Positions 1-64,000 of a stretch of DNA of 64,000 nt are shown here, piece by piece. The translations under genes were made by a program, and so were the position numbers. The notes beneath the pieces were generated by a model that did no database searches, had not been told where the DNA came from, and saw nothing but the letters and a program-made list of their open reading frames with translations. Source of the DNA: Candidatus Bathyarchaeota archaeon (lineage in GTDB: Archaea > Thermoproteota > Bathyarchaeia > Bathyarchaeales > Bathycorpusculaceae); the NCBI GenBank assembly GCA_963707955.1, contig OY970176.1:1408001-1472000 (forward strand), given 5' to 3'. Position 1 is the first letter of the stretch; the number at the start of each line of letters is the position of its first letter.

Positions 1-1
1 A

Positions 2-124
2 AGAAAGGACAGCGTTCAGATCAAACTCACGAGGCCGGTCTGCGTGCAAACAGGATCAAGAGTTGCGCTGAGCAGAAAAATCGCAGGAAGATGGCGGCTA
101 ATAGGCTATGGAATGATACGGTAA
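2..124 (+). CDS. eif2g: translation initiation factor aIF-2 gamma, C-terminal end (partial)
   Basis: Frame 2 reads [40 protein letters not shown], the typical aIF2g C-terminus; followed by the PIN gene as in the conserved archaeal operon. Confidence 0.9.
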
Positions 125-125
125 A

Positions 126-551
126 ATGACGGCAGAACCTAGGCCTGCAAGAAGAAAATTGAAGATTATACTCGATTCAAACGCTCTGTTCGTTCCGCTT
201 CAGTTCAACATCGACCTTTTCGAAGATTTAAAAAAGCTTTTGAACAGGAATTTTGAGCTTGTCCTGCTTTCCCCAACCCGGCTGGAGCTTGAGAGAATAG
301 CAACTCAAGGTTCTTCCAGCATGCGCAAGAACGCGGCTCTTGCACTGAAACTGGCTGAAAAGTGCAAGCCACTGGATATCGGTCCACGAACAGGCGCGTC
401 CACAGACGACCTTATCGTCCAAGCGGCTGCAAAGTACAAGTACCCAGTGTTCACGAACGACAGACAACTGAGGAACAGGCTAAGAGATATAAATGTGCCA
501 GTTGTTTATGTGAGGCAAAAGTCACGGTTAGAAATTGACGGGAGGCTGTAA
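126..551 (+). CDS. PIN-domain ribonuclease (Fcf1/Utp24-like)
   Basis: ILDSNAL, TDDLIV and VFTNDRQL PIN motifs; located between eIF2g and rpoE. Confidence 0.85.
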   Translation: MTAEPRPARRKLKIILDSNALFVPLQFNIDLFEDLKKLLNRNFELVLLSPTRLELERIATQGSSSMRKNAALALKLAEKCKPLDIGPRTGASTDDLIVQAAAKYKYPVFTNDRQLRNRLRDINVPVVYVRQKSRLEIDGRL

Positions 552-554
552 CCC

Positions 555-1151
555 CTGTTTAAACTTGTAACCTTAGAAGACACGATTCGGATTCCGCCTG
601 ACACATTCGGCAACCCACTCGAATCGGTGGGATACCAGCAGGTCAAGGCGAAATACGAAGGAGTCGTCGACGAGGAGCTAGGCTATGTCATAGCCGTAAC
701 CGAAGCGAAAGTAAGCTCCATGGGCAAGATAATCCCAGGCGACGGCGCTACGTATCACAGGGTGAACTTTTCACTTTTAACCTTCTACCCTAAAATTCAA
801 GAAGTCGTGGAAGGCGAAGTCGTTGAGATGGCCGACTTCGGCGCTTTCGTCCGCATCGGACCGATTGACGCGCTGCTTCACGTTTCCCAACTCATGGACG
901 ACTTCATCTCTTACGACGAGAAGCAAGGAGTATTGCTGGGAAAGGAAAGTAAACGCAAGCTGATGAGCGGCGACCAAGTTCGCGTCCGCATAACCGCAGT
1001 ATCGCTTGGCAGAGCTGGAAGTTCGGGAAAAATCGGCGTCACAGCAAGACAGCCCTTCCTTGGCAAGCTTGAATGGATTGAAACCGACTTGAAGAAGATG
1101 AAGGAAGCAGCGGAGAAGAAAGCATCCGAGAAAAAGGTGAGAGCAGAATGA
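555..1151 (+). CDS. rpoE1: RNA polymerase subunit E' (Rpo7)
   Basis: S1 domain (GAFVRIGPIDALLHVSQ). The conserved N-terminus FKLVTLEDTIRIPP lies upstream of the called GTG, so the in-frame CTG at 555 is the likely start. Confidence 0.93.
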   Translation: MFKLVTLEDTIRIPPDTFGNPLESVGYQQVKAKYEGVVDEELGYVIAVTEAKVSSMGKIIPGDGATYHRVNFSLLTFYPKIQEVVEGEVVEMADFGAFVRIGPIDALLHVSQLMDDFISYDEKQGVLLGKESKRKLMSGDQVRVRITAVSLGRAGSSGKIGVTARQPFLGKLEWIETDLKKMKEAAEKKASEKKVRAE

Positions 1152-1333
1152 GCGAAAAAGCCTGCCCAAACTGTCACTGTCTGAGCAGAGGAAACGTCTG
1201 TCCTAAGTGCAAAGCGACAGGCCTGAGCGACGATTTTAGCGGTTTGGTGATCATCTTTGACCCTGAAGGCTCAGCAATTGCAAAGGCCATGAACATCAAA
1301 GACAAAGGCCGCTTTGCCCTAAGGGTCAGATGA
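1148..1333 (+). CDS. spt4: transcription elongation factor Spt4 (RpoE'')
   Basis: CxxC...CPxC zinc ribbon, FSGLVIIFDPEGSAIA; overlaps rpoE1 stop. Confidence 0.93.
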   Translation: MSEKACPNCHCLSRGNVCPKCKATGLSDDFSGLVIIFDPEGSAIAKAMNIKDKGRFALRVR

Positions 1334-1334
1334 G

Positions 1335-1865
1335 ATGGCTGTTCAACACTATCTTACACCCGAACTGCGCGAAACTCTGAAGCAACCGTTGGGCACTCTG
1401 ATTCGAGGCTCTTTTGTCGACACAATGAAAAGACTGAAGAAAATGGTTGAGCAAGAAAACCCTACGAGCATAATTTCCGTCGGGGATACTGTCTCAAAGA
1501 ACCTTGCGGAGAACGGCTTTTCCCCCAAATTGTACATAATAGACAACAACTGCATGAGGAGGAGCACGAAACCTTCTAAGTTGCCTGCAGACCGGACAGT
1601 TTACATCACAAATCCTCGAGGAACAATTACAGACGAAGCCGAACAAGCGATAAAAGCTGCCTTGAAAGAGAGTGAACATGTCAAAATCGTCGTCAAAGGC
1701 GAAGAAGACCTGTTGACGCTCGTTGCCATCGCCTACGCGTCCGAAGACTCGTACGTCATATACGGTCAGCCACACGAAGGCATCGTCGTGGTCAAGGTCA
1801 CTCCTGACAAGAAAAGAGAAATCGCATCAATCCTAGAGTCCATGGAAAAGCGTTCAAAAAGCTAA
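1335..1865 (+). CDS. GTP-dependent dephospho-CoA kinase (DUF359)
   Basis: VGDTVS, GEEDLL and YGQP motifs; conserved position after spt4. Confidence 0.88.
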   Translation: MAVQHYLTPELRETLKQPLGTLIRGSFVDTMKRLKKMVEQENPTSIISVGDTVSKNLAENGFSPKLYIIDNNCMRRSTKPSKLPADRTVYITNPRGTITDEAEQAIKAALKESEHVKIVVKGEEDLLTLVAIAYASEDSYVIYGQPHEGIVVVKVTPDKKREIASILESMEKRSKS

Positions 1866-1908
1866 ATAAGAGAGTGTAACATCAAGTCAACACCGCACAC
1901 GAGGAAAC

Positions 1909-2226
1909 ATGATGGAAGTCAACATAGTGTCACAGAAAGAGAACCCGCTGCTGAAGCGGAAGGAAATTCGTTTTAACGTCAAACACGTCGCAGGCGCCAC
2001 ACCACCGAGACTAGAAATCAGAAAAGCAGTCGCAGACGCGTTGAAGTCAAACGTGGACCTGATTTTTGTCAAAAAATTCGAAACAAGGCCTGGAACTCAC
2101 ACGGCTGTAGGCGTGGCGAACCTTTACGATTCTGCCGAACAGGCGAAACTCATCGAACCGAATTACATTATCAAAAGAAACGTTCCTCCTCCCGAGAAGC
2201 CTAAAGAAGAAGAGAAGAAGGGGTAG
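1909..2226 (+). CDS. rps24e: 30S ribosomal protein S24e
   Basis: ENPLLKRKEI, ATPPRLEIR motifs. Confidence 0.93.
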   Translation: MMEVNIVSQKENPLLKRKEIRFNVKHVAGATPPRLEIRKAVADALKSNVDLIFVKKFETRPGTHTAVGVANLYDSAEQAKLIEPNYIIKRNVPPPEKPKEEEKKG

Positions 2227-2234
2227 AGTAGAAA

Positions 2235-2555
2235 ATGCCCAAGAAGGAAGAAAAGAAAGAGGCGCCTAAGAAGGGAGAAGAGCCCAAGAAAGAAGTGAAG
2301 AAAGCAGAAGAAGCCCCAGTGGAAGCGCCGAAGGAAGAAGCAAAACCTGCGAAACCCGAGAAAGCTGCAAAACCCGAGAAAAAGAAGAAGGAAGAAAAGG
2401 GCGTTTTCAAACTGTACAGGGTTGAGGCTGAAAAGGTCATTAGACTTCGCCCAACATGCGAACGATGCGGACCCGGATACTTCATGGCGGACCATGGTAA
2501 CAGGTACACTTGTGGACACTGCGGGTTCACGCGGTACAAGCCCGCTAAGGAATGA
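2235..2555 (+). CDS. rps27ae: 30S ribosomal protein S27ae with long K/E/P/A-rich N-terminal extension
   Basis: C-terminal CERCGPGYFMADHGNRYTCGHCG zinc finger. Confidence 0.92.
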   Translation: MPKKEEKKEAPKKGEEPKKEVKKAEEAPVEAPKEEAKPAKPEKAAKPEKKKKEEKGVFKLYRVEAEKVIRLRPTCERCGPGYFMADHGNRYTCGHCGFTRYKPAKE

Positions 2556-2589
2556 ACATCTTTAAATTATCCGACACCGTGATAGCTTC

Positions 2590-3030
2590 TTGATGGTAAA
2601 CGAAATGCTCAGAGTAAACGTCGTCATCTCAAATATTTCTGCCGAACGTTTCTTAGACTTTAGGAAGCCTTTCCCTCAAGTTCATATAAACACGAACCTT
2701 AACCTTACGGGGATGGAGAAGAAACTGGATGAGTCATTGGACGTTCCGTTCGTTCTGACTATCAGTTACAACCCTTCAGTGGCGCAGATAAACCTGAAGG
2801 GAACCGCATACGTGGTCGGCGACAAGGGTGAAACTGAAAGCGTCTACAAGGAATACGAAGAGAAGAAACCCCCGCCACCAATTATAGTACAGTCAGTTTC
2901 AAACGTTGCCTTCATCGAGTCTGTCCTGATATCCAGAACATTGAACATTCCGCCACCTATCCCGCTGCCCCAAATAGGGGAAACTAAGCCAGGCGAGAAG
3001 AAGCCCGTAGGCAGGGATTACAGCGCCTGA
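2590..3030 (+). CDS. conserved archaeal hypothetical protein (possibly SecB-like fold)
   Basis: Clean 146-aa ORF with an alternating beta pattern and C-terminal NIPPPIPLP; fold is inferred. Confidence 0.65.
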   Translation: MMVNEMLRVNVVISNISAERFLDFRKPFPQVHINTNLNLTGMEKKLDESLDVPFVLTISYNPSVAQINLKGTAYVVGDKGETESVYKEYEEKKPPPPIIVQSVSNVAFIESVLISRTLNIPPPIPLPQIGETKPGEKKPVGRDYSA

Positions 3031-3058
3031 ACAGGGCGAGAAGCAAGTTACCAGCAGG

Positions 3059-3463
3059 TTACTTCAGCGGCACGTACATCGAGGAACGCGACGCGCCGAT
3101 GCCGGGAGTACCGTGTCTAACAGGCTTGTTTGTGACTGCAAACTCTCCCAGGTAATGTCCAATCATTTCAGGCTTTATTTCCACCTGCACAAAATCTTTG
3201 CCGTTGTGCACCTGGATCAGCAAGCCGACCATTTCAGGCAGAATTATCATGTTCCGCACGTGCGTTTTAATGGCAGGGTTGCCTCCCTTTCGAAGCTCTT
3301 CCCTCGCGCGCCTGACCTTTTCAAGCAGTATCCTCTGCTCCGCCTGCAAACCCCGATGAAGACTCCTTCTCTGCCTTGAAGGGAGAAGGTCGATGAATTC
3401 GTCCATTGACATGCTCTGCAGCTGGCTCAACGAAAGCCCGCGATACATGAACTCTTTCGGCAT
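3059..3463 (-). CDS. rps19: 30S ribosomal protein S19
   Basis: [38 protein letters not shown]. Confidence 0.97.
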
Positions 3464-3494
3464 TTTTATCTCACCCTGCTTGCCGTATTAGACA

Positions 3495-4259
3495 TTATAA
3501 ACCCTCTCCTATTTTTTGCTTATCGCGCGCGCTCTTGTTTTTGCGTCCGGTGCCTCTTGCAGCTATCAGACCGACTTTTTGTCCTGGCGGAGCGCCGTGC
3601 GACGTTGTAGTGACCTTTCTTGCGCTCCTTTTACTACTGCCATACGGATGCACAGCGGCAACCATCTTTCTTCCACTTGTCCTCGGGTACTTGCGCCCCC
3701 TAGCCCTCATCAAGTGGAACTTCGCGCCTGCTCTCAGGAAGGGTTTGTCCGTTCTTCCGGACGCTGAGACGATGCCGATCGTTGCTCGACAATAGTCAGC
3801 CACGTACTTTGACTTTCCAGACGGCAACTTGATTATCGTCCCTTTGGGCGTGTGAGTAACGACCGTCGCGTACGATCCTGAGGATTTTGAAAGCTTGCCG
3901 CCGTCCCCGGGGCGGAGTTCCACGTTGCAGACCATTGTGCCTTCTGGGATCTTGCCAACTGGCATGATGTTGCCCACGTCGACTGGAGCCTTCCCGCCAA
4001 TCTGAATCTGTTTGCCCTCGTAGACCCCTTCAGGAACAACCGTGAAGAATGTTTGTCCATCTTCAGACCGTATCAGTCCCAGAGGTGTTCCTCGCCCAGG
4101 GTCATGAAGGAGCTCTTCAATCACGCAGTTGAATGATGACTCAAATTCCTTCAGTTTTGTCGTTGGCGGGTACCGAGCAGGGGCCACCCTCTTGTGGGTT
4201 GCGGCTCGGAACGTGGAGCCTCCACGCCCGCGTCTTTGAACACGAATTCTCTTTCCCAC
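3495..4259 (-). CDS. rpl2: 50S ribosomal protein L2
   Basis: MGKRIRVQRRGRG, HDPGRG, PPGQKVGLIAAR. Confidence 0.97.
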   Translation of the reverse strand: MGKRIRVQRRGRGGSTFRAATHKRVAPARYPPTTKLKEFESSFNCVIEELLHDPGRGTPLGLIRSEDGQTFFTVVPEGVYEGKQIQIGGKAPVDVGNIMPVGKIPEGTMVCNVELRPGDGGKLSKSSGSYATVVTHTPKGTIIKLPSGKSKYVADYCRATIGIVSASGRTDKPFLRAGAKFHLMRARGRKYPRTSGRKMVAAVHPYGSSKRSARKVTTTSHGAPPGQKVGLIAARGTGRKNKSARDKQKIGEGL

Positions 4260-4277
4260 TGTCAGTCCACCATACAG

Positions 4278-4313
4278 GTTTAAAGTATTCCAAGTGTTTA
4301 AAGTATTCCAAGT
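4278..4313. repeat. perfect 18-bp tandem duplication (GTTTAAAGTATTCCAAGT x2) of the rpl23 3' end
   Basis: Units read directly at 4278-4295 and 4296-4313. Confidence 0.9.
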
Positions 4314-4558
4314 CTGATTGCAATGTCGACTGCCTTGTAATCTGGATGAAGCTTGACGAACGCCTTCTTTTCGCCGGTCGAGGTGATCAGAACGTTGATG
4401 TCTTCAACTCTCACTTCGTAGAGCGTTTCAACCGCCTTTTTGACATCAGATTTGTTTGCTTTCAGGCTGACCATGAAAACCAGTTTGTTCTCTTTTTCAA
4501 CCATGAGGCTGGCGGACTCAGTCATTAAAGGATAGAGTATGACATCATAAGGGTCCAT
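4298..4558 (-). CDS. rpl23: 50S ribosomal protein L23
   Basis: YPLMTE, ENKLVF, GEKKAFVKL. Confidence 0.96.
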   Translation of the reverse strand: MDPYDVILYPLMTESASLMVEKENKLVFMVSLKANKSDVKKAVETLYEVRVEDINVLITSTGEKKAFVKLHPDYKAVDIAIRLGIL

Positions 4559-5355
4559 TACGCCTGCCCTCCTTGGCCGTGCAGCTTAGCAAGCTCCTCA
4601 ACCGCGCTGCTTGTCCATATCGTGAATCTTCCAGGATGCGTGCCCGGAGCCAATATCTCCGGGTTAAGGTTTCTGACCGCGACAACGTCCACGCCTGGGA
4701 TGTTTCCTGCTGCTTCCATTATCCCCTTATTCTCAGCAACGACTATGAGTGGCCCAACAGCCTGCTTCATCTTTCTTCCTCTGCTCTTACCCTTCCCAGC
4801 CCTCACCTTTCTGCTCTCTCTCACCCGGACAATCTCTGACAACACTCCCAACCGTATGAGAACCTCTTCAACTTCCTTGGTCCTCTTCAAGCCTTCCAGT
4901 TCAGACGAGACTACAAGCGGAATTTGCGGCACGTCCTCAATGCTGTGACCCCTCTTGGCCACAGTCTCTTTCGATGCCGTCGCTGCTATAGCCGAGAACA
5001 GGGCTAGCCTCTTCTCCTTCTTCGGAATCCTCTTAACAATCTTCTTCTCCGAGGTTGGTGGATGCGACTGCCTTCCCCCGACCGTTCCCGGTGCGAAAGC
5101 CGCTCTTGCAGACGCAGTCTTGCGTCTCGGCAATCTGGCTTGGCCTGAACCTGTGCCTCTGGATTCGGCTGTCGTTCTCTTTCCCGCCATGGGGTCTCTG
5201 CCCTGTGGTTGAAGCCTATTTGACTGTATTGCCAGAACAGCCCGCTTTATGACGTCCGGCCTCAGCGGTGTCGCGAAAACTGGTGGAAGCTCAATCTTTC
5301 CCACCGCCTTACCTTCAAGGTTGAAAACCTTCGCCGCCTTCTTAACCATTAGCAT
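4558..5355 (-). CDS. rpl4: 50S ribosomal protein L4
   Basis: QPQGRDPMAGKRTTAES, LAPGTHPGRFTIWT. Confidence 0.97.
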   Translation of the reverse strand: MLMVKKAAKVFNLEGKAVGKIELPPVFATPLRPDVIKRAVLAIQSNRLQPQGRDPMAGKRTTAESRGTGSGQARLPRRKTASARAAFAPGTVGGRQSHPPTSEKKIVKRIPKKEKRLALFSAIAATASKETVAKRGHSIEDVPQIPLVVSSELEGLKRTKEVEEVLIRLGVLSEIVRVRESRKVRAGKGKSRGRKMKQAVGPLIVVAENKGIMEAAGNIPGVDVVAVRNLNPEILAPGTHPGRFTIWTSSAVEELAKLHGQGGQA

Positions 5356-5362
5356 TCACCGA

Positions 5363-6376
5363 CTATCTTCCCTGCGGAGACTCAAGGGATATTTGGGTTA
5401 TTTGCGGCGGCTCTTCCGGTACTCCTCTCGGTGGGCGTGCCGGGTAGCGCATTCGTATTGGACGCTTCTCCGTGCCTGCTATGCTTCCTGCAAGAAGCAC
5501 GTAGGGACCTTTGACTAAGCCGTATCTTAGGAAACCACCTTTTGGCGTGATCTCTTTTCCATCCTTACCTATCTTGAGGATTCGTTTGTTGTACTCTGTT
5601 CTCTGATGAAAACCCATTTGCCCTGCTCTTGGGACGCTGTACATTACGTGGTGCGGGTTCCACGGGCCCAGCGTTGCAACGCCTCTCTTTGTCTTTCTTC
5701 CCTTAGCCTGGAGTATTGTGACTCCCCAACGTTTTACAGGTCCTTGAAAGCCCTTACCTGTTGAAACTGAAGCTATGTCAACGTACTGGCCTTCCTTGAA
5801 AATCTCCGCCGGGGTTGCGGTTTTCCCAAGAAGGCTTTTTGCGTACTCGAACTGTTGCTGGACTGTTCCTCCGCCTATTTCTATTTCTGCCATGTCAGGC
5901 TTCTTCTTCGGCACACTTGTCTGCCTTGGCTGAGTTACAGCGATAACACGGACCCTCACAACTCGAGGCAGGTTCTCCTCGATCTTCTTCAGAGCTTCTT
6001 CCGTCTTGAAATCTTCCGCAAGCGTGAAAACTCTTTCTAAGTCGTCTGGCAGGTCTTTCGCCCATGCTTCAGCTAAGGTTCGCAAACCATTGACGTCTTT
6101 CGCGTAGACCTTTACGCCGCAGACAAGAATGGGCGGGGTCTCCAAGATCGTGGCTGGAAGAATCACTTCCTTGCCAAAATCCGGCGAACGCTTCCAGTCT
6201 TCTATCGTGAACACGTGGGTCATGCCGGCTTTGTAGCCTGTAAACCCTAGAAGCCGAGGCGTTTCTGATTCAACTCTGGGCCAGAAGCGCACTCTGGCCA
6301 GTAAGTGTTCAGCACGTTTCCTGGGCAAATATGCCAGAGAACCATGTCTTGGAGCGTGCGTTTTACGATGTCCCAT
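5363..6376 (-). CDS. rpl3: 50S ribosomal protein L3
   Basis: APRHGSLAYLPRKR, GYKAGMTH, GKGFQGPVKRWG. Confidence 0.97.
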   Translation of the reverse strand: MGHRKTHAPRHGSLAYLPRKRAEHLLARVRFWPRVESETPRLLGFTGYKAGMTHVFTIEDWKRSPDFGKEVILPATILETPPILVCGVKVYAKDVNGLRTLAEAWAKDLPDDLERVFTLAEDFKTEEALKKIEENLPRVVRVRVIAVTQPRQTSVPKKKPDMAEIEIGGGTVQQQFEYAKSLLGKTATPAEIFKEGQYVDIASVSTGKGFQGPVKRWGVTILQAKGRKTKRGVATLGPWNPHHVMYSVPRAGQMGFHQRTEYNKRILKIGKDGKEITPKGGFLRYGLVKGPYVLLAGSIAGTEKRPIRMRYPARPPRGVPEEPPQITQISLESPQGR

Positions 6377-6884
6377 TATTTTTTCGCTTCGCGACTTCTA
6401 GGAATGAGAACAATGAGTTACAATGGTCTCCTAAAGGAGAACATTAAACCTATCGTTCTCACTCTCTATTTTTAAGTGCTTTAAGAGAAAAAGGCATGGA
6501 AGTATTTATTCTTTCTTTAAGCCTTCCTCAACGTTATGCTCCCGTCGCTGTTTTTCTCGATTCTTAGAATCATTCCCTTCTGCCTGCACGTCGCAGATGA
6601 CGTTTGGATAGTGTTTCCGTGGGAAGCACGTTGATGTGGCGCTCGCGCACATCCTCTTTCTCATTTTGTTGTTGAGATGCAGTTGATGGGACATTTTGTT
6701 ATTTTAACTGACAAAAAAGGCAGTTAATGTATATTTTAAGTGAGACTGTGATACTTCAGAGAATTATGTCCACAGTTGCTTCCAGATCTTTCAAGCAAGA
6801 CTACCACAAGACAACTTTCATATTAGGTATCTTTGTTAGCGCGCGCTAATGAGCTAGATTTTGACTGTTTGACAATGATGAAAA

Positions 6885-7323
6885 GTGATATCTGTCAGAG
6901 CCTTATCAATACCATTTGTAGAGGCATCGAGGTTGGACTATAGTGAAATCTTGGTTGGACTGGTATCAGTGGTCGTAGGTGCTTTCGTTGGTTTTCTCGG
7001 TTCAATAATACGCGACTGGCGGAAAGAGAAGAACGAGAAGAAAGAGTTGAAGAGTCGCATAAAAGAAGACCTTGAAATCATCAAAGATAAACTGGTTTCC
7101 GACCTGCAAACAGGAAACGTGCGTCCTCAAGCATTTTTTATTGAGGTGTATGCGGCTCTGAAGCAAGAAGCTAATTCGTAACTTAAATGTGAAAATATCT
7201 CAAAGCGTTCTACGGACTCACATCACGCTTGATGAACTGAGAATGCCTTTGCCAGAGGAAGAGTTGAAAAAGAAGTATTTAGAAGCCATGAATGTAATAA
7301 ACGGAACCTTGAAATTACTCTAG
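6885..7323 (+). pseudogene. single-TM hypothetical protein with a frameshift near 7170
   Basis: N-terminal hydrophobic helix; reading continues in another frame as LIRNLNVKISQ...GTLKLL* to TAG at 7323. Confidence 0.55.
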
Positions 7324-7407
7324 GACTACGCGCGCCCGAACTACATGCTCAGACAAAATCCAAGACTTAATGAGAAAGAAGTTCATTAGAGTATTGAGAG
7401 TCTGTTT

Positions 7408-7521
7408 ATGAGCAGGCGTAGACGGTTTGACAGACTTGAATGTCAGGGTTGCATTTACAAGGGTAGCACGTACTGCTGGAGACAGTGCCCGTATAACATC
7501 TGGAAGACGGAAGAATACTAG
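7408..7521 (+). CDS. 37-aa basic Cys4 microprotein (MSRRRRFDRLECQGCIYKGSTYCWRQCPYNIWKTEEY)
   Basis: Below the ORF-track cutoff; CxxC-x7-CxxxC pattern and Arg-rich start. Confidence 0.6.
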   Translation: MSRRRRFDRLECQGCIYKGSTYCWRQCPYNIWKTEEY

Positions 7522-7552
7522 ATCTCACGCTGAGCGAACGCAACGATTGAGA

Positions 7553-7645
7553 CTACTTCTTCAAGCGTTTCTCCTTGTGCTTTCTTCTTTTCTCTTCTCT
7601 TTCCTTTTTAGTCATTGGTTTCTTTTTAGTGCTTCCAGTGCTCAA
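7553..7645 (-). CDS. 30-aa Lys/Arg-rich microprotein (MSTGSTKKKPMTKKEREEKRRKHKEKRLKK)
   Basis: TTG start preceded by SD-like GGTGAT; strongly biased composition. Confidence 0.6.
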   Translation of the reverse strand: MSTGSTKKKPMTKKEREEKRRKHKEKRLKK

Positions 7646-7680
7646 TGCAATCACCACGCCTAAATAGTCAGAATAGGGAA

Positions 7681-7833
7681 TTAAGTTTCTGCGCGCGCTC
7701 TGGCTAATGCGCGTGCTTCTTCTTTTCTCCTTACTTTTTCAACGTTACTCTTTCCATGTTTCCATTTTCCTCGGCTTTTCATTCTTTTCAAAAATCGTTC
7801 TCTTTTCGCCTGCTTCTTCTCAGATCGTTTCAA
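7681..7833 (-). CDS. 50-aa Lys/Arg-rich microprotein (MKRSEKKQAKRERFLKRMKSRGKWKHGK...)
   Basis: TTG start with GGAGG upstream; co-oriented with the 30-aa basic ORF. Confidence 0.6.
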   Translation of the reverse strand: MKRSEKKQAKRERFLKRMKSRGKWKHGKSNVEKVRRKEEARALARARAET

Positions 7834-8093
7834 ACAAATCTTCCCTCCCAGAATCAAATAGTAACAACAAACAAGAACTATAACCTATCACCTAAATGCG
7901 AAGTGAATGCTGTGTCTGAAACCGGAATCTAGGATAAGGGAGCCGCGTGAAAACATCCTCAGGATGGCTCTGTTGTTTAATCGCTTTATAAGGGAGTATA
8001 CGTAGTATAGGACTGCGGCGTTCTGTTGTTGAAGGACGAGAAGAACACAGCAACGTTACAAGTTAAAATCAATGATGAAAGATGTGATGGAAA

Positions 8094-8381
8094 ATGGCGG
8101 AAAAATCGGCAATTGTTTTCATTGGAAGTAAAACACCAATGGACTATGTTCTAGCAGTTATCACCAGACTATCCGCGGGCGATGCTAAGGAAGTGATCTT
8201 GAAAGCACGAGGACGAGCAATCACAACAGCTGTTGACGTAGCTGAAATAACCAGAAATCGCTTCCTAAAAGACCTAAAAGTGAGCAAAATAGCTATCGGA
8301 ACAGAGGAGATGCCGGCAAGAGAAGGCGAAAACAGAGCAAGGATGGTTTCAACAATAGAAATAAGCCTTGCAAAAGAGTAG
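8094..8381 (+). CDS. albA: DNA/RNA-binding protein Alba
   Basis: [31 protein letters not shown]; TTTATAAG box at ~7985. Confidence 0.95.
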
Positions 8382-8451
8382 GAGAACCCTCAAGAAACAC
8401 ACGCGCAATTATAGTGAGGGACTATTAAGAAGCGGACAACGATAAAAACCA

Positions 8452-8547
8452 ATGAAGCTTGCTGTTCTGGTCTACGAGTATCCCCCAAAGATCGTCGGTG
8501 GCTTGGGAACCTACCCGGCTGAAATGACTCGCAAGTTTTATTCGTAG
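8452..8547 (+). pseudogene. N-terminal fragment of a GT4 glycosyltransferase
   Basis: MKLAVLVYEYPPKIVGGLGTY is a typical GT4 N-terminus; cut off at the tbp 3' end. Confidence 0.75.
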
Positions 8548-9101
8548 AATATGAGGTTTTGTTCTTCTAAGCTTGCGTGAAGCTTGTGCACTGCGTCATA
8601 AACGTCCTGTTCTTTCTTCGCTCCTGTGCAGACAAGGTTTCCGCTTGCGAATATCAGTATGACTACTTTAGGTTCGTCCATCCTGTAGATCAATCCTGGA
8701 AACTGCTCCGGTTCATACATGGTTTTTACAAGCTTGCTAACTGCCTGTTCCAAGTCTACTTTTCCGCCTAAGCTTACGGAGGCAACGATGTTCTGAATCT
8801 TCAACTCCGGTTTGCTGATGATGATTATTCCACTCTTTTTCAACTCTTTAACAACTGTCAATACAGCCCTGCGGGCTTCTTTTTCCGATTTCGCTCCCGT
8901 GCAAACCATTTTTCCAGAATTGAAAATCAGCGTGGCTGTCTTCGGTCGTTTGAGCCTATACACCAGTCCTGGAAACTGTTCTGGACGATATTCTACTCCT
9001 GGATTACTCTTCACGACAGCGTTTAAGTCGACTTTCTGGCTTAGTGTGGCAGAAGCAACAACGTTTTGAATGTGTACTATTGCTTTAGTCTTTGGCATCA
9101 A
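8538..9101 (-). CDS. tbp: TATA-box binding protein
   Basis: Two repeats of QN(V/I)VAS / PEQFPGL / LIFxSG..VCTGAK. Confidence 0.97.
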   Translation of the reverse strand: MMPKTKAIVHIQNVVASATLSQKVDLNAVVKSNPGVEYRPEQFPGLVYRLKRPKTATLIFNSGKMVCTGAKSEKEARRAVLTVVKELKKSGIIIISKPELKIQNIVASVSLGGKVDLEQAVSKLVKTMYEPEQFPGLIYRMDEPKVVILIFASGNLVCTGAKKEQDVYDAVHKLHASLEEQNLIFYE

Positions 9102-9111
9102 AAACCACTTC

Positions 9112-9774
9112 CTACAGTGCGTGTGCGCATTCGATGACGCTTAAGCTTCCGCTTCTCCCCAGTCGCAACTGCCGTTCACCGCTGAACCAAGCTACTTTGC
9201 CATTCTTGACATCAATTACGTCGCCCTCATGCACCGTGTCGATCTGCTGGTTCCATAAACTCATTTTCATCGAACCAGTTTCGTCTCTGATAAGTGCGTT
9301 TGATACACAAGCAGTTGTTCCATATCTCGTTTGGACGATTCTAGATTTCGGAATTTCAAGCACCTTTGCTTTAAGACTGATCTTCTTCATTCCAACTTTC
9401 AAGTCACCAATTTTAGAGTTAGCACCCTCAAAATTCTTAAATGAGGAAACTCTGGCCAAAATTGCTTCCGTAAAGCTTTCGAGCTGATCCTTTCCTCGCA
9501 GGATGGCAATCGATATCGGAAATTGAGCTACAACCTTTCGCTCGTTGGTAAAGAGAAAATTCGCTGAATTCTTCTTCCTCTTGCGACATTTCACAACCAA
9601 CTGCTTACATTCTGACCCGTCGTTATTCCAAGCTTCCACGATACAATTGAAAAATTCACTCGAATCAACCTTATGCAACACCGCAATTCTCGCAAGGTAC
9701 TCCAGAATCCGTCCATCTTTGTATGAAATGCTGTTAAGAGGCCTGCCTCTACCTCTCCAAATTTGTCTAGCCAT
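9112..9774 (-). CDS. OB-fold (SSB/RPA-like) protein with unknown N-terminal domain
   Basis: C-terminal KIGDLKVGMK...IRDETGSMKMSLWN...GDVIDVKNG...QLRLGRSG is typical of a crenarchaeal SSB OB fold; 10 bp from tbp. Confidence 0.8.
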   Translation of the reverse strand: MARQIWRGRGRPLNSISYKDGRILEYLARIAVLHKVDSSEFFNCIVEAWNNDGSECKQLVVKCRKRKKNSANFLFTNERKVVAQFPISIAILRGKDQLESFTEAILARVSSFKNFEGANSKIGDLKVGMKKISLKAKVLEIPKSRIVQTRYGTTACVSNALIRDETGSMKMSLWNQQIDTVHEGDVIDVKNGKVAWFSGERQLRLGRSGSLSVIECAHAL

Positions 9775-9944
9775 CTAACTTGTTTCCACTCTGCTTTTTT
9801 TCACTCGACAAATCCATCGCTAAAATAATAGATCTGGAATGTGCATCTCACTATTCTCAACATCACTTATATAGCTTAGCTGCTAGGCCTACCTGTCTAT
9901 AGTTGTTGAAGTCGTCTGAGGTACGCCCTAACGTTTAGCGCGTT

Positions 9945-10074
9945 CTAGCTGAGCAGTTCGACTCTTGCTCCTATTGCTTGTCCAAGTGTGCCTTTGTGGA
10001 ATTTGGCTGTGACAACGCTTTTCTTGCCGTGCAAGCCCATAATTTTGCCGATGAAGCTGTTCTGTCCATACTAA
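9945..10074 (-). pseudogene. rpl35ae: C-terminal fragment of ribosomal protein L35Ae
   Basis: (LVW, frameshift) GQNSFIGKIMGLHGKKSVVTAKFHKGTLGQAIGARVELLS* resembles the L35Ae GKI...HG..G.V.ARF...LPGQA.G motif; starts at a (CG)n tract. Confidence 0.7.
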
Positions 10075-10188
10075 CGCGCGCTCCAGACCATAAAAAGACT
10101 CGGGCACCTAACACTCAGGCAGTAGCCAAGAAAAGGTTTCTCCTTCTCTGCACTCACTTCTTTGCTTCAATCGAATGTCCAAGGGTTT

Positions 10189-10330
10189 AAACGCGAATTT
10201 GCAGAGTATTTGGGCGCAAAGCATGCAATTTGTATCTCAAACGGCACAGTATCCCTTGAAATAGCTCTGTTAGCTATGGGTGTAGGTAAGAGTGATGAGG
10301 TCATCACTTCGCCTTGTGCATTCGGTGTCG
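10189..10330 (+). pseudogene. internal fragment of a DegT/DnrJ/EryC1 aminotransferase
   Basis: FAEYLGAKHAICISNGTVSLEIALLAMGVGKSDEVITSP; no start and no C-terminus. Confidence 0.8.
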
Positions 10331-10459
10331 TTCCAATAAGGTGTGTGTTAAAAAAATCTTCACTGCAGTACACTACAACTAGGGATTAACAAAACGCGCA
10401 TGCTCATTTTTGCAACAACTTGCAAGAGATCATGATTTGACTGAATGTGTATGCGTCAG

Positions 10460-10600
10460 CTAATGAAGTTGATAGTTTATTTTTCCTTTTTCATTCACTT
10501 TAGATATGATTATGGTGAATTGTGCACCTTTGCCAGGAATGACATTTTCTTGTATGGTCCAACCGTAAAATTCCGTAATCTGGATCAGGTAAAGTCCGTA
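10460..10600 (-). pseudogene. C-terminal fragment of a sensor histidine kinase (HATPase_c)
   Basis: YGLYLIQITEFYGWTIQENVIPGKGAQFTIII covers the G2-G3 box region; begins 6 bp from a (GC)5 tract. Confidence 0.75.
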
Positions 10601-10684
10601 GTCTGAGCGCGCGCGCTAAATTGAAAAGGTGACAAAACTTCTATATATGTTAGGTGTCTAAGCTTGAACTAGCGGAGATCGAAT

Positions 10685-10909
10685 ATGAAACCTGAGCATT
10701 ATAAACCGATAAGGAAAGAAAAGCCCAAACGAAAGGGCAAGATTAGTGCGCGCAAGAGTCGAATGCTTGCAGAGGCTCAAGAATGGAAACCCATCACTTC
10801 TCCACAATTGCGTGAGGCTTACTCTGCTAAAATAGAATGGGTAAGGAAGCTAATTCCCAAATTGAAAAGAGAAGCAGAAGTGCCGGAAGAAAAAAAAGAG
10901 CTTAGATAA
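10685..10909 (+). CDS. basic hypothetical protein (74 aa)
   Basis: TATATA box at ~10642, GGAGA SD-like site, K/R-rich. Confidence 0.65.
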   Translation: MKPEHYKPIRKEKPKRKGKISARKSRMLAEAQEWKPITSPQLREAYSAKIEWVRKLIPKLKREAEVPEEKKELR

Positions 10910-11031
10910 GCGCACGCGCGCGCTTTTTACGTTTCGCTTAATTATCCTAATGTTGTTTATCCTAATGTTGTTCTTTTCCTAAGAACTATCGGAAGTACCA
11001 AATCGTGAATTACCATTCTGCTCATTTGAAA

Positions 11032-11259
11032 TCACTCCATCTTAACTTTAAGAATCCATTTTCCTTTAGGACTGCCGTCTAAATCGACTCCTCTGCCCTT
11101 TAACACTTTAAATTCGCCCTGTTTCAAACCTAAATTTTGCATGGCGAATTCTGTTGCTTGTTTAATCGTACAGAATCCAGCTGGTTTCTTTGCCTCAGTC
11201 TCTGTAAATCCCCATTCTGGCGGAACTAAACTGCCTATTTGCAAAACTTTTAATCTCAT
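11032..11259 (-). CDS. hypothetical protein (75 aa)
   Basis: ATG with GGAGG SD. Confidence 0.6.
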   Translation of the reverse strand: MRLKVLQIGSLVPPEWGFTETEAKKPAGFCTIKQATEFAMQNLGLKQGEFKVLKGRGVDLDGSPKGKWILKVKME

Positions 11260-11485
11260 TCCTCTTTAACCTCCTCAAGGGAAATAGCAGAACAGTCTAT
11301 GAATCGACAGTCTCGTCACTTCATGTCTTCGCTCCAGCTATTATAGAATGGAAATCGCTGTTAAAGCTTGCTTATCCCTTTAAGAAATCTTCTTCAAGCC
11401 AATTTTATGTATCAGAGAAAAATAGGGAAAGTTACGTTATAACCATTCTCCCAATCAATAATAACTCAACAATTTAGTAATAGAG

Positions 11486-11566
11486 TTACTTCTTTTCCTC
11501 TGGCTTTTTCTCTGCGGGTTTCTTTTCCTCTTTTTTCTCTTCCTTCTTCTTTCGCTTCAAGGGCAT
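11486..11566 (-). CDS. 26-aa Lys/Glu microprotein (MPLKRKKKEEKKEEKKPAEKKPEEKK)
   Basis: ATG preceded by strong SD GGGGTGAT; directly downstream of the Cren7-like gene. Confidence 0.65.
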   Translation of the reverse strand: MPLKRKKKEEKKEEKKPAEKKPEEKK

Positions 11567-11606
11567 GTCAATCACCCCCACTTAGTTTGTTATTGGCTCA
11601 TGGATG

Positions 11607-11777
11607 TCAGATCTTTTGTTTGCTCAACGCAACTCTAAATGGTTTCTTGCATTGTGAGCAATCGAAAAGACCGATCTCCATCTGCATCCTCTTGCCCGTT
11701 TTGTCAGGTCGACCAGCCATCGTCCATCTTTTCTTTGGCGAACTCACTTCGGTTCCACACTTTGGACATTTAGCCAT
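11607..11777 (-). CDS. Cren7-like chromatin protein with zinc ribbon
   Basis: MAKCPKCGTEVSSPKKRWTMAG...IGLFDCSQCKKPFR matches the Cren7 P.K.W...IGLF...K.FR pattern; GGAGG SD. Confidence 0.8.
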   Translation of the reverse strand: MAKCPKCGTEVSSPKKRWTMAGRPDKTGKRMQMEIGLFDCSQCKKPFRVALSKQKI

Positions 11778-11899
11778 AACGTTTCCTCCATTACCAGTCA
11801 TCATGTCGTTGTAAACCGAATGAATAAAGGGTTTATGATGCTTTTAGTCCGTTCTTGCTCTGTCATTCTTTCACTTTCCATTTCCGGTCGAGTTCTCAA

Positions 11900-11947
11900 T
11901 CATTTCTTTGTGTGCTTTTTCTTGCTCTTCTTTTTCTTCTTGCCCAA
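11900..11947 (-). CDS. 15-aa poly-Lys peptide (MGKKKKKSKKKHTKK)
   Basis: TTG with GGAGG SD and a TTTTATATA box ~60 bp upstream; very short, so uncertain. Confidence 0.45.
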   Translation of the reverse strand: MGKKKKKSKKKHTKK

Positions 11948-12295
11948 AAGCCTCCCCCCGCGCTAAATCGCGTAATTCGTTCCTGTGTAATGTAATCAGG
12001 TCATATATAAAAAATATCAAATCAAAAACGTTATTATTGGTTTTACCACCACTGCTTCAAAATTCTCAACTGCTTCTGGTTGACCTACAAACACGCGCGC
12101 GCCCCGCCGAGACCCGCGCCCGAAAGAACAGGGCATGCTGCTTAACACTCTTCGCAACAAAGATGACTGCCAAGCGCGCATGCATGTTCCTAAAATGACT
12201 TTATGAAAGACGTCTGATATGTATTGCGTGGACTGGCTAGTCTTTGACTATGGTCCGTGCGACCGGTAAAATGACTGGACGATGCCCGTGAGCTG

Positions 12296-12645
12296 CTAGA
12301 TGACGCCGTGAAGATTGCCGAGGAGATTGTTGAGGTGATGCAGCCTGACATGGAAACCCGTTTCAAAGTCTGCTCAGGATACGTTCTCTCCAGCATACGT
12401 AGACACCTGCGAAACCAAGGATTTAACGTGGAAGAAGTGGAAATCAGAGGCGAACTCCAAGCGATGGTTGCGCTAAGCTACGTAAGATGGTGCCGGCAGA
12501 AAGACTGGAAGACGAGAGACGCTTCTGGGCGCTTTTAGAATGGGTTGCGGAAAAACCCAAAATCAGAGAAAAACTCGTAAAAACAGGGTGGAAAAGCTGG
12601 CGTGAAAAGTGGCGAGAGCATGCTTTTAAGATGGCTAGAAAATAA
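12296..12645 (+). pseudogene. degraded C-terminal fragment of a hypothetical protein
   Basis: Protein-like pieces in two frames (...FKVCSGYVLS...; EWVAEKPKIREKLVKTGWKSW); no credible start. Confidence 0.45.
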
Positions 12646-12728
12646 CGTTGGAAAATATTTCGGAAGACTATCTGCTTTCTAGGGGAATAAAATTAGGCAG
12701 GTCAATGTGGAAAAAACACTAAAAAGTC

Positions 12729-12956
12729 TTATTTGACTATTTCAGCGTTTGCGGCGCTACGGCCTATCCTCGTGATCCTTATTTTAACATGGTCTCTAGG
12801 CTTTGCGTTGGCAACGAATATTACGAAACCTTGGATTCTGGCTATGTCTTCCCCTTGGCGGCTCGTCTCCGTTATGTCCACTTCGTATTCCTTGCCCATC
12901 TCAACTGGGCAAGGCTTAAAGTCCCCACCATAACCGCGTCTTCTCTCATAACTCAT
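12729..12956 (-). CDS. single TRAM-domain RNA-binding protein
   Basis: PVEMGKEYEVDITETSRQGEDIARIQGFVIFVANAKPRDHVKIRIT; GGAGG SD; two usually conserved Gly are substituted. Confidence 0.85.
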   Translation of the reverse strand: MSYERRRGYGGDFKPCPVEMGKEYEVDITETSRQGEDIARIQGFVIFVANAKPRDHVKIRITRIGRSAANAEIVK

Positions 12957-13145
12957 AGGGCATCTTCCTCCTTTCACATTTGTGATGATAATGCTCACTT
13001 TAAGACTTTAAGTGTTCGCGCGCGTCATGAGACACCTAGAGAACTTGATGAGGCTTTGGATAAAGCTGATGCCTATATCTTGGGAGCTCCATTGTACTGT
13101 TTGGAGGTAAATGGTTTAACCAGGACTGAAGGAACGGGGATAAAC

Positions 13146-13439
13146 ATGATATCGTCTAAGGCGAAAAATCGAATGAAACGTGAGCTAAGCTTGGAGAAGC
13201 CAACAATATGGGTTGGTAAGGAGGGAGCGTCGCCGCAGACGGTGAATGAGATTTCTAGGCAGTTGGAGAAAAGGAAAATAGTGAAAGTTCAAATATTGAA
13301 AAACGCGCTTAAGGATGAGAGCGCCAAAGACATCGCGTCAAAAACAGCTCAGCAAACGGCATCCACCCTAATCGATGTTCGAGGACACACTTTCATACTG
13401 CATAAGCCTCGCAAAAAGAGAAGTGAAAAGCCTCTGTGA
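13146..13439 (+). CDS. YhbY/CRM-domain RNA-binding protein
   Basis: KPTIWVGKEG, IVKVQIL, DVRGHTFIL; real start at ATG 13146, not 12789. Confidence 0.88.
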   Translation: MISSKAKNRMKRELSLEKPTIWVGKEGASPQTVNEISRQLEKRKIVKVQILKNALKDESAKDIASKTAQQTASTLIDVRGHTFILHKPRKKRSEKPL

Positions 13440-13742
13440 GAGGACCGTTTAGAGGTTTTGAAAGGGATGAGATTGGAATAATCTTGTTGAGGAAGGTTCA
13501 AAAACACCCATTTCCTTCATGCCTTTAACCTTGCTTTCATGAACCTACCTCTGTCAAGAGATCCTAAAATGGCTGACGCATCCATTGACAAAGACGCGCG
13601 CGGAGCTGCGTGGACCTTGTATGCATGTCAGCACATGCCTTATTTGTATTGAAGTTTCAGGGTCACTTTAATGGTCCTCTACTTATATTGGGAGAAAGGA
13701 TTAGTGCTTCTATCAGAAATATATTTAGTGGAGCGTTGAAGA

Positions 13743-15911
13743 TTGAGCGAAGTTCAGCTGAGAGTTCTGGATTCCAGACAGAGAGATGTGGCAAGAGGAA
13801 TCGCTAGAATAGACCAGACCACAATGCAAAAGTTAGGAGTTTCATCTGGAGACGTAATAGAGTTCTCAGGGAAGAAAAAGACGTCGGCGATCGCTTGGCC
13901 AGCGTACTCTGAAGAACAGGATCCAAGCATTATGCGAATCGATGGGTTCTTACGTAAAAATGCCGGCGTATCAATAAACGAGTACGTTGTAGTTCGCAAG
14001 GCTGAAGTTAAAAATGCTATGAGCATAGTGCTTGCTCCAGTGGATATGCGATTTAACTTTGACGAAGACTTTGCAAATTTTGTGAAGAACAGACTTATGG
14101 ATAGGACGTTTGTTGAGGGAGACACGACGCTCGTTATGATGCTTGGTCATTCCGTTCAATTCACTGTTGCGAAGATGCAGCCCCACGGAATAGTCAAGAT
14201 GACTCACGATACTAGATTGCAGATATTGACTGAACCTGTTGCGGAAGCTGAAGTTGTGCCACGTACCACCTATGAGGACTTAGGAGGGTTGGAGGAGGAG
14301 ATTCAACGGATAAGGGAGATGGTTGAACTTCCAATGGAGCATCCCGAGATTTTCCAGAGGCTTGGAATAGATCCTCCGAAAGGGGTTCTACTGATCGGTC
14401 CACCCGGCTGCGGAAAGACACTCCTAGCTAGAGCAGTAGCGAATGAGTCTGGTGCAAACTTTTTCTCAATAAACGGGCCTGAGATAATAAGTAAGTTCTA
14501 TGGGGAGTCGGAGGCGAGGCTTCGAGAAATATTTCAACAGGCCCAACAGAACGCTCCGAGCATTATACTCATAGACGAGCTGGACTCCATAGCGCCCAAA
14601 CGTGAGGAGGTTACAGGTGAAGTGGAGAGAAGGGTTGTCGCTCAGCTTCTAGCTCTCATGGACGGATTGTCTGGTAGAGGAAATGTCATAGTAATAGGTG
14701 TAACGAACAGGCCGAATGCCTTGGATCCAGCTCTCAGGAGGCCTGGGAGGTTTGACCGCGAGATAGAGATAGGGATCCCAGACAAGCGGGGGCGTCATGA
14801 AATATTGTTGATTCATAGCAGAGGCATGCCCCTAGCCGGTGATGTTGACTTAAAGGTGCTTGCTGAGCGGGCGCACGGTTACACGGGTGCCGACTTGGCC
14901 GCCCTGTGTAGAGAGACAGCTATGAAAGCTCTACGTAGGTATCTTCCCGAGATAAATCTGGAGGAAGAGCGAATACCTTCCTGCGTCCTGGAGAAGATGG
15001 AGGTTCGGATGGATGATTTCATGAACGCCTTCAAGGAGATTACGCCTACAGTCATGAGGGAGGTTGCTGTGGAAGTCCCGGTTGTTCATTGGGATGAAGT
15101 GGGAGGCTTGGAGGAGGTTAAAGAGGAGTTAAAGGAGGCTGTTGAGTGGCCGCTGAAGAATCCTGAAGTCTTCAAGAGATTGGGGATTCAGCCGCCTAAG
15201 GGTATACTGTTAATAGGTCCGCCCGGTTGTGGGAAGACGATGCTGGCCAGGGCTGTTGCAACTGAGAGCGAGGCAAACTTCATCTCGATTAAGGGTCCGG
15301 AGGTCTTTTCTAAGTGGGTTGGCGAGTCTGAAAGGGCTGTTCGAGAGGTCTTCAGGAAGGCTAGAATGGCTTCGCCAGCCGTCATATTCTTCGATGAGAT
15401 TGACTCTCTTGCCCCAAGGAGGAGGCTGGGTTACGGCGACAGCGGCGTAACTGAACGCGTCATCAGCCAGCTTTTAACAGAAATGGATGGAATGATACGC
15501 TCAGAAGACATCATATTCTTAGCTGCGACAAATAGGCCCGACATCATCGACCCAGCCGCATTAAGGCCAGGCAGATTCGATCGGCTGATATATGTTCCAG
15601 AACCTGACGAAGCTGCCAGGCTTGAAATCTTTAAGATTCACACGAAGAACATGCCACTATCAAAGGATGTGGACATAAAGGAGCATCGCATAACGAAAGG
15701 TTACTCCGGCGCCGATATATCATCCGTGTGCAGAGAGGCCGCCATGAACGCTTTGAAAAGAGACATCAACGCAAAAGAGGTCACCTTCAGCGATTTTGAG
15801 AAAGCTATGGAGAAGGTTCCACCAAGCATACCGCCAGAAATTGAGAATTGGTACAGGAGCTTCATGAATCAGGTTCGAAGGATGCAGAAACCTACGCCTC
15901 TTATAGTGTAA
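13743..15911 (+). CDS. cdc48: CDC48/VAT family AAA+ ATPase
   Basis: N-domain plus two AAA modules (GPPGCGKT x2, RPGRFDR x2). Confidence 0.97.
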
Positions 15912-16033
15912 TCCCAGAAGCGACAGATAAACGTCAATTCACCCCTCTCTCTAGTCAACCTTTTTGATTCGCGCGCGCGGAAAACCGTGCGAAACACGCA
16001 CGTCCGTTCTTCCTCCTCGCTCTTGATTTCTGT

Positions 16034-17386
16034 TTAGATTTTGTCCTTTGATAGTTTTGCGATAAAGAAGCCGTTGCATTTGTGAGTGTGAGGATAGAGC
16101 CTTTGACATTTTTCTAATCCTCTCAGTCCGGACGAGCCTATTCTTGGCGTTATTTCGCTCAATGAAAGCTCGGGATGCCATTTCAGGAATTTTTCAATGA
16201 TCATTTCATTCTCTTCGGCTGTTACACTGCATGTAGAATAGATTAATACGCCTCCTGACTTTACCTTATCTGCGCAGTTGTTCAGCATTTGCCATTGAAT
16301 TTCAGCCATTCGCTCAATCGACCTGGGGGTAAGCCGCCATTTGGCTGAAGGCACTTTTCCGAAGGTGCCTGTGCCCGTGCATGGTGGATCTAAAACTATG
16401 ATGTCTGCCTCTTCCGTGAACGGTAATGGGGTACGTGCATCTGCAATGATTGGTTCGGCGATCTCTACACCCATGTGTACAATTTGGCTTTTCCAGACGG
16501 TGATTCTGCGCTTTGAGTAATCTATGGAGAGGATGCTGCCGCGGTTCTGCATTAACTGGGCCAGATAGGTGGTTTTTGCTCCTGGGGCCGCACAAACATC
16601 TAAGACGGTCATTCTAGGTTGTGGGTTTGCGGTTTCTACTGTGAAGCAGCTTGCCTTGTCTTCAACGTAGAATAGGCCTTCCTTGAAGCTTGATGCTCTG
16701 GTTACAGGTTGTTTTGCTGCTGCGACTTTGTACGTGTAGCGCAACTGTTCAACCTTCTCAAGTCTAACGCCTTCTTCAGAGAGTCTTTCAAGAATTTGCT
16801 TTTCCTCAGCTTTGAGGGTGTTCAGTCTAAGATAAGTTGGCGGCGGTTGCGCATTTGCTTCTAGCATGGCAATAGTTTGGTTTCTGCCGAATAGTTTGAA
16901 GCAGTATTTTACGAACCACGTTGGATGGAAAGTTTGAAGTCCAACCTGTTCCTCGCCACCTGCACCTGCAAACACCATTGCAGGCCGTTGGGTCAATAGC
17001 ATGCCTAGGAAGGGCTCTACTTTAATTAGCGTTTTCCATCCTAGAATGCTGCGTGCCAGTTTAGCTATGCTCCCAGCTTCTTTGAGGTTCGGACTGAACC
17101 AGTTTTTAGCCATTCGCATTTGATAAACATAAAGTCGCAGGAACGCCTGCACGCCCAAACTGCATTCGTTGATTGTCGCAGGTTTCATGGTGCCATTTAT
17201 GAATTTGTCTATGAAGTTTTGCCGGCGAACAGTTTCAGAAACAAGCATATGAGCTAATCTTAAAGAGTCATGGTCTTCTATGCCTAGCTGTTTAACCGTT
17301 CTCGCGAAGGCTAAAGGCTCACTTAATCTTCGCATTTCCATCCAGCTCAGAGTTTCAATGGCAAGCGTCCAAGCTTCTTTGAGCAA
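16034..17386 (-). CDS. RsmB/NOP2 family RNA m5C methyltransferase
   Basis: LDVCAAPGAKT, LDPPCTGTG, YSTCS, GFFIAKL. Confidence 0.93.
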   Translation of the reverse strand: MLKEAWTLAIETLSWMEMRRLSEPLAFARTVKQLGIEDHDSLRLAHMLVSETVRRQNFIDKFINGTMKPATINECSLGVQAFLRLYVYQMRMAKNWFSPNLKEAGSIAKLARSILGWKTLIKVEPFLGMLLTQRPAMVFAGAGGEEQVGLQTFHPTWFVKYCFKLFGRNQTIAMLEANAQPPPTYLRLNTLKAEEKQILERLSEEGVRLEKVEQLRYTYKVAAAKQPVTRASSFKEGLFYVEDKASCFTVETANPQPRMTVLDVCAAPGAKTTYLAQLMQNRGSILSIDYSKRRITVWKSQIVHMGVEIAEPIIADARTPLPFTEEADIIVLDPPCTGTGTFGKVPSAKWRLTPRSIERMAEIQWQMLNNCADKVKSGGVLIYSTCSVTAEENEMIIEKFLKWHPELSLSEITPRIGSSGLRGLEKCQRLYPHTHKCNGFFIAKLSKDKI

Positions 17387-17557
17387 ACGCGTTCACACAC
17401 CGATGACAAAGGCGAGGACGTAGATAAAAAGCGCGCGCGCTATGTCCGGATAAGCTGGGTCGGAAAGGCTGTTAGCGTAGACCGAGCGAGCGAGTTCAAC
17501 ATGGACATCTTAATTCCGCCGCAAATTTGTCCTTTCATTACTTTTCTTGACGAACAG

Positions 17558-17683
17558 TCATAATGAGTCACTCAAACACTCAGCCCCACCAGCCTCAGAC
17601 AGCAGATCCAGAATCCCCACATCAACCTCGTCGACACAAGCAATCCTCCCAAACATCGTCCTTTTAAAATGGGATAGGCCCTT
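17558..17683 (-). pseudogene. possible fragment of a wHTH-type hypothetical protein
   Basis: RIACVDEVDVGILDLLSEAG resembles the first helix of a wHTH; no clear start, early stop. Confidence 0.3.
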
Positions 17684-18141
17684 GCGCACTTTGAAAGAGG
17701 AAAAAGAGGGTTGCGCGGGAGCGCGCGTGGTTAGGAGGCGCGTTGCCTTGTCCCGAAATTATGTGTTGAAGTAGGTTCGTGAGACTGCCTTGTCGGTTCT
17801 CCCAATGTTTTCTGCTGCTTCTCTTGTTAGGACTAGACTAAGTATGCTGTAGTGAGAATAAAGGCGCCAGACGTTGTAAGGACGCTGCCTCCAGCAATAA
17901 ACAGTCCCCTTGATTATCTCTCCCATCTTGACGCGTGTGGGCTACTCATATCCAAAGAGTGCCATAAGACCCCTTTGATCTCCGGGCGGTCTCATCCAGC
18001 TTCTCACGCAATGTAGGTTCCGATCTAATAAGGGATGCATCCTCGTATATAGTATTTTTAAGGAGCGTGCTTGACTATCAACACGCTTATTAACAGCGCT
18101 ATAGCCTTGACCTAAGGGCGCTAATTTTGGAGCACAACGCT

Positions 18142-18219
18142 ATGAGCGAAGAGGAAGAAGAAATAGAGGAAGAAGAATGGGGCATTAGGTGTGGAACCAA
18201 GCTCTACGGAGCCCTATAG
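18142..18219 (+). CDS. 25-aa acidic microprotein (MSEEEEEIEEEEWGIRCGTKLYGAL), possibly truncated
   Basis: ATG with biased poly-Glu codons; directly upstream of the second Cren7-like gene. Confidence 0.35.
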   Translation: MSEEEEEIEEEEWGIRCGTKLYGAL

Positions 18220-18291
18220 ACGCGGAAACAACGCCTTGTTTTTAATACCCTGTTTTTTAATCTTAAAACCTTTGAAGGAGGTGACAGACAA

Positions 18292-18429
18292 ATGGCCAAG
18301 TGTCCGACCTGTGGAAAAGAAGTTGAAACGCCGATAAAGGAGTGGAATATGGGCAGGAACAAAAAGATACATGTTAAGCAGTACGAGTGTTGCGGGAAAA
18401 AGTTCCGTGAATATGGAAAGAAGGTTTAG
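18292..18429 (+). CDS. 45-aa Cren7-like zinc-ribbon protein (MAKCPTCGKEVETPIKEWNMGRNKKIHVKQYECCGKKFREYGKKV)
   Basis: Perfect SD GGAGGTGA; aligns by eye with the 11607-11777 product. Confidence 0.8.
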   Translation: MAKCPTCGKEVETPIKEWNMGRNKKIHVKQYECCGKKFREYGKKV

Positions 18430-18509
18430 GAGCTGCGCATGCTTTTCAGGAGAGCGCGCGCGAAGGGAGATTATGTCAAGGATAATGGTGAGAAAACGAG
18501 AATGTAGGC

Positions 18510-18663
18510 TTGCTAGGTTGTGGTAGAAGGCGTTCCATGCTTTCCTAACAACATCTAAAACCGGACTTAGCGCCATGTAAGGCATTTTTCTTGCAGCCAC
18601 AAGCTCCACTTTCGCTTCACGAAGATGCTGAAGAGCCCAACCCTCTGCGTAGCCACTCATCAT
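18510..18663 (-). pseudogene. N-terminal fragment of a HEPN-like helical protein
   Basis: GWALQHLREAKVELVAARK...VRKAWNAFY helical pattern, then runs antisense over the 18292 gene. Confidence 0.4.
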
Positions 18664-18703
18664 CTGTCTTCACTTCTATTTGGCTTCCAAAAAGTTGAAG
18701 CAC

Positions 18704-18946
18704 TTAATAAGATGACGCGCCTTTCTCCGTTTCCTCTAAAGTTTCTTCTGGCAATTCCTGCTCTTGCACAGCAAAACAACGTGTTATGTATCCAGCAATC
18801 AGGTTCCGAACCTTTGGCGTTCCACCAGTCACTAAACTGTTAACCGATTGCTTGTTCTTTTCAAAATCATTAGAAAACCTATCAGGAAAACGCCTGATAA
18901 GCTCCTTAGCCATTCGTTTGATGTGTTTTGTGCGCCCACTCCCCAA
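18704..18946 (-). CDS. rps17e: 30S ribosomal protein S17e
   Basis: RTKHIKRMAKEL, DFEKNK, KVRNLIAGYITR; GGAGG SD. Confidence 0.92.
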   Translation of the reverse strand: MGSGRTKHIKRMAKELIRRFPDRFSNDFEKNKQSVNSLVTGGTPKVRNLIAGYITRCFAVQEQELPEETLEETEKGASSY

Positions 18947-19232
18947 ACACATGTTCCTCCAAGCACATATCTGAACTATATTAGACCGCGCGCGCTATTA
19001 TCCTTATAAACTGAATTACGTTTCAATAATAATCGAGCATACATGTCCCAAATCATGTTGAATCCAACTCTCAATCGACGAATTAAGCCAAAATAGGCTC
19101 GGATTCATGGGAAAATCCCAATTAGTGGGAATTGAAAGATTCTGGTAATCCGTCAGCGCGCGCGCTCTCTGCGGAGGTTTAAACTTCGGCAGGGAGACTC
19201 TTAGAAGCTCGAAAAAATACTAGGGGGGTGGG

Positions 19233-19845
19233 TCACCGGACGCGCTTGACGATGACCTCGCCGTTTGAGAGTTCCTTAATTATTTCCGAACCATCTTTGA
19301 GGTGCGCTAAGAGCTGAGCCTCAGGTATCTGAGAGAACTCTGCGCAGTGCTCGCCGTCTGGGCAGTCCTCAGCTTTCTTAGCTTCTTTCACAATGCGCTT
19401 CTTATCTTCCTTGAGCTCATCCCCAGTCCTAAGATGATATTGTCTCCTTATCTCCGCCCGCTCAGTTTCTAACTTCTCAATTCTGTCTATAACTTCTTTC
19501 GAGACTGCTGGCGCTTCGCTCGTAAACTCCAACGCAGGCACTGCTTCTCGGTACTTCGCTCTCAGCTGCTCAATCGCTGGCCTTGAGTATGGAGCCTCTT
19601 CGCCCTTGACTTTTCTGCCGCGTATAACCCTTGCCCAGTTAGGAGAAATCCGGATTTCCTCACGCGCCGTGTTAACATACCGGCGCGCATCGTGCCACGA
19701 GAATGGAACACCTGCAGCCCTGCTCAGCGTCCATATTAAGTGTCCCAAGCGTTGGTAGGAGATCGGTCGGTAAGGCGAATAGGCCTCGAAGAAAATGTTA
19801 TCCTCGGCAATGACTTTGCGCCCGAGTTTCTGCTCCATCCATTCC
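19233..19845 (-). pseudogene. tyrosine recombinase/integrase, C-terminal remnant
   Basis: FSWHDARRY (HxxR), RGRK and APY (catalytic Tyr); the N-terminal half including the first Arg is missing, cut at a (CG)n tract. Confidence 0.8.
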
Positions 19846-19970
19846 CGCGCGCGCTATTAACATTTTGGTTCCGTTGCTTCAGAAGGGGGTTGCCTACGTT
19901 TTCCCAAATCGGCTTGCCCTGTGCGAAAATCAAGCCTCTATATTTGCTTCGACCCTGAACTTTTGTTGTC

Positions 19971-20507
19971 TTAGGGAATTCTTCGTGTTACAGGGTTTTG
20001 AATCTTCGCTCTGATTTCTCTCTCTAAGCAATCAGCTATGTACCTCAATGAAAGAGGTCTTAAGACGTCGTCACTGTTTAGGGCTATGAGAAATGAGCCA
20101 GTTAACGTCATGGATTCTGCCCATTCTGCCCTGATTTCTTGCACGTATTCAGCATATTCTGAATAGGTCTTGTGAACCGAGACTGCTACCATGTCTGAAC
20201 CTAAGCCCATGCCGGTGGAAACGAAGATCATGTTAGGATTCTTTGCCGTGAGACCCTTTCCCTTTGCCACTTTGGCTTCGGGGCGCTGTTCACGTTTCTT
20301 GTTTCCAAATGTAATTGCTATGATCTCAAAACCCAGTTTTCTCAGATTCACACTTCCAGTGTACTCGATGATCCCTTCTTTTTCAAGCCTTGTTCTGATT
20401 CTGGAGACTGTAGGTTGAGACACACCAATTATCTTTGCCAGTTCCCTGTCACTTTTTCTGCTGTTCCTGATGAGCTCACAAACCAGTTTGATCTCTAATT
20501 CCTTCAA
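19971..20507 (-). CDS. Lrp/AsnC family transcriptional regulator
   Basis: NSRKSDRELAKIIGVSQPTVSRIRTRLEKEGII HTH. Confidence 0.9.
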   Translation of the reverse strand: MKELEIKLVCELIRNSRKSDRELAKIIGVSQPTVSRIRTRLEKEGIIEYTGSVNLRKLGFEIIAITFGNKKREQRPEAKVAKGKGLTAKNPNMIFVSTGMGLGSDMVAVSVHKTYSEYAEYVQEIRAEWAESMTLTGSFLIALNSDDVLRPLSLRYIADCLEREIRAKIQNPVTRRIP

Positions 20508-20800
20508 ACACCTTCCTCCTTAAACAAGCAGGTCTGTCTATACTATTTCGTAAGTTGTTTAAGAAATCTTCCATATTGTTATAATCATTTGTATTATCTA
20601 TGGTCGCCATAACATATGAAACCATCCACAATTCAATACAGTCTTTCTGCAGAACACCGACAACTTGGTCCCAAACATTGCAAGGGGCCTCGAAGACCAT
20701 TGCGAAAAACAGAATCGCCACGAACAGTTAGCCTGATTTTGTTGTTCCACGGAAAGCTATTTTAGCCGAGAGAGGCACAACAAGGAACGTTGGGTTTTGC

Positions 20801-20995
20801 ATGGTTAAAGAGGAACCAAAAAAGCACACTGGCAAGTGCTATGACTGCGGTGGCCCTCTAGAATTGTTTGAATTAGATATTAAGCAATCTACGAAGATTA
20901 TGAAATGCCAGAATTGCGGCCTGTTCCATTTCTACAAGAAAGACTTCATTGGCAATTACAAGCTGACCAAAGTCAGCAATAATCCTGCCGCGTAG
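20801..20995 (+). CDS. small zinc-ribbon protein
   Basis: CYDCGG...CQNCG. Confidence 0.7.
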   Translation: MVKEEPKKHTGKCYDCGGPLELFELDIKQSTKIMKCQNCGLFHFYKKDFIGNYKLTKVSNNPAA

Positions 20996-21168
20996 TGATA
21001 CACTTTAAACATCACCCAATAAGCGATTTACCATCTCGAAAGTGCCCCGCGTGTACACTGCGCTTCAACAATGTTCACATTTGATTTGATTCCCTGACGT
21101 GGACACTGTCATCAGTAGTGCGCGCCCTGACAAGTATTAAATATGGGTGTGTCTAGTCCTGCTGAGGG

Positions 21169-21789
21169 TTGATCATGGTTGATACTGCTTCTGAGATTGC
21201 CGGAGCCCTGTATCGTTCGGGTTGCTTGAAGTTTGGCACTTTCCACATCAAATCTGGGGCCCTAAGCCCATACTACATTGACCTTGCATGTCTGCTTTCC
21301 TCTCCCAAAGACCTCTGCACTCTTGCAGACATTGCCGCAGACAGGATCAGGATGCTTGAGGCCAAGGATAGGATAGACAAATTGGCTTCGATCGAGTTGA
21401 AAGGTGCTTTGATTCTGCCAAGCATTGCTTGTCGAATGAACCTGCCGTGCACCGTGGTGAGGAAAGAGGAAAAAGTGTACGGCGCGACAGGAAGAATTGC
21501 AGGTGCAGAAGTCGCAAGAGGCGAACACATTCTGTTCTTTGACGATGTTATCAGCGAGGGCTTTTCCAAGCTGGAAGCGATAAAGCCTCTTGAGCAGCTT
21601 GGGGCCCGCGTAGAAAACATCCTAGTAGTGGTAGACAGGGAACAGCACGGCGCAGAAAACCTAGGAAAGCTTGGCTACAGAGTGCACGCCTTGGCAAAGG
21701 TCACTGAGCTTGCAGAGAGACTCCTTCGAAACTCGAAGATCTCGAAAGAGCAAGCAGACGCTGTTTTCAACTACGTCAAGAATGCCTAA
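21169..21789 (+). CDS. pyrE: orotate phosphoribosyltransferase
   Basis: FGTFHIKSGALSPYYID, RKEEKVYG, FFDDVISEG PRPP motif. Confidence 0.9.
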   Translation: MIMVDTASEIAGALYRSGCLKFGTFHIKSGALSPYYIDLACLLSSPKDLCTLADIAADRIRMLEAKDRIDKLASIELKGALILPSIACRMNLPCTVVRKEEKVYGATGRIAGAEVARGEHILFFDDVISEGFSKLEAIKPLEQLGARVENILVVVDREQHGAENLGKLGYRVHALAKVTELAERLLRNSKISKEQADAVFNYVKNA

Positions 21790-21799
21790 AGGCCTACTC

Positions 21800-22372
21800 T
21801 CATTTTCCAACCTCAACAAGTAATAGCTTCTGCAGTATTTTCCTTGCAGATTCTTGCGGCGAGCATTTGGCAGTGTTCACGGTCACTTCAGGGTTTACAG
21901 GAGGCTCGTAAGGTTGCCCGATCCCGGGGACAGTTGGGGCTTCGCCCTTCAGGCCTCTTGAGTAGATTTTCCTTGGAGCGAGGTGCGTTTTCCCTCTTTT
22001 GGCCTCACGGTCTATGCAAACTTCCATTGGACACTCAAGATAGACCTCGATGAACTTTGGGATCCGCTTTCTTGCGTCGTCACGGAAGCGTCTAAGGTTG
22101 CCAGTCGCGTCGATCACAACGTTCACACCGTTCTCTGTCAGAAGCTCGGCAAAGTAGACGAGCGTTGCATAAACCGTGTCACGTTCTTCCAGAGAGTAGG
22201 ATGGGTTAGGAGTCAAAACTTTGCGGAGAGCGTCCACGACCAATAGTTGAGCGTGGATACCCTTCTGATCGAGAAGCTTCAGCAGAGCTTCGGACACAAC
22301 GGACTTGCCGCTTCCAGGCAAGCCTGTGACCCAAACGCACCAGCCCGGTCTAGCCGAGGTTCTTTGTTTCAT
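21800..22372 (-). CDS. adenylyl-sulfate kinase-like P-loop kinase
   Basis: VWVTGLPGSGKS, IEVYLECP, PYEPP. Confidence 0.85.
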   Translation of the reverse strand: MKQRTSARPGWCVWVTGLPGSGKSVVSEALLKLLDQKGIHAQLLVVDALRKVLTPNPSYSLEERDTVYATLVYFAELLTENGVNVVIDATGNLRRFRDDARKRIPKFIEVYLECPMEVCIDREAKRGKTHLAPRKIYSRGLKGEAPTVPGIGQPYEPPVNPEVTVNTAKCSPQESARKILQKLLLVEVGK

Positions 22373-22770
22373 GCAGGTCCCACTGCAGTTTCTCTCATGT
22401 GTTCTCTTAAAAACTCATAGTCTTCGACCTTGAAAAGATGGCTTTCACACTTGCAGTCTGAACTACCGAAGCCTCGTATTGGAAAACCCTTCTTCGCAAG
22501 TTCCCTGGCGATCTTGCATTCCTTTGGCCTTCCTGCTCTCATGTAGAAAACCTTCAGAACCTTGACACGTGGGTTATCTAATAGATAATCGATGTGCCAA
22601 AACTTCGCCTTCTCTGTTCTGAGATGCCGCTTGACGCGTTCTTCCAAGTTGTTTTGGGCTGAGCCCACGTAAGCGTACAGGCCCTTTTCAAAACTCAAGT
22701 TGCCTAATGCGGCAGTGTCTACGCTGATGTTCCTGTCTATTCTGATTATGAGAACGTAGATGCCCTTCAT
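22369..22770 (-). CDS. GIY-YIG/Uri superfamily nuclease (DUF123)
   Basis: KGIYVL, YAYVGSA, FWHIDYLL, GFGSSDCKCESHL. Confidence 0.9.
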   Translation of the reverse strand: MKGIYVLIIRIDRNISVDTAALGNLSFEKGLYAYVGSAQNNLEERVKRHLRTEKAKFWHIDYLLDNPRVKVLKVFYMRAGRPKECKIARELAKKGFPIRGFGSSDCKCESHLFKVEDYEFLREHMRETAVGPA

Positions 22771-22886
22771 GCTTTTCTGTCAGAACTGTTCTCTCTGTAC
22801 CATTTCAATATTTCACTGACTGCGTTCGGAGAATAGCCCATCTCGCTGAGAAGTCTCTTCAGGTCGTCTATAGACCCCACTTCCAA
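22767..22886 (-). CDS. 39-aa hypothetical protein (MEVGSIDDLKRLLSEMGYSPNAVSEILKWY...)
   Basis: ATGA translational coupling to the GIY-YIG gene; amphipathic helices. Confidence 0.6.
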   Translation of the reverse strand: MEVGSIDDLKRLLSEMGYSPNAVSEILKWYRENSSDRKA

Positions 22887-22989
22887 GGTTGGACCCCTTG
22901 CCCCAAGCAGCCTTACTCTTGACCCTATTTATACTTTAGTCTCACCGTTGATATATTGTCTTAACGCCGGCGGTGAAATGTCGCAAATG

Positions 22990-24078
22990 CTATTTTAGGT
23001 AATACTTTACGCTCTCAACCTCAAATTCTCTGGCTTTGAGTACTTTGGCCCCGAAACGAAGGATCTTTTTCCGCGCAATCAGAGGCAGATTCGGGTACCA
23101 CAAGGGGGACGCTAAGACAAGACTGCGCCAAGCGTAGAAAGGTTGAATGACTTTCAAAATCTCGTCGTCGCCAGTCTTGTCCAAGTAGTTCTTCCAGAAA
23201 AGTGTGAACAACCTTCCGAAGGGTCCGTTCATCTCCCCGAAGGTCTGCAAAGAATAGAAAAGGTAGTTGATCGTCATAGCCGAAACGTCGTCAGCAGGCT
23301 CCCCCCACTCGCCTCTGCTGCGGTCCAGAACGGTGAAATCTAACCCCTGCCTGAACAGAACATTCCAAGAGTGAAAGTCCCCGTGCACCTGCGAGAGCCT
23401 GTGAGCCTTATGTTTCAGACGCCAGCGCCAATCCAAACAGTCCTTCTCAAGTTCAACGAAGTACTTCTCATCAACATAGCCTAAATTGCTGGGATAACTG
23501 TCTGCCAACCCAAAAATGCCTTCACCTTGTCCAGTCAGGTCACGAATCCGCCTGACATAGAGTCCTGGCGCATCCTTCTTCTTGACCGAATGGATCTCGA
23601 CAAGATAGTCAGACAATGCTAAACATCGTTCCTCATCTAAATCCGTCACTTTGCGAGTTTCTTTGATGTGGTCCAAGTCATCATGGTAGGGTGAGCCTTC
23701 AACAAAGTCGGTTAGGATGAAGAATTCGACACAGTCTCCCAACGACTTCAAAGTCTCTCCGTCGTTTGAAAAGGAGCCAACATCAACAGAACTGACATGT
23801 CTAGGCAGTTTGTTGAACGCGGAGTGCTGCCAGAGCAGAATGGCGGCCCTATCAGAGAAGTAGTCATGCCCAAAGCCTTCAGGCCGCACGGTCTCCAAGA
23901 CTGACCGCTTGGTTTGTCCGTGTAGGCTGAACTCAATAAGGTAGGGCACCCCGTACCCGAAGCCTTTCAAGTCAGCAACCTGACCGCTACGCAAGGGCAC
24001 GACTCGCAAGACCTTAACCGCTGCCTTATAGACACTTGAAAGATACTCCTCCACCCTTTCAGCCTTCAACTCAAGCAA
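22990..24078 (-). CDS. aminoglycoside phosphotransferase/choline kinase-fold protein
   Basis: VHGDFHSWNVLF, LDRS, GEPADDV. Confidence 0.85.
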   Translation of the reverse strand: MLELKAERVEEYLSSVYKAAVKVLRVVPLRSGQVADLKGFGYGVPYLIEFSLHGQTKRSVLETVRPEGFGHDYFSDRAAILLWQHSAFNKLPRHVSSVDVGSFSNDGETLKSLGDCVEFFILTDFVEGSPYHDDLDHIKETRKVTDLDEERCLALSDYLVEIHSVKKKDAPGLYVRRIRDLTGQGEGIFGLADSYPSNLGYVDEKYFVELEKDCLDWRWRLKHKAHRLSQVHGDFHSWNVLFRQGLDFTVLDRSRGEWGEPADDVSAMTINYLFYSLQTFGEMNGPFGRLFTLFWKNYLDKTGDDEILKVIQPFYAWRSLVLASPLWYPNLPLIARKKILRFGAKVLKAREFEVESVKYYLK

Positions 24079-24212
24079 GAAATCACATCCAAAACGAAGA
24101 GTTATCAGTTACAAGTTAAAAATATAGCGATACAAGCCGAGAAATCAAGGGAAGTGCCAAAAAATGAAACAGTCCGCACTTAGCCTTAAATAGCGAACCG
24201 CCACAGAACGTA

Positions 24213-25484
24213 ATGGAGAAAACAATTATGGAAAAGTTCAAAGTTAAAGACCTAACCTTGGCTTCCAGTGGAAACCTGCAGATCGAATGGGCATCAAAGC
24301 ACATGCCAGTTTTAACCCAGGTTAGGGAGAGACTTGCCAAAGAAAAGCCGCTCAAGGACTTGACTCTAGGGGCCTGTTTGCACGTGACAAAGGAAACAGG
24401 CGTGCTCGTTGACACTTTTGTCGTTGCAGGGGCAAGAGTTGCACTGTGCGGTTCTAACCCTCTTTCAACGCAGGACGATGTTGCAGCAGCGCTGGCAAAG
24501 AGAGGCGTCAACGTCTTTGCTTGGCGAGGTGAAACAACAGACGAATACTACTGGTGCGTTGAGAAAGCATTGGATCTTGCCCCTACAATTACTTTGGATG
24601 ACGGGGCAGACCTTGTCGGCACACTGCACAGCAAGAGAAAACAGGCCTTGCCGAAAATCAAAGGAGGGACAGAGGAGACAACCACCGGCGTGCTTCGTTT
24701 GAGAGCGATGGAGAAAAAGGGTGCACTCAAGTACCCAATAATAGCGGTGAACGACGCTTACACGAAATACTTGTTTGACAACCGTTACGGAACGGGCCAA
24801 AGTACGTTGGACGGCATACTGAGAGCGACAAATATTCTCCTAGCGGGCAAGAACTTTGTTGTCTGCGGTTACGGCTGGTGTGGAAGAGGCATCGCGATGA
24901 GAGCGCAAGGGATGGGAGCGAACGTGATCATCACCGAAGTGAGCCCACTGCGGGGACTTGAAGCCGCGATGAACGGGTTCCGCGTTATGCCAATCATCGA
25001 AGCGGTTGCAATAGGCGACATCTTCGTGACGGCAACCGGCGATACTAGCGTGATAAGGAAAGAACACATGGCGAGGATGAAAGACGGCGCTATTCTGGCC
25101 AACAGCGGACACTTCAACGTTGAAATAGACTTCCAAGACCTCGAAGAACTCTCGACCAAAAAGAGAAACATCAGACCAAACCTCGACGAGTACACGTTTA
25201 AAGACGGGCGAAAACTGTACCTTTTGGCCGAAGGAAGACTAGTGAACTTGGCGGCAGCCGAAGGACATCCGTCCGAGGTCATGGACATGTCTTTTGCAAA
25301 CCAAGCTCTCTGCGTTGAATACCTAGCGAAAAAAGCGAAGCTACCGCCGAAAGTCTATCCGGTGCCAAAAGAAATAGATGATGATGTGGCAAAACTGAAA
25401 CTCAACGCTATGCACATCAAGGTTGACAAACTGACGAAGGAGCAGAGAAAATATCTAGCTACTTGGGAATTGGGTACAACATGA
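24213..25484 (+). CDS. ahcY: adenosylhomocysteinase
   Basis: [37 protein letters not shown]. Confidence 0.98.
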
Positions 25485-25545
25485 TAGTTCACTCTGAGAT
25501 ATGGTAAACTTTAAAAGGTATTAGAGAGATAAACATGGCTAACAT

Positions 25546-25944
25546 GTGGTGATGCCAATGGTTAGTAAAGATCAAGCGATAGGCGGAGTAATATTCATCG
25601 TCTGCGCGATAGTTGGCCTCTTTTACGTTGTCACTCTATTCTATCCGAACTGGCTTGGATTTTTCGGACTCAATACACAGGATCCTTCCGTCCGTTTCTG
25701 GATCATGTTCTGGATCGTTGCAGTGCCTGTTCTGGTCGCCTTCATCGCCATAATGGGTATAGGCGCATGGATAGGTTGGACAATGGCTACGACACCGCCG
25801 CCAAAGCCGATCGAAGAGATCACAAGTGAAATGGAAAAGGAAGAGAAGCCGACTGTTGAAGAAAAACCAGCCGAAGAGACGCCAAAGGAAACCCCAAAGG
25901 AAGAGGCAAAGAAGCCAGAAAAGAAGAAGAAAAGCGAAGAATAG
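25546..25944 (+). CDS. two-TM membrane protein with K/E-rich tail
   Basis: Two hydrophobic helices, WIGWTMATTPPPKPIEE; T-run after the stop. Confidence 0.8.
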   Translation: MVMPMVSKDQAIGGVIFIVCAIVGLFYVVTLFYPNWLGFFGLNTQDPSVRFWIMFWIVAVPVLVAFIAIMGIGAWIGWTMATTPPPKPIEEITSEMEKEEKPTVEEKPAEETPKETPKEEAKKPEKKKKSEE

Positions 25945-26049
25945 CCAGCGCCCAGTTTTTTTATTCTAGAAGAAACCTGTGATCGTCCAGATTCTTTCTG
26001 GAGGCCAAAAGGTTAAAGTTAGCTAACGATCCTTCTGTCTTCAGCCATC

Positions 26050-26442
26050 TTAACCGTTAACGGCTTTGAGCATACACTGCACTATATTTTCACAAACTAT
26101 GCAATCTTCAGGTATCTTTTCATTCTTTGATCGTTCACTCAGGTATCCAAGATGGTGCGCACACTGCACAGTTGCTGATGGCCTTGCCCTTCTCTCTTCT
26201 GAGTTGCTCACCATAGGTTCCTGTCCTTTATTATCCTCAGCCGTTGCACCCTGCTTCGCCTCAACGACTGGAACACTTTCTTCTAGGGTGATAGCGGTCA
26301 GACAACGGGGACACGCATCATAACATTGTGAATCTTCGGAACCCACGTTCTTGACTTTCAAAGGCTTCGAAAAGACCAGGCCACAAGACGAATTCGGACA
26401 CGCAAACTTGTCTTCTTTGGCACTCTGCTTCTTTCTGTGCAT
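26050..26442 (-). CDS. Cys/His-rich two-zinc-site hypothetical protein
   Basis: CPNSSC...CPRC and CAHHLGYL...CIVC....C. Confidence 0.7.
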   Translation of the reverse strand: MHRKKQSAKEDKFACPNSSCGLVFSKPLKVKNVGSEDSQCYDACPRCLTAITLEESVPVVEAKQGATAEDNKGQEPMVSNSEERRARPSATVQCAHHLGYLSERSKNEKIPEDCIVCENIVQCMLKAVNG

Positions 26443-26622
26443 AATGGACCATCGATAACAATCGGATCTTGCCCCTTATAGTACTAATGCAGTGAGAATC
26501 AGTATCCCTGGTAAGGATCGGGCGTTCTTCGCTTTCCATCGCACGTTGATCCAGGGTCATTATTCAGAATTCATAATCGTTTTAATGGCTGCAACTAACT
26601 TCTCGTTCAGAGGCGTCAAGAC

Positions 26623-26811
26623 TTGTACACCGTGTTGATAAGAGTTGACGAAACCCTGCCCTGGATTGAGCTTAAAGGAGACTATGAAACCAGAAAAGAG
26701 GCCCGACATGCAGCAGAAGAAGCCATCAGGAAGATAGCCGTGATGGTTCTGAACATACCACAAGAAAAGAGACCATTGAACGCATTAGCTGTGATGAAAG
26801 CAGGGCGTTAG
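26623..26811 (+). CDS. small hypothetical protein
   Basis: Beta-beta-alpha pattern YTVLIRV/WIELKG/TRKEARHAAE. Confidence 0.55.
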   Translation: MYTVLIRVDETLPWIELKGDYETRKEARHAAEEAIRKIAVMVLNIPQEKRPLNALAVMKAGR

Positions 26812-26934
26812 CTAACGAGAATGTTGTCGAACATCTTTTCTGCCACCTCATACATGAGATATCCAGCTTCGCGCTTGAAAGGCGGAGGATTTTGGGCGAT
26901 AAGAATTTATTATGATCAACTCCTATCGTTACAG

Positions 26935-27537
26935 ATGATCCTGAACAGAAAATTTTTTGAACGAGACACATTGACTGTTACGAAAGAGCTCCTTGGAAAA
27001 TTCCTTATTCATGAGAACACAGAAGGAACCACGATAGGCAAAATCGTTGAGACAGAAGCCTACATAGGTCCAGAGGATAAGGCATCTCATGCCTACAACA
27101 ATCTCCGCACACAACGGACAGGAGTTCAGTTCGGGCCCAAGGGGCACGCATACATCTATCAAGTTTATGGAATGTATTTTTGTCTTAACGCCACAAGTGG
27201 AAGCCTTGTTGGAAAACCGGAGGCAATCTTAGTGAGAGCGTTGGAGCCGATAGAGGGTGTTGAACTCATGATCACAAGGAGAGGTTCTGCTAGAAGTCGG
27301 ATACTCAGTTTAGCCAACGGCCCAAGCAAGCTTTGCATTGCCATGGGCATATCGAAAAAGCAAAATGGTGCAGACTTGTGTGTTCCGCCTTTATGCATTG
27401 AGACGGGTGTGACGGTAAATGAGAAACAGGTCATTCAAACAACAAGGGTTAACGTGGACTATGCAGAGGGATGGAAGCATTTGCCTTGGAGATTCTTCTT
27501 AAAGGATAATTGCTTTGTATCAAAGCCGGGCAAGTAG
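26935..27537 (+). CDS. DNA-3-methyladenine glycosylase (AAG/MPG family)
   Basis: IVETEAY, AYIYQVYGMYFCLN, NGPSKLC, PWRFF. Confidence 0.93.
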   Translation: MILNRKFFERDTLTVTKELLGKFLIHENTEGTTIGKIVETEAYIGPEDKASHAYNNLRTQRTGVQFGPKGHAYIYQVYGMYFCLNATSGSLVGKPEAILVRALEPIEGVELMITRRGSARSRILSLANGPSKLCIAMGISKKQNGADLCVPPLCIETGVTVNEKQVIQTTRVNVDYAEGWKHLPWRFFLKDNCFVSKPGK

Positions 27538-27656
27538 ATGAAAAAGCAGATATGAACCCGCCTAGCGCGCGCTACTGGAAAGCCCTATATGGTTAATTTT
27601 TGTTCTATTAGCGACAGAAAGGTTGTCAAATGGTCTAAAGGAAGCAGACCTAGTAG

Positions 27657-28664
27657 ATGTCCATCCAGAAGCAAGTTGTAGAAGCTCTAATGAAACCTGA
27701 GGCTTATGATGAACAAGCAGGCAGGATTGAACTGACCCAGACTCACATATCCTTCGTCTTTTTAACCAGAAATTTTGTCTACAAAGTGAAGAAGGCTGTG
27801 AATCTCGGATTTCTGGACTTCACAACGCTCGAAAAGAGGCGGTTCTTCTGCGAAAGAGAGCTAGAGCTCAACAAACGCTTGTGCGAGGGCATGTATCTTG
27901 AGGTTGTTCCCATCAACAGATCAAACGTGATTAGAATTAGGGGCGAAGGACAAACTGTCGAATATGCTGTGAAGATGAAGAGAATGCCTCAGGAAAAGAT
28001 GATGAACAAGCTGCTCGAAGAGAACAAGGTGGACAATAAGCTTATTGACAGAATAGCGAAGATCATCGCTGAATTCCATTCAAAGGCGGAAACGAACAAG
28101 AGGATAAGCGAGTTCGGTTCCTTGGCGATAATAGAAACCAATTGGAAAGAAAATTTCGAACAGACTTCGAGGTTTGTCGGCAAGACGATAACAACGAAGG
28201 ATTTCAAGCTAATCCGTGAAAGAGTCAACGATTTCATGAAGAAAACTGTGTCCTTTTTTCAGAAGAGGGCTGAGGAGGGCCGAGTCAAAGACTGCCACGG
28301 GGACATTCATTCGGGTAACATCTTTTTAGCAGACCGAATTTACATCTTCGATGCGATAGAATTCAACGAAAGATTTAGGTATTCTGACGTTGCCTCCGAT
28401 ATAGCCTTCCTAGCTATGGATTTAGACTTCAAAGGACGAACCGATCTGTCTAACTTCTTCGTCAAGAGATATGTTGAATATTCTGGAGACCAAAAGTTGA
28501 TCAAGATTCTTCCTTTCTACAAATGCTACCGAGCCTACGTGCGAGGAAAAGTTGCCAGTTTCAAACTTGAAGACACCAGTGTAAGCAGTGGGGAAAAGAG
28601 AGGAGCAATGAGAGAAGCAAAGGAATACTTTCAATTAGCTTCCGCTTATGCGGAAACTCTTTGA
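27657..28664 (+). CDS. phosphotransferase-fold protein (N-terminal half of the bifunctional APH/AAA_33 family)
   Basis: QTHISFVFL, YKVKKAVNLGFLDFTTLEKR, CHGDIHSGNI, FDAIEFNERFR, YRAYVRGKV. Confidence 0.88.
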   Translation: MSIQKQVVEALMKPEAYDEQAGRIELTQTHISFVFLTRNFVYKVKKAVNLGFLDFTTLEKRRFFCERELELNKRLCEGMYLEVVPINRSNVIRIRGEGQTVEYAVKMKRMPQEKMMNKLLEENKVDNKLIDRIAKIIAEFHSKAETNKRISEFGSLAIIETNWKENFEQTSRFVGKTITTKDFKLIRERVNDFMKKTVSFFQKRAEEGRVKDCHGDIHSGNIFLADRIYIFDAIEFNERFRYSDVASDIAFLAMDLDFKGRTDLSNFFVKRYVEYSGDQKLIKILPFYKCYRAYVRGKVASFKLEDTSVSSGEKRGAMREAKEYFQLASAYAETL

Positions 28665-28734
28665 TGAGCCCAAAGAAAACTCGACAGGGTACGTGTGGTT
28701 TGCCATTTGCTATAGGATTTCTTCAGGGGACAGT

Positions 28735-29607
28735 TCACTTAATGCTGAATTGATCGGCTACAAATTCTGGGACTTTCACCGTTCCCATGAGGATCGGCTT
28801 TTGATGGCAATCGCTTCCCCCAGTCATGATTAGTCCATGTTTTCTTGCAAACTTTGTGTAATGATTCGTCGTTGCGGAGTCATTTCTAGAGTGCCAACAC
28901 TCTATGCCATCAATGTATCCTAGGAACAACTCTTCTATTATGTCCGTCTGCTTTCGCAGAGATTTGGTCAGGGTCGCAAGTGAGGTCCCATGAGGATCGT
29001 TAGGATGAGCCAAAACTACTAATCCTCCAGCATTTCTTACAAGTCTCGAAGCCTCTTCGATGTAAAGAGGAAACTTGGGAACATCACATTTCACAAGATA
29101 CTTGTCAAAAGCTTCTTGTTTTGTTTTAACAACTCCCTTTCTCACAAGATAGTTTGCTATGTGAGGCCTTCCAATAACACCGTCAACGGAACTCTGAATC
29201 TCGCTCAAATCGTTTTTGGTTAACTTTTCGAATCCTTCTTTTTCAAACTCCGCATTGATCTTGTCCAAAATCCTTGCCGCTCTTTCCTCTCGATATTGTG
29301 CGATTTGTATCAGCTTGTCACTTAACTCCCTATTCTTTGTGTCAAATTGATAACCCAAGAAATCCAGAGATGCTGATTTGCCCTTCAAATATCCGGCGTC
29401 CAATAGGGTTACGTTCAATTCAACTCCAACAACATAACGGATCCCATTTTTCTTCGTCAAAGCTATGGCTTCTTCTTGACAGCTAATTGAGTCGTGATCT
29501 GTGATCGACATCAACCCGATTTTTCTGATTTTAGCCTCCCTAACAAGTTCTTCAACAGTGAAGTTTCCATCAGAGCTTTTTGAATGAATATGCAAATCTA
29601 TTACCAT
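28735..29607 (-). CDS. PHP-domain metal-dependent phosphoesterase (TrpH/YciV-like)
   Basis: DLHIHSKSSDG, ITDHD, LAHP, GGSDCH. Confidence 0.92.
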   Translation of the reverse strand: MVIDLHIHSKSSDGNFTVEELVREAKIRKIGLMSITDHDSISCQEEAIALTKKNGIRYVVGVELNVTLLDAGYLKGKSASLDFLGYQFDTKNRELSDKLIQIAQYREERAARILDKINAEFEKEGFEKLTKNDLSEIQSSVDGVIGRPHIANYLVRKGVVKTKQEAFDKYLVKCDVPKFPLYIEEASRLVRNAGGLVVLAHPNDPHGTSLATLTKSLRKQTDIIEELFLGYIDGIECWHSRNDSATTNHYTKFARKHGLIMTGGSDCHQKPILMGTVKVPEFVADQFSIK

Positions 29608-29621
29608 AAAACAGGGTCCAT

Positions 29622-30224
29622 CTACCTTTTTTCCATCCCGATTATGTACCAATCCTCAGGATGATCATACTCAGTGTCGACTGTTAAGTGTAATATTCGG
29701 AGTTCCGGATATCTCTTTTTCAAATCATCCAAGTCAACGGTCTCAAACTTCTTCTTGTTGTTAAGATAAGCTTCTCTTGTTAAGGCATTTGACTCGTAGT
29801 TCTCTTTGGTTCTTCTCAAAATCCTTGCAATGGAAACTTCTTCAGAGCAGTGAGTCTGAAGTATGGCAAAAGCCATGTTGTACTTTGCAGCTATCGCAGC
29901 AGCCCGTCTTCGCAGTTCTTGGGTTACAAAAGTAGCATCCAATATTACGCCTCTGCCCGTCTTTACAAGATCTTCTGCTCGGCGAAACGTCTCATCATAG
30001 ACAAGCTCTCGTTTGCTCATATTTGATGCGACTTTTTCGTCAAAAATGTCCTCCTTCTTGAGAACCTCAAGTCGAATCAAATCGGTTCGAAGGATGGGGT
30101 ATCCCTTGATTCTTGAGATTTCCTCTGAGGTCTCTGTTTTCCAGGTTCCTGGGAGTCCGCATGTAATCAGTAGAGTTCTGGGCTCTAACTCAGCCTTAAC
30201 AAAGTCGGCAAAAGGCTCTCTCAA
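29622..30224 (-). CDS. AAA_33-type P-loop kinase
   Basis: CGLPGTWKT, TDLIR, VILDATF. Confidence 0.85.
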   Translation of the reverse strand: MREPFADFVKAELEPRTLLITCGLPGTWKTETSEEISRIKGYPILRTDLIRLEVLKKEDIFDEKVASNMSKRELVYDETFRRAEDLVKTGRGVILDATFVTQELRRRAAAIAAKYNMAFAILQTHCSEEVSIARILRRTKENYESNALTREAYLNNKKKFETVDLDDLKKRYPELRILHLTVDTEYDHPEDWYIIGMEKR

Positions 30225-30633
30225 CTAGACACACTCTCGCAGTCAAATCTAGACAAGGAAAAATTAAACCTTTGCGGCAAGAAACGACCTCTTTGACAAG
30301 GTCACAGCAACAAGTGAAAAGAATACATCAATTGAAGAAACCAGCGATAGAAGCTCTGAGCGAAACAGAAGCGAAAGAGTCGTGAAATCGAGTTCCTGTT
30401 AACAGGCAAAGAAACCTTAGAAAGTTAATCAACGCTTCTAAAGACAAAATATCATCTATCAAATCCATCACCAGCGAGTCATCCAAGGCGCGCGATACCA
30501 AAAACCAAGATTCTCATTAGGAGACTCAGTGAATGAAGTCAGGCTCTCCCTGGCAGTGTCCTGGATTTTCTGAGTTGCTAGGAAAAGGTGCGAGGTGCTC
30601 ACCAAGAGAATACTAATATTCTGTTGCAATAGA

Positions 30634-30936
30634 ATGACAAGCATGGACATCGTTGAGGTTAGCAAGAGAGTGTACCGATTTCAGAAAGAACGGGTTACGG
30701 AGTTGGGTGTTGAGCTAACGCCTGAGCTTGTGTTCTTTCATCTCTCGGAAGAGATTGGCGAAATAGCTCGGCAGCTGGTAAACAAAAACCTGCCAATGAG
30801 AGAGTACGAAGTAGGTAACTTGAAAGAAGAGATTGCTCAGACACTGCTGGATTTGCTTGTTCTTTCCGAGGTTTTCAACATTGATTTACCTGAGGCCCTA
30901 AACAGGAAGATAGATGAAATGACAAGAAGACAGTGA
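30634..30936 (+). CDS. MazG-like nucleotide pyrophosphohydrolase
   Basis: LSEEIGEIA...KEEIAQ (usual Asp replaced by Gln). Confidence 0.75.
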   Translation: MTSMDIVEVSKRVYRFQKERVTELGVELTPELVFFHLSEEIGEIARQLVNKNLPMREYEVGNLKEEIAQTLLDLLVLSEVFNIDLPEALNRKIDEMTRRQ

Positions 30937-31116
30937 CCCCTATTTCAAGAAGTCTCTAAGCATCGGCGCGCATGTCTGTTCCTAAGTTGCTTGTGGGTAG
31001 GGTTTCTTGTTTTGTTTAGTTCGTGGACGACGATGCGTGTTAGGATGCGTCTCTTGGAGAGACATGGCTCAGTTGCGGGGCAGAGAAGGTGGCTCTGGAA
31101 AAATGCGTGCGCCATT

Positions 31117-31160
31117 CGGGGGAGGGGGGACTTCTCTTGCTCTGACACCCCCTACCCCCG
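31117..31160. repeat. G/C-rich inverted repeat
   Basis: CGGGGGAGGGGG ... CCCCCTACCCCCG, complementary with one bulge. Confidence 0.6.
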
Positions 31161-31290
31161 GTCAACGATATGATCCAAATATGATTCAAAGCTCATGCGT
31201 ATGTCCAACTTAGCTCACCTCCGTCAGGCTTGAAAAACTAGTCTAGGAACACGCATGCGCGCTAACACGTCTTGACTTCTACGTTCGCTT

Positions 31291-32496
31291 TCAAAAGGTT
31301 TCTAAACCGTGCTCAAGCACGAGTTCATCATCAATCTGAACCGTCGCGCGAGTCATTGAGGCCCACCAGTGACGATTTCCAGTTGTCCTGTTCCTTCCTC
31401 CTTTGTCTTCGTTACCCCCGATCCCTAAAGTGAATCCGCCTAAGACCTTATCGTCCTGAGTAAAACCGTGCTTCAAACCAGGATTGAGGCCTATTCCGAA
31501 GAATCCAAACTTATCCACATCGCCTCCAGCTGAATCTAAATACTTCCTGAAGGCTTCAACTCCGACTAGCGCGGAGTACTTGCCAAGTTTACCATGCTTA
31601 AACTCCAAAGTCAATCCTTCAATCCTCTTTGCTCCTCGAACCAAGATCGGCGAGTCATAAACTACTTTTCCATCAGCACTATCCTCATCTGCAGCCGTCT
31701 CCACGAAGCCTGACGGCAGAAACTTCACGGTACCCTCAGTTGCGTCCTTCTCGCTAACTATACTGTCACCAATGATTGGTCTGCGTCCAGCTAGCCCGAA
31801 TCTGAGGTTTGTGCCAGAGGGTGTTCGAACACTCACCTCGTCGCCGTCGCGGATGATCCTGACCAGTTCAGCGGCTTTTTTTGCGATTTCGCGTTGGTCA
31901 GTGATACAACCTGCAAGCATCACTTCTCTCCATCTCGCATGATTCAAACCCCAAGCCTGCGACCATTCTTCTGTGGCCAGGCAATACTCAATTCCCAGCA
32001 TGCGAATGGAGTTTTCTTTAGCGATCTTCCGCCAGCTGTCCAAGTACTTGTTAGAATCACTGTACCAGACGTTGGCAAGTCCTCGTTTCTCAGGCGGAAT
32101 TCTGTCCCAATCAATAGGACTCTTCGGGCCCAACATGAAGATGAATGCGTCTGTGTGCTCCAGTGCAGCAGCTTGATGAGAAGGGAGGGTTTCCAAGAGT
32201 TCCTTAGGAGTTTCAACAAGAGAACGCATCCAGTAATCTTCCGTTAAAAAGGTGACAAACGGTTGTGCTCCAGATTGTCGGCAGGCAAAAGCTATGTCAA
32301 AAGCAAGATCAGTCGTATGGTCCCAACTATGGATCCAAACGTTTTCCCTCTCTTTGATACCCATGCATACCTCCACGACTTGATGCACAAGTTGTCTCAG
32401 TTCTTCCATATAATGGACAACCTCATCGTAGAGACTGAGCTTCCGCGCAGATAAGTCTTTGAAAAATGACCTTGAACGCACCGCGCTTGTTGTCAA
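31291..32496 (-). CDS. M29/leucyl aminopeptidase-like protein (start may be ATG 32409)
   Basis: TPSGTNLRF, LPSG, GIGLNP, LGIGGN; several usual metal ligands look substituted. Confidence 0.75.
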   Translation of the reverse strand: MTTSAVRSRSFFKDLSARKLSLYDEVVHYMEELRQLVHQVVEVCMGIKERENVWIHSWDHTTDLAFDIAFACRQSGAQPFVTFLTEDYWMRSLVETPKELLETLPSHQAAALEHTDAFIFMLGPKSPIDWDRIPPEKRGLANVWYSDSNKYLDSWRKIAKENSIRMLGIEYCLATEEWSQAWGLNHARWREVMLAGCITDQREIAKKAAELVRIIRDGDEVSVRTPSGTNLRFGLAGRRPIIGDSIVSEKDATEGTVKFLPSGFVETAADEDSADGKVVYDSPILVRGAKRIEGLTLEFKHGKLGKYSALVGVEAFRKYLDSAGGDVDKFGFFGIGLNPGLKHGFTQDDKVLGGFTLGIGGNEDKGGRNRTTGNRHWWASMTRATVQIDDELVLEHGLETF

Positions 32497-32639
32497 GCCG
32501 CGGACACCAGTAGCCCTCGCTTATACTTAGCGAGAGTTCGACTCTCTCGCCGCCTACTGAAGCAATTTGAACAGGACGGCTCGCGCTAGAACTTTTAGTT
32601 CTTGGATTTTCATAAATTCCAATATCCAAAAAAGAGAGT

Positions 32640-32966
32640 TCAAACTCTTTGGTTGAGTTTCTGCATTTTCTTTTCTAACGCCATTTCAATATTAACGTTC
32701 ATGCTTTTTGCGAGCAGAAGCGCTGTGATTATTACATCAGCAAATTCTTCTCGGAGACTCTTTTTGTCGTGGTTATCCAGTTTCTGTCTTCTCTGCAAGG
32801 AGTTGTACGCCAGAACCTCTTCACAGAGTTCTCCAAACTCTTCGCCTAACTTCACAGTTCTAGCAAGAATCACCTCCTCTTTATTGGACAAACTGTCATA
32901 CCTTTTTTTCAGTTTTTCATCTTCAACTTCTATGAACCTGAACAAATCATTTAGTTCCATAAACAT
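32640..32966 (-). CDS. MazG-like nucleotide pyrophosphohydrolase
   Basis: KLGEEFGELCE...EEFADV. Confidence 0.85.
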   Translation of the reverse strand: MFMELNDLFRFIEVEDEKLKKRYDSLSNKEEVILARTVKLGEEFGELCEEVLAYNSLQRRQKLDNHDKKSLREEFADVIITALLLAKSMNVNIEMALEKKMQKLNQRV

Positions 32967-32972
32967 CGGCTC

Positions 32973-33524
32973 CTAATGAGTAAGCTTCTTTGAGAGTATC
33001 CTAGGTTCTTTCCATTCTTCTCGAAGAGTGCTGTATATGCAACCGTCGAACCATTCTCCTTTGTTAAAGGCCGCTTTGCGGACTATGCCTTCTTTTACGA
33101 AGCCTGCATTTTCCAAGACTTTTTGTGAAGCTTTGTTTCTTACGTCAGTTCCTGCCTGAATCCGCACAATATCCTTGGAGAGAAACAGGTAATCTACCAT
33201 TATTTGAACGGCTTCAGAGCAGTAGCCTTTCCCCCTTTCGCTGGGAAGCATAAAATACCCGATTTCCACGTGCCTTGAGGGCTGAACGATCCAGTGGACC
33301 ATGTAACCTATTTTTGTGCCGTCTTTTTTCTCAATGATGAAGCATGTTCTTTCGGTTATCAGTGCTAACGGTGTAGGATTGTCAAACTCTCTCATCGCTT
33401 CTGTTTTCGATATCTGCTTTACAGAAACATACGCATTGGAGTCTATATCGTTCCGCAACTGCACCATGAAGTCTACGTCGTCTTTCTCTATGAGCCTCAA
33501 GTTCACGTTCCTGCCTTCAAGCAA
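32973..33524 (-). CDS. GNAT acetyltransferase, RimJ/RimL family
   Basis: EIGY, RGKGY, NKASQKVLENAGF..EG. Confidence 0.92.
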   Translation of the reverse strand: MLEGRNVNLRLIEKDDVDFMVQLRNDIDSNAYVSVKQISKTEAMREFDNPTPLALITERTCFIIEKKDGTKIGYMVHWIVQPSRHVEIGYFMLPSERGKGYCSEAVQIMVDYLFLSKDIVRIQAGTDVRNKASQKVLENAGFVKEGIVRKAAFNKGEWFDGCIYSTLREEWKEPRILSKKLTH

Positions 33525-33556
33525 TTACAGTCGCCTATCCTAGTGCTTGGCTCGGT

Positions 33557-33910
33557 TCAGTGTCGCTTAGGAATGCTTTCCTTGAGAAAGTCGATTAAAG
33601 CTTTCGGAGATAGGACATCGCTTATCAAGTTCATTATTGGGGAGTCATCTACGGCGTGCATGACGTATATCAACTTATTCTTTGCATAGGCGTATCCTAT
33701 GTCAACGGAGACACTCTTGCCAATGTAACCTTGTGGATTAACGACGTAAACGACATCTGCAGCATCGACTTTTTTCAAGCATCCCAAGATCCCGCGACTG
33801 TCCGTTTTCTTTGATATCTGAAATTGGATGTTCTCCTCTTTGAGCTCATGTTCCAATCCTTCCATCTCACGAGTGAACCTGAAACTTCCGCAAACATACA
33901 ACTTTTTCAC
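33557..33910 (-). CDS. nucleoside 2-deoxyribosyltransferase-like protein
   Basis: LYVCGSFRF, ADVVYVVNPQGYIGKSVSVDIGYAYAKNK. Confidence 0.7.
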   Translation of the reverse strand: MKKLYVCGSFRFTREMEGLEHELKEENIQFQISKKTDSRGILGCLKKVDAADVVYVVNPQGYIGKSVSVDIGYAYAKNKLIYVMHAVDDSPIMNLISDVLSPKALIDFLKESIPKRH

Positions 33911-33999
33911 AGAATCCCTTCGAACTTCGATAGTCAAACCACTATGTTTCACAAAATCTTTTGATACACCCTTTAATATTATTCTCTCTTGTGTCACAA

Positions 34000-34456
34000 A
34001 TGAACAAAGAAATGACGGTCTCGCCTGAAGAGGAGCTCAAACTAAGAAAGTCTTTCGAGTTTGGAGCCTACCTGTTGATCACCCATTATCTCGCGAAAAA
34101 CTATGGCATAAATGAACTTGAAAGGTTTGCAAGATTCTGGGCAGAAACTGGCGCTTCGGCAGACAGAAGAAACCTAGTCGCAAAATCTAAACAAGACTTT
34201 CTTGAATTTGAGGCTAAAATAGAAAAGGTATGGGTAGGAAGAAAAGTCGAGAAATTGGACATTGAGGGCTACGTCGGCGTCGTGGAGAAGTGCCCAATCA
34301 GATTGATGAGTAATCAACAACTGTGAAGATTTGCCTTCTGACTACTTCTGCGATCACATTTGCTCCATCATCTATCCTCATGCCTACAAACTGCTGGGGT
34401 TCAGGAGCAGCATCGAAAAACTAAATGAAGGTTGCCGATTGGTCATACAATGTTGA
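34000..34456 (+). pseudogene. V4R-like Cys-containing protein with a frameshift near 34315
   Basis: ...VEKCPIR continues in another frame as NCEDLPSDYFCDHIC...GCRLVIQC*. Confidence 0.6.
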
Positions 34457-34692
34457 CTGTGGTATATGAAGTTGGAAGCTCAAATGGAAGAAGTATTAAA
34501 GAATCTTCGGACAAACAATTTTGGCCCCAAATTTGCGCGCGCTCGATCTCTCGTTCGAGAAGCTATACCTAGCTACCAGAAACGAAGGTCTCAACGGGAT
34601 TTCTTGTGAGACATTTTTATAGTGTCTTGAGCAAATGATTTTCTATCGTCCTTCTCGGGCGATTTGAATGAAATCATTACAGTTGATGCGGT

Positions 34693-35541
34693 ATGAAAGA
34701 AATATCTTGGAAACATTTCGGTTATCATGTGGTGTACGATGTTGATATTTGCGATGCAATAGATTTTGCAAGTCGCCATGGTTTTGGCTACGTCGTTCCA
34801 GACCTTATGATCCCGCGGTTCTTTCCAGAGCGTTTTAGCGAATCAGAAAGGCGCCATATTCGAGACTTCGCCATGTCAAGAGGCGTGTCCATCTCATTCC
34901 ATGGACCATCTGACTACCTGAATCTTGGAACTCTTTATCCGGAGGTTAGAAAAGCTGTCCTTGATCGAATGGAACTATGCTTGGACTTTGCTCAGGACGT
35001 TGGAGCCCAAAGATTCACAGTTCACATAGACCCTCCGTACGATTTCGTTTTTGCAGGGAGAAGAGGTACCTACTTGAGGGATCACTGGTCACTGTACAAG
35101 AAGGTTGTAGCAGAAAGTCTAGCTAAACTAGTTGAATTCTCTCGTGGAAGAGTCCTGATCTGTGTTGAAAACGATCGGCTGAGTAGAATTGCCATGGACG
35201 TCTTGGAAGAACTCCTTCCGACTACAAATCTCTCCTTGTGCTGGGACATACCCAAAACTCATACAGATACAGGAAAACCGATCCGTGAAGTGGAGGATTT
35301 TTTGATAGCCCACCTGGATAAGGTTAGAGAATGCCATCTTCACGATCAAAAACCAAGGAAATATTCACATGATGTCCTTGGAGTTGGAAAAATCGATTTC
35401 TCTCGCTATCTAAAACTATTGCTGCCTAGAGATGTTCACTTCACCCTCGAAGTCCGCCCCAGGGAAGATGCTCTTAAAAGTCTGAAGATACTCAAAAACA
35501 TGCTTAAGAATCTAGGTTGGAAGATTTCCACCTCGACTTGA
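34693..35541 (+). CDS. sugar phosphate isomerase/epimerase (AP endonuclease 2 TIM barrel)
   Basis: SFHGP, CVEN, WDIPK, HLHD, HDVLGVGKIDF, LEV. Confidence 0.85.
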   Translation: MKEISWKHFGYHVVYDVDICDAIDFASRHGFGYVVPDLMIPRFFPERFSESERRHIRDFAMSRGVSISFHGPSDYLNLGTLYPEVRKAVLDRMELCLDFAQDVGAQRFTVHIDPPYDFVFAGRRGTYLRDHWSLYKKVVAESLAKLVEFSRGRVLICVENDRLSRIAMDVLEELLPTTNLSLCWDIPKTHTDTGKPIREVEDFLIAHLDKVRECHLHDQKPRKYSHDVLGVGKIDFSRYLKLLLPRDVHFTLEVRPREDALKSLKILKNMLKNLGWKISTST

Positions 35542-35684
35542 CTTTAGGATGGAGATCGCGCGCGCTTCTCTATTCTGTTAATCACTTTTTTCACCGTTAT
35601 GTTTTGCCCTCGCTTCCTTTAGTCTGCGCGCTTTTAAAGTAGTTCACGAAATTAGACGTCCGTAGGAGGGAAGAGAAACATATT

Positions 35685-36332
35685 ATGACTAAACGTGTGG
35701 TGCAATTTTTTGAAAGCGCTGGTGAAGAAAACACGAACGAAGTCATCAAGACTGTGGTGGCCAGGGCTGAAGAGGGTGATATTGGAGCCGTTATAGTTGC
35801 TTCTGTCTCGGGTAAAACCTCTGTGAAGGTTGGTGAACAACTGAAAAAGCGAGGCCTAAGAATGAAAGTCATCTGCGTTAGTGGTCCGCCATCGTGGAAG
35901 AAGTACGCCTCTGAATACAAGTTTCCTCTTATAAAAGAAGAGACGAGGAAAAAATTGGATGCATTGGGGATTCAAGTGATCAGCAATGTTGAAGAACCGT
36001 TTAAGCCGATCACGTTCAGGAACTGGTGGGAAGGGAAAACAGTTGAGATGCCCCGACCCGAGTCCGACTTGTTTTGGATGACTCTGATTTGTGTCGGTGG
36101 ACATGGTTTCAGAACAGCTGTGGAAGTGGTTTTCATGGCAGAGGAGGCTGAAGTGATAAGCGCAAGAGAGATGGTCATAAGTATTGCAGGAACAGGAACT
36201 GGTGCTGACACTGCCATAGTGATGAAGACTTCAAGGTTTGAAGACGCCGTCGGTGTTGATCCAGAGAAAAGAATGAGAATCCATGAGATTCTGGCAATGC
36301 CAAGGGAAACAACTTGGATAGGGTACGGCTGA
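35685..36332 (+). CDS. pyruvate kinase alpha/beta domain-like protein
   Basis: GEENT, VASVSGKT, AGTGTGADTA, EILAMP. Confidence 0.85.
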   Translation: MTKRVVQFFESAGEENTNEVIKTVVARAEEGDIGAVIVASVSGKTSVKVGEQLKKRGLRMKVICVSGPPSWKKYASEYKFPLIKEETRKKLDALGIQVISNVEEPFKPITFRNWWEGKTVEMPRPESDLFWMTLICVGGHGFRTAVEVVFMAEEAEVISAREMVISIAGTGTGADTAIVMKTSRFEDAVGVDPEKRMRIHEILAMPRETTWIGYG

Positions 36333-36348
36333 AAATGGGGTCATCCTT

Positions 36349-36933
36349 ATGACGGAGAAAATTGTGTTGGATTCACATGGTCGCTATTTTACCGTGAAAC
36401 CTCTGATTCTAGTCACAACACTGGGACTTAAGGGGCTTCCTAATGTAGCTCCAAAGACCCAAAACATGGATGTTGGTAGACATGAACAATACTTTGCGTT
36501 TGTCTGTACTCCTCAGCATCATACATACCAAAATGTGAAGGTGAACCAAGAGTTTGTAGTCAACTACCCCGGCCCAGAACTCATCGACAGAGTTTCTGCC
36601 GCAGCGCAACTTGCTGAAGATGTTGATGAGATAGCATTAGCAGGATTGACCAGCTTTCCTTCTATTGTTGTTAAACCTCCAAGGATCAAAGAATGCTACT
36701 TGCACTTAGAGTGCAAGCTTGTGGAGATTAAGGATCTTGAAGATGCAAGTATCATATTAGGCAAGATCGTGGCCCGTTCTGCAGATAAAGAAGCTTCCTT
36801 TGAACGTGGAAGGTCCAAAGAGAACATAAGACTCTTATCAAATCGTCCCCTCTTGGCATACGTTTATCCAGATCACTATACGAAGATCAGCGTTGCGAAC
36901 AACTTCATTTTCCCAAAGAGCTACAAGCCATAG
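36349..36933 (+). CDS. flavin reductase-like (DIM6/NTAB) protein
   Basis: NVAP, HTYQNV...EFVVN, PPRIKECYLHLECKL. Confidence 0.88.
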   Translation: MTEKIVLDSHGRYFTVKPLILVTTLGLKGLPNVAPKTQNMDVGRHEQYFAFVCTPQHHTYQNVKVNQEFVVNYPGPELIDRVSAAAQLAEDVDEIALAGLTSFPSIVVKPPRIKECYLHLECKLVEIKDLEDASIILGKIVARSADKEASFERGRSKENIRLLSNRPLLAYVYPDHYTKISVANNFIFPKSYKP

Positions 36934-37046
36934 GTTGCGCATCTGTATGAGTGGACGAACCCTACTTTCGCATTTCGAAAGAAGTTGTTTGAGAATTCCT
37001 CAGATGGCAGTGTTGGCTCTGTGCGCGTAAGGAATAGGGCCCAAAA

Positions 37047-37268
37047 ATGGAAATGCCAAAAACAGGCCAGAAACCAGTTAAAAGGATCGTAGAGAATTGT
37101 ATTGTAGTGAAAGACATGATTGATGCCAAGCCAGTAAGATGCCAAAAGTGTGGAAAACCCTTGGGTTACGTGACGCTCGTGGCAAAAGGTTTAACGTCCT
37201 TGTCACAAACGCTTCAGAACGCGAAGATAATCGCTATTTGCATGGAATGCGCTCATAGAGAAAAATGA
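37047..37268 (+). CDS. small zinc-finger protein
   Basis: CQKCGKPLGY...CMEC. Confidence 0.65.
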   Translation: MEMPKTGQKPVKRIVENCIVVKDMIDAKPVRCQKCGKPLGYVTLVAKGLTSLSQTLQNAKIIAICMECAHREK

Positions 37269-37358
37269 TACACAACCATTGCCGCTGCTGATTGCGGCTG
37301 GCGGCCTTTTCATCTTTTTCATCCTTACTTAGTCGCAGGGAAATAGACAATGTCGCGT

Positions 37359-38162
37359 TTATGTCTGTGGAGGAGGCGGAGGAGGAATAGAAAGAGCGTC
37401 ACGTGAAGTTGGGCTCTTGCTCCGTTGGATTCTTTCAGCTGTGACACCGTCAAATTCTACAGCTTTTTCCTCGCCTGTTTTTGCGTTTCTGTACAGGACT
37501 CTAAACCTTGGAGTGTAGATTACGACTCGCTCGTCAACTTCAAAGAGTTCATTGACAAGCCGATTTATGTCCCTTGGGCGGTTGACTATTTTGGATCTTA
37601 TGAAGTCTAAATCTGCATTCGAAGCGATTTCTTCCACGCCATGTTCCGCTAGTACTTCCTTGGGATTTCTCTCCGAAGGAGCGGATGGGAGTTTTTCAAG
37701 CGTGACGTCTCGCCCAAACCGGTCTAGGATAAGGGAGGCTTTGACCTCATTCCTTAACCTCTCTTCTCCTTCGAGCCTAATCAAATTAAGGTCTCTGCCA
37801 TAGGAATCCGTCGATTGTTCGGGCTCAAACTTTTGATTCAAAAGAATAACTTCCAGAACTTCCCTGTCCACTTTAACTGAGTAAACGCACTTGCGGTAGT
37901 AATCAATAGCGTATTTTCCACTGATCATCGTATAGGGTTCATAGTACTTGTCGATGGAAACGAATTGAATCTCTTCTGGTTTAGGCTTCAAGAACCCAAA
38001 CCTAGTGAACAGCTGATCCTTGAGTTTCTCCCCGGCCACCTTTATCACGGTCGGGTCAACACGAGTCTCGTAGACGATGGTCTTCCTTTCCACTATTCTC
38101 TCATTCGCAAGTACCGTTTCAGCCGACACGACTACCTTTTCATCGGACACGGTTTCAGTCAA
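37359..38162 (-). CDS. conserved hypothetical protein
   Basis: Long clean ORF; probable TTG start at 38162, as the upstream extension runs into the tRNA remnant. Confidence 0.7.
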   Translation of the reverse strand: MTETVSDEKVVVSAETVLANERIVERKTIVYETRVDPTVIKVAGEKLKDQLFTRFGFLKPKPEEIQFVSIDKYYEPYTMISGKYAIDYYRKCVYSVKVDREVLEVILLNQKFEPEQSTDSYGRDLNLIRLEGEERLRNEVKASLILDRFGRDVTLEKLPSAPSERNPKEVLAEHGVEEIASNADLDFIRSKIVNRPRDINRLVNELFEVDERVVIYTPRFRVLYRNAKTGEEKAVEFDGVTAERIQRSKSPTSRDALSIPPPPPPQT

Positions 38163-38269
38163 GATTGAACCCACAAACACGTTCTTTGTTATGAATCTAA
38201 TATGGGTTATGAACCAGAAAAATGAATCACTGCTAAACATGTTACAACCCTCACCGCAGCACGAGCTAA

Positions 38270-38324
38270 TGACGTCGGGGAAGGAACTCGAACCTTGCAA
38301 GTCAAAGGCTCATTGCCTTGCTTG
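38270..38324 (-). repeat. degenerate copy of the 3' half of tRNA-Ser (att-like remnant)
   Basis: TGACGTCGGGGAAGGAACTCGAACCTTGCAAGTCAAAGGCTCATTGCCT aligns with TGGCGCCGGGGAAGGGACTCGAACCCCTGCGAGCCCGAAGGCCCACTGGCT at 42369. Confidence 0.8.
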
Positions 38325-38472
38325 GCCTCCGTTCTTCAAGTTGATTGTTTTCAGAGCTCAAGCGAGCGCTCCAAGTTGTCTGTTGCGCAAGAGCTTCGAA
38401 GATCTAGGAAGGTTTAATATGAATCTCCTTCATCTGCCTATGAAAACGTGACCAGCCGAGAAGGAGACGGCT

Positions 38473-40440
38473 TTGTCAGTCAAGCTCAAGAAACCAATCA
38501 ATGTTGTAAAGACTGTTTGCCACAGGGATTGTCCAGATACGTGCTTTGTTGACGTCATTGTTGAAGATGGCAGGATCGTATCCACGACGGGCAGTATGGA
38601 AAGCCCCATAACTCAGGGGTTTCTGTGTCCTCGAGGAGTGGGAGACCCCAAGCGGGTATACAGTGAAGACCGCGTTCTTTATCCTCACGTCAACAATGGA
38701 GGCAAATTTGGACGAGTTTCTTGGTCAGACGCTCTGGAACTGGTTGCCAAAGAATTGACTAGTATCATGGAGAATTACGGCAATGAATCGGTTTTGCTTT
38801 ATGATTATGCGGGCAACCAAGGATGTCTTAGCTGGCAGTTCTCCCAAAGACTATGGCGCGCGTTAGGCATGACGGTTACGGACGGCGCTCTGTGCAGCGC
38901 ATCCGGGCACGCTGGAATCGGACTCCACTACGGGCTCACATACGGCCTCGGATTTGAGGAAGTTCTTAATTGCGGAGCCATCCTGTTTTGGGGAAACAAC
39001 ACAAGAGTCAGTTCTCCTCACCTTTGGGCCCTTTCGCTGAGAGCGCGAAAGGAAAGAGGTGCAACGTTGATATCTATTGACCCTAGAAAGAGCGAGACCT
39101 CCGAATGCTCCGACCTCTGGGTTAACCCTCGCCCAGGCAGCGACGTAGCACTGTCTTACGGAATAGCGCGATGGCTCATTGAACACGATAAACTGGCTGA
39201 GAAATTCATCGAAGAATGGACCACTGGATACGACAAATTCAGGGAAGAAGTAAAAGGCTGGACACCTAGGCGCGTGGAAAGTGCAACAAACCTCGCATGG
39301 AAAAAAGTTGAGGAGCTATGTGAGTTACTCGTTGAGAAACCTCCTGTATGCTTCATGATAGGTCTGGGGTTAAACAAGTCGAGTTATGGCGCAGAGGCCG
39401 TTAGGGCTGTGAGTTTACTACCGGCGTTACTTGGACAGCATCGTGGATTCCACTACAGTGACTCTAGAGGCCGATTCATCGATTGGGGTTATATGAACGG
39501 CAGCAAGATGAGCAGCAAAAAGTCGAAAGTCGTTGAGCAGGTTTCGGTGGGCTCGAGATTAAGCTCTGGTGAGTTCAAGTTCGTTTTCATCAAGGGTTCC
39601 AACCCCGCTTCAACGCTTCCAAACCAGAACGCGGTACGAGCTGGTCTTTCAAGAGAAGACGTGTTTGTAGTTGTTCATGAAACACATTGGACCGAGACCG
39701 CGAAACTCGCGGATGTTGTTCTGCCCGCGGCCACGTATCTGGAGAAATCTGACCTGAATTTCTCTGACCATCACCCGTACACTCGGCTATCTACAAAAGC
39801 GATTGAGCCGCTTGAAGAGTGCAAGGACGAAGTCTGGGTCATGCAACAGCTTGCTGAGAGGTTAAGTTGCCGCGAGTCCTGGGTGTTTGAGGACTCATGG
39901 CAAGCCCTTCGAAAGGCCACGGCAGAGTCGTTTGAAAATGGAAGCTTCGATGACTTACTCAAAGGGGAGACACTGAAACTCCGGCAGCGGCCCACGAATG
40001 AGTATCAGACGCCTTCAGGGAAGATCGAACTATATTCTTCAGGAGCCCTGGAAGTAGGTGCGAGTCCCCTGCCAGCGCAGCTGCCAATCAACGGGGATGA
40101 AAGCTGGTTTACCCTACTGAACAGCTCTCTTCCCAATTGGACCCACAGCCAGTTCAGAGACGTTTACGGTCCGATTCCAGAGATCGTGTGGATCAATCCT
40201 GTTGATGCAAGTAGTCTTGGGATAGAGAACGGAGATGACGTTACCATTTTCAACGAGTTTGGAGCACTAACTGTCGAAGCAATCACAACCGAAAGGGTCT
40301 CCAAGGGAGTTCTGTGGTCGCCGAGACCTTTGACTGGGAAAAACGGTGTTCCATTAAACAGCTTGGCATCAAGTAATCCACAGATTCTTGGTGCAGGCCC
40401 TCGGTTTAACTCAATCAGAGTTAAGATCAAAACTAGTTAG
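38473..40440 (+). CDS. molybdopterin-dependent oxidoreductase (DMSO reductase superfamily)
   Basis: CHRDCPDTC...CPRG Fe-S motif, ADVVLPAATYLEK, TPSGKIE, INPVDA. Confidence 0.93.
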   Translation: MSVKLKKPINVVKTVCHRDCPDTCFVDVIVEDGRIVSTTGSMESPITQGFLCPRGVGDPKRVYSEDRVLYPHVNNGGKFGRVSWSDALELVAKELTSIMENYGNESVLLYDYAGNQGCLSWQFSQRLWRALGMTVTDGALCSASGHAGIGLHYGLTYGLGFEEVLNCGAILFWGNNTRVSSPHLWALSLRARKERGATLISIDPRKSETSECSDLWVNPRPGSDVALSYGIARWLIEHDKLAEKFIEEWTTGYDKFREEVKGWTPRRVESATNLAWKKVEELCELLVEKPPVCFMIGLGLNKSSYGAEAVRAVSLLPALLGQHRGFHYSDSRGRFIDWGYMNGSKMSSKKSKVVEQVSVGSRLSSGEFKFVFIKGSNPASTLPNQNAVRAGLSREDVFVVVHETHWTETAKLADVVLPAATYLEKSDLNFSDHHPYTRLSTKAIEPLEECKDEVWVMQQLAERLSCRESWVFEDSWQALRKATAESFENGSFDDLLKGETLKLRQRPTNEYQTPSGKIELYSSGALEVGASPLPAQLPINGDESWFTLLNSSLPNWTHSQFRDVYGPIPEIVWINPVDASSLGIENGDDVTIFNEFGALTVEAITTERVSKGVLWSPRPLTGKNGVPLNSLASSNPQILGAGPRFNSIRVKIKTS

Positions 40441-40463
40441 CCGCGCGCTAAGGTGTTTCCGAC

Positions 40464-41180
40464 ATGAAAAACGTGTTACTGTTCGACCTCGGCAATACAC
40501 TAGTCCAATACTATGATGTGCGCGATTTTCCAGCTATTCTCAAGCAAGCCATCATCGAAGTACAAGACTACCTTTCCCAAAATGAACTTCTCCACGTTTC
40601 TGAGGATGGTTTATGGTGTAGGGTAAGAGAAGAAGATCACGAATCTAGCGACTACCGTGTTAGGCCGCTCGAGGAGCGGTTGGCGCGAATTTTCGAACTT
40701 GACAACTTGCCCAGCGATAGCCGCGTTGCAGTTGCCATGTGTAGGTGTTTCATGAAGCCCATATTTGGTCGAGGTTACTGCTATGAAGACTCCTTGCCAG
40801 CTCTCAGGGAGCTGAGGGAAAAAGGCTACAGAACGGCGATTATATCTAACACGAGTTGGGGAAGCCCAACCTATCTCTGGCGGGAGGAGCTGAACCGTTT
40901 GGGGTTGAGCACATGCGTGAACACAGTTGTGTTTTGCAGAGATGCAGGGTGGCGAAAACCTGCTAGACAAATCTTCCTTTACGCTCTGGAGAAGCTGTCT
41001 GCTCTTCCTCAAGACTGCGTTTTTGTGGGTGACGAACCGAAGTGGGACGTAGTTGGACCTCGAGCTGTTGGAATAACGCCAATACTCATTGATCGGTCAG
41101 GAGCAAGACAGTCCTCTGTTGAACCGAAACCCATCAGGACCCTTAACGAGCTTCTACACAGCTTGAGACTCTTAGAGTAG
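40464..41180 (+). CDS. HAD family hydrolase
   Basis: FDLGNTL, ISN, RKP, FVGD...D. Confidence 0.92.
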   Translation: MKNVLLFDLGNTLVQYYDVRDFPAILKQAIIEVQDYLSQNELLHVSEDGLWCRVREEDHESSDYRVRPLEERLARIFELDNLPSDSRVAVAMCRCFMKPIFGRGYCYEDSLPALRELREKGYRTAIISNTSWGSPTYLWREELNRLGLSTCVNTVVFCRDAGWRKPARQIFLYALEKLSALPQDCVFVGDEPKWDVVGPRAVGITPILIDRSGARQSSVEPKPIRTLNELLHSLRLLE

Positions 41181-41369
41181 TCACGGAATAGTGTTTAGAA
41201 ACCTCGAGCAAACAGATCTCACTCCTCATCTACCGTGTAAACCGATCGTCATCTCTGAACTTTTCCTTCTGGAACTTGAAGAATCAAAACTTCTGGCTTC
41301 CGAGTAGATGTGCCTATCAGAAAGCGCGCGCACCCTTTGACCTGGCTGTAGTCAATTATGATTCTGTGT

Positions 41370-42197
41370 TCAAGCTTTAACATCCGGTTCAGAAGCCATG
41401 CGTCTCAGGGTCTCAAGGAACTCTCGTGGCGCCATTGGAAGGACGGGTTTCCCATTTAAGTAGGTTGCAACGTACGTGATCCGTCTGCGAATGGCCTCTT
41501 CAGGGAAATCCCATAGGTTGCATTCTTCGATTGGTATTTCTTTGTTCACTCTTCTGATTTCGGCCTTTATCATTTTCTCATTCGTGTGCACGCAGTACTG
41601 ACAAGTGGGTTTGAAAAATATTTTGACGCCACGTTCTTTCACGGTTCTGGGTTTTGAAGAAGGAATATCCAATTTCACATCCTTGACAGTATCAGACAAG
41701 GGAAGAACAAGCCCAACATCTGCGTTGCCCTTGATTCTTCTGAAACCCTTGTGTTTGAAAAGTCCCACTTGCGTGTATCCATGGATCTTGCTGGCTGATG
41801 TTACAAGCATCCGGCAGGGGACTTGGCGAAAGAACTTGTTCGGTCTTGACATTTCATTTATTACTGAATCCAAGAGAGCTGAACCGACGCCCCGGTGCCT
41901 GTATCTCTTTGGAACATACATGCAATGAATATAGAGGGCATCTCTCCTCTTCGTCCTGAAGTATGGAATCACATGAAGCGGAGTATACTCGATCGCCCCA
42001 ACGGGCTTGTTCGCGATGTAGGCGATTTTGGCGCACGGACCCACTGTTCTATAGAGATTCATCAACCACTTTTTTCTTATTTCACAACCTTTTCGGTAGC
42101 TCGATTCATTTCTTACGCTTGGAAATGCGCAGACATCCAAGGCATCATCAACATTCTTCTCATCAAGATCTACTACGGTTATGCTCGTATCTCGCAT
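41370..42197 (-). CDS. GNAT acetyltransferase with C-terminal thioredoxin-like domain (YoaP-like)
   Basis: IHCMYV..YRHRGVGSALL; C-terminal CQYC. Confidence 0.85.
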   Translation of the reverse strand: MRDTSITVVDLDEKNVDDALDVCAFPSVRNESSYRKGCEIRKKWLMNLYRTVGPCAKIAYIANKPVGAIEYTPLHVIPYFRTKRRDALYIHCMYVPKRYRHRGVGSALLDSVINEMSRPNKFFRQVPCRMLVTSASKIHGYTQVGLFKHKGFRRIKGNADVGLVLPLSDTVKDVKLDIPSSKPRTVKERGVKIFFKPTCQYCVHTNEKMIKAEIRRVNKEIPIEECNLWDFPEEAIRRRITYVATYLNGKPVLPMAPREFLETLRRMASEPDVKA

Positions 42198-42368
42198 GTT
42201 ACGATAAGTCCCCTTTCACTCCGAAAACTGTTTTGGTTAAGACCAAGATTGTCGGCTAATACGCAGACTGAAACACATTATGATGCCAGCTACGATTGTT
42301 ACATAGTGCACACGAAGATCAAGGTCTTCCCGTCGAAAACGCTCAAAATCTAGCCTCAATTGGTAAAA

Positions 42369-42500
42369 TGGCGCCGGGGAAGGGACTCGAACCCCTGCGA
42401 GCCCGAAGGCCCACTGGCTCACTTGTCATCATCTATCTGGACCCTTTTTTCCTTGCGAATGATCTCGAGGCCAGCGCGATAACCGCTCCGCCACCCCGGC
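42369..42500 (-). tRNA. tRNA-Ser(CGA) with a 44-nt intron at 37/38 (about 42420-42463); CCA encoded
   Basis: GCCGGGG/CCCCGGC acceptor stem, CTGGC-CT-CGA-G^A-GCCAG anticodon arm, long variable arm, GGTTCGAGTCC T-arm. Confidence 0.95.
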
Positions 42501-42586
42501 ACTGTCTAGAACTTCTGAACTGCGCCTTTTAGCTTTATCCCGTTAAGAAGCGAATCAACGCCCATGTCCTATTCATTACTCTGCAG

Positions 42587-43405
42587 TCATCTTGAGCACG
42601 CGAGCGATGGAAACAACCACCGCTTCTTCTCTCTTCTCTTGAGCGCATCCCACTTGCTTAGAATTTTGACGGCTTCGTTTGCGATTTTGATGGCGTTCTC
42701 CTCTCCTGCCCCACTCATGGACTCACCCGTAAGGCGATTGGCGTAGACTGCGCATACGGAGGCTGCTCTCAACCCGAAAAGACTTGCCAAAACGTACAGA
42801 GTTGCCGTTTCCATCTCAAAGTTTAGCACTCTGGCCTTCTGAAGCGTGGGAAGCAGGTTTTCTGTACCTGGAAAGAATGCTACGGGTGTTTTGCGGCTTT
42901 GTCCAGCGTAAAAGTCCGCGGTTGTGGCTGTTATGCCAACGTGGTAGTTGCCTATGCCTAGTGTTTCGGCAGCTTCAATTAGGGCCAGTAAGGCTTCATA
43001 GTTTGCCACGGCAGGATACTCCGGGATGATGTAGCAATTGCTCGTGCAGTCGAGGCGTACGGCGGAGGAGGAGATTATTATATCGCCGCAGTTGATGTCG
43101 TTTTGTATGGCTCCAGTGCTGCCGACTCGGATGAAGGTTTTTACGCCGACGTTGGAGGCCTCGTTGACCGCGATGGCCATGGAGGCTGGGCCTATGCCGC
43201 TTGATAACGCTGAAACTTGAACTCCCTTGTATTTGCCAGTAAAACTCCGGAACTCACGGTGGGTCGCAATTTCTCTTGCTGAATCCCAAAACTTGGCAAT
43301 CTTCGGAACACGGTCAGGATCGCCGGGTACGAGTAGGTACTCAGCTAAGTCGCCCTTCTTGCAGGCTAGATGATATTGCTCGGTGTCGGAAGCTGTTGGG
43401 TGCAC
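42587..43405 (-). CDS. udp: uridine phosphorylase
   Basis: PGDPDR, HREF, GIGPAS, IRVGSTG, FYAGQ, NFEME. Confidence 0.93.
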   Translation of the reverse strand: MHPTASDTEQYHLACKKGDLAEYLLVPGDPDRVPKIAKFWDSAREIATHREFRSFTGKYKGVQVSALSSGIGPASMAIAVNEASNVGVKTFIRVGSTGAIQNDINCGDIIISSSAVRLDCTSNCYIIPEYPAVANYEALLALIEAAETLGIGNYHVGITATTADFYAGQSRKTPVAFFPGTENLLPTLQKARVLNFEMETATLYVLASLFGLRAASVCAVYANRLTGESMSGAGEENAIKIANEAVKILSKWDALKRREKKRWLFPSLACSR

Positions 43406-43472
43406 TCTCTCTCACCAAAACTAAGATTAAGCGTTTGAGACTTAATAACAGTGGGTTCGGAGAAACTGCCGC

Positions 43473-43748
43473 TTGTCTGACGAACGCAGAAGGACAAAAT
43501 ACGACATCTACGCAGACATCATAGAGATGGTTGCTCGGAAGGGGGTGTGTTCGCTGACAAGGGTCTCTTATGGAGCCAACATGCCAGTTGATCGAGCTAA
43601 GAAAGAGCTCAACTTTCTGGTCGCTCACGGTTTCATCAGTGAAGTAAACCTAGAGGATTCGAAGAAGTACCGAGCGACGAAGTGGGGGCTGGAATACTTG
43701 GAGACATTCAAGCGCATGCGCAAATTCTTCGCTGCACTGGAAGAGTAG
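43473..43748 (+). CDS. winged-helix transcription regulator
   Basis: RRTKYDIYADII, TRVSYGANM, YRATKWGLEYL. Confidence 0.85.
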   Translation: MSDERRRTKYDIYADIIEMVARKGVCSLTRVSYGANMPVDRAKKELNFLVAHGFISEVNLEDSKKYRATKWGLEYLETFKRMRKFFAALEE

Positions 43749-43853
43749 GAAGCCATACAACTTGTGACTACAAGGCGTGTTCTCTTGATGTGCGTCGCCT
43801 TTTAAGGTGTCTAACGACTCACTCCTTCTCATCTGAATAACGAGGTGGTAAAA

Positions 43854-44078
43854 ATGAAAGCTCAAACAAAGGGTGAGTTGGATTGGAACAAGAAGGAACT
43901 AGGGAAGCTCCATAAGCTCGGTATCTTGAAGAGGACTGGTGCGTCGAGAAAGCCAAGGTCAATCTCCATAGTATCTGCAAGTGACACAATGGAAGAACGA
44001 GGCTATTCTGGTACGGCTGTCCAATTCGCAAGTGCAGTGGAAGTCTCCCTTCTCAGAAGGACACAGGCACTTCAATGA
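43854..44078 (+). CDS. hypothetical protein, possibly degraded
   Basis: GAGGTG SD before ATG; no recognisable family. Confidence 0.3.
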   Translation: MKAQTKGELDWNKKELGKLHKLGILKRTGASRKPRSISIVSASDTMEERGYSGTAVQFASAVEVSLLRRTQALQ

Positions 44079-44148
44079 ACAAGTCAGTCACTATATGTGA
44101 GTACGCCTTTTAAAGCGAAGTTGGAATGTAGACAAGTAGGCGTAGAAA

Positions 44149-45371
44149 ATGAACAGTAGCAGAGTGTCTATTCCATCAGGTACGACGGTGACACTGGACA
44201 TTGTAAACGGCGACTTAGAAATTGGCGAGCATGCGACTGTCAAGGGTGCGGGAAGCCGCCAAGAGTCAAGGTCTATGGAACGGTCTACTGTAAGGGCCAC
44301 AACACCTTTGATTGCACTTTGTCCGCTCAAGAGCTTGAAGCTGAGGATTCCGTGACGATTCAGGGCGACTTGGAGATAGATAAGGGCGTTGAAGTTGAGG
44401 AGGGCCGCCTCGCAGTCTACGGGAGGATGACTGCAAAGGATGTTGATGTGGACCACGCGGTGTACGTGAGCAAGGATTTCATGGTAGAAGAGGTAGATGT
44501 GGGAGGAAACCTGGAGGTTGGGGGAAACACTAAAGCCAAGGCCATAGAAGTCGGCGGGACTTTCGCGGCAAAGGGCGAGGTCACCGCACGCAACGTGGAA
44601 GTCGGAGGAAGCCTCGTAATCGAATCTAAAGTCGACATAGGGAGCCTAAATGTTGGAGGGGCGGCAACCGTTGCAGGTGGAAGAATTCTTCAGGTAGACG
44701 TTGGCGGTACCTTCAGGTCAACGGACTCCTTAGAATTCGAGGACATAGACGTGGGCGGCACGGTAAATCTCGCCGGCAAGAACAAGGGAAGGGACATCGA
44801 GGTGGGGGGAACGCTGAAAGTTAAAGGTGATTTGGAGTTCAAAGAGGTTGAGGTGGGCGGTACGATAGAGATTGAAGGCTTGGCCCAGGGCGCAGGAATG
44901 GAGGTCGGGGGCACAGTGGACGTCGATGGGTCTCTCAAGCTTTCAGGATCATTAGAGGTCGGTGGCAGAGTGGACGTCAGCGGAGAGGTCAGCACAGGAA
45001 GCATCGAAGTGGGTGGGGCCTTGCGTGCGCGAAAGGCTACAGCCATAGAACACGTGGAAGTCGGAGGTTCGATAAACACTGGTGAAGGTGTCACAGCACG
45101 TTCTGTTGAGATAGGAAGCAGAGGCAAGGTTCATGGACCTATAAAGGCAGATGAAATCGTAGTCGGTAAAGGTGCCGAAGTAGAAGACCTCTACGGAAAA
45201 CACGTTCTGCTGAGAACTGAGGCGAGCGCAGAGAACGTTTACGGTGAGAACGTCACGGTGGAATCCTACTGTAACATAAGGGGCGAAGTGCAGTACACCA
45301 ACGAGTTGAGGCAGGGTGAACGCGTTTCTCTGGCCAAAGCACCGCGGAGAGTAGATGAGCTTCCTCTTTGA
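44149..45371 (+). CDS. long bactofilin-like (polymer-forming) beta-helix repeat protein with a frameshift near 44255
   Basis: More than a dozen I/V-E/D-VGG repeats at ~15-18 aa spacing; the N-terminus at 44149 joins the main frame via PPRVKVYGTVYC. Confidence 0.8.
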
Positions 45372-45384
45372 AGGAGCAACAGCA

Positions 45385-46383
45385 TCAAGGTTTTTTGGGA
45401 ACCGCCAAGTCAGATATGTCGACACTGTGTTCGTATATCTGCCTCAGAAAAGAGGCCACCGCGAGGATCTGAGGTACAACGTCAAGCGACTGTGCCTGAG
45501 CCAGTTCTTCAATGTTTGCGAACTCCTTCTCAACCTTGTCCCGCGTGCTCCGCACTTTTTCGGCCAAGTTTATGTTGCCAGAGAGAAAAGCGTTCAAGGC
45601 CTCTTCATGAGCCTCGAAGCAAACCGCCTGAAGGCCCGTGAACAATTTTCCGAGGTTCTTACTTATTTTTAGACCTTCTAGCTCAACGGTCTTCTGCGCT
45701 GCTCGGACGCATTCGTCCCCGATGGCCTCTACCAAGCTGGCGGCCAAGCGGTAATCGAGGCACTCAATGGGGCCCACACCCAGCTTCTCACTGAGACTCG
45801 GGTTCTGTATTATCGTGCGCAAAATGCGGACAAGAAGGAAGTACAGCCTGTTACCCTCATCGTCGCGGGCCATAACACTCTTCGCCAATTGCACGTCTCC
45901 CTCAACAAAGGCGTTGACCACGTCTCGGTGCATCCCCGCGGCTATCGCGTACCCCCGTCGCAGAATCTTTTCAGGAGGAAAACCAGAGGGCTCCAACAAA
46001 CACTGCAGAACAATCCCAGAATGATCTTCCTCAACAATCTCCAACCCAACCAAATGGCTAACAGTGCTTTTCACAGCCTCCCGAACCTCAAAGCCCAAGC
46101 GTTCCCTCCCCTCAACCCGAACAACGTCAAAGCCAAGCAGGTATTTACCTATGATTTCACGGCCCAAGTGGGGCCCTGGCTCCAAGACCGCAGTCCTAGG
46201 TGAGGGCTCCGCACCGTATCTCGCGTCGACGATAAGCTTGCCGTCGGCAGCCTCACTGATGCCAACCACCGCTCCACGCTGCAAACCATTCCGCTCCGCC
46301 CAAGCCTTCGGCAAGCAAACGAAGAAAGTGCCTCCGGGCGTGCGCTGAACCTTGCGCAGATCACTCATCTGTTCCGACCTCAT
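45385..46383 (-). CDS. phoU: phosphate uptake regulator PhoU with N-terminal AbrB-like domain
   Basis: RKVQRTPGGTFFVCLPKAW, RDDEGNRLYFL, EAIGD. Confidence 0.9.
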   Translation of the reverse strand: MRSEQMSDLRKVQRTPGGTFFVCLPKAWAERNGLQRGAVVGISEAADGKLIVDARYGAEPSPRTAVLEPGPHLGREIIGKYLLGFDVVRVEGRERLGFEVREAVKSTVSHLVGLEIVEEDHSGIVLQCLLEPSGFPPEKILRRGYAIAAGMHRDVVNAFVEGDVQLAKSVMARDDEGNRLYFLLVRILRTIIQNPSLSEKLGVGPIECLDYRLAASLVEAIGDECVRAAQKTVELEGLKISKNLGKLFTGLQAVCFEAHEEALNAFLSGNINLAEKVRSTRDKVEKEFANIEELAQAQSLDVVPQILAVASFLRQIYEHSVDISDLAVPKKP

Positions 46384-46914
46384 TACGACACGATACTCGA
46401 GACGAGAATATTAAAACATCTGAAAGAACCCTTCATGATGGCACCCGCCCGCGTCAAACTAAACGACAACCCATCAATTATGGGAAATTCTCGCGTTGCT
46501 GCCTAGAAGGGCGAAGGGCAGGCGCGTAGACAAGCTCTGAGCAGGGCAGATGGAGCTGGAAGACGGCGTGATGGTCGAACATATTGAAAAGTCACTACCC
46601 TTGCGATGGCTATGCGTCAAGCCCTCCGAATGCGCTTGGCTTCGACCCCGCACCAAGTCGGAAGGGCCCTCTCCAACGCCCACGTGCAGTACTAGTACCC
46701 TAGGGGGGAGGGTGAAATAGACGAGGCCGAAACACGAATACAGGGATGTAGCGTATCCAGCGCAGTATGAAGTGAGAGCACAAGCAGGGCAATGTTGTTC
46801 AGGACCAAACGCGTTAATAGCAGAAAGAGGGAATAAAAGCAGCAAGTAATCCACCCAACTTCACTGCAAGGATCCATAAATCGGAAGGATACGAGAAGGG
46901 AGAACCTACAAGCC

Positions 46915-48480
46915 ATGAGCGAACCGGAAAAACTCCAGAAAGCCGTAGAACTCACAATCGCTGCAGGCTACCAGCTGAACAAGGAAGCCTTCGAATTCCT
47001 AAGCATGGTAGCCACAACCGACGACCCAGCGAAAATCATGGTCAAAGCAATCCAGCAGATCGAAAGCCTTGAAGAGAAACCCTTCTTCATAGACCGGTGC
47101 TTCCTGGAAGAGTTGCTCAAAACGCCAGAACGAGCAGAGGGAAACGGCGCCCAGCCGTCAGAAGAACGCCTCCAACAAACTCTAGGGGTGCAAGCGCCGC
47201 AGATAACTGAGGCCAAGACGCCCTTCCGCCCATACTCGAAAGACGTTGAAGCCGACATGAAAGTGATCGAAGACCCAGGCTCAAAAATAAGCTCAGCCGG
47301 GACGATCGAAGACTACCTAGGCTACTTTCAAGATAGGTTCAAACAGCTAGAAAAACTGCTAAGACAAAGGATGGACGTCAAAAGCGCAGCCTCGGTCTTG
47401 GACGCAGTGAAGGCCCCATCAAACACGCGACTCAAGATAATAGCAATGGTCACAGAGAAGAGAGAGTCCAAAGAGAAAACGGTGCTGACCGTTGAGGACC
47501 TCAAGGCAAGCGCCATCGTTCTTGTAACACAGAACGCTCCACAAGACCTCCAGAAAAAGGTGCGAATGCTCCTGCTCGACCAAGTCATCTGCCTCAGCGT
47601 CGTCAAGACCAGAAGCAGCTTGCTCGTTGCCGAAGACATAATCCTACCAGACATTGCTCAGAGACCCCAACACAAAGCAACGGCACCAGTCTACGCAGTC
47701 CTCACATCAGACATGCACGTAGGCAGCACACAGTTCACGAAAGAAGCGTTAAACCGCTTCACGCTGTGGCTGAACGGCAAATACGGCGACGACAGGATGA
47801 AGGACATAGCAAGCCACGTCAAATACGTGCTAATCGCAGGGGACATCGTCGACGGAATCGGCGTCTACCCGAACCAAGCAAAAGAACTCGTAATAAGAGA
47901 CGTGAACAAGCAGTACAAGTTTGCCTCAAAGTACATCGAGCAAATCCCCGACTATGTGGAAGTAATAATCACGCCCGGCAACCACGATGCTCCCCGAAAA
48001 GCCCTACCGCAGCCAGCAATATCCAGCTCCTTCCTAGAAACACTCCAAGAATCGAGAAGGGTCCAATCCCTAGGTAGCCCTTGCACCCTAAGCCTCCACG
48101 GCGTAGAAGTGCTCATGTTCCACGGCCGCAGCCTCGACGACATAATCTCCACCGTCCCAGGCATGAGCCACAGCCACCCCGAAAAAGCTATGCAGTTGCT
48201 ACTCCAGACCCGACACCTAGCACCGCTGTACGGCGGTAAAACACCCCTGTCGCCGGAGAGCAAAGACTTCCTCGTTATCGACCGCGTCCCAGATATCTTC
48301 CATGCTGGGCACGTGCACGCACTCGAATACGGCAACTATCGTGGAGTGTTGATCGTAAACTCAGGCTGTTGGCAAAGGCAGACCGGCTACATGCGCAGGA
48401 ACGGCTTTGTTCCGACACCCGCAAAGGTTCCCGTGGTAAACCTTCAAACCCTAGAGGTCACCGTCATCCCGTTTGACTAA
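46915..48480 (+). CDS. polB: DNA polymerase D small subunit DP1
   Basis: SDMHVGS, AGDIVDGIGVYPNQ, PGNHD, HGRSLDD, RHLAP, GHVH. Confidence 0.97.
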   Translation: MSEPEKLQKAVELTIAAGYQLNKEAFEFLSMVATTDDPAKIMVKAIQQIESLEEKPFFIDRCFLEELLKTPERAEGNGAQPSEERLQQTLGVQAPQITEAKTPFRPYSKDVEADMKVIEDPGSKISSAGTIEDYLGYFQDRFKQLEKLLRQRMDVKSAASVLDAVKAPSNTRLKIIAMVTEKRESKEKTVLTVEDLKASAIVLVTQNAPQDLQKKVRMLLLDQVICLSVVKTRSSLLVAEDIILPDIAQRPQHKATAPVYAVLTSDMHVGSTQFTKEALNRFTLWLNGKYGDDRMKDIASHVKYVLIAGDIVDGIGVYPNQAKELVIRDVNKQYKFASKYIEQIPDYVEVIITPGNHDAPRKALPQPAISSSFLETLQESRRVQSLGSPCTLSLHGVEVLMFHGRSLDDIISTVPGMSHSHPEKAMQLLLQTRHLAPLYGGKTPLSPESKDFLVIDRVPDIFHAGHVHALEYGNYRGVLIVNSGCWQRQTGYMRRNGFVPTPAKVPVVNLQTLEVTVIPFD

Positions 48481-48531
48481 AAACATGAGCAGTTAACCGC
48501 CAGCATCGGGAATACGAGGAGGGCCCAAGCC

Positions 48532-49782
48532 TTAGCTTCTGCCATCGCTGCGCTTCGAGATGCACTGTACTTCATAATCAACCAGACGGCCAAGTCTACT
48601 ATCCTCAGCAAACACATCTCGAATAAGGCTGCGTGCGATCTCAAGCCGTATCTTCTTCGTCCGCCCGTACCTTCCCATGCTAACGACCCTCGCGTTCAAC
48701 AATCCCATCGCGTCGAGCTCATTTATCAACGTGCTCAAACGCCGCTGGGTCAGCGGCGCAACTCCCAACTCCCCGCTGAGCTCGTCGTAGACCTCAGAGA
48801 TCTCACCCGTAATGGCGCCCCGAGCATCTCTCTTGCCCAAGTGATAGATGCTCAATGTTACGAGCTTCGAATGCAAAGTCAGGTTGCTCAAAGCTTCAAC
48901 AACGCGGTTGTGCTCAATGTGCTTCTCAGCCTCGCGAACATGCTCTTCAGACACTACGGTTAGCCCTTTTCGCTCAGCTACCTCGCCGGCAACGCGCAAA
49001 AGGTCTAAAGCTCGACGCGCATCTCCATGCTCTGCGGCAGCTAGAGCAGCGCAGAGGCCAAGTGCGGCATCGGATAATGCTTTCTGAGTGAAGGCTGCCT
49101 GTGCACGTTCAGCGAGTATGTTTCTCAACTCACCTGCGTCGTAAGGCCTAAAAACAATCTCCTCCTCGCTCAGTGAGCTTAGGACACGCGGATCTAGGAA
49201 TTCTTTGAAGCGCAGGTCGTTAGATATCCCAACAAGCGCTATTTTGCTATGCCTCAGAACCTCGTTCATTCTAGTTAACTCGTACAGAAAAGTGTCCCCA
49301 CGCATCTTTGTCAACGCGTCGGCTTCATCCAGGACCACCAAGAAAATCATGCCCGAAAGGTCCAGACCCGCAGTGAACCTGTCATAGACTTCACCAACGG
49401 ACAATCCTGTGAATGGAACCTGAACACCTAAACTCTGGCACATACTTGCAAAGACCCTGTACTCGGACCCAGCTACCCTGCAGTTGACGTAGCAGAACTT
49501 GAGGGGTGCGTTAAATTCTTTAGCCTTGAACTCAAGGCGAGTCAGAACATACTTGACGACAGCGGTTTTTCCGGTCCCTGTGTTTCCATAGATAAAAATG
49601 TTGGAGCTTCTTGCACCTTTAAGTAAGGGAGCAACAATTTCTCCCAATTGCCTGATCTGCCCTTCTCGGTGAGGAAGCTTGTCTGGGAGATAATCATGTC
49701 GGAGCACCTCTCGATCCTTGAAGACTGTGGCGTTGCTTGCGAAGTTCTCGAAGAGTTCATCAAGAATATCAGCATTACTCAT
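48532..49782 (-). CDS. cdc6: Orc1/Cdc6 replication initiator
   Basis: LPHRE, YGNTGTGKT, LDEAD, HGDARRALDLLR, MGRYGRTKKI. Confidence 0.97.
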   Translation of the reverse strand: MSNADILDELFENFASNATVFKDREVLRHDYLPDKLPHREGQIRQLGEIVAPLLKGARSSNIFIYGNTGTGKTAVVKYVLTRLEFKAKEFNAPLKFCYVNCRVAGSEYRVFASMCQSLGVQVPFTGLSVGEVYDRFTAGLDLSGMIFLVVLDEADALTKMRGDTFLYELTRMNEVLRHSKIALVGISNDLRFKEFLDPRVLSSLSEEEIVFRPYDAGELRNILAERAQAAFTQKALSDAALGLCAALAAAEHGDARRALDLLRVAGEVAERKGLTVVSEEHVREAEKHIEHNRVVEALSNLTLHSKLVTLSIYHLGKRDARGAITGEISEVYDELSGELGVAPLTQRRLSTLINELDAMGLLNARVVSMGRYGRTKKIRLEIARSLIRDVFAEDSRLGRLVDYEVQCISKRSDGRS

Positions 49783-49819
49783 TCAATCAACTCACATAGT
49801 CCAGTAGTAACAAGCGTTC

Positions 49820-50394
49820 TTCCTGTGGAAAACATAAGCCCTGCCGTACAGAAATCTAAATATTAAACACGATAATCCTAAAGAAGGAATACAACTTAAA
49901 CAGTAAACACCCTTCAAAATGAGCAGACACACCCCCCCGCTTCTGGTGGAAACGTTTAGCCTTTGAATTAAATAATGCTGGTCTGTTTTAGGAGAAGTTG
50001 TACTCCTCTAGGTAATTGGGTACTAAGATTATATTTGTTCTCACTAAGAATTTTAGACATTACTAAAAAACATTTTAAACTTAGTCACAGGCAATATAGG
50101 GCTTATAACCTTTCCAATGGAAATAAAGGGGTGTGTCTTCTTTCCAACCCACTATTTATGGTGCGGACTATCAATCAGATCCGTTTTATTATGTTATAGC
50201 CTCCAAGGGCGGATTCTATAGAATCGCCGCCCGACAATGGTGGGCACATTTTTGCCGACTTTCTATTCACTTTCCGTGAAGTCCTTATGAAGTTTATTTG
50301 CCAATGTCGTTTCCACATCCTCCTATTTCCTACAATTGAGTCCTCTATGCTTCTTTTCTGTGAATAGCCCACCCCTACTCTTCCACTGGAAAAC
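49820..50394. other. replication origin oriC (ORB elements and AT-rich DUE)
   Basis: ORBs with G-strings at 49932-49953 (-), 50111-50133 (+, TTTCCAATGGAAATAAAGGGG) and 50368-50394 (-, TTCCAGTGGAAGAGTAGGGG); mini-ORB at 49820-49831; AT-rich 49955-50110; directly upstream of cdc6. Confidence 0.92.
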
Positions 50395-50584
50395 GCGTTT
50401 CGTACCGAGTCTATTCTCATTTTGAGCTTCTGAAAACCTGTTATTCGCGCAACGTCAGTATAGCTGGAAATATCGCTGCTTTATCGGTTTAGAGGCCTTT
50501 CCTTTCCCTTTTGGAGCACAGAGTTCACCGTAACACCTATAGCTTGTGAACTGTGAAATTGTGAACACAGCTGCTAGGTGTAAA

Positions 50585-51031
50585 ATGCCAATGCCGGCAA
50601 CAAAAATGCGCGTCGAACTTTTCGACAGCGAGGGCAACCGTTATTCGATAAGCTTTGAAGGACAGGTCACACGTGATAAGGCGGTGCGGTTGCTCGACTT
50701 GGTGGAACTCCTCGGTGGGGTGCCTGGGGGTGGGGGAAATCCGGATTTCAATCCCACGTTGACTAAAGAACCGTCAAAGTATGACAAGGTTAGAGCGATA
50801 GTTCAAAAGCACTTCCCTTTGGTTTGGTTCTGCTCTAAAGAGGTACAAACTGTGTTCGAGCAGGAGTTCAGAGAGCCAATAGGCCTGAGTACTGTGGCAA
50901 CGTACCTCGCAAGGATGGCAGGAAAGAGGATCCTTATAAAAGCAGGGCCATCCAACAGCTTGAAGTATAAAGCGGCAACAAGTATGCCACAGGTCACCGC
51001 GAAAGTCACGGACATTGCAATGAAACAGTGA
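50585..51031 (+). CDS. origin-adjacent protein: small N-terminal domain, Gly linker, C-terminal winged helix
   Basis: FCSKEV...EPIGLSTVATYLARM...ILIKAG...KYK wHTH pattern. Confidence 0.8.
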   Translation: MPMPATKMRVELFDSEGNRYSISFEGQVTRDKAVRLLDLVELLGGVPGGGGNPDFNPTLTKEPSKYDKVRAIVQKHFPLVWFCSKEVQTVFEQEFREPIGLSTVATYLARMAGKRILIKAGPSNSLKYKAATSMPQVTAKVTDIAMKQ

Positions 51032-51068
51032 ACTCTCACGGCCGCCAGTTTTCATTCAGACAGGCAAG

Positions 51069-51782
51069 CTAGGCAGCTTGATCCTCTGGTTTCCTCAGAA
51101 GTTTCTCCATCTCCTTCTTGGAGCTGTACTTGAACGGGATCTTACTGGTCTCCCTCTCCAAGTATCCTTCTTCGTAGAGCTTCTTCATCAACCTTGCCGT
51201 GTGTTCCCTACTAAGTCTTACTTTCTCCTTTATCTGTGGCGCGGTCTTTGGCCCCTCTGATGCGAGCATCTCCAACACAGCAACTTCTGTTCCCGTCAAC
51301 TGTGCCAACGCCTTGTCTCTCCTTATTGGTATCGCCGCTTCAAGACTGGTTTCAGGAACGGCTGAGAATTGCCTAGCCTGCTGTTCCAAGTTCACAATTT
51401 TTGCTGTGACTGCTTCTTGTGATGCTACTATGTCACGTGTTTTGTTTTCAACTTCAGCTAGCCGGACTGCCAACGTCTCTCTGCCTTCAGAATCGGCACT
51501 GACCTTCGCCTCCGCGGTGCTCATCCTCTTCTCTACATCTCCCATCATGCCGAGTATTCTGTCGCCTTTCGAATCCACAGCCCCAACCTTGTAAGCAAGT
51601 GTCTCCAACTTCTCGCCTTCGCGCCTGAACTGCCTATTGAAGCTCAAAATAATGTCCTCGACCGCTCCTCGTGCTTTTTCATATTCCTTTTTGGATTGGC
51701 GCAACCTACGGTAATATTCCACCGCCGAAACTGCGGTGGTTGCGAGCAGACAACTTACGAGGATGAACAGTAGATAATCCAA
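51069..51782 (-). CDS. membrane-anchored coiled-coil protein with C-terminal winged HTH
   Basis: N-terminal TM (YLLFILVSCLLATTAVSAV) followed by RRLR, a heptad-rich middle, and LTGTEVAVLEML...SREHTARLMKKLYEEGYLER. Confidence 0.85.
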   Translation of the reverse strand: MDYLLFILVSCLLATTAVSAVEYYRRLRQSKKEYEKARGAVEDIILSFNRQFRREGEKLETLAYKVGAVDSKGDRILGMMGDVEKRMSTAEAKVSADSEGRETLAVRLAEVENKTRDIVASQEAVTAKIVNLEQQARQFSAVPETSLEAAIPIRRDKALAQLTGTEVAVLEMLASEGPKTAPQIKEKVRLSREHTARLMKKLYEEGYLERETSKIPFKYSSKKEMEKLLRKPEDQAA

Positions 51783-51794
51783 TAGAAATCCGCC

Positions 51795-52080
51795 TGTGAT
51801 TCAAACGTGATTATGCGTGACTCAAGCACGTTGCATCACACATCACATCTTACCCATGCGGCATTTAAGCCTTATTGTGTGTATCATGGTGGCGAGCAGA
51901 CATGACATCACATGTCACACTTTCAAGTTAAATTAACATGTTGGGTGGCTTGTGAATGCTCTCTAGAAAGAGGGCTGCTGTGGGTTCTTATCCAGATTTG
52001 CGGCGTGATTCTGTCTTCTGCGAAAAGCTATAGTTGCGGGGCATAAGTGCCGTATTGTGGGGCGTGATTTGTGACGTCAC
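51795..52080. repeat. cluster of GTGAY/RTCAC pentamer repeats (array 1)
   Basis: Copies at ~51796, 51807, 51817, 51835, 51842, 51907, 51914, 52005, 52064, 52071, 52076, in both orientations. Confidence 0.75.
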
Positions 52081-52593
52081 ATAAGCCTCGTCGAACGACT
52101 AGAGAGCTCTTTGAGGCTTGTTTCGAGCTGTTGGCGGAGTAAACCTATGATCTTCAGTCGCTCACTGATGCTTGTGCCTTCGCTGATCGCGTTCTTGTAC
52201 CCATCTAGGTATGTGTGCAGTTGGTTCGCGACCTCAAGGTATGGGTCGAGAGACTGTGGTCTCAAAGAGTCCCAAGTACCCCAGCAGTATTACCGTGTAG
52301 ATGGATTTTGTGACATTTTGTTTGGCCTGCCTTAGGGTCCGGTTGAACGCTCCGCGACTGATTTTGGCCTTAGTTAGCCTTAATCGGGCCTTTTCGTCGT
52401 ATTTCAGCGATTTGCCTGCGATATTATCGGACAATATGTCTATGAGGAGTGTTTCGAGCTGGGTTTTTGTTAAATGGCTGTTGTCAGCCATTATTTTGGC
52501 AATTGGGTCGTTGATTGAGCTTTCTAGCAATGAATGAACGCTATCTCTTAGCTTCAAGTCTCGTCGCTCCTGAGATGATGCAAATGAATACAT
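52077..52593 (-). CDS. HTH-like hypothetical protein with a frameshift near 52255
   Basis: SHLTKTQLETLLID...ISRGAFNRTLRQAKQNV...GYLGL, continuing as SLDPYLEVANQL in the adjacent frame. Confidence 0.7.
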
Positions 52594-53133
52594 TTTTGTA
52601 TACAGGGTCGGCTCTTAAGGGTATCGAATTCCGAAGAACCTTGCTTCAAGTCTGGAGGCGCAAGAGCATTGTGCCGGTAGAATCAGAAAATGGTTAGAAG
52701 GAGCAAGCGGTTTCCAAGTTTGACTCTCCCAAGAGGCTTAAACTCATAACGCTTTGTGTACTGTGCCGCTTTTTTGCTTTGGCCCAAAAAACGCCGAGCG
52801 CTTCATTAACCTGGGCGTGTGCAGACCCGATTTGCGCTCTCTGGAGGGATCCTGGTGTGGGCAGTGAGCTGCAAGACAAGCCTATGGAGTCGTAGGAGGC
52901 TAATAGTGGAGAGAGCCTATTGGGTTACGCGCCTAAGTGTGGTCGAAACTGTGACGTGCTGGTGGCAGTTGATGAGGCAGAAGTATTTTCGCTGATTTGA
53001 CCGTCTTTTCGGAGGTGGGTAGTGTGATGCTGCTTCCCAACGTTAGGTTCGTTGTGTAAGCACCCAGTACTCTTGGCTGTGAAGATTTTAGGCAGCATTC
53101 CTTTGTTAGAAAATACGGCTTGAAGCAATGGTT

Positions 53134-53295
53134 TGTGATGTGACACCACCCGTCACGCTTGAATCACGTGTGATGACCCCCAATTTCCAAACAGCTCGGC
53201 TGCTACAGTTCTTTCCGTCAATGACGCTATTCCCTTGGGAGCGCGGCGGTTGAGCGTGACATGATTGTGATTTGTGATCAGTGCACGAGATGATA
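53134..53295. repeat. cluster of GTGAY/RTCAC pentamer repeats (array 2)
   Basis: Copies at ~53135, 53140, 53152, 53163, 53170, 53256, 53267, 53274, plus ATGAY variants. Confidence 0.75.
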
Positions 53296-53378
53296 GTTCG
53301 TAATGATATCTGGTTGATTGTCTGGCGACTTTCCAAGAATGCGTAAACGGTTCTTGGCGGTTAACTTGTTTCTCAGGC

Positions 53379-54212
53379 CTACAATTCTTCTGCGCGCTTC
53401 TTTAATTTGTCAAACAGCTCTGGACGTAGATCTTTCAACGTAGGAACGAAGGTTTCAAGAGGTCTTATGTCGGCGTAGTCCACCTCGCACATCACAAAAT
53501 CTTCTTCGTCATACTTTGCTTGAGCAAGAACTCTCCCGTTTGGACCTACGAGCCTGCTGCCGCCCCAAAACTGCAAGCCGTCCTCGACTCCGACCAGGTT
53601 TACAAAGGCCAGAAAGGTCGTGTTTTCGACTGCGCGTGCAGCCGTGAGTATTTCAAAGAATGATCGGCGGACTGCTGGTGAGGCTGAAATGCACACAGTC
53701 AGTTGGGCTCCTTCGAGTCGTGCGAGTCGAGTCACTTCTGGGAAGTAGATGTCGTAGCATATGAGCAAACCTATCTTTCCAAGGTCGGTGTCGAACGCCG
53801 GGGCTTCGTGGCCTGGGCGGAAATATCTTTTTTCCTCAAAGACGCTGTGAGTTGGGAGGTACATCTTGCGGTATTTGCCGATGAAGCCCTTGGGACCCAC
53901 AAGCACTGCGGTGTTGTGAAGGGTAGCCTGTGTCTTCTTGCTCTTTTCAGGCATGCCAAAAACGACGTGTATACCTGCCTTCCTAGCAATTCTCTCGATG
54001 ATTCTCGTCGATGGGCCGGGGATCTCTTCAGCCAATTCGTAGATCTGGTCTCTTACAACGTAGCCCGTGAGCGAGAGTTCTGGCAATATCACCAGGGCTG
54101 CTCCTTTCTCCTCGGCTCTAGCAACGGCGCCTTCAATCTTCTTCAGGTTCTGTTCCTTGTCTCCAGGTTTGCAGCTAATCTGCGCTAAGGCAACCATAAA
54201 TCTATCCTTCAT
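53379..54212 (-). CDS. carbon-nitrogen hydrolase (nitrilase family)
   Basis: LPEL, YRKMYL, ICYDIYFPE catalytic triad. Confidence 0.93.
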   Translation of the reverse strand: MKDRFMVALAQISCKPGDKEQNLKKIEGAVARAEEKGAALVILPELSLTGYVVRDQIYELAEEIPGPSTRIIERIARKAGIHVVFGMPEKSKKTQATLHNTAVLVGPKGFIGKYRKMYLPTHSVFEEKRYFRPGHEAPAFDTDLGKIGLLICYDIYFPEVTRLARLEGAQLTVCISASPAVRRSFFEILTAARAVENTTFLAFVNLVGVEDGLQFWGGSRLVGPNGRVLAQAKYDEEDFVMCEVDYADIRPLETFVPTLKDLRPELFDKLKKRAEEL

Positions 54213-54234
54213 GAACTATCCTCCTCCGTTCAGT

Positions 54235-55077
54235 CTAACAGGGGCCGCGTGGAAACCTGAAGTCAGTACCTATCGTTCGATATTCAAGCTTTGCTGTCAG
54301 TAACATGCGCCTCTTGTGCTCTGCTGAAAGCCACCTGCGCTCTATTCTGATGACTGCGCTTTTTTCAATCTGCAGCTTATCCGCTATTTCCTCTGGCTTC
54401 AGGAAATGTTCCAGTCCGTATAAGATAAGGTCAAGCTGTTCATACTTTATGCCCAGTTCGTCCTCGGCCAGCTGGTTTGGCCAGAGAGCAGGGGAAGAGG
54501 GTTTTTCGACGACTTCTCTTGGGATGCCTATATGCTCGGCTACTTTTCGAACTTGGGTCTTGTACAGATCCATTATCGGCGATATGTCCGCCGCAACATC
54601 TCCCCATTTCGTGAAGTAGCCCATCATGGTTTCTGACTTATCTGAGGTTCCGCAGACGAGCATACTCAGCCTGTTCGCGTAGTAGTATACGTAAATCATG
54701 CGTGTCCGCGCCTTTATGTTGCCCTTGCTCAACTTGTCTGAAGGGTCGTATATCCTCATTGAACTGTAAAACGCCTCTAACGGAGCTGTGATGTCGATTG
54801 CTTCTGTTTTGAAATGGAATTTCTTAGCAACGAGTTTCGCATGTTCGATGTCTTGGGAGCTTCGCGTTTCTTTCTCGGGTAGCATGAGTCCTAGGACTTT
54901 GTCTCCGCCTATGGCTCTAGCCGATATCGCAGCTACGGTGCAGCTGTCTATTCCACCGGATACTCCCAAGACTATGCCCTTAACGCCCGTGGTCTCCACA
55001 TAGTCCTTGATGAACCGTTGGATCCTGTTCTCCGTTTCTGGCAGATTTAGATCAAGAACTGCAGGCGTCAACTCCAA
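54235..55077 (-). CDS. nadE: NAD+ synthetase
   Basis: GVSGGIDS, NIKARTRM, GYFTKWGD, LYKTQV, SEHKR-like AEHKR. Confidence 0.95.
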   Translation of the reverse strand: MELTPAVLDLNLPETENRIQRFIKDYVETTGVKGIVLGVSGGIDSCTVAAISARAIGGDKVLGLMLPEKETRSSQDIEHAKLVAKKFHFKTEAIDITAPLEAFYSSMRIYDPSDKLSKGNIKARTRMIYVYYYANRLSMLVCGTSDKSETMMGYFTKWGDVAADISPIMDLYKTQVRKVAEHIGIPREVVEKPSSPALWPNQLAEDELGIKYEQLDLILYGLEHFLKPEEIADKLQIEKSAVIRIERRWLSAEHKRRMLLTAKLEYRTIGTDFRFPRGPC

Positions 55078-55173
55078 AGGGGTGCGCTCCCATGGGTGTA
55101 TGGTTGTAGGCAACTATTTAAGGACAAACATAAATATGGATGTCTGACGTTTCCAGCAGAGAAGGACCCGGAT

Positions 55174-55437
55174 ATGGGTAGAAGAAGGAAAAAGGTTGTA
55201 CGAATCCCTAGGAAACATCTTCCAAGACTGTTCCCTTGCCCCAGGTGTGGGAAGGAAACGGTGAGGGTTGAGATTCTTCGTGAGGAAGGATGCGCAGTCG
55301 TTGGATGCGGTAGCTGTGGTCTCAAGGAGCGGTTCCCAGTTAAGCCTGCTCAGGCTGAGGTCGACGTTTACTGCATGTTCACCGATAAGACGTATGGCCA
55401 GTCTCGAAGGCCCTCTGCTGTGATCAAGGGTGCCTGA
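55174..55437 (+). CDS. elf1: transcription elongation factor Elf1
   Basis: MGRRRKK...FPCPRC...CGSCG...VDVYCMFTD. Confidence 0.9.
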   Translation: MGRRRKKVVRIPRKHLPRLFPCPRCGKETVRVEILREEGCAVVGCGSCGLKERFPVKPAQAEVDVYCMFTDKTYGQSRRPSAVIKGA

Positions 55438-55451
55438 TCAGGTCGGTCTGT

Positions 55452-56204
55452 ATGGAAGGTAACGTTGAAAAGTATCTTCTTGAAAAGATCGCGGTCGAGG
55501 GTTCCATTCACATAACGCTTATAGATCCTGAAAGGGTGACTCCGCCCCAGGCTTCGAAGATCGCGGGTAAAGCGAGAGCATGCGAGACTTCGGCCATTAT
55601 GATCGGTGGGTCGACGTTCGTGGCTGCAGCTCATCTAGATGATGTTGTGAAGATGGTCAAGCGTGCTGTGAAGATTCCGATAATCCTTTTCCCCAACAAT
55701 GTTACTGGTATAAGCCGTTACGCAGATGCTATATGGTTTATGTCGCTTCTGAACTCGGTGGACCCGTACTTTCTAATGGGGGCTCAGATCTTGGGGGCTC
55801 CTCTTGTAAAAAGGTACGGTTTGGAACCTCTCCCGCTTGGCTACGTAATCGTTGGTGAGGGCGGCACAGCTGGCATTGTTGGTAAGGCTATTCCGATCCC
55901 GTACGACAAGCCTGAGCTAGTGGCGGCCCACGCCTTAGCAGGCCAGTACCTGGGCATGCGCTTCATCTACTTGGAAGGCGGGTCGGGTGCCAAGAATCCA
56001 GTTCCTTCTGAGATGATCCGCGCTGTCAAGCATTACGTTGATGTACCCCTGGTTGTTGGGGGTGGCATAAGATCCCGCGAGCAAGCGTTAACCGCGGCGT
56101 CTGCGGGCGCAGACATAATCGTCACAGGCAACCTCGTTGAGGAGACAGGCATCAAGCACAAGGTTTCGGAGATCATCGAAGGCATAAGACGCGGCAGGAC
56201 GTGA
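55452..56204 (+). CDS. geranylgeranylglyceryl phosphate synthase
   Basis: LIDPE, IMIGGS, SLLNS, YLEGGSGA, VGGGIR. Confidence 0.95.
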   Translation: MEGNVEKYLLEKIAVEGSIHITLIDPERVTPPQASKIAGKARACETSAIMIGGSTFVAAAHLDDVVKMVKRAVKIPIILFPNNVTGISRYADAIWFMSLLNSVDPYFLMGAQILGAPLVKRYGLEPLPLGYVIVGEGGTAGIVGKAIPIPYDKPELVAAHALAGQYLGMRFIYLEGGSGAKNPVPSEMIRAVKHYVDVPLVVGGGIRSREQALTAASAGADIIVTGNLVEETGIKHKVSEIIEGIRRGRT

Positions 56205-56738
56205 AAGGCCGTTGACGGCTCTTAAACCTGCTTCAATGCCCTGAAAACTTTCCGCCAGCGAAGACGTCCCCGCTGTTTAACCATTTTGAACCGCAACGCA
56301 TCAAGCATGAATGCGCTTGGATGGCCCATTAGTCTAGCCTCGGCTTAACCTTCCCTGTTTTGTGTTTTGCCTCGCCTAACACGCCTACCCTCTAGGTTTT
56401 TCCTGCGGCAGATACCGTTAGCGACTCTTAGTAGGACACTTGCAGAGCCTTGTCACTGGTCAGGAAACCACTTTCAAAATGAGAGTCTGAGACGCACGCT
56501 ACCTACAACGTCCAAGCTACAGAGACTACGCTGAGAAAAGAGGTAAGACTGCGAGAGAAGCGACCAAAGAGCAACCAGCCTCGCGCTAGGAGTGAGGTAA
56601 CCAGCAGTTTGTTTGTGTAGAATTCGCACGGAGTGGAAACGCTCAACGATTTGACTTTTTGACTTGTTCCTGTCAGAGAACAGAAATAAGCTTGTTTCAT
56701 GCACAAAGGTCTTGCGAGTGGGAGACTTGGGCGAAAAG

Positions 56739-59700
56739 ATGAGCGCAGCTTACCGCCAATATGCTGAGGCTCTTGAAAGTGGACTGACCCAACTCTGCGA
56801 ATTGAGCAAGAAGGCTAGGGAGAAGGGGCTTGACCCTTCGCTTAAACCTGAATGCAGGATCGCTAAGGACCTGGCCGACCTCGTCGAGGGGCTCGTGGGC
56901 CCGAAAGGAGTTGCTGACAGCATAAGGGAGCTGAGTTCTAGGCTTTCGAGGGAAGAGCTGGCGTTCAAAGTGACCGAAGAAATAGTCCACGGCAAGTTCG
57001 GACACATGGAACCAGAAGCCGCTGCAGAACAAGCGATTCGAACTGCGCTGGCGATTTTCACGGAAGGTTTGACGGCTGCGCCAATACAGGGAGTAGCACA
57101 TGTGAAGATCAAAACAAATAGCGACCGGACACGTTACCTTGCTATATACTTTGCAGGTCCTATAAGGTCAGCAGGCGGAACAGACCAAGCGTTAACGCTG
57201 GTTGTTGGTGACTTCGTACGGCGCCTCCTCGGACTTGACCGCTACAAGCCCACGGAGGAAGAAACGTCACGTTTCATTACAGAACTCAGAACCTACGAAC
57301 GCTCCTCAGGAATGCGCTTCCAGTATCACATTCCTGACGAAGAGTTGAGAAAGGCCCTTGAGTGGTTGCCAGTTGAGGTGACGGGCACGGAGTCTGACCC
57401 GATTGAAGTGTCCATGTTCCGTAACCTCCCGCGGGTAGAAACAAACCGCGTCAGGGGCGGAGCGCTCAGAGTCGTAAACGACGGCATCGTCGGACGAGCC
57501 CAGAAAGTTCTTACAATCATCGAAAAACTCGAGTTTCAAGGATGGGACTGGCTTAGCGACCTCCACAGAAAATCCGAGAAAAAGTCCTCCGGGTTCATGG
57601 ACGACGTCATTGCCGGCCGCCCCGTGTTCTCTTTCCCCTCAAGACGTGGAGGCTTCCGCCTAAGATACGGCAGAGCAAGAAACACAGGCCTAGCAGCCGT
57701 GGGCATCCATCCAGCAACCATGCTCGTGTTAGACGGTTTCCTCGCAGGTGGAACACAACTCCGGATGGAACTCCCTGGAAAAGGCGGCATCGTGGTCCCG
57801 GTCGACACCATCGAGGGCCCAGTAGTGCGACTGAACGACGGGTCGGTTATCCGAGTGTCAGTGGACGACTTCAACGATGCAAAAGACCGAATTGAGAAGA
57901 TACTCTTCCTCGGAGACATTCTCGTCAGTTTTGGGGACTTCCTCTACAACAGCAGGTTTCTAGCGCCTTCGGGCTACGTCGAGGAGTGGTGGGCTGAAGA
58001 CCTGCGAAAGAAAGTTGCAGAAAAGTTTGATGGCAACGTTGAAAGGGTTTCTGAAACTGTGGGTATTCAGCCCGAAAGACTGAAGAGTCTCTTAGCAAAC
58101 TTTTTCGTCAGTAAGCCCAGCCTCTCTGAAGCCGTTGCATTGTCAACAGAAACGCGTGTTGCGTTACACCCAGCTTTCACGTTCTTCTGGTCAAGCCTTT
58201 CCTCAGTCGAGCAGCTTAAACAGCTGAGAACATGGCTTCTCGCGTCTCAAGTGCAAACTGAAGGTTCTGTCGTTCGAAAGATTGTGGGCGCAATGGATTC
58301 AGACGTTAAGTGTGCCTTGGAAATGATATGCCTTCCTCATAAAGTCTTAAACGACAAGATAATCATCGAGGGAGAAGACGCTGGTGCCTTCGCTCTCTGC
58401 TTAGGCTCCGGGGCTCCATGTGACCTGATTTTTTCATCTGCAAAAACCGTTCTGGAAGCCGTCAATTCTCTGTCAAGTGTGCAGGTCAAGGATAAGGCCC
58501 CCACGCTTGTAGGCGCAAGAATGGGAAGACCTGAAAAGGCAAAAAGGCGCGAGATGAAGCCGCTTGTGCACGTTCTTTTCCCGGTCGGTCTAGCAGGAGG
58601 TTCGCAGAGAGACCTCGTTGAAGCAGCAAAGCATGGGCCGATCTTTGTGGAAATCATCAAACGAAAGTGCCCAGAATGTGGGACCTTCACTTCTCGCGTC
58701 AAATGCCCCGCATGCGGTTCGGAAACGGCTCCTGAGAAGAGTTGCCCACGGTGTGGAAAAAGCCTGAAACAAGATGAATGCCCTACTTGCAAGACCTCTG
58801 CGATAAGATATCAGAAGCAGGTCGTCAATTTCAGAGAGGCGCTTGAGAGTGCATGTTGTGACTTGTCTGTTTCGATGCCACGGATCTTGAAGGGAGTGAA
58901 GGGGCTGACAAATCAAACCAAGACGCCTGAAATACTCGAAAAAGGCGTTCTGCGGTCAAAGCATGACCTCTCAGTTTACAAGGATGGAACGATACGGTTT
59001 GACACCACTAATGCCCCTCTGACACATTTCAAGCCTTCTGAAGTTGAAGTTTCAGCCCAGACACTTAGGGAGCTTGGTTACACCTGTGACGTGAAAGGCG
59101 CGCCATTGGCGGATGCAAGTCAAGTGTGCGAACTCAAGCTTCAGGATGTCGTTATTCCTGTGAAAGCTGCAGAATACTTTGTGACGGTCGCAAGTTTTCT
59201 AGACGAACTTCTATCCAAGGTTTATGGACTTCCGCCATACTACAATGCCCGACGAACCGAAGACTTGGTTGGGCACTTCGTCATTGGTCTAGCTCCCCAC
59301 ACCTGCGTAGGAATCTTGGGACGCATCGTAGGCTTCACGAACCTGAACCTCTGCTATGCACACCCCATCTGGCACTCAGCGAAGAGGAGAGACTGTGACG
59401 GCGATGAAGACACTCTGATGCTTGCCCTCGACACGCTCCTCAACTTCTCACGCGAGTACCTGCCTGCACAGATCGGCGGGATAATGGATGCTCCGCTGCT
59501 GCTCATTCCAGTTGTGAACCCGAATGAGGTGCAGAGGCAGGCCCACGACTTTGACGTTGCCGATTCCTATCCGCTTGAGTTTTTTGAAAAAACATGGGAA
59601 AAGGTTGAAGCTAGACAAGTCAGTTCAATGATAGACCTCGTGGGTTACCGTCTTGGCACTGAGGCACAGTTTGAGGGCTTCAACTTTACGACACCCGTGT

Positions 59701-60146
59701 CCAACGTTAACATGGGCAACCCTGAAAGTTCCTATAAAAGTCTCAAAGCGATGACAGATAAGCTTGAAGGCCAACTTAAATTGGCAGAGAAGATCGTGGC
59801 CGTAGATGCAGACAAAGTGGCCCTGAAGGTCTTGACGAAGCATTTCATGCGAGACATCGCGGGTAACCTGCGGGCTTTTTCAACACAGGGTTTCAGGTGC
59901 AAGTCATGTAGCAAACGCTTCCGGCGTCTGCCCCTTCGGGGCAAATGCCCATCGTGCGGTGGAGAATTAACATTGACCGTCTATCGCGGCGGCATTGAAA
60001 AGTACTTAGATGCAGCGCAGCATCTGATTGACAAGTATGACTTGCCTAAGTACTATTCACAGAGGATTTCGCTTGTGAAAGAGGAGATCAGTGCGCTGTT
60101 TGATAGTGGAAAGCCCAAGCAGATCAGTCTAACAGACTTCGCTTGA
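56739..60146 (+). CDS. polC: DNA polymerase D large subunit DP2
   Basis: AGPIRSAGGT, GGFRLRYGR, LAPHT, KRRDCDGDED, Zn fingers, C-terminal PIP box QISLTDF; start may be TTG 56727. Confidence 0.97.
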   Translation: MSAAYRQYAEALESGLTQLCELSKKAREKGLDPSLKPECRIAKDLADLVEGLVGPKGVADSIRELSSRLSREELAFKVTEEIVHGKFGHMEPEAAAEQAIRTALAIFTEGLTAAPIQGVAHVKIKTNSDRTRYLAIYFAGPIRSAGGTDQALTLVVGDFVRRLLGLDRYKPTEEETSRFITELRTYERSSGMRFQYHIPDEELRKALEWLPVEVTGTESDPIEVSMFRNLPRVETNRVRGGALRVVNDGIVGRAQKVLTIIEKLEFQGWDWLSDLHRKSEKKSSGFMDDVIAGRPVFSFPSRRGGFRLRYGRARNTGLAAVGIHPATMLVLDGFLAGGTQLRMELPGKGGIVVPVDTIEGPVVRLNDGSVIRVSVDDFNDAKDRIEKILFLGDILVSFGDFLYNSRFLAPSGYVEEWWAEDLRKKVAEKFDGNVERVSETVGIQPERLKSLLANFFVSKPSLSEAVALSTETRVALHPAFTFFWSSLSSVEQLKQLRTWLLASQVQTEGSVVRKIVGAMDSDVKCALEMICLPHKVLNDKIIIEGEDAGAFALCLGSGAPCDLIFSSAKTVLEAVNSLSSVQVKDKAPTLVGARMGRPEKAKRREMKPLVHVLFPVGLAGGSQRDLVEAAKHGPIFVEIIKRKCPECGTFTSRVKCPACGSETAPEKSCPRCGKSLKQDECPTCKTSAIRYQKQVVNFREALESACCDLSVSMPRILKGVKGLTNQTKTPEILEKGVLRSKHDLSVYKDGTIRFDTTNAPLTHFKPSEVEVSAQTLRELGYTCDVKGAPLADASQVCELKLQDVVIPVKAAEYFVTVASFLDELLSKVYGLPPYYNARRTEDLVGHFVIGLAPHTCVGILGRIVGFTNLNLCYAHPIWHSAKRRDCDGDEDTLMLALDTLLNFSREYLPAQIGGIMDAPLLLIPVVNPNEVQRQAHDFDVADSYPLEFFEKTWEKVEARQVSSMIDLVGYRLGTEAQFEGFNFTTPVSNVNMGNPESSYKSLKAMTDKLEGQLKLAEKIVAVDADKVALKVLTKHFMRDIAGNLRAFSTQGFRCKSCSKRFRRLPLRGKCPSCGGELTLTVYRGGIEKYLDAAQHLIDKYDLPKYYSQRISLVKEEISALFDSGKPKQISLTDFA

Positions 60147-60190
60147 AAAAGCCTTTTCTGTTCAGAGAAAGAAGAATACTCTGATGGAGC

Positions 60191-60463
60191 ATGCTCAAGG
60201 AGACCTATCATCCTAACGCCTACCTGGCAAGCATAAAGAACATGAAGCTAGGCCTGAGGGCCAGAACAAGAATACTGAATGTCTTGGAGAAACTGTCAGG
60301 CGATGCCAAGGAGGTTGCGAAGGAATCTGGGTTGCGCTACGGAGTAGCTATGCACCATTTAAAGCTACTGGCGGCAGAGGGCATCGTGGAACGGAAGGGC
60401 GGCAGGCCGTACGTTTGGGGTTTGACCGGGATGGGGCAGAAGCGGCTGGAAACCTCAGGCTAA
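60191..60463 (+). CDS. ArsR-like winged-helix protein
   Basis: RTRILNVL...AKEVAKESGLRYGVAMHHLKLLAAEGIVER. Confidence 0.85.
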   Translation: MLKETYHPNAYLASIKNMKLGLRARTRILNVLEKLSGDAKEVAKESGLRYGVAMHHLKLLAAEGIVERKGGRPYVWGLTGMGQKRLETSG

Positions 60464-60759
60464 AAAGTGCACTCGCAGGGCGAATGCCCGCATTTTGGAC
60501 ACTTGTTGTCATATTTCCTGAGAGTTGCTTTCTCTAGGTCTATGCCTGCTATGTTAGCGAGAGAGGCTAACCACGCAAGAACGTCCGCAAACTCACCTTC
60601 CAATCCTTCCTTGTCATTCGTGTCTAATGCTTCACCCAATTCTCCAACCTCGTCAGTGAGCCACTCGTATGTTCCGGCTATGCCTCGTTCACAGTCTCTG
60701 TGAAAATACACGCGTCGCATCATCTCTTGAAACTCGCGGATATGCACCTTGCGTTTCAC
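60460..60759 (-). CDS. MazG-like nucleotide pyrophosphohydrolase
   Basis: WLTDEVGEL, EFADVLAWLASLAN, CPKCGHSPCEC. Confidence 0.9.
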   Translation of the reverse strand: MKRKVHIREFQEMMRRVYFHRDCERGIAGTYEWLTDEVGELGEALDTNDKEGLEGEFADVLAWLASLANIAGIDLEKATLRKYDNKCPKCGHSPCECTF

Positions 60760-60806
60760 CCCTTCTGTTTAAGGCAAGAGATCGCAGTATATAAGATAAG
60801 ATTTGA

Positions 60807-61047
60807 AGGAGGTGCTGGTTCCAGTGCCTGTAGCGCGCATGCTTGTTCCTAAATTCCCAGATTCCGCTCAAGAGGAAGGCATGGCGTTTTGCGATGGTCG
60901 ATGGTTACTGACACGGTTCGAGTGGGTGTTTGCGTACTCACACCTTCCGCCCCGGGTATGCTATATGACCCAACGTTGTATGTCCGCGACGCAGCAGAGT
61001 CTTCTTTGCATGCGCATGAACGTGGACCGGCGTCGGGTACCCCTCCT
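60807..61047 (+). ncRNA. candidate structured non-coding RNA of unknown family
   Basis: Nested long-range helices and a multibranch head; G-U pairs favour the + strand; intergenic with no convincing ORF. Confidence 0.55.
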
Positions 61048-61174
61048 CGGTTTCAACGTATCATGCATATTTGGAGCCAAATATGGTTGAAGAGCAAAAT
61101 GAGTAGGGCAAGCTACTTTCCAGAAGAATTTAGGAACACACTAGCGCGCTGCTTTTTGCCAAAAGCCAAGAAGG

Positions 61175-62491
61175 TCAGCGGATTTTTATGTACTTGTAGG
61201 CTTCTGTCATGTTTTCGAAGCAGAAATGTACTTTCTGATAGTCTCTTCTGAACTCTGCGACGTCCGCTCGTACCTTTTCCGGTGGCTCCTTGTCTATTAT
61301 GACGCGCTTGACGAATTCTGCTATTTCCGCCATTTCAGGTTCTTTCAATCCGAGTCTAGTGACTTCAGAAGTTCCTATTCTTATGCCTCCGGGATGCATG
61401 AAATGTCTTCCCTCCTTAATGTCCCATGGGAGTAGGTTTCTGTTTATGATTATGTTCGCTTTTTCCAGCGTCTGCTCGATCGTGCCACCGTCGCCGTGCT
61501 TCGTTATGTCGATGAGAATGACGTGTGACTGCGTGAATCCCTTGTGTTCAGCTAAGACGTTGAGGCCTCTCTCGTGAAGCGCTTGGGCGAGAGCTTTGGC
61601 ATTCTTCACTATCTGGTTTGCGTATTCTTCTCCAAATTGAAGCATCTCTGCGCATGCAACCGTAAGTCCAGCAACTTCGTGTAAGTGGTGGTTGCTCACC
61701 ATTCCAGGAAAAGTGGCCTTCTTTATTCTTTCGGCATACTTATCCCAAGAGAGAATTCCACCGTGTTGCGGTCCAAAGAACGTTTTGTGTGTGCTTAGAC
61801 TGACAACGTCTGCCCCCTCCTTAAGCGGGTCTTGGAATTGCCCTCCGGCAATCAATCCTGCCACGTGCGCTGCATCATACCCCACTGTTGCCCCGACCGA
61901 ACGAATGATCTCTGCCAGCTCCTTGACGGGATGGGGAAAGGGGAAAACACTCGCGCCAAACATGACAAACTTTGGAGGCTTGCCCTTCGCAGCAAGTTCT
62001 TTAATCTTAATTTTCGCTTTGTCCACGTCTATGTTCAATTCTTTGTAATCCAAGGGTAGGTATTCAACGTTCAACCCCTTGACTGCCCCTGCCGTGCCTC
62101 CGAGTTCCTTCTTGCCCGACGTGATGTGACCTCCGCTGGGGATCGACAGTGCCATCAGAGTATCTCCGGGCTCAGTGAAAGCCGTGTAGACTGCTAGGTT
62201 TGCGACGACGCCTGAAATGGGTCTAACGTCCACAAATTCTGCTTTGAAAAGTCGTTTCATGAGTTCAATGCATTTGAACTCTACTTCGTCGATGAAGCGG
62301 CAGCCGGCGTAGACTCTTTCTCCTGGCCAGCCTTCTGCATACCTGTTGCCGAAGTCTGTTATTATTGCCTCACGGACGGCTGGGCTTGGCACGTTCTCAC
62401 TTGCTATGAGGGGAATGCTGTCCTGAAACCATTTATGATGCTTTTGAAGGAGGTCAAAAACATGGTCATATTCGTCTCTTGGAGTGGACAT
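61175..62491 (-). CDS. glyA: serine hydroxymethyltransferase
   Basis: LIASEN, YAEG, DAAHVAGLIAGG, STHKTFFGP, GIRIGT. Confidence 0.97.
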   Translation of the reverse strand: MSTPRDEYDHVFDLLQKHHKWFQDSIPLIASENVPSPAVREAIITDFGNRYAEGWPGERVYAGCRFIDEVEFKCIELMKRLFKAEFVDVRPISGVVANLAVYTAFTEPGDTLMALSIPSGGHITSGKKELGGTAGAVKGLNVEYLPLDYKELNIDVDKAKIKIKELAAKGKPPKFVMFGASVFPFPHPVKELAEIIRSVGATVGYDAAHVAGLIAGGQFQDPLKEGADVVSLSTHKTFFGPQHGGILSWDKYAERIKKATFPGMVSNHHLHEVAGLTVACAEMLQFGEEYANQIVKNAKALAQALHERGLNVLAEHKGFTQSHVILIDITKHGDGGTIEQTLEKANIIINRNLLPWDIKEGRHFMHPGGIRIGTSEVTRLGLKEPEMAEIAEFVKRVIIDKEPPEKVRADVAEFRRDYQKVHFCFENMTEAYKYIKIR

Positions 62492-62610
62492 TGAGATCGC
62501 CTTTTTGCATCAACATATCACTTGTTCAAAAATAAAAACTCTTTGAGCCGGCGTAACGTTAATAATGTAGAGAATGTTAGGTTATTCAGCATCCTGCTGA
62601 GGGTTTCAGA

Positions 62611-62781
62611 TTGAGTAGTAAGAAAAAGAAAGATAGTTCACCAATGCCGGCTGCAAGTGCGGGGCTGCTGAGATTCTTTGAAGAGGAAACTGAGGGCGTT
62701 AAGATGCGGCCTGAAGTGCTTGTGATATTCTCAGTGGCGCTGATAGTCGTGTGCTCCCTGGCGCACATATTCTTCACTTAG
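62611..62781 (+). CDS. secG: preprotein translocase Sec61beta/SecG
   Basis: MSSKKKKDSSPMPAASAGLLRFFEEETEGVKMRPEVLV plus TM helix; below the ORF-track cutoff. Confidence 0.9.
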   Translation: MSSKKKKDSSPMPAASAGLLRFFEEETEGVKMRPEVLVIFSVALIVVCSLAHIFFT

Positions 62782-62790
62782 GCTGCAACT

Positions 62791-63078
62791 CTAGCGACGA
62801 GAAGGAGTATGTAAAACTTCTATTCGCTGCACGGAGTTCAAGTGCACAAATATCTCGCTTCTTTCCTCTCGGCTTGCAACCTGCGGTATTGGCTGTGCGA
62901 TCGTTGCGCGAAGTATGATGGCTTCACTTTCTGATAGCCATATGCCTGCCGGTTCTCGTGTTACAGCCACAAGAGTTCCTTCAAAACCGTAGGCAGGATC
63001 CAAGATCACGCGTATTTTGTTTCCCACGTTTTTCTCAAGCATGTGAAATATAGTTGGTGGGATGTTCTGCTCTGGCAT
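62791..63078 (-). CDS. Sm/Lsm-like fold protein
   Basis: LEKNVGNKIRVIL..GFEGTLV..IWLSE...IFVHLNSVQRIE resembles the Sm1/Sm2 motifs. Confidence 0.65.
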   Translation of the reverse strand: MPEQNIPPTIFHMLEKNVGNKIRVILDPAYGFEGTLVAVTREPAGIWLSESEAIILRATIAQPIPQVASREERSEIFVHLNSVQRIEVLHTPSRR

Positions 63079-63334
63079 GGGATTCGCAAAACCTTGTAAT
63101 TCTACTTTACGCATAAAATAGTTGCCGTTCCACAATATATACTGTGCTGATGGTACCATGTTTCTTCAGATGAAACCTGTGGAGTCAACATAGGCGTTTT
63201 CATGTTAGAGCTTGAGTTTCGTGCATGCAGAAATTGTCTAAATAATGCCTCAATTGATTGGGATCTTCCGCGCTTGGGGCCACGACAATTTAATATGTGT
63301 GCGCTTCTCTTTAGCAAAGTCACTCTTGAGGCAT

Positions 63335-64000
63335 ATGATGCTAACTGAAGATTCACTGGAGCAGTCTATGGACAGGGTGGTGAAGCGCTATTCGTCACTG
63401 TTCAGACTTCCATCTGACCGAAAGGTCTTCCTGCTGTCGGCGCTTTCTTGCGTGGGCGGGGGCCTACTGTCCACAGTGGCCCTCTTTCCCTCTTTGAAAG
63501 GGCTGACTTATGGCTTTCTATTGGGCATCGCAGTCTTCTCTGCAAGTCTAGCCGCCGACTATGCGGCAAGCACGTTGATCCTTAAGCGAGGCACGATCTA
63601 TAACTTGAGACGCACGATGTTCTCTCTCTCTTTTGCTGGGCGATTTGGCTCCTTTTCATCTTTTTGGGTGCTGGTTTAACTTCTTTACTTGGTCTAGAAG
63701 AATGGTGGATTAGGTTTTGTCTCATAGGTTTCTCAACGGCAATAATGTTACGTTTGGTTGTGTTCTCTTCAACATCAGCGATGAGTTATGGAAGATTTCT
63801 TGCTGCTTCTTTTCTCCAACCGTTTTTGTGCATAGTTCCTTTCTTGGCGTTCTGGACTGGAATCGGAAATTCGATCACGCTGCGTGTGCCTGCATTCCTT
63901 CTTTTTTCCGTGGTTGTGGCTCTTGTTTCGACTTTCACTTTTCTCCACTTTTTAGACAATGTGGGCAAGCGAGCGCTGGGGATGCAATCGCTGTCACTTT
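63335..64000 (+). CDS. DUF2070-like multi-pass membrane protein (partial), frameshift in a (TC)n run near 63625
   Basis: VKRYSSLFRLPS, YNLRRT; hydrophobic helices continue in another frame to the window end. Confidence 0.7.

Follow-up and report, generated by a model that had tools for sequence, protein, structure and literature searches.

Alternating GC tracts mark rearrangement seams in a Bathyarchaeia genome and point to an apparently undescribed mode of DNA breakage and rejoining

The closest described counterparts of the tracts reported here are of several kinds. The cyanobacterial element HIP1 (GCGATCGC) is located both in genes and between genes and is tied to orphan methylases; the likeness is that of a GC-rich, lineage-specific octamer palindrome that is the top over-represented genome word. 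REP/BIME elements, with their RAYT transposases, and the Neisseria dRS3/NIME elements are 20-40 nt units whose arms are conserved and which have a Y1 or IS110-type partner enzyme; they are similar in forming hundreds of short intergenic palindromes that flank mosaic modules and are targeted by insertion sequences. N-nucleotides and filler DNA (TdT, Pol mu/lambda, Pol theta, bacterial LigD polymerase) also place non-parental letters exactly at junctions, and the known end-joining fillers are variable or templated. Integron cassettes share gene-sized modules, a recurring palindromic boundary and exchange between genomes; their attC sites are imperfect palindromes of 57-141 bp, with the integrase adjacent and the cassettes facing one way. 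Fragile, Z-DNA-prone (CG)n microsatellites likewise tie alternating CG to breakage and rearrangement, and have lengths that tail off smoothly, without a preferred phase. Target duplications or excision footprints of IS5-family elements are comparable in that GCGCGC flanks an element and its MITEs, whose empty sites read as tracts. No published account of such tract seams was found in the literature.

The window, i.e. the whole 64,000-nt stretch of DNA that was analysed, belongs to the closed 2.35 Mb genome of a member of the Bathyarchaeia (G000). Unless another cut-off is stated, a tract is an alternating-CG run of at least 7 nt. An earlier note on this DNA had listed 21 such runs: all 21 were found in place (7-10 nt), and four overlooked tracts (3305, 3524, 7691 and 38856) brought the number to 25. 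The full palindromes that it described were also recovered, TAGCGCGCGCTA occurring at 6837-6848 (extending to a 14-nt palindrome, 6836-6849) and at 27563-27574. The region 42.5-64 kb was tract-free, as reported: zero tracts and only four GCGCGC hexamers (53392, 59098, 60833 and 61144) lie past 41331. Few tracts had been seen in genes, which agrees with a count of 3/25 (3305, 3524 and 38856), although the genic/intergenic split rests on crude gene calls. An enrichment count gave 58 occurrences of GCGCGCG on both strands, versus a mean of 5.4 in 100 dinucleotide-preserving shuffles (largest shuffle count, 13).

GCGCGCGC runs mark seams where DNA was deleted, inserted, flipped or swapped. The window carries a 13.4-kb mosaic insertion: in G001 and G007, positions 6001-6420 directly abut 19855 onwards. 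The empty site (gagtTA/TTAACA) is without a tract, and in the filled site each side has TA and the right end alone bears a tract. Modules of the insertion recur elsewhere in G000 and in related genomes, with ends that coincide with tracts. The YhbY module (13017-13601) has a second, 100% identical copy at G000:715099-715683. The RsmB module is 96% identical in G009, versus ~70% for neighbouring core DNA, and its end is a tract in G000, G009 and G004, with different surroundings in each. The features of the insertion are as follows (unstranded unless marked):

6421..19854, 13.4-kb mosaic insertion, absent from the locus in congeners; 16/25 window tracts
6839..6846, (GC)4, part of the 14-nt palindrome 6836-6849
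7329..7335, 7-nt tract, start of a block with a repeat elsewhere in G000
7691..7698, (GC)4, meeting point of two blocks homologous to G009
10075..10081, 7-nt tract; block ends at 10072, 10081 is a start or joint of contigs from three studies
10607..10616, (GC)5, at block ends
10915..10923, 9-nt tract, end of block 10602-10912
12094..12102, 9-nt tract, no block end seen in the sequences compared
12174..12200, + strand, solitary end of the MITE family of 30966..31262
13017..13024, YhbY module, left boundary
13595..13602, YhbY module, right boundary; start of a contig piece from another study at 13603
15970..15979, RsmB module, left boundary
17431..17440, RsmB module, right boundary; tract decayed in G001:C33
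17721..17727, 7-nt tract, adjoins block 17730-18452
18454..18462, 9-nt tract, at block ends
18987..18995, 9-nt tract, adjoins block 18997-19138
19156..19165, (GC)5, coincides with block ends; a contig piece ends at 19155
19846..19854, 9-nt tract, right edge of the 13.4-kb insertion

Outside the insertion, the window contained the following tracts and MITE-like elements (all unstranded):

3305..3311, CGCGCGC, 7 nt, within the S19 gene
3524..3532, CGCGCGCGC, 9 nt, in the L2 gene close to its 3' end; retained in G007, 7 nt in G001
27565..27572, TAGCGCGCGCTA site; a 166-nt MITE there in G001, TCGCGAGC in G007
30488..30494, 7-nt tract, left neighbour of the MazG gene
30966..31262, MITE-like element, inverted ends GCGCGC-ATG..TGTTCCTAAG
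34535..34542, (GC)4, 11 nt within the left end of a 2.8-kb stretch absent from G007; (GC)5 in G001
35557..35565, 9-nt tract; segment-replacement boundary versus G001 at a distance of 14 nt
38856..38862, 7-nt run, molybdopterin oxidoreductase gene; likely background
40442..40448, left-edge tract of a 1.9-kb stretch with HAD and GNAT genes
41324..41331, (GC)4, within the same 1.9-kb stretch
60833..61149, second MITE-like element, family of 30966..31262

As we read the alignment, a second tract (GCGCGCG) in G007 stands 11 nt to the right of the 30488..30494 tract, replaces the MazG gene body (~30506-30921) and adjoins the surviving last bases of that gene. The 1.9-kb HAD/GNAT stretch, whose opposite edge is a tRNA gene at 42372, is represented by 28 nt in G001 and G007.

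A comparison of the tracts with breakpoints had been suggested: homology blocks do end at tracts, with a block end no more than 10 nt from 13/25 tracts in the window (shifted controls 0-4; random site 5%) and from 14/67 tracts in G001 (controls 0-5). A further measure came from the self-comparison of G000, in which 116 of the 2725 distinct repeat endpoints fell within 3 nt of a tract, a zone that makes up 0.38% of the genome (shifted controls 8-41); 75 of the 78 tracts touching a repeat carry one of its endpoints. In G001, a close relative, the DNA on both sides of 38/67 tracts has no counterpart in G000, while 72-90% of each sampled G001 contig has such a counterpart.

New tracts stand at derived junctions. 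G000:1768846 reads ...aataGCGCGCGCGagtt... where ~1.0 kb stands in G001 and G007 and ~0.9-1.2 kb is present in G003, G004 and G009; the long form in G001 has no tract of at least 7 nt inside. G001:C1:214342 reads ccgtaa/(GC)5/aaacaag where G000 and G007 have ~4 kb, including a stretch also retained in G004, G009 and G008. The GCGCGCG that replaces the MazG gene body in G007 is a further new tract of this kind. Firm polarity is confined to the first two deletions, and in many other pairs of tract and long alleles the direction could be either. An inversion in G007 (16-nt exact reverse-complement match to G000) has a tract at both junctions, and the tract at G001:C3:19943 is a pure insertion, missing from G000 and G007. 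Contigs from four other metagenome studies have joints at tracts: one omits the DNA between the tracts at 18458 and 19167, another joins 19847 to 20185 via GTAGGCGCGCGC, and opposite-strand joints link 11414 to 18461 and occur at 10081. Indel boundaries without tracts (for example, left edge of the 13.4-kb insertion; 172-nt insertion at 28733) indicate that the process does not mark every junction.

Genome-wide, GCGCGCGC is the top-frequency 8-mer of G000 (464 copies versus 28 expected), and 641 tracts were counted. Runs of 6, 7, 8, 9, 10 and 11 nt number 510, 186, 267, 130, 56 and 2, respectively, so that almost nothing exceeds 10 nt; the length spectra of (AG)n and (AC)n fall smoothly. The phase is fixed, with (GC)4 at 231 and (CG)4 at 36, and the flanks are conserved at +/-1 only (A...T), with nothing further out. 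On crude gene calls, 84-92% of the 8-10 nt tracts are intergenic; tracts are in excess within 20 nt past stop codons and their density peaks between convergent genes (1.65 per kb), with no orientation and no fixed gene distance among G000 tracts. The earlier note had assigned the tracts to an accessory zone. They are not confined to it, and that zone of the window also has core-type genes (TBP, Alba, CDC48, RsmB and S17e), but the tie to flexible DNA holds, given the share of window tracts in the insertion mosaic and of G001 tracts without a G000 counterpart.

Tract turnover is fast: of 17 G001 tracts whose flanks both map to G000, 5 were retained, and few sites are common to genomes that are ~93% identical. 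About half of the non-conserved sites differ by substitutions alone, at equal length, which fits decay; conversion toward the motif would also fit. The same tracts and length spectrum were found in ten congeners, and a 368-kb sample of G009 has the phase, length and flank pattern of G000. Across the class the distribution is patchy, with 21 tract-rich genomes among the 401 sampled (380 others).

The tracts do not track any of four candidate makers that were tested: the IS5-like MITE found beside some tracts, Ku-LigD end joining, a C5 methylase or an orphan N4/N6 methylase. Ku-LigD is present in G000 and occurs in 6/21 tract-rich genomes versus 120/380 others. Searches of G000 found no PolX, Prim-Pol or reverse transcriptase.

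We put at about even chances the reading that the tracts are scars of a putative end-joining or cassette-joining process, afterwards reused as break points, and the tracts point to an apparently undescribed mode of DNA breakage and rejoining. A lineage-restricted process would join two DNA ends through a short linker that is self-complementary and fixed in phase, (GC)4 or sometimes (GC)5, often as A(GC)nT, at deletions, at inversions and upon capture of loose fragments or gene cassettes. The ends may be tailed or linked with alternating GC and then annealed, perhaps by a dedicated, possibly transferable, gene set. A tract once made would be the preferred point of the next break or exchange, and tract-bounded, gene-sized modules would therefore be shuffled within the genome and transferred from species to species. 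Tracts would also serve as insertion sites of an IS5-like MITE family and would afterwards decay fast through point mutation. Among the interpretations offered in the earlier note, an undescribed recombination or repair signature at module boundaries is thus the one favoured by the block ends, derived junctions, inversion and contig joints.

Alternatively, the tracts could be pre-existing cassette crossover or cut sites. A nuclease or recombinase would cut within the palindrome, and the ends, being compatible, could be rejoined in whatever order and orientation; an allele with a tract alone would then be an empty cassette slot, with nothing newly written. Modules with tracts at both ends and intact genes between them agree with this, as does a 3.3-kb insert of G001 that is tract-bounded on both sides, and a symmetric site predicts inversions and deletions between tracts, both of which were observed. 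We nevertheless hold it to be unlikely: at both polarised deletions the long allele is tract-free at its boundaries and inside, the empty site of the 13.4-kb insertion is tract-free, the tracts are without conserved recombinase-binding arms, and searches of G000 for IS110 and Y1 transposases found none.

The ends of a ~200 bp MITE family and of a 1.06-kb element with a DUF772+DDE_Tnp_1 transposase are GCGCGC, and the 3.3-kb insert of G001 stands in place of the left 159 nt of the 30966..31262 MITE. These IS5-like elements might duplicate GCGC, or insert at tracts, and leave GCGC+GCGC upon excision. Orthologous empty sites were a tract or near-tract in 6/6 examined, flank statistics match (-1 A in 67% of MITE ends versus 58% of solitary tracts), the 8>9>10 spectrum fits an 8-nt unit lengthened by chance flanks, and the transposase occurs in 10/21 tract-rich genomes versus 69/380 others. 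Such footprints are nonetheless a rather improbable source of the tracts. MITE ends are almost absent from tract-rich G009 (359 GCGCGCGC, 1 end), and zero were counted in G008 (254 GCGCGCGC) and G024 (227); the 368-kb sample of G009, with its full tract pattern, has no repeat that is tract-ended on both sides. Close transposase homologues (75-79% identical) occur in tract-poor G389, G341, G355, G404 and G245, no allele pair contrasts a GCGC allele with a GCGCGCGC allele, and the deletion scars are without transposon remains. In view of this evidence, the MITEs more likely use tracts as insertion targets.

An analogy with HIP1 had also been drawn, and methylation-linked biased repair could convert near-matches into such a palindrome. 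The commonest 8-mer is indeed an octamer palindrome, about ten sites lie 1-3 substitutions from a near-tract of equal length, and at one site a (GC)4 arises from two changes specific to G000. The analogy fails, and we rate this origin as quite improbable, because the 8-10 nt tracts are so largely intergenic and many tract births are indels or replacements rather than substitutions. The suggested search for a cognate methylase found no C5 methylase in G000. An orphan N4/N6 methylase, M4, occurs in G024 as well as in the three densest congeners, which would suit such a link. It was found in 6/21 tract-rich genomes versus 44/380 others and not in G009, G003 or G008, so that tracts neither need it nor follow from its presence; conservation within the genus is lacking for methylases M1-M3.

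Intergenic placement, the excess past stops and the density between convergent genes would suit a cis-element (terminator, regulator site or Z-DNA boundary), and a plain (CG)n microsatellite can be considered with it; both are very improbable. The protein-binding site envisaged in the earlier note, like any conserved regulatory site, is unlikely since few sites are retained between ~93% identical genomes, and a cis-element would not be expected to lack both orientation and a fixed gene distance. The emphasis on Z-DNA formation leaves the phase bias and the hard 10-nt stop, atypical of a microsatellite, unexplained. An assembly or sequencing artefact, for which no supporting evidence was found, can practically be dismissed, as the tracts and their spectrum recur in the congeners and in the tract-rich genomes of the class, and contigs of other studies cover tracts, for example at 9825-10772, 15848-17209 and 19027-19919, without differences.

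Set against the known systems, the tracts therefore differ from each. IS5-family footprints would require an element that several tract-rich genomes lack and tract-poor ones possess. Compared with REP/BIME and dRS3/NIME units, they are 8-10 nt long with unconserved flanks, and Y1/IS110 enzymes were not found in G000. In contrast to integrons, there are no arms, genes lie in both directions, and no integrase was seen beside the tract array among the window genes scanned. Unlike HIP1, the 8-10 nt tracts are largely intergenic (84-92%), no cognate methylase emerges, and births occur at indel junctions. (CG)n microsatellites are set apart by the (GC)4:(CG)4 ratio of 231:36 and by the 2/641 tracts that reach 11 nt. 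Finally, whereas known fillers vary or are templated, the letters at these junctions do not track Ku-LigD and form a single defined self-complementary sequence.

Each of the 21 tracts (alternating-CG runs) that the earlier note had listed for the window proved to be a run of 7-10 nt, and four further tracts were recorded at 3305, 3524, 7691 and 38856, giving a total of 25. Both full palindromes claimed there, at 6836-6849 and 27563-27574, are present, and 42.5-64 kb is free of tracts, as had been stated: none of at least 7 nt lies past 41331. The word GCGCGCG was counted on both strands and compared with dinucleotide-preserving shuffles of the window: 58 matches were obtained, against a shuffle mean of 5.4 and a maximum of 13.

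The host genome (G000), whose relatives are Bathyarchaeia, is closed (2,346,764 bases, 47.9% G+C) and carries 641 tracts of at least 7 nt. Run lengths are distributed as follows: 510 runs of 6 nt, 186 of 7 nt, 267 of 8 nt, 130 of 9 nt, 56 of 10 nt and 2 of 11 nt. The spectrum thus peaks at 8 and ends at 10-11 nt, unlike the AG, CT, AC, GT and AT runs of the same genome, whose numbers fall smoothly with length. By rough extrapolation from the 4-6 nt counts, about 130, 35, 10 and 3 runs of 7, 8, 9 and 10 nt were expected, so that the signal begins at 8 nt. The most frequent 8-mer genome-wide is GCGCGCGC (464 copies, 28 expected from a first-order model), and the phase is biased: isolated GCGCGCGC, i.e. 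(GC)4, occurs 231 times and isolated CGCGCGCG, i.e. (CG)4, 36 times. Tracts tend to be preceded by A and followed by T (58%), with a bias at +/-1 only; flank positions 2-30 are at background, and a tract is therefore not a piece of a larger repeat, an explanation that was discarded on this ground. With a crude custom gene caller (2247 genes, 80% coding), 92% of the 8-mers, 91% of the 9-mers and 84% of the 10-mers were placed in intergenic DNA, which makes up 20% of the genome and holds 19.5% of the 4-nt CG runs.

Tracts had been proposed to mark module boundaries, and comparison of homology blocks supports this: in the sequences compared, 13 of the 25 window tracts lie within 10 nt of a block end (0-4 for shifted positions), where a random site has a 5% chance of doing so. 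When the host genome was compared with itself, 116 of 2725 distinct endpoints fell within 3 nt of a tract (8-41 in shifted controls), a zone that covers 0.38% of the genome, and 78 tracts touch a repeat, all but 3 of them (75) carrying an endpoint of that repeat. Comparison samples were taken from two congeners, G001 (460 kb, ~93% identical) and G007 (340 kb), and from another Bathyarchaeia genome, G009 (368 kb). Among 67 G001 tracts of at least 8 nt, the flanking DNA is without a G000 counterpart on both sides in 38 and has one on a single side in 12; in 5, both sides are matched with no single alignment across, and the remaining 12 are crossed by one alignment. A G000 counterpart exists for 72-90% of each sampled G001 contig. 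For 17 G001 tracts the two flanks could both be placed in G000, and only 5 of these remain tracts of at least 7 nt there; tract turnover is therefore fast.

The region around the window tracts had been called an accessory zone. Its gene content does not fit that name, since the genes encode TBP, Alba, an SSB-like protein, CDC48, RsmB, S17e and AdoHcy hydrolase; the zone does contain a large insertion relative to the congeners. In G001 and G007, window 6001-6420 directly abuts 19855 onwards, and 6421-19854 is therefore a 13.4-kb insertion, which contains 16 of the 25 window tracts. Pieces of the insertion recur elsewhere in the host genome and in congeners, and the homology blocks stop at tracts, for example (further blocks exist):

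13017-13601, block bounded at tracts, with a 100% identical copy at G000:715099-715683
15971-17441, block bounded at tracts, the RsmB module
17730-18452, block bounded at tracts
19158-19845, block bounded at tracts

A tract terminates the RsmB module in G000, in G009 and in G004 (a further Bathyarchaeia genome), with different surroundings in each, and its 96% identity in G009, compared with ~70% for adjoining core DNA, suggests that it has passed from one species to another. Additional copies of information-processing genes (Alba, TBP, SSB-like protein, CDC48, RsmB, S17e) are held in the insertion at 8094-9774, 13743-15911, 16034-17386 and 18704-18952, and further copies, 69-100% identical, are found elsewhere in the host genome and in congeners.

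Contigs from four other metagenome studies were compared over window 6001-26000. One jumps from tract 18458 to tract 19167, another links 19847 to 20185 via GTAGGCGCGCGC, and several join opposite strands at 10081 and 18461; contig pieces begin or end at 10081, 13603 and 19155. Other contigs cross tracts without change, which argues against an assembly artefact, the weakest of the alternative explanations.

Tracts also occur where one genome carries DNA that another does not. At the deletion scar G000:1768846, a 9-nt tract stands in place of ~1.0 kb in G001 and G007 and of 0.9-1.2 kb in G003, G004 and G009, and no tract lies inside the long allele. At a second scar, G001:C1:214342 (on a G001 contig), ccgtaa-(GC)5-aaacaag corresponds to ~4 kb in G000 and G007, part of which is still kept in G004, G009 and G008. 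In G007, GCGCGCG replaces the body of a MazG gene, the last bases of which survive beside the tract. At least three more pairs of tract and long allele were found with unpolarised direction (G001:C1:21344, G001:C2:65894 and G000:1515547); in the last, a 189-nt case, the tract allele is common to G000 and G007, the whole region is missing from the outgroups and the polarity is ambiguous. In G007, a short inverted segment that matches the reverse complement of G000 exactly over 16 nt has a tract at both junctions, G001:C3:19943 is a pure insertion of a tract missing from both other compared genomes, and at replacement sites a tract stands where another genome has an unrelated short sequence. Some tracts differ between genomes in length (8 and 10 nt). 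At ~10 sites, alleles of equal length are 1-3 substitutions apart, several of these being CpG transitions (e.g. GCACGCGC, CGTGCGCG); such sites are read as tract decay.

On the best-supported reading, tracts are seams at which DNA was broken and rejoined, and they later serve again as break points. Their fixed phase, size of 8-10 nt and self-complementarity suggest that alternating GC would be added to DNA ends, as a tail or a linker, before the ends anneal, both the step and its enzyme being inferred. We tentatively propose, at somewhat less than even chances, that some Bathyarchaeia have a transferable enzyme system that writes a defined, self-complementary (GC)4-5 linker on DNA ends and joins arbitrary ends, because any two such linker ends can pair, and that it constitutes a sequence-defined end-joining and cassette-shuffling pathway which builds and remodels the flexible genome. 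If so, these archaea would stamp the points where DNA was rejoined with a single constant short sequence, and the enzyme activity would be new: either a nuclease working with a ligase, or a step that tails ends, or ligates a linker to them, with a defined sequence. Tracts would then form a readable record of rearrangement in uncultured genomes, and would account for the way in which a major lineage of sediments and soils builds its flexible genome out of gene-sized modules passing between species.

Candidate enzymes were assessed in a class survey of 401 genomes (at least 80% complete), in which genomes with at least 25 copies of AGCGCGCGCT were considered tract-rich: 21 genomes, from 18 genera in 4 families, were so classified, and a control word reached at most 7 copies in these genomes. 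Within one genus (g49), members have 104, 10 and 3 copies, and copy numbers differ as steeply in g11 (53, 1 and 3), g127 (83, 10, 7, 3 and 1) and g121 (65 and 13); differences of this kind among near relatives bring the genes behind the tracts within reach of comparative genomics. The host genome has a complete Ku-LigD operon at G000:957178-960233 (locus L224, 4179-7234), which encodes, in addition to Ku, a LigD-type polymerase and a ligase-3'-phosphoesterase fusion. Ku is present in 6 of the 21 tract-rich and 120 of the 380 other genomes, and two Ku-bearing genomes, G016 and G040, nevertheless have only 7 and 1 copies of GCGCGCGC; Ku-LigD was rejected as tract maker at the class level, since it is not co-distributed with tracts. 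The presence of Ku in 126 of the 401 sampled Bathyarchaeia genomes is wider than expected for archaea. Searches of the host genome for reverse transcriptase, Prim-Pol, PolX, Y1 (PF01797) and IS110 transposases returned nothing, and two PolY genes were found. No tested factor is necessary or sufficient for tracts.

Among the alternatives, the crossover site of a cassette system ranks first and transposon footprints rank second. A family of MITEs, short IS5-like elements mostly of ~200 bp, has the inverted ends GCGCGC-WWGS-N-TGTTCCTRAA; GCGCGC likewise flanks a related 1.06-kb element that encodes a DUF772+DDE_Tnp_1 transposase. All six empty sites examined are tracts or near-tracts (8, 8, 10, 6, 9 and 8 nt), in which the palindrome masks where any duplication would stop and the element end start. 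MITE ends number 56 in G000, 89 in G001, 31 in G003 and 21 in G007, but 1 in G009 and 0 in G008 and G024, although GCGCGCGC occurs 359, 254 and 227 times there. In the 368-kb G009 sample no repeat has tracts at both ends, and tract spectrum, phase and flanks match the host pattern. The IS5-like transposase is present in 10 of the 21 tract-rich and 69 of the 380 other genomes, and tract-poor genomes also carry close homologues. On the near-absence of ends in G009, G008 and G024, the spread of the transposase and the G009 sample, the family was rejected as tract maker; most likely, MITEs use tracts as targets. Duplication of a GCGC target to GCGCGCGC was likewise rejected, no such allele pair being present among the sites compared.

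Several related elements were observed. A 1750-nt element (locus L168, G000:1559002-1560753) with MITE-type inverted ends (TGTTGCTAAAT variant) encodes a MEDS/HTH regulator and a small zinc-finger-like ORF, with no transposase, and lies within a tract that G001 has without the element. At window 60837-61145 and the corresponding site in contigs G001:C3 and G007:C1, the three genomes carry different, diverged MITE variants (309, ~416 and ~404 nt). An 11-nt direct repeat (TAAGCATCGGC / TAAACATCGGC, at 30955-30965 and 32959-32969) brackets a 2-kb stretch missing in G007, which contains a MITE-like element, an M29 peptidase and a second MazG gene. Scanned for Rfam families and tRNAs, the window yielded one tRNA only, and the MITE-like elements gave no match. 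This tRNA (42372-42500, minus strand; 129 nt in Rfam, none reported by ARAGORN) is probably intron-bearing, and its 3' end is the right edge of a 1.9-kb variable stretch.

A HIP1-like drive ranks third. The cognate methylase suggested in the earlier note did not emerge: the host genome has no match to PF00145 (C5 methylase), and its orphan N4/N6 methylase, M4, is present in 6 of the 21 tract-rich and 44 of the 380 other genomes. Of its other DNA methylases, M1 and M2 adjoin IS elements, M3 is practically private to G000 and none of the three is conserved in the genus; all four were rejected as tract makers, M1-M3 on conservation and M4 on distribution. Two paralogous N4/N6 DNA methylases, 57% identical, were noted at loci L089 (5661-8429) and L090 (4007-6661), each by an IS6-type (DDE_Tnp_IS240) transposase gene. 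A cis-element, with which the intergenic position would agree, ranks fourth.

The right part of the window contains replication genes:

48532-49782, minus strand, cdc6/orc1
46915-48480, PolD small subunit
56664-60146, PolD large subunit

Beside cdc6/orc1, 49914-50425 contains a 35-nt inverted repeat pair (49922-49956 / 50107-50141) with a TTCCA.TGGAAA-type core, which resembles archaeal origin recognition boxes, and is probably the replication origin. This part of the window is free of tracts. In 80 loci of relatives compared around cdc6, the region is uninformative on tracts because it is tract-free in the host genome too.

In the literature accessible to full-text search, no published account of such tracts in archaea was found, and none of the repair, recombination or transposition systems compared (HIP1, REP, dRS3, integron, NHEJ) is known to leave a single constant short sequence where DNA has been rejoined. 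An octamer palindrome far over expectation is common to HIP1 and the host tracts. HIP1 occurs in coding and non-coding DNA alike, whereas tract 8-, 9- and 10-mers are 92/91/84% intergenic (crude gene calls), and none of the candidate methylases assessed in the host genome, the genus or the class survey is co-distributed with them. REP/BIME units are 20-40 nt with conserved stem-loop arms, whereas tracts are biased at +/-1 only (T 58%), and the REP/BIME partner RAYT (Y1, PF01797) has no match in G000. An IS or MITE footprint would require an element wherever tracts arise, which is not so in G009, G008 and G024. For filler of the Ku-LigD type, the required Ku, LigD polymerase, ligase and phosphoesterase are all in G000, but their distribution does not follow tracts. 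Integron arrays have an integrase, long attC sites and one-way cassettes, whereas tract sites are 8-10 nt, the genes face both ways and no integrase was found among the 38 ORFs scanned in window 6.8-43.4 kb. Finally, a (CG)n microsatellite or Z-DNA former would have no phase and a smooth spectrum, whereas the tracts are phased (231 vs 36) and their spectrum peaks at 8.

Follow-up and report, generated by a model that had tools for sequence, protein, structure and literature searches.

A predicted membrane-anchored winged-helix protein and conserved GTGAY arrays beside a probable replication origin in Bathyarchaeia

Beside a Cdc6 initiator gene in the genome of a Candidatus Bathyarchaeota archaeon, two stretches of DNA are crowded with the pentamer GTGAY and its complement RTCAC, raising the question of which protein reads these words and what they do so close to a probable origin of replication. 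We examined the locus within a window of 64,000 nucleotides (the whole stretch of DNA that was analysed; positions 1,408,001 to 1,472,000 of contig OY970176.1), and coordinates below count from its first base unless stated otherwise. A preliminary description of the window had joined the repeats and three neighbouring genes, here A, B and C, into a single origin-tethering or segregation module. Comparison with relatives instead separates them: A goes with Cdc6 and oriC, the arrays go with B, and C persists where arrays are missing.

The initiator gene (48532..49782, reverse strand), one of two Cdc6 genes in the genome, encodes an Orc1/Cdc6 protein of 416 aa (Pfam Cdc6_C, 4.8e-25; Cdc6_lid, 4.2e-24). 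It adjoins an oriC-like region (49819..50392, no strand assigned) with ORB-like boxes (TTCCANTGGAAA with a G/C string) in inverted copies around an AT-rich stretch, which is the arrangement by which an archaeal oriC is recognised. GC content falls here to 0.37-0.39, a repeat search returned repeats D1, D2, I1 and I2, and in most relatives ORB-like boxes are likewise clustered between Cdc6 and A. These features support the identification of 49819-50392 as a probable oriC; GC skew gave no origin signal. The GTGAY arrays lie 1.3-3.5 kb from the ORB boxes.

Although the window as a whole is not enriched in GTGAY/RTCAC (195 matches compared to 210 +/- 13 in shuffles), the sites are strongly clustered, with 11 at 51796-52080 and 8 at 53135-53278, in agreement with the approximate copy numbers first described; two extra sites, at 52951 and 53024, fall outside both clusters. 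The genome-wide scan that the preliminary description had called for placed these densities (11 per 300 bp and 8 per 150 bp) first and second in a genome of 2,346,764 bases and 7287 sites (3.1 per kb), and the clusters ranked after them lie within coding regions rich in N-V-T codons and contain no composite units. The 10-11 bp phasing (51796/51807/51817 and 53256/53267) and inverted copies, including the palindrome GTGACGTCAC at 52071-52080, were also recovered as reported; preferred spacings between sites are 5, 7, 10-11, 21 and 30-32 bp. A 17-nt unit, GTGAYNNGTGAYRTMAY, has two copies in the genome, both at this locus. ORB and mini-ORB boxes were rejected as an identity for the arrays because the motif differs.

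Block 1 of the arrays (51796..51846, no strand assigned) adjoins the start of B and reads GTGAT-N6-GTGAT-N5-GTGAC, then ATCAC-N2-ATCAC, at positions +14, +25, +35, +53 and +60 from the B start that are the same in most of 20 relatives. Block 2 (51902..51918, reverse strand) is the composite 17-nt unit GTGACATGTGATGTCAT, and in the interval between blocks 1 and 2 the TATA-like CATTTAAG (51862..51869, no strand assigned), with conserved columns A+TTAA..TT in an alignment of 21 loci, is a possible B promoter element. Block 3 (52064..52080, forward strand; GTGATTTGTGACGTCAC) includes the palindrome and overlaps the stop codon of C, and the arrangement GTGAT-N2-5-GTGAYRTCAC at the 3' end of C was found in further families of the class too. 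Array 2 (53135..53278, no strand assigned), comprising GTGATGTGAC..GTCAC..ATCACGTGTGAT and GTGAC-N6-GTGAT-N2-GTGAT, lies about 0.55-0.7 kb upstream of C.

Gene B (51069..51782, reverse strand; 237 aa) has a predicted N-terminal transmembrane (TM) helix at residues 3-21, where the 19-residue Kyte-Doolittle hydropathy reaches its maximum of 2.24, a heptad-periodic linker of roughly 120 residues, and a C-terminal MarR/TrmB-type winged helix-turn-helix (wHTH) domain at residues 161-220, after which only about 17 residues follow. Taking matches above the Pfam gathering threshold as the criterion for a MarR/TrmB-type winged helix (PF01047, PF01978, PF13463), residues 161-220 matched HTH_27 (31.3 bits; cut-off 22.2), MarR (30.6; 24.6), MarR_2 (28.9; 27) and TrmB (27.3; 25.6). 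A match to Lrs14 was weak and below cut-off (E 1.8e-5), and the MerR family was absent among the 16 Pfam matches of B at E up to 1. A hydrophobic period of 3.5 residues recurs in the linkers of 21/21 homologues (z 2.1-13.4). Pfam, hydropathy and periodicity thus agree with the shape first proposed for B and together predict a single protein in which a coiled coil links a DNA-binding domain to a membrane anchor. The canonical MarR fold is a small soluble dimer whose N- and C-terminal helices make the dimer interface; in B, by contrast, the TM helix and the 120-residue linker precede the wHTH. The recognition helix LSREHTARLMKKLYE.GYLER is invariant among 21 sequences and within the order, and near-identical in Nitrosopumilaceae, while two B relatives that lack the TM helix, from f41 and f54, have a different recognition helix and no clear array. 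B was present in 120/151 genomes of the class, with no B-like match in the 11 genomes of family f44 in a phylum sample.

Gene A (50591..51031, forward strand; 146 aa, with an alternative ATG possible at 50585) had been described as a two-domain wHTH protein. Its AlphaFold model (pLDDT 74.9) consists of an N-terminal beta-hairpin and helix domain and a C-terminal winged helix, and Foldseek matched it to the DNA-binding domains of Fur, BlaI and PadR (E about 1e-2); on this model A contains a single wHTH and not a pair of them. Neither Pfam nor NCBIfam has a family that matches A, which has more than 5000 unnamed homologues. The triple repeat earlier noted before A is present and conserved, as GTGAA x3 at 50546-50566, yet it is a separate operator-like element and no part of the arrays: GTTCAC (50523-50528) and a TATA-like CTATAG (50537-50542) precede GTGAAC, GTGAA and GTGAAC, together spanning 50523..50566 on the forward strand, a putative promoter/operator conserved in 16/16 aligned relatives. 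The TTCAC ... GTGAA pair also stands upstream of A in most of the other Bathyarchaeia loci listed, among them 8/9 loci with A but without B; the exceptions are locus L060, with TTCAC alone, and Nitrosopumilaceae, with GTTAAC in its place. As a wHTH protein linked to Cdc6/oriC, A stands apart from B and the arrays and has an element of its own, TTCAC-N17-GTGAA, which is found also where B is missing.

Gene C (52077..52593, reverse strand; likely start TTG at about 52557) encodes a helical protein that ends in a helical hairpin and may contain a sigma-70-region-4-like HTH. It was first read as an HTH-like gene between two non-coding stretches, and the arrays do flank it. C itself, however, is one gene of 159 aa that is here split by a 1-nt insertion near 52253, seen against two congeners, into frames 52234-52593 and 52077-52265, and the 785-bp stretch on its far side is a decayed aminotransferase gene. 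Because the 19/19 aligned relatives all carry C as a single ORF of 149-160 aa in one frame, an overlapping gene pair (C and C2) and a programmed frameshift were both rejected.

Having defined the genes, we asked which of them the arrays accompany. In 20/20 order-level relatives the array layout is retained almost base for base while the flanking intergenic DNA diverges. Arrays are present in 41/41 Bathyarchaeia loci with B and in 66/66 Nitrosopumilaceae loci with full flanks, bearing out the expectation that the clusters would be conserved next to these genes, and are absent from 10/10 loci with A, C and Cdc6 but without B, relatives that are not independent, since these loci come from four families and perhaps reflect one or two losses. 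Within 1.5 kb of B/C, the highest count in any 300 bp has a median of 11 (range 8-12) for the 21 order loci and of 11.5 (7-13) for the 20 other class loci, compared to 4 outside this zone, and is 1-3 in the ten B-less loci. The 500 bp upstream of B hold the densest window in all 66 full-flank Nitrosopumilaceae loci; its median is 11 per 400 bp, compared to 1.3 elsewhere. Furthermore, loci of families f24 and f34 keep arrays without A. The GTGAY arrays follow B, rather than A or C.

Sites are also kept inside coding sequence. Array 2 sits in a class I/II aminotransferase relic (52594..53378, forward strand) that remains legible across frames (DVTPPVTLESRVM..., ERDMIVICDQ) and was recognised by eye in frame translations; a tblastn search at E 1e-3 did not pick up any remnant of the gene in the stretch upstream of C. 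Several relatives hold an intact aminotransferase gene at this position, and array 2 sites are retained in lineages in which that gene has decayed or been partly deleted. Where NadE adjoins C instead, it carries 6-9 sites per 150 bp in 5/5 loci, compared to 3 or fewer in 22/23 NadE genes not adjoining C, a comparison of the listed genes, to which the window itself does not contribute. One aminotransferase paralogue in genome G000 reaches 4 per 150 bp, so the aminotransferase gene is predisposed to such sites. A mere by-product of aminotransferase codons was nevertheless rejected as the source of array 2, as the sites outlast decay and partial deletion of the gene and NadE provides a parallel in another lineage.

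Linkage to the origin, the other expectation raised by the preliminary description, is common and not universal. Cdc6, A, B and C are linked in 20/20 order relatives, and Cdc6 lies within 9 kb in 21/21 order loci, 14/20 other class loci and 66/66 Nitrosopumilaceae loci. The remaining 6/20 class loci, from f24 and f34, keep B, C and arrays without Cdc6, A or clustered ORB boxes nearby, and thus origin adjacency is not required; 5/5 of these genomes have Cdc6 matches elsewhere (one each in four genomes, two in G180); in the single-contig genome G159, for example, the distance is about 344 kb. A, B, C and Cdc6 are still together in two f35 loci with rearrangements, PolD having moved. The absence of a ParA/SegA ATPase, as first noted, was upheld for ParA/CbiA (PF01656, the sole ATPase family searched): no member occurs within contig positions 1408001-1472000, and of eight in the genome the nearest is at 1485496.

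We propose, with a probability that we put at about 0.42, that B is the protein bound to the arrays, that the resulting complex is attached to the membrane next to oriC, where it would tether or position origin-proximal DNA, and that it also serves in autoregulation of B. B would be anchored in the membrane by its one N-terminal helix, and a long coiled coil, probably dimeric, would carry the wHTH into the cytoplasm to recognise the word GTGAY. About twenty copies of that word, in the form of GTGAYRTCAC palindromes, 7-bp repeats and 10-11-bp repeats, would be available in three clusters within 1.5 kb (one over the B promoter, one at the C 3' end, and one some 0.6 kb upstream of C), and many bound B molecules may then make up one membrane-attached nucleoprotein patch near the ORB boxes. 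Binding could also throttle B synthesis, in the manner of plasmid centromere-binding proteins, because sites lie between the TATA-like box and the start codon of B. A further step, that B and its arrays constitute an archaeal chromosome-membrane attachment site, a compact centromere-like array by which the newly replicated origin region is fixed to the envelope, is more doubtful and we regard it as rather unlikely. Usual wHTH dimers span more than the 5 or 7 bp that separate some half-sites, which counts against the proposed binding by B, as the lack of a ParA-type motor nearby counts against the proposal as a whole. The gathering of all sites of the locus within about 1.5 kb around B's own promoter also fits the classic picture of an autoregulator, whereas RicO and RacA sites are dispersed over hundreds of kb.

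Plain gene regulation is the main rival, and a possible account if on the whole an unlikely one. Here B, alone or with C, would be a local repressor whose many operators, over the B promoter and to either side of C, form a repression loop setting B and C levels, the anchor would serve to keep the regulator at the membrane or, perhaps by proteolysis, to set it free, and nearness to oriC would be inherited synteny of no mechanical significance. The sites between TATA-like box and start codon suit a repressor, as do candidate sites confined in the genome to one locus and arrays to either side of C, with about 1.05 kb between the end of block 3 (52080) and the start of array 2 (53135); in f24 an array is found about 370-670 bp upstream of C. 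Arrays also outlive the loss of nearby Cdc6, A and ORB boxes, and a 15-kb block (PolD, Cdc6, Elf1, GGGPS) is syntenic as a whole, so that origin proximity could be an inherited neighbourhood. On the other hand, a regulator whose sole targets are itself and one small neighbour has no evident output, and with only about 2 residues predicted outside the membrane B has almost no extracellular part for sensing signals. Known simple operators need far fewer sites than about twenty in three clusters, kept here inside the coding sequence of two unrelated genes, and the Cdc6 linkage outlasts the f35 rearrangement and spans two classes.

An improbable alternative is that C or an unlinked factor binds the arrays, B being a neighbour or partner and not the GTGAY reader. 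Arrays on both sides of C, overlapping its stop codon, would fit this, as would genome G078 (86% complete), an exception in which GTGAYRTCAC palindromes flank C and B was not found. C is also adjacent to B in 20/20 other class loci, with a diverged short form in Nitrosopumilaceae that tblastn picks up in 27/66 loci. Yet the ten B-less loci keep C next to A and Cdc6, with its helix SRG(A/S)F.RT largely conserved, and have no arrays, and the same array motif occurs in two classes between which the B recognition helix is conserved and C has strongly diverged. The HTH of C is moreover a weak lead: its model (pLDDT 69) reached TM 0.33-0.38 against sigma-70 models in an Atlas search, Foldseek matched no PDB structure at E 1e-3 or better, searching the PDB by sequence profile yielded 0 hits with E up to 10, neither Pfam nor NCBIfam had a significant match, and a VIA-wide structure search recovered only the generic C-terminal helical hairpin (Z about 8, residues 102-159), the N-terminal part being barely covered. 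A predicted complex of two B(26-237) and two C chains scored 0.00, giving no support to that complex and having no bearing on binding. Finally, an RNA or structural DNA element, for instance a replication-related barrier or GTGAY/RTCAC hairpins formed by a leader or by a non-coding RNA, is very improbable, for although inverted words could pair and a conserved TATA-like box and T-rich stretch lie between B and C, no Rfam family matched at the array locus, the words are invariant and not covarying, and they occur on either strand, are spaced at helical intervals and, depending on the lineage, fall within the coding region of one gene or another, which fits duplex-DNA recognition better than one transcript.

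If B does bind the arrays, its closest functional parallels may be bacterial. A recent preprint (bioRxiv 10.64898/2026.03.06.710092) describes RacA of Bacillus subtilis, RocS of Streptococcus pneumoniae and RicO of Staphylococcus aureus as origin-to-membrane tethers, with 9-25 longer sites across 400-700 kb for the RicO/RacA type, and reports that the RocS amphipathic helix can be replaced by unrelated transmembrane domains. These proteins and B have in common a sequence-specific winged-helix DNA-binding domain, a coiled coil and membrane attachment (all predicted for B). The bacterial tethers have sites near the origin and need no dedicated ATPase for anchoring; the candidate sites of B are close to the ORB boxes here, with the f24 and f34 loci as exceptions to such proximity. 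The order in B is reversed, with an N-terminal anchor and a C-terminal wHTH; its wHTH is of MarR/TrmB type, unlike their N-terminal MerR type, and the proteins are not homologous; its predicted anchor is a TM helix in an archaeal protein, where theirs is DivIVA or an amphipathic helix; and its candidate targets amount to about twenty short half-sites in a single 1.5-kb cluster around its own gene.

Iteron centromeres of plasmid partition, such as ParR/parC of R1 and the WATCACW heptads bound by omega of pSM19035, double as operators, and their binders are ribbon-helix-helix proteins working with a ParM or ParA motor. The arrays resemble them in that short repeats, direct as well as inverted and spaced 7 bp or 10-11 bp apart, cover the promoter of the candidate binder, and we take their core word ATCAC/GTGAT to match the omega heptad; B differs in being a wHTH protein with a predicted membrane anchor and no ParA/CbiA-type gene in the window. 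In Sulfolobus, the site-specific DNA-binding protein SegB has been proposed as a chromosome segregation factor; its sites lie close to its operon, and the ParA-like SegA with which it works is encoded beside it. B is similarly an archaeal candidate site-specific DNA-binding protein with sites near its own gene, but a ParA-like ATPase is absent nearby and B is predicted to be membrane-anchored. The TrmBL1 site, TATCAC-N5-GTGATA, has the GTGA/TCAC half-site in common with the arrays. Compared to MarR, TrmB and Lrs14, which are small soluble dimers with regulons, B adds a predicted TM helix and 120-residue coiled coil and has its candidate sites at one locus.

To our knowledge, chromosome organisation and segregation in archaea beyond Sulfolobus and haloarchaea are largely unknown, and in the literature outside subscription journals and supplementary files we found no printed description of the B/array locus or of any archaeal origin-to-membrane link. 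B and its arrays make a testable pair, a conserved protein together with a cis element that is compact and unique, and the pair is common to uncultured Bathyarchaeia and to Nitrosopumilaceae; since the latter include cultured ammonia oxidisers, ChIP-seq, fractionation and microscopy are feasible. Even if the pair were merely regulatory, it would represent an unusual transmembrane coiled-coil wHTH protein with a single chromosomal target, and an unusual operator array kept within two unrelated neighbour genes and outlasting the decay of one. If the arrays do serve as an attachment site, selection on them would be strong enough to be written into the codons of the gene beside C, and Bathyarchaeia and ammonia-oxidising Nitrosopumilaceae would have a motor-free, 'replicon-model' style of chromosome positioning or segregation.

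A genome-wide density scan placed two clusters of the pentamer GTGAY/RTCAC, put at about 11 and about 8 copies in the preliminary description and confirmed as 11 in 51796-52080 and 8 in 53135-53278, first and second in the genome (11 sites in a 300-bp span and 8 in a 150-bp one). Over the whole window the word is not enriched (195 matches vs 210 +/- 13 in shuffles), and the genome of 2,346,764 bases holds 7287 copies, or 3.1 per kb. The next-ranking clusters correspond to coding regions rich in N-V-T codons, without composite units. Both genome copies of the 17-nt unit GTGAYNNGTGAYRTMAY lie inside IG1 (51783-52076), the intergenic DNA between genes B and C, and the genome has a single triple direct repeat with 10-11 bp spacing. 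Preferred spacings between GTGAY sites are 5 (a palindrome), 7, 10-11, 21 and 30-32 bp.

The surrounding locus comprises a PhoU/AbrB-type gene (45385-46383, minus strand), the PolD small subunit gene (PolD-S; 46915-48480, plus), Orc1/Cdc6 (48532-49782, minus), an AT-rich stretch with ORB-like boxes (49819-50392), gene A (50591-51031, plus), gene B (51069-51782, minus), IG1, gene C (52077-52593, minus) and a further stretch of 785 bp, IG2 (52594-53378), beyond which are found genes for a CN-hydrolase, NAD synthase (NadE), an Elf1-like zinc ribbon, GGGP synthase (PcrB) and the PolD large subunit. The ORB-like boxes, TTCCANTGGAAA plus a G/C string, are present as inverted copies around a stretch of GC 0.37-0.39; such boxes inverted around an AT-rich stretch are the usual build of an archaeal oriC. 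GC skew gave no origin signal in the window genome, where a second Orc1/Cdc6 was identified near 692 kb (G000:C1:692207-692458; 408-aa frame, Cdc6_C 4.0e-20). The Elf1-like gene (55174-55437, plus; PF05129, 1.4e-16) is conserved, with NadE on one side and GGGP synthase on the other, in nearly all fetched loci. Also in the window, a tRNA match (42372-42500, minus; Rfam, 44.3 bits) probably contains an intron, since it spans 129 nt against a 71-position model.

The view of B as a membrane-anchored coiled-coil wHTH protein was borne out by a predicted TM helix (hydropathy peak 2.24 over residues 3-21, with RRLRQSKK after it), a linker with 3.5-residue hydrophobic periodicity in 21/21 homologues, and a wHTH domain matching MarR, TrmB and HTH_27 above cut-off, the recognition helix of which is invariant. 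As the positively charged flank of a TM helix is cytoplasmic (the positive-inside rule), the RRLRQSKK side of B would face the cytoplasm. B has 3751 homologues, mostly unnamed. Gene A, with more than 5000 unnamed homologues, returned no family match; its model (pLDDT 74.9) comprises a beta-hairpin and helix, then a wHTH resembling the DNA-binding domains of Fur, BlaI and PadR (E ~1e-2). The model of C (pLDDT 69.1) is all-helical, with a C-terminal hairpin resembling generic coiled hairpins only and a weak sigma-70 region 4-like lead in its N-terminal part; 301 representative clusters were found in 1.84 billion proteins. The 19 relatives aligned each encode C as one reading frame of 149-160 aa, most of them starting at TTG, and the other copies examined are likewise undivided, save for two genomes where a TAA interrupts the gene. 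Compared with two congeners (accacaA-ctc), the window copy has one extra nucleotide near 52253 (accacaGTctc), giving frames of 119 and 62 aa; either a misassembly or a genuine inactivating mutation would account for it.

B was detected in 34 of 41 relatives from the same order, and ~18.7 kb around it were compared in 20 of these, spread over genus, family and order. PolD-S, Cdc6, A, B and C occur in the same order in 20/20, with 7-12 GTGAY sites in the B-C interval and 6-14 on the far side of C. Measured from B's start, the IG1 sites fall at almost constant positions (+14, +25, +35, +53, +60, +125, +132, +282, +289, +294), and the alignment reveals three blocks separated by unconserved DNA: block 1, tGTGAT-N6-GTGAT-N5-GTGAC...gcATCACacATCACa, after which comes a TATA-like cATTTAAg that is conserved; block 2, catGACATCACacGTCACa; and block 3, GTGATttGTGAYGTCAC (GTGATTTGTGACGTCAC in the window), which overlaps C's stop codon. 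Across order loci (n=21), GTGAY density within 1.5 kb of B/C peaks at a median of 11 sites per 300 bp (8-12) vs 4 (3-6) elsewhere in the locus. A ~2.7-kb two-gene insert between A and B, observed in 7/20 relatives (L018 6409-8992; L019, L023, L029-L032), encodes a HerA-type ATPase of 519 aa (DUF87, 3.4e-11) and a 351-aa protein that matches no Pfam family; the sole matches to these genes in the window genome are weak and ~490 kb away. From 151 genomes drawn evenly across the class, B was recovered in 120 and C in 130, and B adjoins C in all 20 loci examined from other families. There (n=20) the corresponding median is 11.5 per 300 bp (7-13) vs 4 (2-6) elsewhere, and the arrays centre on the palindrome GTGAYRTCAC, in many cases with GTGAT-N2-5 before it.

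IG2, previously taken as non-coding, proved instead to be what is left of a class I/II aminotransferase gene, to which near-full-length matches were obtained at this position in nine relatives (Pfam on one). Where that gene is intact, its codons spell out the array, as ...DVTSLITKKSRVI... and ...ERDLIVISDE..., and frame translations of the window still read DVTPPVTLESRVM and ERDMIVICDQ, interrupted by stops and shifts. The gene lies between C and CN-hydrolase in L016-L021, L024, L027, L029, L030 and L032, the window retaining a pseudogene relic. It is decayed or partly deleted in the window, L013, L014, L022, L023, L025, L026 and L028, lineages in which the flanks cannot be aligned and ~50 nt between sub-blocks are missing in some, with GTGAY sites kept; because IG2 lengths vary from 319 to 788 bp, loss appears to have occurred in several genera. 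Aminotransferase coding sequence is itself predisposed to the word, as one paralogue elsewhere in the window genome reaches 4 sites per 150 bp; despite this predisposition, the alignments indicate that the sites outlast the gene. In two other families (f24, f34), NadE and not the aminotransferase is upstream of C, and the array is written into NadE (e.g. ERDITP = GTGATATCAC). All five NadE genes next to C (L036-L038, L050, L052) carry 6-9 sites per 150 bp, those away from C at most 3 in 22 of 23 listed (5 in the remaining one), and the window's own NadE a single site. The NadE array beside C looks like an array of cis-elements overlapping coding sequence and, given its presence where the aminotransferase is replaced, selection seems to maintain an array ~0.4-0.7 kb upstream of C irrespective of the gene at that position.

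Three natural experiments, read from sequence, point to B as the arrays' partner. In families f14, f23, f26 and f28, C is present in 3/3, 3/3, 6/7 and 4/4 genomes and B in 0/3, 1/3, 1/7 and 0/4, the B matches being weak and coiled-coil only. Ten B-less loci were fetched; C and Cdc6 are kept in 10/10 and A in 9/10, and arrays are found in none, with 1-3 sites per 300 bp near C vs 2-4 elsewhere and no palindromes. In f24 and f34, A occurs in 0/5 genomes, and the arrays are kept. Outside the class, Nitrosopumilaceae (f37; Nitrosopumilus, Nitrosarchaeum) possess a homologue of B that combines a TM helix and a coiled coil with the helix RSREHTSRLMKKLFE, and in 66/66 full-flank loci (80 fetched) GTGAY sites reach their highest density no more than 500 bp upstream of B (median 11 sites per 400 bp vs 1.3 elsewhere); C is a short, diverged protein there, its 3' end overlapped by GTGAY sites. 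The TM-less B-like proteins of f41 and f54 (two loci only) differ in this helix and are not accompanied by a clear array. As the relatives are not independent, these counts of arrays and B are a pattern and not a statistical test. The three genes proposed as one module do not form one: the arrays go with B, A tracks Cdc6-1/oriC and C persists without arrays.

Linkage to the origin holds for most relatives, with Cdc6 within 9 kb in 21/21 order loci (1.2-3.9 kb from B/C), 14/20 other class loci and 66/66 Nitrosopumilaceae loci, where the gene order is GGGPS-C-array-B-A-Cdc6-PolD-S; rearrangement has left A, B, C and Cdc6 together in two f35 loci. It fails in six f24/f34 loci, which lack Cdc6, A and the ORB cluster nearby. 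Cdc6 matches occur elsewhere in 5/5 of these genomes (two in G180, a single one in each of the others; in single-contig G159, for example, ~344 kb separate it from B) and score like the window genome's second Cdc6; these families seem to retain only a Cdc6 resembling, by score, that second copy. From these loci, A travels with Cdc6-1/oriC, and B, C and the arrays can dispense with both. The repeat described before A as three TGTGAA copies is present and conserved as GTGAA x3, but belongs to a different site class from GTGAY. It forms part of an element just upstream of A (50523-50566), GTTCAC - TATA-like CTATAG - GTGAAC/GTGAA/GTGAAC, which, at the edge of oriC, probably serves as an operator for A itself. 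Its TTCAC...GTGAA pair recurs upstream of A in most other Bathyarchaeia loci printed, including 8/9 B-less loci having A; Nitrosopumilaceae carry GTTAAC repeats in its place.

In the best-supported reading, B would read GTGAY, and the preferred spacings suggest many copies packed along and around the DNA helix. B's anchor would place this complex at the membrane, the complex would also be expected to repress B, as some sites separate the TATA-like box from B's start, and sites flanking C ~1 kb apart could loop C. Tethering of origin-proximal DNA combined with autoregulation by B is tentatively favoured, at a probability of about 0.42. Regulation of B and C alone, a doubtful but serious alternative, would fit the same sites at B's start and around C. 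Less probable still is a binder other than B, either C or an unlinked factor. Against C, its putative recognition helix is largely conserved in the B-less loci, which lack arrays; pointing the other way is one exception (G078, 86% complete; L065 5077-6560), in which B was not found and GTGAYRTCAC palindromes flank C. The gene beside C in that genome is a 227-aa HTH + CBS-like ORF, in partly masked sequence. An RNA or structural role of the arrays, which are written into intergenic DNA and codons alike, is very improbable, and the remaining probability falls to an explanation not considered here.

Searches of open papers and preprints retrieved no description of B's family, the arrays or an archaeal origin-membrane tether. 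RacA, RocS and RicO tether origin-proximal DNA in bacteria, and the B system, known here from sequence, resembles these tethers and iteron centromeres doubling as operators, from which it differs in fold order, predicted anchor, domain of life and site organisation.
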